A program made the translations under genes and the position numbers. From Raillietiella orientalis (lineage: Eukaryota), in NCBI GenBank assembly GCA_036172245.1, contig JAYWIR010000002.1, positions 1,364,001 to 1,428,000 on the forward strand: a stretch of DNA of 64,000 nucleotides, given 5' to 3'. Shown here piece after piece: positions 1-64,000 of the stretch (positions are counted from its first letter, which is position 1; every line of letters begins with the position of its first letter). The notes beneath the pieces were generated by a model that worked only from the letters and a program-made list of their open reading frames with translations, did not search any database and had not been told where the DNA came from.

Positions 1-1800
1 AACGAGAAGAACGCTTCAGGAGAGTGGATTTGCCCCGTCCACCTGGAGAAGATTCTCAGGGACCACGTCAAGGTGATCGAAGGCATCCACTTGCACGTGG
101 ACAGATACCGCTTTTACACCATAGCGTTTGTTAATGCGAAAGAAAGTAACGCTCAGAGTGAACTGGTCTTGAACGAGATCTTGCAGTCCTGCGCTACCTC
201 AGAGAAAGTCAGAGACCTGAAGAGCTACCAGGTTCCCCAAGCGGTTGTCATCGCTCGTTCCACGATCACAAAGGCAGACCACGCTGCGAGGGACGAAATT
301 TTAGTGAAGGAACACGAGCACGACTTGGAAGAGACCAAGCAAATGTCCCCGACGGAGAACCAAGTCTTCGGAAGAGCTCTGCAAGACATGTTCTGAAGGA
401 GCAACCTGCGTTTCAGCGCCTCCGGACAAGAGCAGCTGTGGGTGGACTGCTGACGTACGGCGACGAGGCCACGTACCGAAATAAACGCTTTGTGTGGAAC
501 ATTGAGAGCACGAGTTGGTGATGGAGGGTTTCTCGAAGAGCAGTGGGGACTTATTCCTTGAAGAGTCATCCCCCTGAATGAGCAAAGCCGACGTGGAATA
601 AATGGACGTCTGTGCATTCGTGATTTCGATTCTTTGGAGCCAGCGGAGGCACTTCGACCAACAGAAAACGGTCAATTTGACCACGAGGCTTCTGAAGCAT
701 TACTTGCATTTCTTCGTTTTCATGAGCAACGGAAGAGTACTCTTCTTGCTCTCTTTCCACGCCGTCGAAAGAGAAATCAATGAATCTCCAGTATTCCCGA
801 CGCCTAAGTTAGGGAAATGAATGAGCTGCGCCCATGTCTTCTCCAATATTTTCCACATCGTATGTGCAAGCAGTACAAGGCTAAGGGAGACTCCAGGATG
901 AAGAAAAAAAAGCCTCGTACCACGAGGTTCTCTCCCTTCGGGCGAGTCTTCTCCATGAAGCTCCCTGTGGCCTCTCTCGGACCGCAGCTTGAGATGGGCC
1001 CAGCTGAAGATGGAGTTTCGACGGTCCACCACCGAACAAGAAGATTTCGAACGGTCGCTTGCGAGCAAACCCTTGCGACACACCGATTGTTCCCACCAAA
1101 ATCCAGAATCCATCTTTTTCGGTTGCTGCAAATCCCACCTTTGGCCGCCAAACATATTGCTGACGGGAGGCGAGGAGGGCGGGGTGGAGATTTTTCCCCA
1201 GTTGCCTATGCGCAGGCCATCCAAGGCTTTCTCTCGTGGGAGGGTGCGTTTTCCGAGCAGTCGGCTTGTTTTTGCTGTCCAACGAAGGCTTACTCTTGTC
1301 ATTCACACCTCCTTCACAAACGAGGAGGTAGGCTGCATCGGTCCACGAGGCGACGCCAAGGGCACACGAACCCTTCGCACCACCACGAAATGGCGCCCGT
1401 ACGGCTCGTCAGCGCGCTTAGCCGTTAAACATGCTTTCTGCTGTTTTAGGGGAAGGACCGGGATGCTGTGGAGATCTGCTTTACTCGTGTGGTGCATCTG
1501 TTGCCGGAGGACGAAGCGGCTTTCTGTTATGGGAAAATCCAACAGGAGCTCCTCGTCTCTGTGCTTTCAAAATCAAAAAAAAATAAGGTGCTTCTATGGA
1601 CTTCCGGGAGAACCCACCTTTATGACTACAATTGTCCATGGGGGTGCCAAGGTGAAAAGCATCGCGAAATCGCTGATGCTTTTAAGAGGATTAACCGTTC
1701 AACGAATCCGATGTCTAATAGCGGTGCTGCGCTTTTATGTGACCATGTGACATCATCCGCATCGTGGTGTTCTGGAATTCGAGGTTTGGCGATTCCTGGA
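1..1800 (+). pseudogene. Decayed carboxylic-acid-reductase-like / NRPS-like gene (3' end of adenylation domain - thiolation domain - thioester reductase domain); 5' part lies outside the window
   Basis: Frame 1 reads KNASGEWICPVHLEKIL...IEGIHLHVD...LKSYQVPQAVVI, resembling the acyl-CoA synthetase/CAR C-terminal subdomain (K..xGEyiaPekiE...l.sfe.P). Next is EQLWVDC*RTATRPRTEINALCG, like the PCP motif LGxDSL.A.rl...I...G. Reductase-like remnants follow in order: KTVNLT-TRLLKHYL (cf. KTVLLTGATGFLG.YL), KGDS, WAQLKMEFRRST, KPLRH, AYAQ (cf. YxxSK), LVIH...GCIGP. There are many stops and frameshifts. Confidence 0.6.
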
Positions 1801-1879
1801 TCGGGAATCCAAGGTACACACAGGTAGATAGATAGAGCATGTTCACAGACATACATTTATATATACATGAACAGATACA

Positions 1880-4400
1880 TTGTGTGTCTAGACGCGGACA
1901 AACATCCTTAATCCATCAACTACTATCCCAACTTTTACAAGAAAAACTTCTCACAGGGAAGGTTTATTCTAATTCCCTTCTCTCCATTGTTGTCTTCTTG
2001 TCCCGTATCCTTTCCAAACTGCGAACTGGAAGGCACTCTGGAGCGGGTAAGGAAGACCCCGCAGCAAGAACCGCCCCTCCCCCTCCCCGTTTGATTCCAT
2101 TTTGAAAAAGACTTCGTTTCCTGAACTGTGGGAAAACAGAGGTCAAGCATAAGTCACAGAAGGCGCTATTTCGGCAGAGGAAAGCCCCAGGGAAAGGAAG
2201 GGGTGGAGAGTCTGAAACTGATGGAGGAGTTGCTGTTGGTCTTCAGCACAAACGATGGCATCCCTCATGTGAGCGATGACACCAGAATCAGAAACGAGTG
2301 CGTTGCCAGTTCAGAATGGATAAAACTTATCTTTCAGCAGGTCTTCCGTGTGATGCTTGTCTTTAGGGCCAGACCGAAAAACACCTTCATTTACTCCCCT
2401 TGCGGGCTCAAAAGTTGACTTGACCTTCCTGGGGAATTATTAGAAGCTTGAGATTTTCACATACTGTGCATACATACAATATTATGCGTACATATTGCGT
2501 ATGCCATACACGAAATTTTAATATACTGTATGTGTACTATATAGATACTATGCCGTGCACAAGCCTTTGTGCGAGGGATACAACCCTGAGGGCATCAGTG
2601 TCTGAGGGACGAACAAGGGTGGGGCCAAATGCTTTCGTTCGTTTCCGATGTAGCCCCAGCGGAGGCCGCGGAGGCCACGGGTCGCCTTACGAGGATGAAT
2701 CCTGGAGACCACGCGGAGGTCACCTAGCATGATCGTGGTGGAGTCCTTACAGCACCTAATCCAGAAAGGTGTCCCAGGGCAACCGACCGCGAAAGCAGCC
2801 TAGAGACTGACAGTCGTCCCAGCCCCAGATCCCAGGGAAGAGAAAGAACGAGGATGGAGAAGAGAGGTCTCCTTCGGTCTCGGCAGCTCATGGAGAATCG
2901 GACGTAATGCGTAGCCACCCACGGAGGAAGCTGCCGCTATCGGTTCGGTAGCAGAACTCCAATCAGCAAGCTGATGTGGTTGACTGGTAGAGAAAAGTAA
3001 CCGCACCCCTTGAGAAGCGAGCGGAACCTAGCGCCGGAATCGCGAATTCTCGCCCTCCTACAACTATCGGTCCTTGGGTGCCATCTATTAATTTTATTGA
3101 GAAGCTGTGAGAATGAGTGAGTTTCCCACCAGTGGCCAAGACGGTCCTTGCTGTTTCTTAGCTCCCTTCGGCTTTTTTTTCTTTTTCCTAACGGTCATGA
3201 AACGAAGGAAAAGAAATGCAAGGAGTTCAGCAGTACAAGCAAAGAGCCCCTGACCTCGCACATTCTCTGCTCCCTACGACCTTGCACGCTGCTCTGGAAA
3301 CCTGCCTCCAGTTCTCCTAAGATATCTCGCTCTCCATTTCGTAGCTGACACCCTGCCCCTGCTGTTTCCTTTTCCTTCCTGATTCTACCCGATCCCTCTA
3401 TTTTTTGTTGTTTTCCCTGAAAAGAGCAGCTCCCTTTTGCCCTAATCCCCCTCCACAAGGTCTTACGTGCAGACTTTTTTTCCTCAGTCTCTCCCCTCAC
3501 TCCTTTCAATCCTCGAGCGTCCGTTCACCCTAGAAACTGAGCCCTCTTCCATGTGGCCACCACACACTTTCGTGTTCTCTGTGGAGTACATACAATCAGC
3601 AGCTTTTTCCTCTGCCTCCGTCAAACTTGGAGTCCCTCTGACTCCAGGAGCAGTCCTCCTTCTGGATCACGACTGTTCTCCAGAGTCTTCAGAAGAGGAC
3701 TTATCGACGGCGGAGAGATGTCCCAGGGCTCCCCGGGAATCTCATCTAGAAATTCCAGGGAAGTTTCTGGATCCTATTCTTCTGGTTCTGGATTCAATAA
3801 CTGTTACTCCTTTTTCTCCTCTCCATACACTGACTCCTCCTCTTACTTGAATTGACCCGAGTGACCGTCTTCCCTACGGCTTTTCACTCCATCGGAAAAG
3901 AGAATTCGAAGTTTCTCGAGTCGACCCAGTGGCCGTTTCTGAGCACCCCCACACTCATCCTTTTTCTCCCCAGGATTGAGTTGCTTCTGGACTCTCTGAT
4001 CCCGAAAATGTTCTCGAATATCGAGGACTCTTTGGGAAGCTACGAACGAAGAATCTACTTGAAAGAGAAGGACTGAAATGTTCTTTCTCGAGCCAACTTT
4101 CTGCATCTGTGGCGTTAAGGAGGAAATATTTATCACTATCTGCAGCTTAGACGGTGAGCACTCCAGGAAGAAGTAGGATCGACGGGCATGAGAACAGAGA
4201 TGACAAGGGGTGGTTATACCACGTGCTTGGTCACATCCTGCGGAAGAGAAGGCTGAATAAAAGGCCCTATAAAATAAAAGGCCTCGTTGTATTGCACGCC
4301 CTTGAAGTGGTCAAACGGAAAATGCCAAGTTGGAACCTGGAGGCGGAGCCGAAGAGATAAAAAGAAAGGGAAACCAGGGATGGTTGTTACCACCTTCTGG
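1880..4400 (-). mobile_element. Decayed non-LTR retrotransposon fragment (L1/Tx1-like; APE end, linker, RT N-terminal part), interrupted by an AT-rich CA/TA-rich patch at ~2430-2560
   Basis: Minus-strand remnants appear in the expected order: QIVINI (APE), PWDISPPSISPLL (post-APE W.LN..LL), RPVAS/KHLAPPL...GLYP (RT domain 1-2), HMRDAIV (RD.I), TFPVRS. All frames are broken and the motif matches are weak. Confidence 0.4.
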
Positions 4401-7400
4401 GAACGAATATCCTATAGAGATTTTCGAATAGCGAGCGCCTTCTCATTAGAAAAAATACAATAAGGCACTCTTGATTCGGAAATTTTAACATTTCATTTAG
4501 TGTGCTCCTTTCCTCACGAAGGCACCAAAACTTCATAAGAAGAAAGAAACAAACCCATTGCTCATTGCTTTTTTTTTCTTCGTACAAGTCTGTTCCATGT
4601 TACCTCTTGGCTCCATTTCTATTGGCATTTGGTAATTTTTGGTTTCATAGGACGGTGGAACTTTAAAAGTAAAACTTCCACCATGCGTGGAACGATGATG
4701 CAAGAGCAACCGTCTGGCATGCAGCGTGAAGTAGAAAGAACGAAACATCCATACCTCTAAACCATGTGAAATCCTGCTCGAAGATCGGATGCAAGGCAGC
4801 ACCTGTTGTCTTGGGTGAGGACCCACGAAATTGGATTTATTTAATTATTAAAAATCACAATCAGTGAAATTTAATGGTTCATAGAGTAGTAGTATAAAAA
4901 TGGGAACCTGTTTGCTCTCATGAGGAAACTTTGTAGCCACTTCAGATTGCATCCGTTTAATAACGTAAGAGCAGGCTGTAGTCACCTACTCGATCTTTGT
5001 TATCGCTTTCTACTCAGTATGGAAGGTTCTTATTTTGAAGTTATAGATAGTACTATCCAGTTGAACAAGTGGTCAATGTAGAACCATTTAATGACATGTC
5101 TAGGGCCGGTGCATTGATAATCACTTCATTAGTAAGGTCAACAGCATGGTGAATAAAGAGCACAAGAGTGCAAACCATTCAACTTGTTGATGACATTATT
5201 TTTCTAGAATAGTCGATCATTCGCCAGTTTTCCAAATACATTCTTATGGCTCTAGGCATAAGATGATTCTTATAGCTACTTGATCCCGCTCATATTGACT
5301 CAGTCTTATTTTTTTCACAATCCCAGTTCTAAAAACAAAAGAGTACAACTGTACATCCTGCAGGGATTTCTAAAATTGTAGAGCTAAAGATGTGCAAGAC
5401 TTATCAGCGTATGATCTCTTCATTCCGTTGTGACATCCTTTACTTGCTTTTACTTGCTTTAGTTCTGAAAATCTGAAAATTTAGAAGCATGGAAAATACC
5501 ACATGAGTGAATGACGAGCAAAATTCGGAAAGACTTTTAGTTCCATTTAGTGTGAAGTTGCATCTGAAACGAGCAGTCTTCCTGGGCTTCAGACCTAACA
5601 TGTAGGATTATGCATACATGTTTCTCCTACTGCTACTGAGGTTAAAATCTGGATAAAGAGTCTCTGGAATTTCCTTTTCTGGTAATATCCATGTTGGATC
5701 ACACTGGATACAATCAGCACGTTAAAAAAATTCTTGCTTTTTAAGGAAAAATACGAAAATCAATACAGACGCGCTCATTTGTTCAGGATATGACACACTA
5801 AGAATTCCAGAACGAAACAACTGTCTCATTTACAGCTTAAACCAATATGATTTTTCCATTTGTTTCTCTAAATTGCCATATATTTCCACAACTAAAACTC
5901 AAAAAGCTGGATACTTTTTAATACTCAAGTTCCTATCTGATGATTTGACACATCATCAATCACCGCTTGAGGAGCAGCTTATCTTCCAGTTACAATGGGG
6001 ATTATTATTATGGATTTTCTGACAAAGGCTCTTTCCATTTCAGTGTTGTCTGTTTTGTCGTTCTTACTGTACACTGTTCAAATTGTAATTGCAAATGATG
6101 TAATCGTTTATTTCATCTTTTCAACGGCTCTTTTATACTGACTACATTTTCTTTCAAGCAAAATGCGTTTAAAAAAATCGAGGCATTTCTTAGAGAAGCC
6201 AAACGAGAAATTCAAGACCTTAAATTCTGATCTCTGGAGAAATTTTATAAACTTTCGAAATTATGATTCTGACATATTGATATTTTGATACATATGCTGA
6301 TGGATTTTTGATGTAAAAAAACAAACAAACAAACAAAGCCATCAATAATTGCTCATAGTAGGAATAAAATAGTTAATATGATGGGGTGAATGAAACAAAG
6401 CATTGAAAATTGTTAACAAAACAATACTGAGAAAACAAACATCAGAAGAAATTAAGTATTTTTCTAATGATACAAATTTATGGCATTTTGTAATCAGATA
6501 AGTTTCAGTGGAATTACCCAAAATTCTTCATAAATGTGCAAACCATAACAAACGTCCATATGCCATGTGAAATTCTGGTATTCCGAGACATGGCTATCTG
6601 CGCAGCCTGTAGTGGGCTTAACTTACAGGCGAAACCAAACTGAATCAGAAAATTTTTGTAAAAAGTAGAGCATTTTTTAAGGGGACTTGAAACCTTAAGG
6701 TCCATGGATTTACATAATCGTGAATAAAATGTATACAAATAATAATCGCATAGGAATGGTTGGGTGGCGTCGGTTTTTTTTTTTCGCTCGGTTTCAGATC
6801 GTTTTTTTTTTTAACCGCTTTGCCAAACGCGTGAAGTCATGGTTTAGGTGTTCTCCAGGATATGTAACTTGAAAATTACCAACTGAACAACGAACCCGGA
6901 GAATCACGATGAAAATGTCGGTATGGCTTCTTTCATTGGGGTGGGAGGGTTTCTCAGTCTTGTAAATACATGAACCGGTTACCGCTAGAGTTGTGAATAA
7001 TCAGATTTACTAGACGATGGTAATCCTAAAATTGTGAATTAGTAAATCTTGTGCTTCCGTGAAGCCACGAGTCAAAATTGTTATTTAGTCACTTTTGAAA
7101 TTTAACTGTTTGCATGTGATGTGGGAGTTAGGTAACAATATCATATGGAAAATTGACCCTATATCAAAAATAATGTACGTTTTTTGTAAAAATACGTAAT
7201 TCTTTCCCAACATGAGAACGTTTCTTCAAACGAACCGTAGTCGAACATAATTGGCTTATGATGCATGGTAACGTGTAAGTAAGGATACTCAGATGGTATT
7301 AACAGTCAAAAGCCACTGCTCCAGAAACCTTTATGAAAAGGTTTGGAGGCATTTTATGAACAAAGACATTCTTTGTGAAGTGTTCCTACCATTTTAGAAA

Positions 7401-7496
7401 CTAACATCTTAAGTTCCCCCAAAATAGGTTTTCAGAACTACAATGATTTAGATTTATTGACCAGTCAAAATTTATGTAATCCACAAGTAGTGAAAA

Positions 7497-8857
7497 ATGT
7501 CCAAAATATTCACTCCCACAAATCAAATTCGCCTAACCAATGTTGCTATTGTAAGAATGAAGAAACTAGGAAAAAGATTTGAGATTGCATGTTACAAAAA
7601 TAAGGTTCTTTCCTGGAGAGGCAAAGTGTAATGTTTATCAGTGTTGAAAATAATAATATCAATTTCTTCATAGTGAAAAAGACATTGAAGAGGTCTTGCA
7701 GACACACACAGTGTTTACTAATGTTTCCAAAGGACAAGTGGCAAAAAAGGAAGACTTACTTGCAGCATTTGGAACGGAAAACCTTACAGAAATTTGTACA
7801 ACAATATTAGACAAGGGAGAATTACAAATCTCTGATAAGGAAAGGCAGAATACTTTGGAAAATACTTTTAAAGACATTGCTACTATTGTAACTGGTAAGC
7901 AAATTAAGTGCATCGATTAATGAATTTTACAGACAGCATAGACATGAAATGCACAAAAAATGAATTTATTTATAAAGATGTGTATTAAAAAGGGTCACCA
8001 CTTGGCATACTTAAATCCTACCTCCGTTCTGCTGTACAGTTCCTTTGAATTCACATAAGCATAGTTTTTTAGCTACTAAGTAACAGTCAAACATTATTTA
8101 TGATGCAGTTGGATGAATTGTTTGTGCACTTCTTGAGCATAACTATTGAAACGAAACTTATCATTAATTGCAATAAGCTTAGTCATTGTTACAAAAAATT
8201 TGAACAATCCACACTTACGAAATTCTGCATTAGTTGATTAAGGGCAATGGAGTCATGCTCCATAATTGATTAGGAAGTAGCCACTTGCCTCAGCAGCAAG
8301 CTTAAATAAATTCAACCATTGGTTGTTACATTTTTTTTTATTCTGCATAAATTTACAAATATTTTTTATCTTATTGATTATATGCACTAATCTCTTGGAA
8401 GATAAATGCGTTAACCCTGAAACTCGCCGACCTTATCCAGCTTCCATCATAGAGAAGGCAATGAAGGATGTACACTTTTCGGTAAAACCAACAAGGAACG
8501 CAAAACAACAGGTAAACCAATATAAATCACTTCTTTTTCTGATAGTTTAGCTGGCTTTAGGCACTGGAAGTCATTGCACAACTCAAAAAAGTTATACCAC
8601 TAGAAAGAGCTCAGATGAGGCTTCGAATTACAGTCCCTATGCAGGAAAGCAACAAATCAAAGGACACATTATCTAAATATTGGCTTTCTCTGGAAAGTGA
8701 AAATATCGACGGATTAGAGAACAAAATTTTTGAATGTCTGGTGGATCCTGGAGTCTACCGTACTATTCACGAGGCAGTCACAAAGGAAACAAAGGGGCGT
8801 GGTGTTGTGGAGGTTCTAAATCTTAAAGAAGTTGCAGAAGGTGAAGGATTTCTGTGA
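7497..8857 (+). CDS. SBDS: Ribosome maturation protein SBDS; 4 exons 7497-7627, 7674-7894, 8402-8511, 8561-8857
   Basis: Spliced translation [37 protein letters not shown]...[16 protein letters not shown]...[13 protein letters not shown]...KQQALEVI...[15 protein letters not shown] introns are in frame, and AATAAA is at 8869-8874. Confidence 0.97.
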
Positions 8858-8868
8858 ATTATGAAAGA

Positions 8869-8902
8869 AATAAAAAAACTAAACACATATAAATTTTTTA
8901 TT
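8869..8902. terminator. Opposed poly(A) signals of SBDS (+, 8869-8874) and SRSF1 (-, 8897-8902)
   Basis: AATAAA lies 11 nt after the SBDS stop on +. TTTATT (AATAAA on -) is at 8897-8902. Confidence 0.55.
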
Positions 8903-9755
8903 ACTCTGATGCATGATGACGTTAACTGCTGATAATTTAGCAGTTTCTAATACACTGCTAAATGCAGGCAAAACCTCATTCAATCATGCAGCCAATATAT
9001 GCAAGCATACACACATTACCTCATCATCCTGGATGAAAGCATCTATTGTGCAGTCGTGCAAGAGTATTCCAGCTTCTATTCAACCTAAAACAGTGGTATC
9101 GTCCCTAACAGCAAATGTGAGAAGATGTGTGTGATGAAGCTATGTTTCCCTGGCATCGTTAATGAATCCTGAATCATGGTCCTATCAATCCCATTCTCTT
9201 TATCAGCAACAAGTTTAGCAATCCTGATGCTCAAGAGATCCCTAGCTGGTGTCCTTCCTTCCAAAATTACAATTGCAATCCTTCCAAAAGTTACAAATGA
9301 TGTTCCATTAATTATCCCTCAACAATTCTGATCCAAGTGACCGGATCCAAGAAAAATCCAGAATCCTTACATTCCTCTGATTCTTAGTGCTACAACAAAT
9401 TAAAAAGGATCTTAGCATAAATTTGTATAATGAAAAGAATATTTATTCATTCAAACCATTCATATTTAATTGTGCACTTGACATGCCCTTAGTGGTCTAC
9501 AGGAAATGCACGAGGGTGCAAAAAGACACACCAAATAGGCAAGTTCGAAAATGCCAATACCCAATGGAATGTCTTGAAATCAATTTTTAATTCAGGTCAA
9601 CCATACTACATCACAATATGCATAATAATATCGAGACAAAGTTCAATTTAGGGCTAAACAAGTGGACCATCAAAAAGTGAAAAACCTTTTAATCCATCCT
9701 CGCTCATTCATGCCAGATATCTGCAACTCCATACTGTGAAGTATGTTCCACTTTT

Positions 9756-10608
9756 TTAATAGGGTGAACGGGAACGACTTCGAGATCGGCTCCTTGTATA
9801 GCTGCGTCTCATTGGAGAATAGGTAGGAGACCCCCGCCGTTTCGGTGAGTAGCTCCTACTTCTAGATCGAGCAGATGGACCACTACTACCTCTTCCACCA
9901 CCATAGTCTTCTTTGACTCTTATATAGGCCACTTCACCCTAGAAATTTCAATTTCAACAAAATACGAAAGTTCAGACGCAGACCTCATGAGAACGGAACT
10001 TCGAATCGTCTAACTTCTTAACGGCATACTTCATGTCTTCGTATCTTAAAAATTCAACCACGCCGGTACCATCCTTAAAAACATCCGCAAAACAAACGTC
10101 CCCGGCTTCCCTCATGTGATCCTTCAAATCCTGCCAGCTTCCAGTAGGGGGTAAACCTGTTTAAAATGGATATCGAGAAGTAGGAAAAAAAGAACAAACC
10201 AGTAATTAACACTCGATACTGGGATCTTCTAGCAGGTGGTCCTCTTGCTCTTCCCATACTATTTCTATTACCTCCACGGCCACCTCCACCACCACGGGGA
10301 AATTCCACTCTCAACTTATATCCATCATAGTCGTAACCATCACGGGAATGTACAGCATCTTCCGCATCTCTAATGGAAACAATTTTCTCATACAACTCTT
10401 GCACATAACAGCCAGAACACATAGAACAGAATTTCACTAACCTATTATCTTCGAATTCTACAAAAGCAAATGGAGGACCTCTTCTGTTTTTTAAATCAAT
10501 AAAAACTATCTTGCCATACTTATAGAAAAGGTCTTCAATGTCTTTCGTACGTATATCTGGAGGAAGATTTCCTACGTAAATTCGGCAATCATTATTTCTA
10601 TACGACAT
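9756..10608 (-). CDS. SRSF1: Serine/arginine-rich splicing factor 1 (SF2/ASF); 4 coding exons, introns ~10370-10441, ~10157-10199, ~9939-9983
   Basis: [32 protein letters not shown]...PFAFVEFED (RRM1), a Gly linker, [15 protein letters not shown] (pseudo-RRM signature), [13 protein letters not shown], and an RS tail ending RSRSRSPY*. Confidence 0.97.
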
Positions 10609-11559
10609 TTTGCTCTCAAGTGGCAATCGGCACTATAAGAAACCTCTCGAATGTGCAAACAACCAGTAGGAAGCGGAAACACTAATTTGCTCTGTTGCGT
10701 TTAATAGAGTACTATCATAAAGCGCAAGTAATTTTTATAAAGTGTAACTGCAGCATGCCACTTGCATATTAAAGCTGAAGCCACAGCAACAAATTCGCCT
10801 TTAAGATTGTTTTTCAGCCACACTCAAAACGTTATCCAACAATGTATTATAAAGTACTTTTGAATAAGAATGCGAACACGCAACCTTTGGCAAAACAATA
10901 GCATAGCGCGCGCGCCGAATCACTGATTACATCACTCAAGTTACTGTGATGTCGGTTATTTAAAAAAACAGGACACCATTAAGGAGATTCGTTCGACTGT
11001 AATTCAAATGATGAAAAAATAGGCACCAACCTCGGGGGGTGTTCATATACATAATTGGTCAAGTAATCGATTGAATCGCATATTGATTTTGCGAGCTACG
11101 GTAGACTTATGAACGAGCGTTCGTATTCGAAATGATATCATTATGTGCATGCCATTCCTAAACGAATGTACGTCTGTACGATTACACACATACGATGTGA
11201 CACGTACACTGGTACATGCCATCTTCTGATGAATGATTTACAGTACTCTCGAGAGCCCCAACACGCTTATGCTGTGTTACCACGTCCGTGTGAATGCATG
11301 TGTGTGTTTGCATAACTGTGTGCCGGCTTATTTTTCTGGATAAGTATTTCATTTGGATTGATAGGGTCGGCATGGACACGAATGCAAATTGAATGACTTG
11401 GTTTGTAGTTACACTACATCCCTACGACACAGTAAGCTCCTGATTGCACATAATAGTACCTGAATAGAACACGAGCTGATTTGATACAGGTCATTAAATT
11501 CTCACGCTGAATTCGAATACATATGCAGCATAAACGATTTCCATAAGAGGATATCAAAT

Positions 11560-12180
11560 AGAGTAAATTTTGTTAAAGATTGGATCATTGCGAACTGGGA
11601 AGTAACGTCCAGGATTCTTCCCGGGAAGTCCCGGAACGCAAATGACCAAAAGTGATCTTGAAGGCCTGACCCGGAAACCGTTCGTGGTGCTTCTTTCCCT
11701 CAAGCAGAACCCAGGAAGATTCATCAGTGGAAGATTCATCACTCATCAGTTTCGACAGCCAGCTTGAAAGTGTCGAAATCACACAACCTCGCTGTAAATA
11801 CCATCCGAATAGATGACGGCTGCACACGATGCTCTCTGCATCCATAGAGATGCTTTTAAAAAATTGCAAGCGTCGAACGAATCACCAACCCAAGCGAGGT
11901 CCACAGTTGAAGGAAACGCAAATCTCGCGGAGAGGGATTCGTGTGTGACGAACGCATCTTCCCAGTTGTAAAAGATGGAATCATTGAGAGCGTTCGGATG
12001 CCGGAGACGTTCAGCCGACATCCGTACAACCCCAAATCCGCCAAGTCCGAGAACGTATTCCTCTCTTATTTGGTATTCAGGGAAATGTTCGGGGAGAATT
12101 TCGGTGTCAACATCATGGCTGGCAACAGAAAGTGGCAATCCTGAGCTGAATTCTTTGAAGGAAGGTTGCCATGAGGACAA
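11560..12180 (-). pseudogene. Decayed protein kinase (tyrosine-kinase-like) fragment
   Basis: YQIREEYVLGLGGFGVV (Gly-rich loop), LRHPN (subdomain IV), HLFGWYLQ, WVLL, FKITFGHLR (KIxDFG-like), GRYFPVR (TK-type subdomain VIII). These are spread over shifted frames with stops and deletions. Confidence 0.55.
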
Positions 12181-12699
12181 GCAACAAACATCACCGTGAG
12201 GTTGTTGAATTTCAGCTGCAGCGCAGTAGCTTTTTGCGATAAGCGCCCAAGGAACAAATGAAGACCTTTGGGTGCGTGAAGCAATCGTGATTCAACCTTG
12301 CATTGTGAGGCCTCAAAGTATCCAAGCAAAGAGGGCAAAAAAAAAAAGCAGTGCAACAAAAAAAAAGGGTAGAGAAGGAAGGCTGGGAAAGCCTCCATGG
12401 TCGCACGCGTACGTTCTTTGCAGCCAAAGAAGAAAAAGAAAAATTACATCATAACCAGAGAGATGATCTCAAATGCGGTACATTCAAGTCATGTGCTCCA
12501 AAGTGCACATGATTTGAATGGCTTCCGAAATACAGATACAGATAAAGTGGCTCTCCTCGAGAGCGGCTTCCGAAAATACAGATAAAAACGCAAAGTGGAA
12601 AAAAAGGGAGAAGCACGACACATTTCTGTGTATTAATAATGCAACTACTAAAATGCGTTTCTGCATTGGGCGTACGGAATGGGTAAGAGAACAGCTTAT

Positions 12700-13900
12700 C
12701 ATGCTTTTTGAGAGGGAGATACCGAGATCTGAGCAGCAAGAAGCAGTTTTCGACCAAACCGACCTATACCATCCCAGTAAGAAAGTTTGCGGAAGCTGCC
12801 CCAGAGAGGAATTGGGAATAACAGCCGGAAGCTCGTGGGTCTTGGGGTGCGTTCGCATAGGTAGAGAGATAGCGCATACAGTCTGCGAGGAAGGAAGCCT
12901 ACTCGTCCAGCTGCGCAGTTCCCGTCGGAGCAGCCACACGTGGTAGAGTTGAGGCGTGGTATGGGATGGCGAGGGGGAGGGAGAGGAGTGGGCACAAGAC
13001 TTCCCAACCAGCCGCGCTTCGAGTCGTTGCGCTCCGGGCGGGCGGCAGATTTCACCGCGTCCCACACGTGTGCGCCGGCGCGACGCCGGAGTCCTTGAAC
13101 TAGAGGGAGTACAAGGTGTGGTCCTGCGTGCGCACGTGCACGCAGCAAATGCCGAGGGAATGCTCCGGAAGGCTCGCGACGATCGCGTAGATAGGTCCAT
13201 CACTTCGCCCGGCATTTACGGAGCGGAGCGTCTCCGGCCAGCAATCGTCGGTGTTTCCCCGCCCTGCCACGCGACTAACGTCGACTGTGGATGGGGCGCA
13301 CGCGGATGCTAGGTGCCCCATCAGCGGGGAGCAAGGTGTCCCGGTCGTCCAGGCTGGCGAACAGTCTGCCGGGGAAGACCTTTGCGTGGCCGGAAAGCGC
13401 AAGTTGCCCGGGCGGTGGAAGAAGGAAAGACCCTCTCTCCGAGGAAAATGGGAGGGGTGTGCTGCCCGTCGGTCGCAGTGACTCCAAGGAGTGCATTGCT
13501 CCTGACGTCCGTCGATGGCGAGAGGTTCGTGGGCGCGCAAGAAGGTGGGGAGCGGTAGGTGCGATGGAGCAAAGGGGAACAGAGCGGGTGAGAGGACTTG
13601 CCAAGCAGTTTTCCGGGGCAGTGGGACAGAACCTCTTCCCGAAGGCAACTTCTGGGCTCCGCAGGTATCTCTTTCGCAAAGGAGGAGGAGGAGAGGGAAC
13701 CCGAAAGAGCCTAACTCTTCTCTTCCTGGAGCCGAGGCCTTGGGGATGGAAGAACACGGAGAGGAAGTGGCGGCTTGCGAAGTCATTTCCCAGCTACCGG
13801 CTGGAGGCGAAAGAGGGCCCCTCGCTGATTCGAGCGGGGCATTCCCAACAACCCGCATGCGGCGCCTTCCTGATCCGTGAGGACCGTGACCTTGCCGTCA
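12700..13900 (-). mobile_element. Decayed non-LTR retrotransposon 5' portion (ORF1 zinc knuckle + APE endonuclease)
   Basis: CSPLMGHLASAC (CCHC remnant), TLRSVNAGR (APE S.N.RG), SLGICCVHVRT (cf. DI.CLQET), DHTLY...SGVA, RLYA, LPQTFLLG (cf. P.PFLLLGDFN). Confidence 0.5.
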
Positions 13901-16389
13901 CTCGCGCTCTACCCCCCCTTCACGTGCTGCCATCTCTAGACGAGCGTCCGAACCTGTCTCCGGCGAGCAACCCGCGCGGTGCACCGTTTCCAGAGGGAAG
14001 CTCTGAGCTTTGCAGGAAGACGGGCCGACCGTCTGTTCCCCTCCCATTCGATCTATGGGGAGTCTCTTGGGAAGCAGCGTGACAACGGAAGAAAAAACCG
14101 AGCGTTTGAGCTCACGACAACTTCCGTGTCACTTGACCTTCCTTCTCCCCCCCCTCCTTCGTGAGCGAAGTGCCGGCAAGGGGGCTGGGGCGAGGGACCG
14201 CGGGAGACCAGAAGCCGAAATTATGGGAAGGGATGAGGAGCAGGACTTCTCCACTTTCCTGGGTTTCCTCGGGAGGCGGGGAAAGGGAGCGTTCTTCCAC
14301 GCTCCCTTCCTCCTTTCCTTACCCAAGGATCTGCTCGCGATCCTTCATCAGTCCATTTGGTTCGAGGAGGAGAAGGAGGAGGGAGAGATGCAGAAAAGCG
14401 AGGATGGGGCCCCCTGGCATGTCATCCGGGGAACCGATCGGCCGTGTCCCGGGTCACATAGCACACACCCCGACCGCTGCTCCCCGCGAATCTCTCTTTT
14501 GCCTACCTGGAAGATCCCCCATTCTCTTGCTGTCTCTCAGGGAAGGAGGAGAAGACCCCACGATACTTCCTTCCCCTCTTCTGACAGCAGAGGCCGCTCG
14601 CACCGCCTCATCCAAGCGCTCCTCCCTGAGGCGCTGCGCTCGCTGGTACGGTGCGCCGTCTCAGTGGCAGGGAAGAATTGCGCCTGGGAGGGCGACGAGA
14701 GAGGCCGCATCGCCTCCCTCCAACGGGAGAGATACTGTTGCGCCAGTGGGTCTGAGAGGGATGAACTCTTCCGGACTTGGAATCCGGGAATGGGGAACGC
14801 ATGATAGAGGGGCATCGACCTCCCGCAGGAGCGAGGTCTTCGCCCATTCTGGAGAAAGAGGGAGAGAGAGGAAAGGATTTAGAGAGGTAGGAGGAGGAGG
14901 AAGAGGGAGTCGTCGTCTTGTCGGGTCTTCCACTTCATCCTCCGGCGGGGAGTCGGTGGCTCCTGCGGGCGCGCTGCCAGCAGTTTCCCTCACGCTCCGC
15001 TACAGCGCCGTGCACGCAAGTCCCCTGCACGGGAAGCAAGTTTCAGTCTCTATGGAAACGGGGCTTCGCCCTGGGAATCAAGTCGACTCTACCTCTTATT
15101 GTCTTCGCCCCCTCCCTTTCCTTTCCTGCACTGTGGGAAAGGTCGTCCTCAATGCCGCGGGCGAGGAAGGAGGGGAGGGACCCGTCACGAGTGGAGGGGA
15201 ATATGAAAAAAAAGAAAAAGGGAATGAATGCAGTGGCGGGAGGAGGAAGGGTTCACCGAGCATTCACACCGGGTCATCCCGGGCAACCCCTGCCCGAGAG
15301 TGCGGAGTCCTCCTTCGCTGGTGTGGCCAGCGTGCCCCAGTGTCCACCAGGGTGAAGCGGGGACCACCCGCCACTGCCGTCCATGCCGCTACATGCCGCT
15401 CCATCTCCTGCAACCTGGCGACCTTCGCTTGTACGCTACATGAGACGACCAGCGACCAGGCTGGCCAGAGCTCGCCCGTCCGGGGCGACGACGCCATCCG
15501 GGTGATCCTGTTCAGTCCGTCACACATTTTCTTGGGCGGCTGGGGTTCCCAGATTGCTGTTGCGGGATCGTTTCCGCTTCCACGCCTCCCGCGAGGCCGG
15601 AAGCGACGTCCACTTGCGTCAAGAGGTGGTGGAGCAGAAAGCCCCGCATCGAACGCGGAGTCCCCGGTTGCTGATCATAGTGGGGAAGACGTCCAGGATG
15701 GCTGATCACAGGTGCAGAACTTCCGAGCAGCGGTGGCTCCCGAGCGCCTGAGGATTTTTCGGTGCCTGCGATGCTGAAGCGGCTTCCACCGAGAGGGAAG
15801 TGTGCCTCCGGACGTCCTTGCCAGCAGCGCAGCGTGCCCGCAGCCCTGCTCCGCTTTCTCTGGCCTCCCTGGATTCAGGAGGATTCCTCTCAAGGTCTGG
15901 ATGAGACGAATGCTTCCAGCAGGGCTGGCGTGGATGGTTCATCGTCCAGGTTCGAAGGCATCCTCCTGCTTTGCGCTGAATTTCTTTGGTCGACAGGGCA
16001 TCCTCAATGGGACAGCCTACGACCTGCGTTGTGGGAGGCGGAAAGGGGGGTAGTCCCTCCGCGTCCCGCCGAAGCAGATCCGATGCAGCTCCCCGCCAGT
16101 GCCCTTCCTCCGGTCGCTCTGTGAGGTCCAGCGGCTAGAAGAGGAGTCACACCTTGGTTCTTCCTGAAGTCCGGATCCCCAGACCTGTGTTCCAGAAAGG
16201 AGCGAGCGGATCTCTGAGGCGCAAGCGTGACCTTCCCGACCAGCCTGTCCTTGCATTGAATGGTAGAGGGGGAGCACACGAAACGACAGAGGTCCGAGGA
16301 GGGGGAACAAGGCTGAGCGTCCCGCACCAGTGCTTCTCGGAGTAACCGCACGGACCTCAGTCGGTCCGGATATCAACCGCCCCACCTAA

Positions 16390-17880
16390 GACAGTTGTCT
16401 CTCTCCTCTTAGGCAGGAGACGCGGCTATGCTGACGTGAAAGAGCCAGGCTACTTGGTCCGTCTTCCCCTCTGTCAGTCGGATCGTTCCAGTGGCTTTTC
16501 CTCCTGTTAGAGACAGGCAGACCACACTTCTGTCTTGCAAAAGCTTCGAGGGACGCTCCTAGGTGACGGAATGCGCCGTCAAAGGGAATTTCCAACATCG
16601 CCGTTGTCCGAGCAGAAGTAGCTCGAACAATGCTCTCTTCCTCGCAGCTTCTGCATGCAGGGAGGAGTAGTAGAGGCTTACAATGCGGCATGCGTCGGTT
16701 GGTGCGAGCATTCCCGGCCCTGGTCGTCGAGCAGGCAAGCCGCTTCAGACTACCAGACCTGGTACTCGACTCTCGCCTTGTATTCCGCCAGGTGCGGGAC
16801 ATCCTGACGTCTGGAAGAATTTCGGAACTGCAGAAACGCTCTGCCGTTGGCCATGCCTTCTCCGAAACCTCAGGGAAACAGGTACAAGAAGCACCGGTAG
16901 CAGAACTCACAGACCGCCCTTTTCAGATCGTCTCAGTCAGCGAGTTCGCGGATGACGAAGCCACGCAGGATTTAACCCAGTTACGCCGGGAGGTTTATCC
17001 TGTCTACCCTCTCAGACCACGCCGCGAGCGTCGACTGGGATGATCTCGTCGATTTCTCCTCTTGACCCTCATTACGAGCCCTTACTTCAAAGAACGCGCT
17101 GAGACGTAGCGGCCGGGGTGCTTGTGGGAGGAAGGGAACGGGATCGTCTGCGTGAACCACTGCTTGCAAGGGGTAGCAAGAGGACGGCAGATCGTCCAGA
17201 AGTTTCTTTCTTTACAAGACCACATCGAAGAGGATAGACCTTAGGCAGTCTCCCTGACTTTCCATGAGCCACGCTGGCACGCCGTACATGCAGCGGACTC
17301 CAGAAGGGCTCGTTTAGCATGGCGTTCGCTCCAGAAGACGCTCGAGCATAGACCCGCGGATTGCCAAAAAGGTCCAGACGGACTAGGAGCACTGGGAACA
17401 AGTTCTAGGCCATGCAGTGGAACGCCTTCCGGGAGTCATCCGCAACTGATAGGTCTGTCGACTGTCCTCTGCGCCTGTGCGCCACGCGTTGGCTCCAGGA
17501 TCCCCGTTGGAGGCAAGGCGGCCGCAGGCGCCCCATGCGCTCCCGCAGCCGAAACCGACAATGAATCAGGAGCAGGTCGGAGAACGTGGTGCTTCCGAGA
17601 GCGGCAGGACTTGTTTGGACCCATCCCAACAATGTTGCCCACGGTTTCGAAATCAATCTGGCGTTTGCGTTCGCGACCGTTGCCAAGTCGACGGAATGTC
17701 TCTTCTTAGACAGGAGGCACGTCTGTGACGACTTGAAGAGTCGGGTACCTGGTCTGTCTCCTCCTCTATCAGTCTATTCAAGTCAGCTCAGATGCCAGAG
17801 GTCACAGCTCTTCCGAGAACTGCTCCTTGTCTTCCCCTGGGGCTTTGAGACCCTTGATCTGGCCGATCTAATGTGAGGCT
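16390..17880 (-). mobile_element. Nested reverse-transcriptase fragment of a different non-LTR clade (RTE/CR1/Jockey-like), antisense within copy A
   Basis: RT motifs appear in order on minus: KAPGED (~17840), DSRKAFH (cf. D.RKAFD), QGDCLRSILFDVVL (~17250), QAVVHADD (~17150), RIN, FLYL. GC content is lower than in the flanks. Confidence 0.7.
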
Positions 17881-19446
17881 TGTCCTGAAGGAAGCGGGCG
17901 CTTCGAGTACAGATCGCTGCTCCGCTCCAGTGGCGGACGTGTGCCCGTCTGCAGCAGGGTTCCCGTCTTGCACGGCACCCTCCGCGAGTCCGCGCGCACA
18001 CGATCCGGAGAGAAACTTCCTGACCAGGCATCGTGCGGTGTGTGTGAAGGCGGTGGCCCAAAGACCAAGGGCGCCCGACCCCCAAGTCTACCATTTCGTG
18101 CTGACCCACTGCCACTCCGCCAGAAGGTGGAGGTCCAAACCGTGGCAGTGAGAGGGAGAGGAAAGGGTCAGTGGCTCCGCCTGGTCCGAATCGCCGGGCC
18201 GATCCTTTCTCTATTCCGGAGCTCGTTCCCGGGAAGTTTCAACCGCCTCTCGGGTCTTGCAGCCAGTCTCCTCGGAGCTCTCCTCAGGACGTGCGGTGAA
18301 CCTACCTTCCCAGTCGCGGGTGGTCAGACAGCAGACATTTGACGCTTCACCGGGCGCGTGCGAAGCCATCGAGGAGAACGTGGTCCACCTGCTGTGCTGT
18401 TTCGGAATCCAAGAGCCCCCCCACTTTCCAGAACAGGAGAGGCGGAACTCGGACATGCCTGCGAGGCCACTTTGCTGCCGTAACAGCGAAAGCTCAAGGC
18501 AGCTCGCCGACGCGGGCAGAGGAAAACCTGGGTTCGGCGGTGAAGCCCGACGGTCGAGGTCGGAGGAGGGCGTCCATCAGGGTCCCTCTTGGCATTCATC
18601 CGTTCTTCCTGTCCCATAGGCCTCTCCCCATTTCCTCCTCCTAAAACTCGCAGGATTGGGGAGTCGGCTTGGGACAGTCCCCACGAGAAGAACCGCGTGA
18701 GATTCTCGTTCCTGAACATGCAACCGTGTGGGGCGCCCCCCCCCCCCCCAGAGCCGGTCGTTCTCTCGTGGCTTGGCTTCGCCCGGACGGCTTCTCGGCG
18801 ACTGCGTGTGCAGCGCAGCCACGGAGGCGCGGCTGCATCTGAGGAGGGCATCGTTTCCTTTCGCCGCCGTCGCGCAGATGCTGAAGTCCGGCGACTGCGG
18901 CGAGTACGCCGCCTTACACTGGCTCGGGGGAGGGCGGAGGTCGCACCCAGTTCTGCCAACCTTGTTCGGTTTAACCACTCCGGTCGGCGTCCTCCCCAGC
19001 TCCACGACGCCTGCGGGCTCCTGCATCCGGGGGACACCGCAATGGACTGGATGCGCCGCTTCTTCACGCGTAGCGGCCTATCTCTTGGAGAGGTCGTCGC
19101 AATCATCTGCTGAGTCCGCGCCATTGTCAGAGCCCACCACGTATTGCAGCTGTGAGCGGTCCCAACAGCGGTCCCTGACAGTGCAGCCTGCAATCTGGAA
19201 CTGGTTGCCGGGTGGCCACACCTGGAAGAAGTGAAGACGGAGATTGCCGGCATTCACTCCCGGTTCTGCGAATAGGAACGGCTGAAGCTGCAAATCCCTG
19301 TCCCGACCCGCCCACTATTTTTTATTTATTTATTGTCCCCTCCCTGCCGTTCCGAACCCTCAATGCCCGACCTGTGTGTCGGGAAACCCTCCTCCTTAAC
19401 TTCTGTTCCTCTTGCCTGGGAACTATGTTCCCAGATGATCTCTTAC

Positions 19447-19478
19447 AATAAACGTCCCGGCGCAACCAGGTAACAAAC
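19447..19478 (+). repeat. Conserved LINE 3'-terminal motif, copy A
   Basis: AATAAACGTCCCGGCGCAACCAGGTAACAAAC. Confidence 0.8.
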
Positions 19479-19479
19479 G

Positions 19480-21899
19480 ACGCCTGCGGTGGGGCACGGC
19501 GTCGCCGTTACCGCGGCCACTGAGAGGAGGGCTTGTCTTGAGCTTTCGCCACGCGGAACGTTTCGCTCCCCGACTCACCTAGTGCCGGAGGGGAGGCCCT
19601 TGGCTACACAGTTCCTCCTCCTCCGCCGCTGCCGCGCAGGGGGCCAGCCCTCGGCAGGGCAACGGCCGCGTGGACGACAACAAAGGAGGATGCCGGCATC
19701 TCCGCAGAGGCTAGGAGGGAGGGCAGTTCCCGTCGAGGATCCGAGGGTGCGTCCATGGATCCCGGGGCTCCGCTCCCGTGGTTTCTTCGGAGGAGATCGC
19801 TGCACTGATCCTCGCCTACCAGAGGAGAGCGCAGCCTCAGAGCCCTCGGCTCCCTTCGCGCGTCTTCCCGACGGAGCGTCGCGCGCGCGCAAGTACGCTG
19901 CCTGGCGGAATCCTCTCGTGGGAAGCGCCGTGGAGGTAGCGGCGGCGCTGCATCCGGCCTGCACCGCTGGCTACCCAGTTTGGCCTTCTGGGAGTTGGGA
20001 GACGGCTGGTTGCTGCAGGCTGCGCCTGTTTGACTCCCCTACCCCCTCGCGGGAGCCGAATGTCGGGATGGAGAGCGGGGGGAAAGAGGAGCCGCGGCGC
20101 TCCCTACTTAAGGCTGTTCCTGAGAACCGGACCATTCTCTAGGAGACCGAACCCCTCCTCGTCGTATCCCCGCGGCCCACGACGGGAATGCGATGCTACC
20201 AGGGAAGGGGTGGGAGTTCAAGCGAGAGGGGATGGTCTGAGGCGCGTCCCGGACAACATGCGGTGTCCTGCGACCTCGGGTTCGCCAAGTGGTCTGGAAG
20301 GCGCCATTCTCAGCTCTCGCCCCTGCCTCTCTCCCCTCCCGGATGCTCCTCCTCTTGCCACAGCGTCACCTGCGAGGGTGACCCCAGCCCAAGATAGGCG
20401 AGGGGGGAAAGTTAGGGCGATAAATGAATCTTTCGGTGGGGCTCGCAAGGGCAGAGCGACATGACAGCCCTCGAGGGAAAAATAGAAGGCGGGAGACGAG
20501 CGCGCGTCCGGGAGAGGGAGGGGGTGGGAACGAGGAGCGGCCTTTCCAAGCGGTGCCCGCGCTCTCGCACGAAGCCGGGTAACGGCAGGATGTCCGCTCC
20601 AGCCTTCCGAACGGGGGATTGTCCATTCGATCTAAAAGGCGACGGAGGGAGACCAGCCACTTCCACAGGGTAAGCCGCTCCCTCTGGACCGGTCCTTGAG
20701 GGCCGAGAAGGTAAGGGCCACGCTGTCGCTCAACTCCGAGCACCGATGTCCGAGAGCGCGAGTCGTGCTTATAACCGTGCCAACGGGGTGAGCCGTCTAG
20801 GGCACCCGACTTCCTCCAGACCCTGCTGCGAAGGGCAGGGACGCCTAGCCAGACGCGAGCGTACGCCTGGGCCAGGGCCGCTCGCCGACCCTCCCAACCT
20901 TTCCTGCCTGGATGCGATTCCTCCGGAGCTCTTACGGAGGAGGCTGCAGGGACCTCCGCTCTCTCCTCAAAGCAGTGCGCCTCGAGGGCGGAAGAAGCTA
21001 TTCCGGACGGGATCAGCAGCGAACATCTTCCCAAGGAGGGGCACTGCTGCCGCTTGCCCTTCGTTTGGTGCCCTCCGAACTCGGCGGACAGGCGATCGAG
21101 GGGACAAGCTGGCGGCGAATGGGCAACGAGCAAAAGGCGGGAGGCCAAGCAGGCAGCCTGACACATGAAACGAACCGGGAAGCGAGCGCGGACGGGAACA
21201 CGAACACGCGAGCACGACTCGCGGTGCCTGGGGAACCGCGCATCGCGCCTGGACCGCCACAGCCCACGGTCGCGTCTTCCGGCATCTGAGGTGCAGACAC
21301 TTCGTCGGGAAGGCACGCGCGCGAGCGGAAAGGAGGCTTCCCCTCTCACATCAGGCCGCATGTCAGTCGCAGATGCCAGGGAAGGGGGTTGCGAGCTTTT
21401 GACCGGGGGCTAGCCTTCGGGTTTTTCCTCGGAAAGCGGGCGATTCCCGCGAATGCGCGTTTCGGGGGATGCGTTCCGTTGGCTGCATCCTGGAGGCCTC
21501 TTCCTGCTTCGAGGACCCCCTCTTCTCCTCGGACCCTGGAGGAAGTCGCTTCCCTCTCTAGTGCATTGCTCGATCCTCCCGGAACCATCCTGCTTTCCTT
21601 CTGCCGCCTGCGCCTGAGCGACGCGCTTACGTCGCCGCAAGGAGCTCCGACCCAATGCCGACCCAGTGCCGCGCTCTCGAGGCAGGCAGGTGGCGGCGCT
21701 TCCTGCCAGCCAAGTCACCCGGAGCTTCCCTTGGTGCTGCGGGAACGCTGGATGCTGGGCAGAAGTGCACTGACTGATTTCCGGACAAGCGAAGCAGCCC
21801 TTCCCTCAGAACGGAGCTGAGAAGACCAAGACCGGCTTGACCCTACACATGTATGTTTATTTTTTGTAATAAATGTCCCGGCATGACCGGGTGATGAAT
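19480..21899 (+). mobile_element. Decayed, internally deleted L1/Tx1-like LINE (copy B)
   Basis: The knuckle region at ~20240-20330 is similar at DNA level to 14440-14540 (gtcccgg..aca; ctggaag..ccattctc). Also GVSRLGHP (GGLG.P-like) and C-terminal RERWMLG. It ends in AATAAATGTCCCGGCATGACCGGGTGA. Confidence 0.55.
21868..21899 (+). repeat. Conserved LINE 3'-terminal motif, copy B
   Basis: AATAAATGTCCCGGCATGACCGGGTGATGAAT. Confidence 0.8.
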
Positions 21900-22056
21900 C
21901 CTTGACTTGAAGAATAAGGCGCACCCTCGGGTGGCTTGGGCCGTGTTAAGGAGCACTGTGAGACCCCCTTACGAAGGCAGACGGTTCTTCAGATGTCTTT
22001 ACGTGTGAAAGAGAGAGTGCGCGGATGCTCAGAGGCGACGCGGAAGCCTGCGTGCA

Positions 22057-22088
22057 GTTTTTTACCCGGTCACGCCGGGGCGTTTACT
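22057..22088 (-). repeat. Conserved LINE 3'-terminal motif, copy C
   Basis: Minus strand AGTAAACGCCCCGGCGTGACCGGGTAAAAAAC. Confidence 0.8.
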
Positions 22089-23085
22089 TTATAAAAAATG
22101 AACCAGTCGGGAACACGCTGGTTCCCAGCCGAAGACAAAAGGAGTTCAAGGGGAGGGTCCACCGACACGCAAGTCGGGATAAGCAAAGTCCGGAAAGGGG
22201 AGGAAATAGGGGGACAACAAAAAAAGTAAATCTGATGGGATGGTGCAGGGACCTTTGTGTTCGCTCTGTGCGCACGAAGGTAAAAGCAAAAACACCGGAG
22301 AAGTTACAGAGCGAATGGGAATGGGGAATGAGAAGACCAAAAATAAAGGGAGGCAGGGGACAAAGGTCACCGGTGTCCTCCGTTCCTTTCGGAACCGGAG
22401 CGCTGGATGCCGGCGATCTCATCCTTCACTTCTTGGTCCAAGCGAAGCCACCTAGTGCACCGCCGCCGCAGCACATCTTGGGCGGTATCCTCCTGGTGCA
22501 GGAGCTCTGATGCTCACCCCAGCCACGGTTGCTGGAGGGCACCGCGGTCCAAAGACAGGTGCGGGTCGAAGGCTGCGTGTAGTCAGCGCACCCCTGAGAA
22601 GCAAAAACTATCTTGGAACCTTCTCCTGCGGCCTGGGAGCAAGAAGGAAGAGAAACGGCATGCCTCTGGCCTCTGCCAGCATCCTGATCTTGGAGTCTGC
22701 TCCGCTGACAACGGATGCAGCAGCCCAGACTGCGCTCGAAACGGCAGGCGGGAGCAACAGGAACGTCCCTTTCGCACCTGCACTGGCTGCCTAGCGTCTG
22801 TGCAGGTGTGTCCAACATCAGCAGCCCCCCCCCACACACACAGGAAAACCAAAGACCGGTACGATTCCATCTGTGATGCTGGTGGAGACATCTGTTTTAG
22901 GATATTCTCAAGGGATGTGTGTCCCAAGCGATTCGTCCCCAAGTTCGAAACGTGACAGACGCTCATGGTGAGGACGACCCGCGCTGGGTCGTCAGGATGG
23001 ATGTTGGACTGAAACCAGGACCCCTCGCACGGACTTCCCCTTTTCGGAAAAGAATGGCAGAATTCATTCAATTTGAATTCTCAGC
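22057..23085 (-). mobile_element. 5'-truncated LINE (copy C; ORF2 C-terminus + 3' UTR), same subfamily as the end of copy A
   Basis: Minus strand aagaagtgaaggatgagatcgccggcatccagcgctccggttccgaaaggaacgg aligns with copy A aagaagtgaagacggagattgccggcattcactccggttctgcgaataggaacgg (19226-19281). The terminal hairpin motif is at 22057-22088. Confidence 0.7.
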
Positions 23086-23092
23086 AGATGGC

Positions 23093-23124
23093 GTTTGTCA
23101 CCCGGATTTGCAGGGGCATTTATT
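23093..23124 (-). repeat. Conserved LINE 3'-terminal motif, copy D
   Basis: Minus strand AATAAATGCCCCTGCAAATCCGGGTGACAAAC. Confidence 0.8.
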
Positions 23125-26100
23125 ACTAAAAAAATCATAATAAAAGTCGTAGATATTACAAGTTCGTGGTATCACGGGCGAAGGACTTGACAAAAACCGG
23201 TATGCGGACTGGTGAGGTCCGCTCCAGCAACGAATGCGGAGGGAAAACCACACAAAAAAAAAAAAACAAAAAAAGAGGAAGGGATCACTGTTCGCCTGGA
23301 GACGTCCTCTACATCCTGTCCAGGATGCTGACAAAAATGTGCTGTTTTTACATTGCCCAGGTGGGGCCATCTTGACGCGGTCTCCAAAAAAATCCTTACC
23401 CAGTGGATGGCGTCCCCGCCATTTCGGCCTCTTCTTGTCGCGTTCCAGCGTACTAAGACTCCGCGGATGCAACAGGGAACTGCCAAGGACGCAGCTGGAG
23501 GCAGATGGCGTTGGGTGCAGGAAATGACCAGTGGAATTGCTCTTTGATTACCGTAGGGCATTTAAGCAACATACATAAAATTATAAATATTTAATTCAAT
23601 TCTGTTGAAAATAGCCAATGCATATGATTTAACATGATTTCATTCGGACGATCGATCCTTATTAAATTAAATATATTTATGTTAACCAGGATTATCAAGT
23701 GACATTTATGATGCTGCCTTTATAAGAAGGGATAAAAGACATGCCCCAAGTTATAGATCACATAAGAGTTTGGAGGAATAATCTTGATGGCTGTTCCGTT
23801 GGCGAGATTGGGTGGTAGTGCTCCGCGGACGATGGCTGAAAGCCGCCATGAGGCGGTCTCCTGCAACGAACCACCTCCAAAGCCGATAACCGGAGACATG
23901 TTTTTCCAAAGCGCGCGTATGGAAGAGGAGAAACGATCCATCCTCATCGACCTCACCAAGAATGCAGTGTCCTTAGTTGAGCCCTGCAGTGTGCCTCAAG
24001 TTGGAAGACTGCTTCATCGATGGAGGCGCTTCCGTCTTCGTCACCGCTGCTGTCAGAGACGTACCAACTCCAGACCATCCGTGGCTCGCCCCTTTGAACC
24101 CACCCGAATTCACTTCCCCGGGAGAGCTCGGTAGGCTTTTCTGAGTCGTGAGACCAAGACGCTGTGACCTTGGGAGGGCACACTGGAGGAAGGGAAGGAA
24201 GGGGGGGGGGAAGTAACGCCATGGCTGCAGAAAGTCCGTCATCAAAGATGGCGAAACAAGCAAGTCAGCAGCTGTCCAAGAATCAGATCCTTTTCATTGT
24301 CTTTTCTTCAAGGCTTCCAGGGTTCTTGAGGGAGGGATGATCGTCCTGGGATGGTGGCTTTTTTTTTGTTTTTTAAGCAAAAAATAATTATACATGCTCC
24401 TTCGGAAGGCAGGGGGAGGGGGAGGAAAGGTTGCCATGGAGACGGCTTCGTAAGGGCGTCCGGATCCTGCCCGTGGTGTCCGGACGGGGTCGGGAGGGCG
24501 GCGGCGAGAGAACAGGGAATGGAAGAGAGCGCTGGAGCGGTAGTCACCCTCCGGTGGAAGGATGAGGCGCGTGCTCGTACTTTCTCCCCAACGTGGCGGC
24601 GGCGACGGCACCACCAAAGGAGACCTTTCGGTCGCCGTCCGCCCCCCCCCCCCCGTGGCCACTAGGAAGGAGTCCTTTAATTCCCCCAGGTGGGTTCTTT
24701 CGGGAGTTCCTCTTCGGCCGGGGATGGTTGGAAAGGGAGCCTCAAATAGTTTAGGACTCACTTCCTCGGGATGCTCTGGTGTTTTGTAGCCTCGGGTCGG
24801 AGAAAGAAGTTCCTCGAGAGAACGTGAGGTTCTCCTTCCCATCTCACGGGGGAGGGGGGATGCGAACCTGCGCGGCATAAGGGAAGAATAAACCCGGCGT
24901 CGGGGTCCCAGTGTGACCCGGCTGGAAAAGCAGTGTTGGTCTCTCCGAGGAGACGGGTACCCGGGCGGTTCCCTGTTTCGCAGTTCATTTAAAAATAGTA
25001 GACGCGTATCTCGCATCTTGCGGCTTCCTGGCTCTCCGTTCTTCTCCACGACCGCAGGCAGGCGATGGCTTGGAGGGAAACGCTGGTGGAGTCTCTCCTT
25101 GGATGATGCGAACGCCTCCTCTCCCCCGCAAAGGAGCATCCCTGCCCCCTGGCGGATGGCAGCAGATGCCTTCATCTCTTTTCCGGATAGCAGAGGAAAC
25201 GCTCAGGATGCGATTCCTCGTGAGCGCGCGCGGCTACCCCACGAGGTACTCTGGAGTCCCTTCTTTGTGGACGAGGCAGAAACTCGCCAAAAGGGAAGAG
25301 GCTCCAGAGGGAATGCCCATTTTCGGGGTGCCAGGAAACTTCGGGAGAGCAGAAACGGGATGAAGGCTCCTCCTCGCAGCCAGAAAGCGCAGCATCCCAC
25401 GACAGCTTTTGGGGGGGAAGGGGATTGGCTCGCTCGACGGCCGCTGCAAATCCGATTCTGCAAGAGGCAAGTGCCGCCTCGGGATGAACTGAGGCGTCAC
25501 CCAAAGTGATGATCTCGTGACGCGCGGTTCTTCTTGGTCGTGGATCCCGGCGGATCACCCGAGTTCGTTCTGGCGGGGCACGAGAAAGCCAGGTAACCCA
25601 AGGAAGAGCTGGGTTACGCATGGGACTACTGCCTTTGCCTTCTCTCTGGCTCCCCTCGGGCGCTGAGCGAGAGGAAAGGGTTAAACGCTGGTTGCTGAGG
25701 CTTTCGATTACGCGACAAGGGCCGAGGCTGACCGGCACCCGAGGGGGAGCACTGGCACCTCTCCGAGACTTATCCCGGCGGCGGGGAGTGAGAGCGCTCG
25801 GTGCGCCTGGATCCACCCCTAAAAATCCCGGCGGCGGGATCCTCCTCCTTTTTCCCACGCCACTCCTCGTGAGCTTCCAGGATGCTCTCCTGAGCCGATG
25901 AAGAATCAGCTTCCGTCCCTTTCCAAGAAGAGGAGGCAGAGGAAGAGGATCAAGGAAGATGATGATGAAGGTGGGGACGAGAAAGAGGAGAGGCAGAGCG
26001 CGCGTCTCAAGGATGCTCCCCCTCCCCCACAGGGAGAGCAGCTAGAGACTGTTGTCGTCGCCCTTCCTCGCGCCACGTTCTTCCCACCACCTCCTCCTGA

Positions 26101-27950
26101 ACGAGCGCATCGGGAAGGACGGATAAACGCTCTCCCGGGTGGACCTCTGCTCATTCATATTAGAGGGTGGAGGTGTACCCCCAGGGTGCTTCCCACAGCT
26201 GCTGAGGCCCTTCTTCATGGACGACACTGGGACCTCGTCAACAAAGAAGAGACTCCGGAGGAATGTCTGCTTCCGGGGTTCCCCTTCAGGTTTTCCCCCT
26301 TCCACCTCAGTCGCTGAGATGAGGAAAAGGGAAAGGGGGGAGAGGTGCCCTCACTCAGCCGGGAATCGCCTCGAGTGGAAGGGAACATGGCCACCTTGAG
26401 GACGCCGACGTCCACACCATTGGCAGCGGCGGGGTGGTTCCCTAAGCTCTGGGTGACTCGGAGGTCGAACCGGAGACCTCCTGTCCCCTGCACCAGGGCA
26501 GTCGAAGGAGTTGTCCCACCCGGGTGCCAGGAGGAGGAGGGGCAGAGAGAGCAGCGAAGCGGAGCTGAGCCTTCACCCCGCTCGGCAACAGCAGGAAGCG
26601 TGCCGCCTCCCATAGCCGCAGAGGGGGTGCGGGGAGGGAGGGAACCACGGACGTCCCCTTCCGGCAGCATTACCAGCAGCCTTTCCGGCCCCCCGTCGTC
26701 TTCTTCAAGAGGAGGGGGAAGGTCTGCATATGAAAAGTAGGAAGGGGGGGGGGAGGAAGAGGAAAGCTGGAGGCAGTTCGAGACGGAAGGCCAGGTCGGG
26801 TCGGACCAGCGGCGGCGAAGGACCCCGCAAAGATGGTCCAGCGCGGGATCCTCCTTGAATTCGGACTGCAGGTAGTGGGGAGAGTGCGGCTGGCGAGTCT
26901 GAGGAGTCGCCTCTGCACGGCCCTTCCTGGAAGGGGTCCAAGGGATTGCCTGCCTCTTCGAAGCTAGCCCGCGGGGACGGGCGAGTCAGGAAGCGGGAGG
27001 AAGGAGATCGGCGCGCGTCTTTCCCTTCCCTCCTTTTACTGCTGCTCCTCGGCCTCCCTTCCTTCCTATCCCCAGGAACGTCTCCATCGGCTGACTTTCG
27101 GGGGAAGAGAAGGGGGAGGGAGGAATAGGGGAGGGAGGGGAGGGAGGATAGGGAAGAGAGGTCATCCCGGCGGAAGAGCCTCAGAGGGAGAAGGTGGAGC
27201 TAGGGATCGAAGCGCAGAATGCGCGGGAAGGGAATCGGAGGAGTGGGCGGTTGGGAGAGAGCAAGATGCCGGGAGCGGAGCGCCCGCGCGCGGCTCGCCG
27301 ACGCGCTATTTCGGGATCAATGGCAGAGGCTCTCTCCCCGCCCGCATCCCGGCGGGGCGGAAAGCGGTGGAGGTCGCACATTCTGGCTCGCCGCTCCCTC
27401 CCGGAGGCGCTTGCCTCCTGCAGCTCCTTCCTCCTTCTTCCTCCCCCCTTCTTTTCCTGCATCAGCGCAGGGGAAGCCAGCATGCGGCAGCTCTCACAGG
27501 TCCTCTCCTGCCGGGAGCTCCCGAGAGCATTCGACGTCGTCACCGCCGCCGCAGACGGTCCCGGAGTCATTCCTCTGGTCCCTTGGGGCGGTGCTTGGAG
27601 TGCCCTCCTCCGGAAGAAGGAAGCCCACGCACGGGAGCATCGTCCTCTCCCGCATGGGCCAACCAGCTGCCACCGCCCCGGGCGAACGCATGATCTGGAC
27701 TCCTTCCCTTCCGCCTCGCCGGAGGCTCGCGCGTGGCCTCTCTCCCTCCTCCTCATCGAGCATGCGCAGATCTCCTCGCCAGGAAGGGGTCGCCGGAATG
27801 TCATCCGAATCTCCCTCTCTTTCTCCCCCGCACCGTCCACTCCCTCTCGCCCACGCCCTCCTCGTGCTTTCGAGAACGCCAGGCGCTGCGACGGGGGACG
27901 TAGAGTAGTGACCTCCTCCACCTCCTCCGGCCCCTGGGGTCTCAGACGCC
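23093..27950 (-). mobile_element. Near-full-length decayed L1/Tx1-like LINE (copy D), with an AT-rich interruption at ~23560-23720
   Basis: Minus strand in order: RQERTCESC (ORF1 knuckle), NGVDVGVLK, SSGVS, SVYP, GDDN, SLSNQR (APE motifs), WDPDAGF (PGPDG-like), LHGNLSSP...RRSM (RT4), GEVN (RT6), CCIRGV...RWPHLG (C-terminus), and the terminal hairpin motif at 23093-23124. Confidence 0.65.
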
Positions 27951-27959
27951 ACTCGAGGG

Positions 27960-28740
27960 ATACGGGCGTTCCTTGCGAGTACGGGAGGCCGGAATCTTCT
28001 TCCTAGATGGAGAGAGCGCTCAGTTCTCCCTGGAAACTGCTTATTCGTCCTCTCTCCAGAAGAACGATGGAGAGAAAGAAGAAGAAATCAAACCGCAAAG
28101 AAGATGAAGGAAAGGAAGAAAAAGGAAACGGGATGTTTCTTGCAACAGCAACAACAAACCATGGGAAAGGGTGGGAAACAGAAGAAGAAGGCGTGGCGAA
28201 AACGGGCGAGACAGCACGTGAACGGCAGTCGCGGAAGAAACGCCTTGCCAGCCTGAAGGGCGAGCCGCATCCGCGGGAAAGCAGCTCTACCGAAGGTGAA
28301 CTCTCGCACACCTTCCTCCTCTTTCGGCTACTCACCGGTTCCGCGAGCGCTTGAAGCTTTGAAGACCCCAGCACGGAGCTGCCGCCAGCCCCAGAATTTA
28401 CTTCCATTGCGAGTCGCAGCCCTTCGCGGGCCACGAGCCCTTGACAGAGAAGGAGGCATCACAGAGTCCGTTGGAGGATTCAGTGCTTTCGATAACTCCG
28501 TGTACCAGTTTCCTGCCGTATAATTCCCGACGGACGTACCATCCTGAGCGCCATCTCTGCGCACCTGCAACGCTTCGAAATCTGGACGCTTCCCCCCTCC
28601 GGCTTTGATGCTCCGATTCCGGGCTTCTGCGGATTGAGTTCCAAGTTCAGCCTTTCCATTCATCTCTGTTTCCAAACCTGGGAACGGCTGGCGACAGGGG
28701 TGTTGCGATCCTCAGAATGGCAACCGTGCACCTTCTTCCT
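27960..28740 (+). mobile_element. L1/Tx1-like ORF2 linker fragment (between APE and RT)
   Basis: SPWKLL (cf. WKLN..LL), KGWETEEEGVAK...SRKKR, LDREGGITES...SVYQF. The sequence is decayed. Confidence 0.35.
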
Positions 28741-29249
28741 CTTTTTCTATCTAAGTTCTGTCCCGCATTCGGATAACTAAGACGTATTTCTGTTATTCAT
28801 TTTCTGCATCCTGCTTGCATCTTACATCTTCGAGCCCAAACCACGCGCTGTGTATACGGATACATTTACGTTTTCCTGATGGGGAAATGGATTTCTTATT
28901 TTTAGAATTTGGCCTTAAATCACGAACCATGATTCTCTGGCTACTGTTCTTAAGCGGGAAATTTTTTGGTTTAGCTTTTCCGCTTCTTTCCAGGGCACCT
29001 CGAGCTTTAGAACCCTTGGTCTCCTTCTTGGAAATATCTTATTTTGAACGATTTTTCCCATTTAAACCTTCAGATGTTTCTTAGTCATACGTAATGAATG
29101 GCGAAGTTGACGGTAATTATTTTCAAAAAATGCTTTAAAGACCTCATGCCTGTGTCACTTCATGGAAATAATGAGCAACCTTTTTAAGTTCGTTCGTTCA
29201 GGAACTTCGAATTAAGACTTTTGTTTCGAGAAGGAACACAAAAAGTTGT

Positions 29250-29269
29250 TATATATATATATATATATA
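29250..29269. repeat. (TA)n microsatellite
   Basis: tatatatatatatatatata. Confidence 0.9.
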
Positions 29270-32200
29270 AAATCCCTTTTGATAGAACAATTGACTGTTG
29301 CTAGACCTTTTCAGTTGGTTTCTGCTTGCTCCGAATTTGGTAACAGACACGAGCCAAGATGTTTTCTTAGGATGCAAAAAGAAATTTCCAGAAATTATTT
29401 ATAAACTACGAAAACCTTCGTGGTTCGCAAACAAATACCTGGAGAAAGCATCACTTTCACAGTGGTCCGTCAATGATGTTCTTCCGCATTTCCCCCCCCC
29501 CCCCCTTCTCTTGTTCCTCTTCTTCCCACTAACAGATTTTGCAGCTCGCTGAACAGGCATGCGAAGACTGAAATGTTAGAAATGATGGAAGCCCTTCCGA
29601 CTTTTCCCACCAGAAATCTAACAGGGGAAAGAGTAAACGGATATGTCGCCTGGCGCTAAATTTAGAAAGGCAAGTTCGGCACAAAAAGCGATCTAAATGT
29701 TTCGGCACGAACTTTTATCTCCTCCTTCCATTAGAGGAGAGAACAAAAACTCTCTTCCTGCTCCGTACATTGGATGGTTAATTCATAAGGCTTCTGGTTA
29801 TTTATTTATTTCACGTACAGTTCCGGTCTGTTTAAAGCACGCTGTTTCCGAAACAAAGCAATTTTTATTTATTTATTTGTTTAAAAAAAAGGGGGTGGAG
29901 GGTCATGATGTTGAAAACAAAAAAAAAAACGAAAAAATGGATGTACGCAGTTGCGACGTGTACAGTTCCGCAATGCAGACGGGCACACAGGGTGTGTACA
30001 TTTCGAAAATTCCGCGATCCATCTGTTTTCCGCAGTGAGCCCACCCAGCTCAGTAACCGTTCCCAACGCGACCACATGACTACGGGAAAGACCGTGACTC
30101 ATTTGACTCCTGATATTCTGATCCCGATTCAATGCAGTTGCAATCGGACGCTGGCAACAACGGCTCCGGGAGAGAGGGAAGAAGGAGGAGGAAGAAAAGG
30201 AACCGCACGGGGGAAGGGCCCCTGCGTTCCAGCCCGGGCCGTTTCCTCGGAAGCGCGCGCTCCATTGTTGGAAAGCAGGCGCATTGTTGCGCAACGTTCG
30301 CGCACGAATTCCAAAAACAGCGAGGCATCCGAGAATTCTTTTTTCGCTTCGGCATTCTGGATGGATTTGCGAGAGAGCATCCGAATGCTGTCTTGAGCTG
30401 AAGAAGAAAAGGGAGGGAGGGGGGGGAGAAGATGAAACGGCATACGGGTTTCTGATTTATGGCATTTAAAAATACACCATGCTTTTGAATACCTCAAGAA
30501 AGCCAAAAAAAATTTCCTTTTTTCTGTTTTTTTTTTTTTTTTGTTGGTCCATTATTCGTTAAAGAGTTAAATGCTTTGAGTCAAAAATTCTTTTCTGAAG
30601 ATTTCATCCTTTTTTTCCCCTCTCTCCCTCGCTGGAGGAATATTGCTTGCGCCGCTGTTTCAGGTAGAACTGAATCGGATGCTCCATAACGAATTTCGAC
30701 ACTGTTTCATGGATTAGATATCTTTTTTGTTTCTTCAGATCTTGTTTTTATCGACGCAAAATACCATGGTCTGTATTTCATCCCGCCTTTTATTTAAATC
30801 CACTAAACATATGGAAGGAGTTCTGTTCGTAATTTTTTTCGTTTTTCTTTTTCCTTTTCCATGATCCTGTTCGATTTCTTGCACATTTCTTTTTCACCAG
30901 AAGGAAAATTTCTGGTGAGATAAAGTTTCGTTATCAACGCATAATCTCGGTGGAAAGCCTTAGATGGGAAACACATCTCTGAAAAGGGCAGATTTACAAG
31001 AAAGCTTACAGTGCATGTTTAAATTCAAATAACACTCAAAACAATCCTCCTCCCTCCAAGAGAGCACCAATCTTGCATGAGAAACAAGAACACTCATGTA
31101 ATGCAATGCACCCGAATGTAGGAAATAATTAGAAATTGTTTTCCTGGAAGTGTCCCCTTTTGTTCACTGTCGTTCATTTACCATGTACTACATTTTCTGA
31201 AGACATTTTTAAATGTGGTTTTTAAAGAGCCTTCCTAAGAATACGACTCCCTCTAAAAACATTTCGGAATAACCTGAATTCTTTTCGATGGCCATGGAAA
31301 CTGCCTCGTCCCGTGGATGGAGGAGATTTGCTCTTCCAACCGACGGCCAGGGTGGTTCACGGACCCAAGATTTCGTGAATTTCCGTTAAGCGTTGATGGC
31401 CTCCAATTCGCAGAACCAAACATGCAACCACGAGAGGCCTGCTGGCAAGACTTCTGCCCTTCGGAAGAGTTGTGAAAGCCCTTTGCCCCGATGCGGAGTT
31501 TCCTGCGAACGGTAAAAAACTTCCATTTCGTTCCTGACTCATACCCACGAATTCAATTCACGTCTGCTACTTTCCTCAAACGATCTCATCATTCATCTGA
31601 AGACTGGTGTGACACCTCTCAAAATTTCAAGAACGCAATTCGAGGAAGTGGATTTTCTCCCCGTTGTGGCTGGCTTGCAAGACAGGTGTCATGTTGTACT
31701 TCAGAATTTCTAATAACATGCGGGTTCTCAGTTTGGCGCGCCCATTCGCTTAAGTAAAATCATTTTTGCGATTGGCATTCGGAAGACCACTGTGCTCTGT
31801 TTCTTCCCTTCATGATTTCTCATTTTGAAAGTTTCTGTGTTTCATCTGCATAGAACAGCAGCACAAACTCCGGGCGGGCTTTCCCGTCTCACTTGGCTGC
31901 ATGGTTACGGTACAACTAAGGTAATCGCTTCACATTGTCGTGTTGAAGGATCCGATGGTCGGACGCTGCTGGAAGGACGCACCACAACTTGAGCCAATAA
32001 GCGTCTAGCAACATGTAATCTATATCACAGTGGGTTTACAGAGTGCGCGCATCTGTATAAGGTAGTACGACAGTTCTTAAAAATTAGCAGTTTTAGTGTA
32101 TTCAAAAATCGTGGTTATTAGCAAGTAAGTATTGATAACTGTTTTCTTTCTGATATATATATTTGATACATGTCGTCGCTTAGAAGACCGTGAAGTAATT

Positions 32201-32593
32201 TTTGTCACATTGTTTCGAGATGGATATCGTGTCTAAAGTGAAATCATAATTGTAATCCATAGAAATGTTTTCCAGTTCCTTACTGCTCGGTGTATCTGCT
32301 AATAAGGCATCAAAGTTGTTGAGAATACCAGAATTATAGAAAAGTAAATGACACATTTTTTCCTGTCGCTCTCTTTTAAAACAGACATATGCAGCAACTT
32401 CGAGTTGTAGAGTTGAATTCTGTTAAAAATTCTCCAGTTTGTAAATTTTTTAGAATGACCGTCATAGATTAAACGCACTGTTTGCAGTATACTGTAACTT
32501 TGTGATTAACGTTTTTTTATGTGTTCAAAATATTATTCGAAATATCAGTCTGATTTCTAATTGAACCAAGTAGAATTGAGGTAATTTAAAAAT

Positions 32594-32909
<316 letters not shown>

Positions 32910-33122
32910 TTTATCTTACAGTATATACATTTTGGAGTGATTGTACTCAAATTAAATTTGCTGCACATATTCAGCAAATCTGTTCCATTATTAATTGATG
33001 TTATGAGAGAAGATAAATTTATGTTAACCTTGATTGAGAAATGGCCTAAGAATCCATTCATTCATTATAATAATGTATGCTTGGTTCTTAATAAAGTTTG
33101 AAGAATTTCTTAATTTGCTTTA

Positions 33123-43708
<10,586 letters not shown>

Positions 43709-43772
43709 TTTGTATCGGCAAATAAGAGCGTGATGCTGCGTTAGCATTGTGCCCCAATTCAGATGTTTAGCA
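43709..43772. promoter_or_regulatory. Bidirectional promoter / overlapping 5' region of COQ5 and CPD
   Basis: Divergent ATGs at 43708 (-) and 43773 (+) are separated by 64 bp. Confidence 0.7.
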
Positions 43773-46700
43773 ATGAAAAACTACATTTATTATTTGGTAT
43801 TGGCTTTATGTTTCCCAAAGTTTTTCCAACTGTCATCAAGTGATTTCCATTATCATGGCTACGAAGACTTGAAAGTGCTTTGTCAAAGTTTGCAAGCCAA
43901 GAATCCAACTCATGTTCAATGCTACAGCATTGGAAAGTCGGTGCAAAAAAAAGACTTATTTGTTATAAAAATCAGCGAGAATGTCAGTCATAGGGATTTG
44001 GGTGAACCAATGGTTAAAATTGTTGCTAACATGCATGGCGATGAAGCATTAGGTAGAGAAATTGCTATTCAACTCGCCATGTATTTGTGTGAAGAATATG
44101 GGAGAAATGCAACTATTACTGCTTTATTACAGGCAACAGAAATTCATATTTTACCCAGCCTCAATCCTGATGGTTTCGAAATAGCAAAGGCAATTATTGT
44201 TTTACTATTGTTTAAGTAAATGTAAATTATTCTGGAAAACATAAATAAACCGAAGTATGAATATTTCATACTTCGGTTTATGAATATTTCAGTAACATCA
44301 GTAATCCATGTGCTACATCAAATATGTGAAGAGGATTTACATTATTCATATAATTGATTTAAGCAGTGAGTTTTGTTGACAGAAAATGTGTTTTTGTAGG
44401 AAGGAGAATGTTCTAACGGACCAGGAAGAAACAATTATCATAATGTAGATTTAAATCGAAATTTCCCAACTCATTGGAATGATCTTCGAGGATGTGAGAG
44501 TTTCTCAGCTGATAGGGAGCCAGAAACAAGAGCTGCAATGGGTTGGATTCTCGAAAAACCTTTTGTACTTTCTGCAAACCTACATGGTGGAAGCCTGGTA
44601 GCTAGTTATCCTCTGGATGACTTTTTGTAATTACCTTAAATTTCACATTTGTTTTCAGTGTCTGTTTTGGATATAAAATACCTTGATGGATGTAACAAAC
44701 AATTGCATTTGGCACTCGAAACATGCTTCAAAATATAAACATACATATCTGAACATGTATATTTGTAGGTTTATTCAGGTATAGCTCAGGATTTTCAAAA
44801 TGACAGTGTTAGCCTAGTAATGTATGAGATCAAGTAGGAAGCAAAGTAATGCTTTCGGTTTCATTCTATAATGATGTAAAATCCAAGAATTTTATATAAT
44901 ATGATAAGACTGATCTAAGAATTATGAAAATCATTTATATTGCTTCATGTTTTTTTTTTCCTATTTTTGAAAGTAATGTGTTCAAATGAAGTTTTTCTAA
45001 TTATTTGCTATGTAGCAGCATCTGAAATCCAAAGGTTGCGAATATTTTGCCATTTTTCCATTAATTAGTATACAGTTCTTGATCTTTACAAGCATATTGA
45101 TGTAATCCTTAGTAATATTTGATCATGTGAAATGTGTGTTTTTTTTTCATTGTAAAGACAGAAAAGGGGCTCAAGTGTTGTAACTGAAATGAGCTTTCGA
45201 ATTTCAAGGAAATGTAGGAATAATATATTGGTGCATTAAAAGTATACAGCATAATTTTTCTCTTGAAACTGAATATTTCTCCCAACTATCTAATTTATGT
45301 TATTCTTTGTTTTTTTCAAGTGAATAATTGAGTTTTGTTTAATTTGAGTTTGTGTTATGCAAGCATAGAAGTAGTTCTCATTTTTTTGAAAAAACAACAT
45401 ATTTAATTGAACACATGTTTGCCACATTAGTTGCTTGTCATTCATATTTGTTGTGAATAATTGATTATTGAAAGTCCTAAAGAAATGATAGAGAAGTTTA
45501 GAATGTAGGAAACTTGAGAATGTATATATCTCAACACATAATTAAATCATTAAAATTCTGGAATGCATAAAGAGGTTATTCAAAAAATTGTTATGTTGCA
45601 GGACTAGCACAACTGTAAGTCATTCTCTGTAATGCATAGTTGTAATGCATAGTCATTTTATGCATAGTTCACAATGAAATTAATACAGTGAGAAGTATAG
45701 AGAAAACTTTTTGTTTAATCATCATGGTATTGAAAAATGGTACTTAATTGGAAATGTTTTCAGTTTTCCTGCTGTGAAAGGACAAAAGAGCTTGACTCCT
45801 GATCATGAGCTTTTTGAATTCTTGGCTCACAATTACTCAACTAGTCATTTAACAATGAGCTCAAACAATGATGTAGATGCACAGTTTGATAATGGGGTTA
45901 TTAATGGTGCCCAGTGGTATGAAGTAACAGGTATGATTTGCTTGCATTGAAGACAAAGAATATTTCTGCTTTTATGTGATGAATTTGATTTCATGTTCAT
46001 GTGTTAATATTTTTCATGCATTTATTTGTATCATGCATGTGTAATTTTTCAATTGTTATTCAGTATGCAATAAAAAGTGACAAGAAAGTAAAGTTCTTCA
46101 TCACTGTTTATTAATAAGTGGTTACATTGTATGTGAGCATACATTTTTAGTATTTGATATGGTGAATGTAATCAAATAATAGAAATACTATCATTGCTTT
46201 TGTAGGTGGTATGCAAGATTTCAATTATGTGTACAGTAATTGCTTGGAACTTACATTAGAGTTATCTTGTTGTAAATACCCAAATTCTACATATCTTGAA
46301 CAAGAATGGGAAAATAATAAAAATGCTCTCATCAATTTTCTGCATAATGCCCACCAGGGAATAAAAGGTAAGCATGTTATATAGAGTGGAGCTCAAGTGC
46401 AACTTGCATTTTGGTTAGCAGTTTTTATTTCTTACTTCAACCCTGATTATTGCTTTCTATAAATTTTTTAGGTATTTTATTTATATTGACTGAGTTGTAT
46501 CATTTACGAGACAGTAAAAGCTGTTTAAATATATGTGTGCACATGTGCATTTTTTGGTTTTTTTCTCTTTGGCTGTTTACTTCATGTTCCAGTTGATGAA
46601 ATTAAGTTTATTTCTCTTAGTTTGTGAATTCTTTGTTGTTATTTGAAGTGTGTGCACAGTAAACTTTCATTTATTTGCTACTCAGCTTGGAGTTACAGCT

Positions 46701-49700
46701 TTTCTATGCATAAAAGGCAGATAAAGGACTTGGTTTCTAAATTGTTGATGCATGCTTATGATTGCACAAAGTATTAGTGACAGTTTCTGAGATTTTGTTT
46801 GCATTTTATCAAGTAGTTTATTTTGGGTTTAAGAACTTACTCCCATTATGTTATGGCTAGAGCATAATAACGTAATCATTTGGAAACATGAAAATCATTT
46901 GGAAACTGATTGAAAAAATGTTTTCAGAAAATCATCATAAATTAAACACGTTGTTTATGAAAGATCAGATTTGATAAATTTACTTACTAAACACTCTGCA
47001 CCACGAATATCAGTTTTTCAATTATTTTCAATTATAAGGATGGTCATCATCAATGATTAGTAATGGTTGGAGATTAATTAGCAATTTTAAAATGAACTCA
47101 GCAAGTACCTGGAAATCATAAATTGATGGTTTTATTAGGACTGAGAGTATAGTGTTTTTTTTAAATAATGCATCACTTGATAGCAATCTGTGAATGCTGT
47201 GTTAAGAAGCCATCAGAAAAAAAAAAGTACTCAAGATCAAAATTTAGAAGCTACAAAAGAGAAAATTCGTTTTTGGTAGACATTTTAACTGTGATAAATG
47301 CCAAACAAAACTTGAAGCAGCATTTTAGAATGAACTGATGGTTGTTCTGACAGATAAGGAAAACAAGATGGTGGTATGAAATCCGCATTTTAAAAAGGTT
47401 AGCTCAATGAATGTATGTGTTATAATAATAGTGAAGTAAATTTAATAATCAAAGAATGAATTCCATGTTTGGATGTGTTTTGCTATTTAGTAGATCTGGG
47501 AATTAAAACAAATCAAACAGGATTAGAATCATCTCAGTGACACATCTCAGATTTTTATGCTCAGTAAGAATCTCAGATCTTTCACAAAGTTAGTTTTTCC
47601 AGTCTAGAATCGTAAATGTACATTAGGAAACAAAAGTAGTTTTTCTTGTAGACTGCATACTTCCGGTAATTCCAAGTATAGTACTATTGCTATTATGTGA
47701 AAGTGAATAGTTGGAAATATATGTAGTGTTCTCTTGCAAAAGAACGTTCTTGTGTTGCTTAATGCCAATAGAAGTCAAACAGTTGGCTTCTTTTTTTTTC
47801 TTTCTTTCTTTTTTTTTCAACTTAATTTCATGATGAAAAATAAAAAGATTGAGAGAGCAATGGCATACATCTATTGCAAGATTTCCAAGCTTCATTTGTA
47901 GGCGCATAGATATCGGTTGTTTCAGTCAAATAGTGACCAAAAATAACATTAGACATCTATAGTCAAGTAAAAACATCACTAAAGAGTACATTACTATTAT
48001 AGTTCATTAAATTAAGTGAAATAGAAATAAGCAATACATACAACTTTTACATTTCGATATGCAGGTTTTTTCAAGAATTAAAAATTAGCAGGAATTGGTG
48101 AAACAGTGAGGCAGCAATGAAGGTAGACCAAAAAAATTTTGAAATTGCCTAGAACTACTGCAAGAAAAAAACAGTCAAGGATATAAGTGTATACACAATT
48201 CATTTCAAAAAGAATGAAATTGAGGAAAAACAATGAAATTGCACTTTGGTCTTTTGCAAAGTAGTTGAGAACAAGAAGTGGATCAGTGGCCCATCTTTCC
48301 AGAACATGTTGTTCATTGGATGAACAACATTTGCAACTTGCCACAGAATCACAACAGCATGCTTACACAGATCACAAAAGTTACATAGTTTTATTACTTA
48401 TGCAATTCATTGGGAATATTATTTTCCAAAAGATAGATCATCAACATATTATCTCAATGCATCTGAATCATTATGTACATGCATTTAGAGTTATCCATTG
48501 AAATTAAAATGTTTCGATTCTAATTACAATTTCACTTGTGGAACATGCATGTGATAAAATTAAATTATATTTTACTTTTTGTTTTCATTAGGATTTTAAT
48601 TGGTATTATTGTATTATGTTCTTATTTTTGTTAAAAATCATTTTTAAGCCATTGAGACCATAATTATCATTCTATAAATGCCAAACGAAATGAAATCTGA
48701 GGCACTCTAATGGGCAATTTTCAAAATTTTCAAAACTATATGATTATGTATTGTATTTTCAGTGTTGTTCATTAAACCGTTCAGTGATAATTTTGAAAAA
48801 GAAACGATGGGAATACATGCTTATAAACTGCTAAACTCTGGTCCCCATTCTAGCGCATAATTCTTTTGCCTTTTACTAACGAATTTTGTGGATGGGAACT
48901 TCTAACTGATATTAAATGTACATTTCCAGTATCCTGAATTGATGAATTATTAAGAGAAAAGTGTATATGCCTTCGTTTTTAATGATGTCATTATAGTCCG
49001 TAAATGATGACAAGATGTCCCTTTTATATAGGTATTTGCCATGCTATTTTGTGCTAATAATCATATCTTTTGTGTCTTTTGTTTCATATTTAAACTATTA
49101 TATTTAAGATTGTAACGTTTAAAATTTTGAGATTTTATTGGCATTTGTATTTCTTGCAAAAGATTCTTTAGAAAAGTGTTTTATTGATCCATTGTGTCAC
49201 TCATGGGCTTGTCAGTTCATTATATTTGTTCCATTCTCGCATTGGTAGTTCCTTTTTTAGAAACTGTAGCAAATGAGTTATGTAAGCAATGTAGCTTGAG
49301 AAAGTATTTCTCATTCCAAGGAAAATTAAAGTTGTTTTCTTTGAGCAAGTTTTCCAAATCAAAGTAAAAACAGCATAGTCATGTTGGGGTTTCCAGGAAG
49401 ATTTATGTAGTAAAAGTGAATGATGTGTTTAATGAACAAATGGAAACTAAGAGGTGTACTTGCATAGTCCTGTGAAAATAAATGAAGCATAAAGAGTAGT
49501 CTTTCAAAATGAAATTTAAGACAATTTGTTGGAAGTTCTAAAAGTATCCTAAAATATGTAAGAGAATTTGTCTCTGTTATGTTACAAGTTAAGTGTAATT
49601 AATAGAGTAATGGCGTTTTAAATCATATTTCGATTACATTTCTGTTGAGTTCAATCAAGCTTTTAATTTTATTGATTTTTTAAATGTACATTTCAAGTTT

Positions 49701-52700
49701 TGTTAAATGTATGCTTGTTTACGACAACCAACTTTTGAAGATGATTCTTCAGCGTATTCTCAGTTACGTTTTGTTTTTCGCAAGCAAACTAAATATAGCA
49801 AAAGCATCATAAATTTGTTTCTAGGAAAAATTTATGAATGTGAAAGTTGTGAACTGAAAAGAAGTTGTCAGGACATGTGTTGGTTAATTAACTTCATTTA
49901 GAAAACATTTTCCATATTTCTGGACAGATAATCATATACCATAGCAAAATGCTATTTTATACTTTATTCAATAATTTGGAAGTGCTTCAAATAACATTCG
50001 TTGGAAATAGAAAACATAATTGAATATATTTGTATTTGGATGAATGAATGTTCAAAAACAAAACATGATTTTTGAAATGCTGGTGATAGTAGGCCTATTA
50101 CGGTGATCTTGGAGCGAGTTAGCATAGATTTTTTATAAGAAAAAAATGAACTTGATAATGCATCGAACAATAATTCCTTTGTTGGTAGAAATGGATGGAT
50201 ATTTAATCAGTTTTTCTGACATATATATGCAGAAACGTGAACAGTAGGAAAAGCATAATTTCAAAATTGATGTATTTCATATTTTGCTTTATGATTGATT
50301 GCTGTGATTCAAGCATCACCAAAGCATTAGAAAAAAATTTTCATTTTGCAATGGTAGACATAAATTAAACTCCTAGGTGGTTATCCTCAGTAAATGCAAA
50401 GCAGTGCAAGAATGATATGCCCTTGCACTACTTTGCATCAAAAATCAAGATCGACATAAACATGATCGTGGAAGGTTGTCTAGTTTACATAGGTCTATGA
50501 GATTTACCTTGAATAACTGATGTAATAAAAGAGCTGCCATAGTGAAGTTTTTGTGAATACTGAAGGTTGTGTTTTTAGTTGTGTATGTTTATGTGTGCAT
50601 GATGTATATTGCTTATTTGTGCAACAGTATTTCATACAAGTATGTTTTCTGTGTAATTCTTTGTTTTAATTATATCTATTTATTGAAGGTATAGTTCGTG
50701 ATGCTGTTAATTTTAAAGGAATAGCAAATGCTAGAGTGATGGTGGAAGGTGTACCACGTGGTACAACAACCACAGTTTATGGGGAATACTGGCATTTATT
50801 ACTCCCAGGCACATATAATTTATTAGTATCCGCATCTGGGTAATAATGCTCTTTTATTGATTATCAGACATTTCATAGTCTCTGTACCTCAGTTATCAAC
50901 CAACTCGTATTCCCAATGTCAAAGTGGGATCCACTATGTACACACCAAAGGATATCTATCTCATGTTACACAATAATAAGGACGGAACTTCCGATTTGTT
51001 GCCTAAAAAGGATTGTGATGAATGGCACTATCACAATTATAGTACAATGGAAAACTTGATGAAAACTGTGCACCATACGTGCCCTGATATTACTAGGTTA
51101 TATAGTATCGGAAAAAGTGTACATGGACTTGATTTATTAGTTCTGGAAATATCAGATAATCCCGGAATTCATGAACCAGGTTTTATCAGTTTTAGTGCAC
51201 TGTAGATTTATTAGATTTCTTTGCATTAGGTGAACCTGAAGTGAAATTGGTATCTAACATGTATGGTGATGAAGCAGTGGGACGAGAATTGTTACTCAGA
51301 TTAATGCAATGGCTTTGCACAGAGTATCGTATCAATTTGGAGGTGATGCAAATGGTGCATTCTGTTAGATTGCATCTTCTACCATCACTGAATCCAGATG
51401 GATTCCAAAGTTCTAAAGAAGGTTGTTAAATTATTTGTATTCGAGAGACATTTATTCACCTAGATAATCCAAAAACAGTCTTGCAAAATGGAGGTGCACA
51501 TGGTGTTGATCTGGATAGAAATTTTCCAGATCGTTCAAGTCTATTTCAAAAAGTAAGTTTATTGAAAAGTCTGAAGTGAATCCCATTCAACAGCAAAAAT
51601 AGAATTCAGTGCCAGAAACAATGGCAATTATGAATTGGACATCACAAATTCCTTTTGTTTTATCAGCCAATCTCCGTGAGGGTGCACTACTAGTTAGCCA
51701 TCCTTTTGATACTGGACCTTTAGATTCACAGCGTGAAGATGCCAATGTTTCTCTGGATACCAGCATTCTATTCTTCTTAGCTCAAGTTTATGCCAAGGTA
51801 AATAAATGTGAATTTCTTTGCTCTTGTAAAGAATACCTCAGAATCATCCCGACATGAAGAAGGCATTGGCAGGGTTGAAAATTCCCGAGTGTCCAGATAC
51901 TGGTTTCCAGGGAGATTTTGTAAATGGGCAGGCACAGTACAAAACACCTGGAAGCATGCAAGATTGGCATTATTGGTATACCAGTTGTTTTGAATTGACA
52001 ATATACCTCAGTTGCCAGAAGAATCCACCTTTCTCCCAACTACCAGAACTTATGCAAAAGAATTATGTACCTTTGCTTTTATACATCCAATCAGTGAAGC
52101 AAAGTCTCAATGGATTTGTAATGGATGAAAGTGGTCATCCTGTTGTGGGAGCATCTATTTCTGTCCATGGTTTGCAAAAAGTAGTGCAGTCTTGGCGTGA
52201 TGGAGACTACTGGTGTTTGTTGGTGCCAGGAAGTTATAAAGTGGAGGTGTCTGCTGAGAATTATATACCAACTCTTCAAAGTATTCATGTTGAAGAAGGA
52301 GGCGTTCAGATAAATTTCACAATGTTTCGAGATTTTTCTTATATCAAATCTCAGTTCAAATTTGCAAGTGAGAAAACAGTATACTTGGATCATTTGAAAA
52401 TTGTTCAAAAACTCACTCATTTGAGTAATACTTATCCTCTTTTTACACATCTCATGAGTCAAAGAATAGAAGGAGAAAGCGATATGATTATCTTACGGAT
52501 ATGCTTGGTATTTGGAGCTATTTTCATTAAAAATTGTGATGCAAATATACTTTCTCAGAATGATGCTGTCAGTGAGACTTCAAAAATTAAGGTCGCCATT
52601 TACGGTGAAAGTCAAATTCTTAGTGGTGAATTGGTGTGGAGGTTTGCTGATCACACCTGTCAAGCATTAGCAAGAAAAGATTGGTCTCTGCTACAGTTAT

Positions 52701-55700
52701 TTGAGCATATGATTGTGTATTTCATTATTACTGCAAGCAATCATAGGGGGGAGTGGCAAACCCCTTGCTCAACTGGCAGCCCAATGTTGGACCCCTTGTT
52801 GGAAAAGCCATCTAGTAAATTGAATGTCTTACACAAAGTGCTTATGAAAAATGATGTTCGATTTTTATTAACATATCAGGCAGGAGGATTATTTATTAGG
52901 TGAATTTGGCAGATTCTTTAACTTTTGGTTATTCGTATTCAGAACTCCATGGGATAATCCAGATGAACGTCAAAGTGATATTGCAGATTATTATTTTTTC
53001 AATCACATTGCTCGAAGTTATCTTCAAGCTCAGCCCAAAATGGGCAAGGAAAACTTGTCTGTTTGTCAAGAGATACCATCTGGGTAAGGTGCATAACTTA
53101 TATTCCCAGTTCCAAGTGCATAAAATTTTTTCTAGTTCCTCCTTTGGAATTGTACGAAACTATTGGCAAAAAGAAAAAAAGAACACATTCATGGATTTCA
53201 TATATCAAAATAATAGAATTTTAATGGTGAGGAATCTTTTTGTTTGCTGCCAACGTATTTTTTGGTGAACTGAACTTTTCTGCTGAATTTATTAAAATTA
53301 TAAAGTTTCTTGGATGATGAGTGGAATTCAATTTCTGCACAGAATCTCAGTGCAGTGTACAATTATATTTTAAAGATAGCTGGAACAAAGAAGTAGTTAT
53401 GTAGCATTGATTAAAATCATTAATACAACCTTAATAGGAGTAAGCATAGGTTTTGCTTTAGGGTTGAAAAAAATCCAAGTTAGTCAAGGTTTTTTCTTGT
53501 GTGTTTGTGCAAACTGTGCACATTTATTGTGAAGTACTATTTGTGATGTTATTTCTATGCTGTGAATTAACAGTCCAGTCAATGATTTCTCTGCTTTGGT
53601 ACTTCAAGTATTTTATAGTCATTATCAGTTGATAAAGTTTGCCAAATCAAAATGCAAAATAAGTATGACCTTAATGGTATTTTATTTCGTTTCATTTTTC
53701 TCATAGGTAGAATTTGAAGGTTTGATGCATTTTGATTTCAGATTTTCTAATTGAAATGTAAAGTCTTGATTGAATAAAGCAGTATGTAACAGTTGATACT
53801 AATTTTTGATGATGCAGTTGATATGCTCGCAATCTACTCAATGGTTTATGTTTGGAAGCTGTAAGAAAATGTATTTGTTGTTTCGTTAGATGAGAACACA
53901 GGTTTAAAATTTCACTCAATTTTTATAATATTTTGGTTTCAACAACTATGAAAAATTTGGCTGTATGAATATTTCATAGAAATTTCATAGAAACAAAAAG
54001 CAATAACCTGAGTAGAGACGAGAAAGAATTTGTCAACATATTAACTTGCTGCAGCAGGGAATTGATATCATACCTGCCCTTGTGTATTAATCAAAATGCA
54101 TTCTTAGTATCAATGTAGCTGCAGAAGCCATTAGCGAATTTTGTGTACGCAGTTGCGGAATTGATTCTAGTAAAACAAGGAATAATGATGCTTATAACTA
54201 CCAATAGAACTTCATGTATTAATATTTGTGCAATTTTAAGAACTTTGTTCTTTTACTATTAATTTACTGTTTAATTTTAGTACTTTTACGATTTAATTTT
54301 TCCCATTCACATAGTTGACATTATTCAAATTGATTAATGAATGGGCAGGTACATAAGATGCTAGTAATCTTACCCATTATTCTCTCATTGGTAACTTAAT
54401 TCATACTTTAAATTGTATTAATTTATTTTGCATGTTGTAGAGTACAACTTTCACATGCACATAAACAAGAATCAGTTTCATCTTGTCTGCATTATTGCAC
54501 AGTATTATACATTTGTCTATTTGTCATATATATGTACTGTATTCTAGTTAGTATTATTTAGCTCTGGTGGGAAATTCAGGTTCTTATTTGTATATTCTTT
54601 CCAGTTGCCTGTTCATGTTGCCTGTTGTGAACCCTATACTGGAAATTTATCACATCTTTGGAGTCAAAATCTAGATGCTTCATTAGCTTTTCTGAAAGCA
54701 GTGCAAAAAGGTATCTCAAGGAGTTGTTTATGAACTATTGGATATGTGTATGCTAGGAGTCCTTGGGTATGTGATTGATTCACATGGCCTACCACTGTCA
54801 AATGCCACAGTTCGAATAATTACTAACAATAGCATTATCAAAATCAATGTTACCAGTGATGGACAGTTTTTATATTTTTTGCAAGAAAATTCCTCTGTTC
54901 ATTTAAACATAATGCTGGAAGGTTATGAAATGCAAGACCAGCAACTTGCTTCCAATGATTCAGGATGGAAGTTCTTGAAAATCGTGTTGAAAAAAGTAGT
55001 TTCAAGAAACCCAGTCTATTCTAACTATCAACAAGTTATTGCTCTTCTCTCCTCTTTGTCTGAGAAGTATCCAGAGCTAACTAATTTGTACAGGTGGAGG
55101 TGGTGTATGGTCGTCTAAGTAATTTTTAATGCCTGTTTTCAGTATCGGAAACACTCAGATGGGGAAAGAGATTTGGGTTTTGACAGTTGGTGCCTTCATT
55201 GGTAGTAGCATTAATTTGCAGCTGGATATGCAGCTTGTGTCTGGAATTGGTATGTGTGACTCAATTGGAACAGGAACTCTTCTGGATTTAGCCCAGTATC
55301 TTCTTGAAGAATACCAGCGGAATGTCTCAGTGGCATATGTAAGAATAGTCCCATGAGTATTGGATGTATCTTTACTTTGCTAGCTTCTCAACCATTCACG
55401 TATCCATATCCTTCCTATTCTTAGCCCAGATAATAATTTAAATGACTTCTGTAAACTTAAGTGTGAAAATGATGCAAGCTTATCTATTACCGATGAAAGT
55501 AAGTGTATACAAGATTTAAACCATTCACTTGAATTGTTGTAGAGCAGGTATGGTCTTCTTGGCTAACATGGCAACAGACTGCACCCTATGTATTATCAGT
55601 GTTTTTGAAAAGGGGGCAAGTCACTGCCCAAGATTTTGTAAATAGTACTGAATCAAAATGTGGCCCTTCAGATAATTTTACCAGCCATGGTTTGGCTGTT

Positions 55701-57019
55701 TTATATAGCACATTTCTAAAACGGAGCTCGATGACCTCCAATTATTGCACTTGGGAACCACAGCACAGCTCTGGGATGGTAGTAGATCAAGGATTTACAA
55801 TACAAGATGATGTACTGCTTCATTATGGATATTGCCATCGTCTTCATAAGTTAGTGGTTCAATATGACTGCTGTTCAGAATCAGCCAAGGCAATAGAAAG
55901 ACTTAGACAAGCAAATCAGCAATCCTTGTTGAAAATTTTATTGCATATGAAAAAGATAGTTCAAGGTAAATCAGTGCTTTTTCATGTTGCCTGAGCTCCA
56001 TGTAGGTAGAATATTGAACTCGTCGGGAAAGGCAGTAGCAAACGCCAAGATATTGCATTTGGGTTCAAAGCAATTATGGCTAAGCCAACCTGGTGGTTTG
56101 TTTTGGCTTTTTCTCCCAGAAGGACAGCACTCTCTACACATATCTGCTGCTGGTTATGAAAGCCAAATGCATACTATTCATATATTCAGCAATGAGACAA
56201 ATCCACTGGTGGTGACAATGTTGCCAGCTCCAAAATCTTTAGATATGTTCTGGTTGTTTATGCTAGTCGGAACTGGTAAGTACCACAAGTTTAGATGACG
56301 TTTCGAGGTAGCATTTAAGATGTTAATAGCAAGTAATTATTAAAACTCTTTCATTATTGTACGTTGAAAAATATTCAGCATTTAAGTAACCATTGCAAAG
56401 ACCCAATTTCCTCTGATTGTGGAAACTGATAAGTTTAATATGATGCAATAAGAAGATGCGAGCACTGAACAGGTGCCCTCGAAGTTTTGGAAATAATTAG
56501 TAACTTTGAAATTATTTTTATTATTAAATTTTTTTTTTTCTTTCTCTTCAACTGTCAGTTTTAAGAACCACCGAATCCGGAACATTTAAATAAATTTAGG
56601 TAATGTAATGCAATGACTAAAAGATTACTGGATGAAGTAAAAGGTCTAAGCAAAAAACTCATGGTTTGCCTTTCTTTTTAGTGTTTTTCATCACCGGATC
56701 TCTGTGTGTGCTCCTGCTTTATCGGCGATACTGCAGAAGAAGCAAGGAAATTCGTTTTTCAAGGCTCGGCTCCAATATAAGGTTTAAACGTGGATCCGCA
56801 GCCTCAGATAGTGATTCCGAAGACGACTTATTTCTGAAACCACGGTTACACATTCCGATTAAAGGTAGGAAACTGTACTTCTGGATTTTTCCCTTTTACA
56901 TGTACGGTGTAAGCAATAAGAATGTGGCACGCCTCGGCAGCAGAATGCATTTTGTCATCACTTTACAATTGGTTTCTTTTGGGAAATCTTTCTGTGTCGA
57001 GTCGATTGCTACTACCTGA
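43773..57019 (+). CDS. CPD: Carboxypeptidase D (M14B, silver-like): signal peptide, four CP+transthyretin-like repeats, TM helix, acidic cytosolic tail; ~20 exons; 3' end uncertain (possible donor at ~56864)
   Basis: [14 protein letters not shown] signal peptide. Domain I has [56 protein letters not shown]. Further repeats start at ~51020, ~52370 and ~55010. [26 protein letters not shown], tail [10 protein letters not shown]. Confidence 0.93.
44245..44281. repeat. Perfect 17-bp inverted repeat with 3-nt spacer in CPD intron 1
   Basis: ATAAACCGAAGTATGAA-TAT-TTCATACTTCGGTTTAT. Confidence 0.9.
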
Positions 57020-57049
57020 AACTTTGTTTGAGGAAATGGGAAGGCATGT

Positions 57050-57600
57050 AGATCGTGATCTAGATCTGATTGATGATCACGCCTTCTGAAGAACCTTGGC
57101 GTGGTGATGTGGTTGCAGGTCGGCAGTCTAATAACGTTTTCGGTACTGGGTAGTGGGGTAATTTTGAATTCCCGGGACAGGAGCAAGAAAAAAACTTTCT
57201 TGTGTATAAGCGATAAAGATCCCCAGATAGCAATATTTGGGGGAGGGGGGGGGGACTAGTCATGATCTCGTCTGGGAAGGCTTGCTGCCCCCCAAAGGCG
57301 AATTTATTCAACCAGCGTATTAATGACAGTGCATGATTGCTCTTTTGAGAAATAACGAATGTTTCCGAGCGCATTTTCTTAATAGACGCTTGAAGGAAAT
57401 CACCAAAAGCACTCTGTGGTCTTCAGCTAGGTTGGGCAGAGAATCGCCTTCGTGGGAGTGGGTTTTAGGGAACAAACTGTTGGATGGCATTGCCAAAAGA
57501 CGTGGGCATGTAAAGAGTAGCCAGTCTTCTCAAAAAAGGGCATGGTAAAACCGGATTCGGGCTTGAAAATTTTAGTTTAAAGGAGTGTACTCTTCGATGT
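57050..57600 (-). mobile_element. Possible PIF1/Helitron helicase remnant
   Basis: Minus strand KFAFGGQQAFPDEIMTSPPPLP resembles PFGG..V...GD..QLPP. The match is weak. Confidence 0.3.
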
Positions 57601-59149
57601 AAAAGTTGTTGGTGGCCAGTGTACTTCGATCCGCATGAACTAGTTCATATTGCACAGAAATCGCCAATGAATGAAATCATATGTTGGAAGGTTTCGATTC
57701 CTTATGAATAGAACCAAATCATGTGAAACTGGCAGCAGACATGACTGGATGGCCGTCTGATTACTGTCTCTAATGGCCACGAGACGCTATGCAATCATTA
57801 CTCCCAGGAATTCATCTTTTGTCGTAGGCTCATTACTTTTGAGGCCTTCTGAATGAAGAACCTTGGTAAAGGACCTAAGCCCGCCATTGTACAATTGCCG
57901 GCTCAAAATACGGCCACTAGCTTTAATGCTATTGCCTTTATCATCATCATCAGCTAAGAGTTACTCTCACGAGAACTGTTACAGAGTGAAATGTTAAATG
58001 GTTGGGTGACTCATAAGAGCACAGCAGTTCCTTTTGTGCTCGAGACGTGATGAAATCAGGCGTTTGAGAGAGAGGCGGTGGCTGCCTGTTGCTTCAGGTT
58101 TAGCAAAATCCGCTTCCCAATTTTCTTTTCCGCATCCGTCTTTTGCACTTAACACGTTTCAACTGCTGCGCAGTGTTCCTTCAGCTGGGAACTGTATGTT
58201 TCTGTGTCTCACACTTTTGGATTTTTTTTCTTCTTCTTCTTCTTTTGAAATGCTGAGAACGTAAAATGAAAAAAATGTGGGTGCTCCCTATTTCCTTTTA
58301 TTGAAATGAGATCGATTGAGGATTTCTTCGGTATGATTTTACTATAAATTATTATGACATTGACTGTGTACATCACGTTTACACCATGAATAATACTTGT
58401 GATGTGCTATGAAATTCCATTAGTGTACTGAATAGTACCTATTAATTCACGCTGCGGCGTGCAAGATGCATTATCGGATTTTTGTTTTTGTTTTAATTTG
58501 TTTTTCTTCTGTTTTAGCTGATTTTGTTCAGCTTTCATATGATACTACATCTTCTGATGATGAAATGCATTAGACGTTAATTAAGCCTTCGTATACAACG
58601 TGCCTTGTTATGACTACTATAGTATTTATTCATCGAAATAAATGTTATTTATGAAATACCTTTTTGATTTCTTTTGTTATTCCTTCATTGACCCTCGATG
58701 AAATTCTTGTCGATGTTTTTTTCGTTGTAAGGTCAGCTAGGACAGCACCATCCGTATATGTTGCATGACGCTAAAAAGAAAAGGATCAAAAAACTCGTTT
58801 GTAGTCATTGAGAGCAATGGCAGGAATGTTTTCAAAAGCACCACAAAACACCCGGCTCTCATGAACGTGGACCCAAATTTCGAAAGTTCCAAAAATTCCA
58901 TAAACGCAACCGGCAACCGTGAACCGCGCGATTCCCTGAGCTTCTCCAGCCTGCGATGTGTGGTCGAGCGTTCCGGAAGAACTCTCTTTCTTCAGGCGTT
59001 GTCTTTCGGTGGTGCCGTCAAGCTCGAAGAGATACCTCATTTACGATTCGTCTCTTTGATCCCCCTATTCTCCTTCCCGCAACCTTACCTCCCCCCCCCC
59101 CCCCAGTCTTTCCAAGAACATTAATTACACTATCCACCAACAATTGATT

Positions 59150-61860
59150 CATAATCTGAATTGGCTTAGAAATCAATGCAATTTCTATATGCTCCATCAT
59201 CTCAACTCCATCCATTCTATTTTCAACACATTCTACAGGAAATGCGACGGGAAGTAAAAGAGGGGCGAGCGCTGGAATGGAAGAGCAACGCGAAGAGTTG
59301 GCTGTGCTTTTCCCCTTACGTGACGCAATCCACATCTACTAGTTGAGCGCAAAGTTCCCGTTAATGGAGGCGCCCCTCCCCCTCAAGGCGTTCTCTTCCA
59401 TGTCACAAGTTCCAGCAGTTTACGTGGTTCCAGCAGGTTGGCGGTCGTCCGCCGAAGCTTATCTGTCTGTCGATTCCACCGACGCCCTTTTTCGTTGCGG
59501 TTTCGGTGTGGAACCACTGGGAAAGTTGTGGAACGAGGTAAGCTCCCACACTTTCGTGTCTGAATTAGTCTTCGGTCACATTGGAGCGAGTAGCCGAAGC
59601 ACTTAGCAGCGACCAAAAGGTACAGTTCAAGTAAGTAAGTAACGCAAAGCATTGGCTGAAAAAGGTGAAAGTAAAATGTGTCTTCTTACTATCGACTTTT
59701 CGTTTTCATTCGTACCGATCAGCCATTCATGTGTTGCAAGAACAAGGCGCTGGAAGGTCTTCTAAATAATAAATGGTAATGATGGTGATGATCCCTGTTT
59801 TGTCCCCTCATTGGCCAAGGAAGGAAAAGTTCTTCCGCCGCGTCCTCTACCTGTCACCTCAGGCAAAAGCGCCTGTGTTCGTTCCGAATGGCAAAATTGC
59901 CTCCGTTGCCAGTGTTGTGAGAAGAGGTCCTCAGCACCGAATGTCCGTGCGAGGACTCTGACCTTCCGTTGAGATTCCAGCTTCCTGAGCGGTACGCGTT
60001 GCAGGTGCATCCCGATAAATTCGGTTCACCGGAACCTCGGTGGACAACCACGAATCCGGAATGCAACTTGCTGGAACCTGGACACCACATCGCAAAGCAG
60101 CATCGTGATTCCCAAACCCTTTTTTTCTGGCGTTCAGCTTTCCCAGAATTGTCGAGCAAGTGCAATCTGCCAAGGGTGGAAGATAAAACGAAAATGGCGC
60201 CTGGACTTGCCCGAAGAAGCCGGGCATGGTGGCCACTTCCGGGTTCCGCTGCTGACTGCTGCATGCGTGTTCGTGTTTCAGGTCGTGCACAAGCTCGGCA
60301 GGAGTCGTTATGTCACGGTATAAAAGGAAGAAAAAAAAAAAAAAAAGAGTTTCACTTGGACCAGATGGCTAGTGATCCCTAATAGCCTCCTCGCTCCGAT
60401 GGGAATGACTGAGAGCTTGAACTACACCGCTTGTTAACCAAAAACAAAAAACAAAACGCCATTTGATTGATCTTATGAAACAGATCTTTTCCCTGTACCT
60501 TTCCAGGTTCAACTTGATGATTACCATCATTATTTTGTTAATAATATATGCATTTGTTTTCGCTAACAACTAACTCACAAGAGCACTCGGTAAGCATCCT
60601 GCAGAACAGGCTCAGAAGCAACGATCGTGCAGCATCTGTAAAAGCTTCCACGTCCAAACATGGAGTGTTGGAAGGTGCACTGCTCCTTCGGTGCACATGT
60701 GCCATTCGTGAGTCCCCTTTACTTCACGGAGCGCCCCTCTATCTAATCGGAGATCTCAGCCGATCTCCGTTCCCAGCGCCGGGTTTTCGTTTCAGGCATA
60801 CGTAATAAACGTGTAGATGCTGTGTGCATGTGTAATGGACACATCAATCGTACACTCCTATCTCAATTTCGTAATTGATTTTTCCTCCCCCTACGCTCCG
60901 TGGGAAGTTGGCCGAACTGCGCGGCGCGGATTGCGTCGCCTTGCAGTGTGCGTTCACGCAAATGGGTGGTGCGCTCCGGCGGATCACCTGCGCACGCGCG
61001 AAGCCGTGCCGGGGCTTCCACCGAACGCATTCGGTTCCTTTGGCATCCGAACTCGCGTTCAGGTCTTCCTTTTCGCCGTGGTTAGAATCCCCCCCATCCC
61101 CTCCTACACTCGGTCGTAGCGGGTGATCTTCCGATGGAACTGCTACGTATCTACGGCGTTCTAAAACAACCCGTAGGTATCCATCTAACTTGGATGACGT
61201 TGGTTTTGCTGTTTCTTTGGACGCGCAAAGCTGGCCGCAGCTGGAAATTCTTCCTGCAGCCTATGGAGGAGGAAGGGGAAGGAGGGGGAATGGTAAAAGA
61301 AAAGCTCTGCACCAAGGAGAAACTGTCCCCGACGGAGAACGATTTTAAAAGAGAGATGGTTCTCTCCAGCTTCTGTGTCAATCGGGCTTGCATGCATCGC
61401 CGGGTCTACGTTCATTGCTCGAGAGCGGCGAAAGCGCGCCGCGCAGGTGCGAGGAGCCGGCAAACGGTCCCAAGAGCACACATCCAGGCTCTGCGTGTCC
61501 TGAAAGGTGTGGGGCCACTCCAGGTGGGCTCGCGCTTCGCGGGAGATGCGGGCGCAGACTTGCGTTTCAGTTTCGCGCGAACCTGCGCCAGAGGGAAACA
61601 CACAAAGAGGAATGCCCTAGAAGGAAAGGGAAGCCGTGCTTCCCGAGGAAGAAGGCCGGAGATTGCTGACACTCGGGCGCAGGCCGCCGACGTCCGTCGA
61701 AAATCAACGGGAAGCCTCGAAGGCTCGCGGGCGTGCGCTCGCGCTGCTGGTGCCGGTGCGAGCGAGCCCACCGCGAACTGCTGACTCCACCGTTGGATCT
61801 CATCCGGAGCAGTCCTTTGAGTCTTCATCCCTCATGGCAGAAATGATCATCCAGTCCTTC
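59150..61860 (+). pseudogene. Second decayed CAR-like (A-[T]-R) gene copy, truncated at its 3' end by LINE copy E
   Basis: A-domain remnants MVATSG/SAADCCMRVRVS (TSGSTG.PKGV-like, ~60230), SPLLHGAPL (~60720), QMGGALRRITCARAKP (LGG.LR.I.TGGAP-like, ~60965), IYG (~61150). There is a 17-nt exact match TGTCCCCGACGGAGAAC to 344-360 at 61324-61340, and AAACGGTC..AGGCT(T)CTG is shared with ~666-694. SSLMAEMII resembles SKW.AE. Confidence 0.5.
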
Positions 61861-61862
61861 GG

Positions 61863-61894
61863 AGTTGCCACCCGGTCACGCCGGGGCGTCTATT
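61863..61894 (-). repeat. Conserved LINE 3'-terminal motif, copy E
   Basis: Minus strand AATAGACGCCCCGGCGTGACCGGGTGGCAACT; 20 nt are identical to copy C (22064-22083 vs 61870-61889). Confidence 0.8.
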
Positions 61895-64000
61895 AATAAA
61901 CTCCTCTATACATTTGTGGTTTAAGGCCCCACTAGGGCCAACACAACATAGGATCTGCCGGAACGCAGACCGACTTGACTCTCCTCGGCAGCGGAGGGGA
62001 ATGGGGGAAAAAACAAAAAGAAAAATGAAACAAAAATTAAATAAAAAAATACTCTGAAGTGCCAGGAAGGGATCACTGTCCGCTTGAAGGAGTGTCCATC
62101 CTTTGCAGGATGCCGTCGAGGTCCATCTTCCCAGGTGGGGCCATCTGGTGGCAATCCACAGGAAGCGAGCTGCGAATTCGATGACGTCCCTTTCGCTGCT
62201 TCCTCCGTTGCCTTCGCTCCACTCAGCCACAATCCCTCGGATGCAACAAAATGCAACCAGATCTGCAGCTGGTTTCAGGGCTTCCCGCACAAAGAGAAGC
62301 CTTAGAACGTCCCTAGGGGGTTGCCAACCGGGATCCGTAGGGTCGCCGAAAAACGTTCTCAAAGGGGCCGGAGGGCAACGCAGTCCACTAACAGATGCGA
62401 GGGATTCCCGTTCCTCGCACCTGGCACAGTTCGGGTTCACCCTCCCCAGCGTCCAGTGGTCGCGGAGCACATTGCAGGGAAGACCCCAGTGCAACAGCAC
62501 AAGCGCCGTTTCCTGCCACTTTAGGAGGATGATCCTCGTTTCTTTCAACACTGGGGACCACTTTAGGTCATCCGTCAGGATGCCGAGCAGTTCTCCCCAT
62601 CTCTGCAGTCCTCGTGGAAGGATGCTCAGGATGGATCGTGGCGTCCGCCAGCTGTCCCATGGTCCAACCACTCAACTTCTGCTCTTTGTCTGCTATCCGA
62701 CAGGAGACTCGTCACCTCGGGGTCCGGCTGCTGCCAAGTGCCCTCCTTAGGAAGGCATCGCCGTAGCTAGAGAGGTCGTCTCTGTCCACGTGCTCCTGGC
62801 GAGACAATCCAGTATGCTCCGCAGAGAGCAGTGGGCCTAGTTGCCGAGTCCCAAGCAGTTCCATCTCTCACTTCTTGGCTCGTTGAGTGTCGCCCACGTG
62901 CCAACTGTTTCCTCTAGCCATGCGCTAGAGTTGACGGGGCTGCATACCATCCAGCCGTTCTCCTTGGCCAGTGTAGCAATGAGTCCGAGAAGGAGGCCGC
63001 ATCTACAAATCTTCCGGTCGGGGCACAAAAGATGAGACGCAGTCCTTCAGAGAAGGGGGGCAGGAAGGAGAGGTGCGGAATCGTCTGGCTTTCCAGGTCT
63101 GCCGCTTCAGGCTACCGCTGGCGGGAAAAAGAACCGAACGCCCCCCTCCCATCCTTCAGTCTACTTTCTTTCCCCAAACTCTGCTGTCCTTCCGGTCCAA
63201 CCAACGGATCGAGTTGAGTCCACCGGTCCTGCTGATGCAGACCTCTGAGGAGCGCTCCGCTCTCCCCGTTAGTCGACCAGGAGCGGGGCGTGAAAGGAGG
63301 ATGAGGAGCAGAAAGGCCCCGTGGCGCAGACGGTGTGGAATGCGGACCGAGTGGGCTGAAGCAGCAGCCAAATCAGCAGTGGCCCGCGCAAGAACTCCTC
63401 CTGAGGAGCAGAACCGGAACCTCATCCACAAGAGCCGGAAGATCGACCACGCGGTCCGAGAAGGCAAAGCCGCAAAGCCCCTCCCAAAGTTCCTGAACCT
63501 CCCGTTCGTTCTTCCTCGTCAGGGCAGGTTTGAGGAGCCTCGCCGTCTTGGCGCCAGAGGACGTCAGTCCGGGCGGCGGAGGCTGGCAGGCAGGCCGGCA
63601 GGAGTTCGTACGCAGGACCGGGTCCACAGACCAGGAGTCAGCTGGTCTTTGCAGGGGTCGGAACAGCGAGTAAGGGGAGAGGACGGACACCGGAGACGGC
63701 ACTGTTGCCTGCTGCTGCAAGAGCTGGGAAGAGAGCCGTATCCATCCATGCAGAGTCGGGAGGAGCGCGCGCGGACGTCCTTTCAGAAGAGCGAGGCATC
63801 CCTGGAGAGACGGAAAAGAAACTCCGGAGAAGGGGAGGGAGGAGAGATGAGCCCACTTCTCTCCGTTTCCTCTCTCTTTTCCAGCTTCCCCTTCGCACCT
63901 TCCCGGCCGACCAGCGAGCGTGGCATGTGTCGTCATCGCTTGGATGAGTCCTGCGAGACTCCTGCACGGGGCGTGGGCTCTCGAAGCACTCTTGGACGGA
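61863..64000 (-). mobile_element. Decayed L1/Tx1-like LINE (copy E; RT + C-terminal Cys domain + 3' UTR), continues beyond window end
   Basis: LHGW..RQQCRLRCPSSP (RT4-like), LLHWGLPCN..NPNCARCEERESLA (C-terminal Cys motif), CCIRGIV..RWPHLG homologous to copy D. DNA-level match gggatcactgt..cccaggtggggccatct with 23281-23372. Confidence 0.75.

Follow-up and report, generated by a model that had tools for sequence, protein, structure and literature searches.

Introduction

L2-clade LINEs of the stringent type, such as UnaL2 and ZfL2-1/ZfL2-2, carry a short stem-loop at the extreme 3' end of an otherwise diverging UTR, are found as 5'-truncated copies with target-site duplications (TSDs) and no long poly(A), and finish with short tandem repeats, for example (TGTAA)n. 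To our knowledge, an AAUAAA directly before the hairpin is not known from these elements. Conserved 3' tails of this kind, recognised by the reverse transcriptase (RT), define stringent LINEs, and the mechanism is established according to excerpts of the literature (PMC4176376). A conserved hairpin at the 3' end has also been described for LINEs of the L1 clade, namely the monocot LINE1-1_ZM group and Chlamydomonas L1-1_CR (Ohshima, 2012; PMC3472496). In that study a 3' block of about 45 nt was far better conserved than the rest (divergence 0.144 vs 0.570), and the hairpin was read as stringent RNA recognition; poly(A) repeats form the end of L1-1_CR and of 224 of the 233 flowering-plant L1 families in its table (PMC3472496). 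For human L1 and Alu, excerpts of Grechishnikova and Poptsova (2016; PMC5135761) propose that a 3' stem-loop acts in RT recognition.

Here we analyse a 64-kb stretch of DNA (hereafter the window) from a poorly sampled, AT-rich eukaryote, and define a TSD-verified 3' end for an undescribed retroposon family. We put at roughly 60% the probability that a 30-nt block found in six copies is the 3'-terminal module of a LINE-like non-LTR retroposon family and that its hairpin is recognised by the family's own RT. The copies share with the L2-clade elements a terminal, here putative, stem-loop, the diverging UTR, the 5' truncation, the TSDs and the lack of a long poly(A), but they end in a single URRCAA without a repeat. 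With the L1-clade group of Ohshima (2012) they share, by the published description of those tails, a conserved 3' block with a hairpin that is putative in the present copies; that group shows compensatory stem changes (PMC3472496), whereas the six copies show none. Unlike Chlamydomonas L1-1_CR and most flowering-plant L1, the four TSD-defined copies have no poly(A) repeats. Human L1, of the relaxed type, relies on its poly(A) tail, whereas the copies here are tail-less and their end keeps a constant spacing to the hairpin, and SART1 of the R1 clade is telomere-specific and ends in poly(A), whereas these elements occupy varied sites and have no tail. The view of a first-pass annotation of this DNA that such an arrangement had not been described was therefore overstated: since conserved 3'-terminal hairpins have been published for stringent LINEs, including those of the L1 clade, the family is new and the type of element ordinary, one more case for structured 3' tails in most LINE lineages. 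Only one feature is out of the ordinary, namely that AAUAAA is conserved 24 nt upstream of a 3' end that has no tail.

Results and discussion

Six copies of a conserved terminal block

The block has the consensus ARTARA-YG-Y-CCCGG-N5-CCGGG-TRRMAA, in which a poly(A) signal precedes a small GC hairpin, and is present in six copies, designated A to F (Table 1). The first-pass annotation had listed five of them (A to E), and the block was found at all five sites. Matches to CCCGG-N5-CCGGG with at most one mismatch numbered 10 in the window against 0.95 expected, a count reached by none of 100 shuffles; five were the annotated sites, and the other five lacked the flanking motif except for the match at 16976, which belongs to the sixth copy. 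An nhmmer profile built from the five copies recovered all of them (E 1e-11 to 3e-10) and also detected the more diverged copy F at 16971-16998(-) (E 0.003). A covariance model built from all six and run with filters off scored these at 41-51 bits and the next-best match at 11.6 bits, giving no seventh copy in the window; a further copy of the tail, as a partner SINE would carry, was likewise not found within the 64 kb. The stem pairs fully in B, C and E and has one mismatch each in A and D, and the loop varies (CGCAA, CATGA, CGTGA twice, CAAAT and CGTAA across the six copies), both as annotated; the stem of F contains one G.U.

Table 1. Positions of the six copies and associated features in the window
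Feature	Position	Strand	Description
Copy F terminal block	16970..16999	-	GATAAA, stem with one G.U, tail TTAAAT
TSD of A, 5' copy ACGACGCCTGCGG	19004..19016	+	3' copy at 19477-19489
Copy A	19017..19476	+	460-nt 5'-truncated retrocopy; terminal block 19447-19476; perfect 13/13 TSD
Copy A coding remnant	about 19024-19272	+	Decayed C-terminal region, two in-frame stops; then 201-nt 3' UTR
Copy B terminal block	21868..21897	+	AATAAA, perfect stem, loop CATGA, tail TGATGA
Copy C	22059..22567	-	509-nt 5'-truncated retrocopy, A/C subfamily; terminal block 22059-22088
TSD of C	22568-22583 and 22043-22058		14/16 match
Copy D	23095..23500	-	406-nt 5'-truncated retrocopy, D/E subfamily; terminal block 23095-23124
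TSD of D ACGCCATCTGC	23501-23511 and 23084-23094		11/11 match
Copy E	61865..63039	-	1175-nt 5'-truncated retrocopy, longest of six; terminal block 61865-61894
TSD of E	63040-63052 and 61852-61864		12/13 match
Copy E open frame	61847-62671	-	274 aa, includes Cys-rich stretch

Comparison of the upstream sequences confirmed the subfamilies A/C, D/E and B. A and C share 66% identity over about 230 nt (E 2e-12), D and E 60.6% over 269 nt (E 4e-11), and the upstream sequences of B and F matched no other copy. Within the 30-nt block the mean ungapped pairwise identity is 73% (15 pairs, six copies), vs 55% in the 200 nt upstream of it, a value equal to the shuffled baseline of 51-56% that only the A-C pair exceeds (70%). 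As had been claimed, the block is thus kept across at least three lineages with otherwise unalignable 3' UTRs. A terminal block conserved while the other sequence has diverged is the pattern of a stringent-type element, and the six copies conform to it.

Target-site duplications define the 3' end

TSDs of 11-16 bp begin exactly 6 nt past the hairpin in four of the six copies (13, 16, 11 and 13 bp in A, C, D and E, respectively), and this fixed offset identifies the copies as 5'-truncated retrocopies of 0.4-1.2 kb without poly(A) tails. As a control for chance, 3000 positions were drawn at random within the same GC-rich blocks: an exact match of at least 11 at this offset, as in A and D, occurred at 7 positions (0.2%), a match of the class of C at 12 (0.4%) and one of the class of E at 28 (0.9%). 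In A, homology to D, E and P0002 starts directly after the 5' TSD. The four copies differ in their 5' ends and share an identical 3' end, reading TAACAA, TGACAA or TGGCAA (two A's each) or, in C, TAAAAA (five A's), followed by the TSD; none carries the tail of a relaxed, L1-type element. A self-comparison of the window gave no terminal repeats and hence neither LTR nor TIR. TSDs of variable length, variable 5' truncation and a common 3' end are the hallmarks of target-primed reverse transcription, and all were observed here. The motif is therefore the genuine 3' end of an element that moved by retroposition, as the first reading of the sequence had proposed. Its observation that similarity stops about 8 nt after the stem was correct as such, but the last two bases (AC) are part of the TSD in A, C and D, which places the end of the element 6 nt after the stem.

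Copy B has no TSD at offset 6. The body of copy F possibly extends to 18813, an extent that rests on a marginal 12/14 TSD at offset 6 and is tentative, as matches of this class were found at 142 of the 3000 control positions. The only repeat at B is an 11/12 match at offset 12, probably due to chance.

The copies are fragments of 406-1175 nt rather than long LINEs. The surrounding GC-rich blocks were rejected as multi-kb 'LINE bodies' because the TSDs delimit copies of 0.4-1.2 kb, and large GC-rich blocks in this DNA should accordingly not be annotated as the bodies of these elements. Site specificity of the Tx1 type was not seen: the four target sites, as reconstructed, have unlike sequences with nothing in common beyond a leading AC in three of the four TSDs.

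The same data bear on two explanations that invoke other kinds of repeat. The core of the motif is palindromic and occurs on both strands, as it would if it were a target repeat of the host or an inverted repeat terminating a DNA transposon. The motif lies inside a TSD-bounded insert and only at its 3' edge, the 5' ends have no inverted partner, the TSDs range from 11 to 16 bp in length and the four reconstructed empty sites are unrelated; with TSDs beginning 6 nt past the hairpin, this explanation was ruled out as exceedingly improbable. Penelope-like elements, in which partial tandems occur, exemplify a further class of retroelement giving 5'-truncated, TSD-flanked copies, and the head-to-tail neighbours in the window (A by B, D by C) superficially resemble such tandems. 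A and D are, however, single inserts with their own TSDs, so that separate insertions explain the adjacency, and scans with Rfam and, over the regions given in the next section, with Pfam revealed neither a GIY-YIG domain nor an RT nor a hammerhead ribozyme, which makes a Penelope-like origin very improbable. The Rfam scan, run at gathering thresholds, found only U5.

The coding region upstream of the tail

Ahead of the block, A, C, D and E carry homologous remnants of a C-terminal coding region, now decayed, in agreement with the first-pass annotation. In-frame stops interrupt A and C, D has a frameshift, and pairwise BLASTP gave E values of 5e-14 (D-E), 3e-16 (E-P0002), 4e-5 (A-P0002), 5e-4 (A-D) and 7e-4 (A-C). 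This region matched no Pfam family and has one relative among 1.84 billion proteins, an 87-aa metagenomic ORF. The frame of copy E contains C-x2-C and then a further Cys. In a language-model search (Atlas features) with the C-terminus of E, 4 of 30 matches were clusters in which 25% of members have zf-RVT, which we take as a lead only; Pfam gave no zf-RVT match on short pieces even at E<=10. A PDB profile search was empty, and the AlphaFold model was unusable (pLDDT 38).

No Pfam match to RT, endonuclease or zf-RVT was obtained in six frames of 12001-19500, 19401-29000 and 59500-64000, and RT and endonuclease were also undetected by Pfam in the other long ORFs of the window (the six-frame part covering GC-rich sequence of about 21 kb). 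Short pieces searched at E<=10 gave no RT or endonuclease either. The TSD-defined copies, at only 0.4-1.2 kb, would not be expected to hold an RT, and their truncation lies far downstream of the expected position of the endonuclease (APE or RLE). As neither RT nor endonuclease was detected in the regions scanned, the designation LINE is drawn solely from the hallmarks of insertion. The ORF2 and the Tx1/L1-like affinity proposed in the first-pass annotation likewise found no support in these scans.

The lack of an RT in the regions scanned would also suit retrocopies of non-autonomous or host multigene transcripts with a conserved 3' end, mobilised in trans by another LINE, as would a coding region without a Pfam family whose sole database relative is an 87-aa metagenomic ORF, and an AAUAAA resembling that of mRNA. 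Six copies in 64 kb with variable 5' truncation and no poly(A) are nevertheless unlike the processed pseudogenes made by relaxed LINEs, and a tail conserved within an otherwise diverged UTR is what selection for retroposition acting on the tail would leave. We consider mobilisation in trans improbable.

The hairpin and its possible role at the template end

The GC palindrome was also evaluated as a putative RNA hairpin. In the six copies 93% of stem cells pair, and the sole stem variant that retains pairing is the G.U on the sense strand of F. None of the five pairs is altered on both sides and three are invariant, six sequences being too few for a test of compensatory change. When the 86-nt context was folded, only three of the six minimum-energy structures contained the 5-bp hairpin (complete in C and F, with four of five pairs in E), and no fold was exceptional (z +0.05 to -1.95). 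Sequence recognition or a palindrome at the DNA level accounts for the block equally well.

The hairpin lies between AAUAAA and the 3' end, as annotated, and the end falls 24 nt past the hexamer at CAA. This spacing is canonical for poly(A) sites, and the end of histone mRNAs, which is not adenylated, lies a few nt after a stem-loop. The block might accordingly be only a signal for RNA 3'-end formation or stability, a poly(A) signal with a hairpin positioning or protecting the cleavage site and not a target of RT, and the tail-less copies would then mirror the end of the RNA itself, for example a non-adenylated end just past the stem-loop. Such a role would fit AAUAAA or a one-base variant kept in all six copies, the U-rich tract before it in B, C and D, the geometry of the end and its fixed position 6 nt past the stem in four copies. 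It leaves the precise start of cDNA synthesis at the unique end unexplained, and experiments on other LINEs have linked the conservation of such a block between lineages to recognition by RT, according to excerpts of the literature (PMC4176376). We regard a role in the RNA end alone as unlikely; the two roles may coexist and are not mutually exclusive.

Under RT recognition, the reading we favour, the conserved AAUAAA would set the 3' end of the transcript 24 nt downstream at the terminal CAA. The RT of the element would then recognise the GC hairpin adjoining AAUAAA, and cDNA synthesis would probably begin at the end of the unique sequence and not on a poly(A) tail. Insertion would thus follow the 'stringent' mode known from L2-clade and some L1-clade LINEs. 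Polyadenylation of the RNA would be expected from a conserved AAUAAA, yet the copies have no A-tail, which requires the additional assumption that RT skips the tail. That copies with a conserved poly(A) signal should lack a tail is therefore a small puzzle: does RT avoid the tail, or does no tail exist? The terminus could serve a dual purpose, the hairpin fixing the RNA end 6 nt downstream, with little or no tail, in the manner of the histone stem-loop, and docking RT for priming there. This is quite unlikely; if true, LINEs would have, besides poly(A) and terminal microsatellite repeats, a third means of defining the end of the template, and it would occur in a lineage of retroelements that has hardly any relatives among public protein sequences. 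The AC that opens three of the four TSDs suggests a short microhomology of the nicked target with the RNA end, or a nicking preference.

Terminal block and its conservation

The window contains 10 occurrences of the hairpin pattern CCCGG-N5-CCGGG (at most one mismatch), where chance predicts 0.95, and none of 100 shuffled sequences reached 10. The sites listed in the first-pass annotation account for five of these occurrences. Reading and alignment of the sites gave a common block of 30 nt, ARTARA-YG-Y-CCCGG-N5-CCGGG-TRRMAA, preceded by a U-rich stretch, and a profile built from the five copies (A to E) recovered all of them at E-values of 1e-11 to 3e-10, confirming the shared motif at each of the five places. 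One further copy with greater divergence, F, was matched by the same profile at 16971-16998 (-) (E 0.003); it was absent from the earlier list. A covariance model of all six copies, run on the window with filters off, returned these six and no seventh.

Upstream of the block, copies A and C shared 66% identity across about 230 nt (E 2e-12), and D and E shared 60.6% identity across 269 nt (E 4e-11); neither B nor F had an upstream match to any other copy. The division into subfamilies A/C, D/E and B made in the first pass is therefore real. Mean ungapped identity of the 30-nt block over all 15 pairs was 73%, whereas in the 200 nt upstream it was 55%, equal to the shuffled baseline, with the exception of A-C (70%). 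At least three subfamilies have kept the block in their active lineages.

Features located in the window
Feature	Position	Strand	Length	Evidence or remark
Block, copy A	19447-19476	+		alignment, profile
Block, copy B	21868-21897	+		alignment, profile
Block, copy C	22059-22088	-		alignment, profile
Block, copy D	23095-23124	-		alignment, profile
Block, copy E	61865-61894	-		alignment, profile
Block, copy F	16970-16999	-		stem pairing kept via G.U; 3' UTR seems very short
Copy A	19017-19476	+	460 nt	TSD 13/13
Copy C	22059-22567	-	509 nt	TSD 14/16
Copy D	23095-23500	-	406 nt	TSD 11/11
Copy E	61865-63039	-	1175 nt	TSD 12/13
RRM RNA-binding domain exon	10075-10632	-		PF00076, E 1.2e-14
M14 zinc carboxypeptidase, tandem paralogues (at least two or three)	43734-56300	+		carboxypeptidase-regulatory-like domain
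U5 spliceosomal snRNA gene	48833-48948	+		Rfam RF00020, 41.8 bits (gathering score 40)

Target-site duplications and the 3' end of the element

Target-site duplications (TSDs) were sought by comparing the sequence 3' of each hairpin with same-strand sequence as far as 8 kb upstream. They were identified for copies A, C, D and E, and in all four the TSD started exactly 6 nt past the stem. In a control of 3000 positions drawn at random from the GC-rich blocks around the copies and examined at the same offset, repeats of these classes occurred 7 (A), 7 (D), 12 (C) and 28 (E) times. Since the TSDs lie at one fixed offset, the copies are 5'-truncated, TSD-flanked retrocopies with a common 3' end, and the proposal that the motif closes the element is upheld: the block is its 3' terminus. 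For copy F the repeat at this offset matched 12/14, a class seen at 142 of the 3000 control positions, and the extent of F is therefore tentative. No repeat was found at that offset for copy B; an 11/12 repeat at offset 12, with its partner 4.2 kb upstream, was dismissed as a chance match and clashes with the tentative extent of F.

After the hairpin the four copies continue for a constant six bases, TAACAA, TAAAAA, TGACAA or TGGCAA, and then stop; a poly(A) tail is absent. AC opens three of the four TSDs, which explains the terminal 'CAAAC' of the first-pass annotation; in those three the AC belongs to the TSD. The four empty sites were unrelated apart from this AC. Insertion is therefore not site-specific, and the Tx1-type target specificity relevant to the proposed Tx1/L1-like affinity was not seen.

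The hairpin and its possible role

Of the 30 stem cells in the six-copy alignment, 28 are paired; among the five pairs, three are invariant, and the only pairing variant is a single G.U, on the sense strand of copy F. No pair has changed on both sides, and the compensatory stem changes named as a test in the first pass were thus not found in the six copies. The loop has C at its first position in all six and A at its last in five, with CGTGA in both C and E. Minimum free energy (MFE) folds of 86-nt contexts contained the hairpin in three of six (all five pairs in C and F, four of the five in E), and no context gave an exceptional fold. That the conserved block is palindromic is in itself suggestive, but falls short of demonstrating an RNA structure as distinct from sequence recognition. 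A second small hairpin was observed about 10-35 nt upstream of AATAAA at 19417-19435 (+), 22105-22130 (-) and 61925-61939 (-). It has the form GGGAAC...GTTCCC with differing loops in A and C, and GGCCC-TAGTG-GGGCC in E; the predicted MFE folds of C and E include it, and it may be a further structural element of the tail.

The AAUAAA signal was intact or one base off in all six copies. Judged by spacing, the RNA would be cleaved at the terminal CAA, 24 nt after AAUAAA, a distance canonical for poly(A) cleavage. The reverse transcriptase (RT) would then recognise the hairpin and prime at the end of the unique sequence, a stringent mode of the kind shown for ZfL2 and UnaL2 (PMC4176376). Less probably, the block might serve 3'-end formation only; this function is also compatible with a dual role.

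Stringent LINEs are defined by conserved 3'-end hairpins. Within the L1 clade, conserved 3'-end hairpins have been published for the monocot LINE1-1_ZM group and Chlamydomonas L1-1_CR (PMC3472496), and for human L1 and Alu a 3' stem-loop has been suggested (PMC5135761). Of the first-pass interpretation, the 3' terminus and its conservation across subfamilies stand; the claim that the arrangement was not described was too strong in view of the L1-clade hairpins. It may be unusual for copies without a tail to have a conserved poly(A) signal immediately ahead of the hairpin. This arrangement was not found in the literature searched, which is weak evidence of absence from a search made without Repbase or Dfam. 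The feature is real and well defined, and is the tail of a retroposon family that is new and poorly sampled.

Coding content and affiliation

Copies D and E have in common the peptide ...AA.LA..CCIRG(I/V)..W....FL..A.RWPHLG. When the 274-aa frame of E was searched exhaustively with HMMER against 1.84 billion representative proteins, one relative emerged (E 5.7e-15): P0002, an unnamed 87-aa metagenomic ORF from a 2870-bp contig, alone in its cluster. Among longer proteins, neither this frame nor a profile of the D/E/P0002 region found any relative. Copy A is collinear with D, E and P0002, the alignment beginning directly after its 5' TSD, and copy C aligns through A (pairwise BLASTP: A-P0002 4e-5, A-D 5e-4, A-E 2e-3, A-C 7e-4). 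The frames are decayed, with in-frame stops in A and C and a frameshift in D. P0002 bridges the D/E-type (RWPHLG) and A/C-type (E[IL]AGI) endings. Short, non-significant resemblances at the extreme C-terminus tentatively relate B and F to the coding region; if true, the 3' UTR would range from ~50 to ~300 nt with the terminal block fixed.

Back-translated patterns gave 358 matches in metagenome contigs and 47 in viral contigs, none of which was confirmed. A DNA motif scan of metagenome contigs yielded 18 loci (14 at >=55% GC), all with unrelated flanks. The model, at E-values up to 10, reported 15 of them, with scores of 15-26 bits where the copies in the window reach 41-51, and the loci were judged to be chance.

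The label LINE rests on the insertion hallmarks of the copies. No Pfam retroelement domain (RT or endonuclease) was detected in six frames, read through as X, of 12001-19500, 19401-29000 and 59500-64000; Pfam searches of the long ORFs in the GC-rich blocks were negative, as were those of the short pieces even at E<=10. Given the TSD-defined lengths (406-1175 nt), an RT is not expected in the copies. The frame of E carries a C-x2-C...C stretch, and 4 of its 30 matches in a language-model atlas were clusters with zf-RVT in 25% of members, a lead only, for which Pfam and PDB profile searches were empty. The predicted structure of this C-terminus was unusable (pLDDT 38).

Surrounding sequence and other features

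The GC-rich blocks at 12500-28500 and 60000-64000 have 55-65% GC, against a host background of 30-40%. They were rejected as multi-kb LINE bodies: no Pfam domain was found in any frame, nor codon (3-base) periodicity, nor paralogy within or between them, and the TSDs make A and D ~0.4-kb inserts within them. Possibly they are decayed repeats of great age that served as insertion sites of A-F. A 522-aa stop-free frame at 14137-15705 (+), a length reached in only 1 of 300 simulations of the block under a first-order Markov model, had no Pfam match and a low Atlas score (0.76), and is probably not a gene.

Elsewhere, a carboxypeptidase exon (51830-52903) had no relative among longer proteins in a word-indexed database. 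The U5 gene, which scores just above gathering, sits between carboxypeptidase paralogues. Within AT-rich host sequence, a direct repeat of 63 nt (37544-37606 and 39148-39210, 84% identity) was seen, as was a palindromic stretch of 53 nt (44237-44289) with 83% identity to its own reverse complement.
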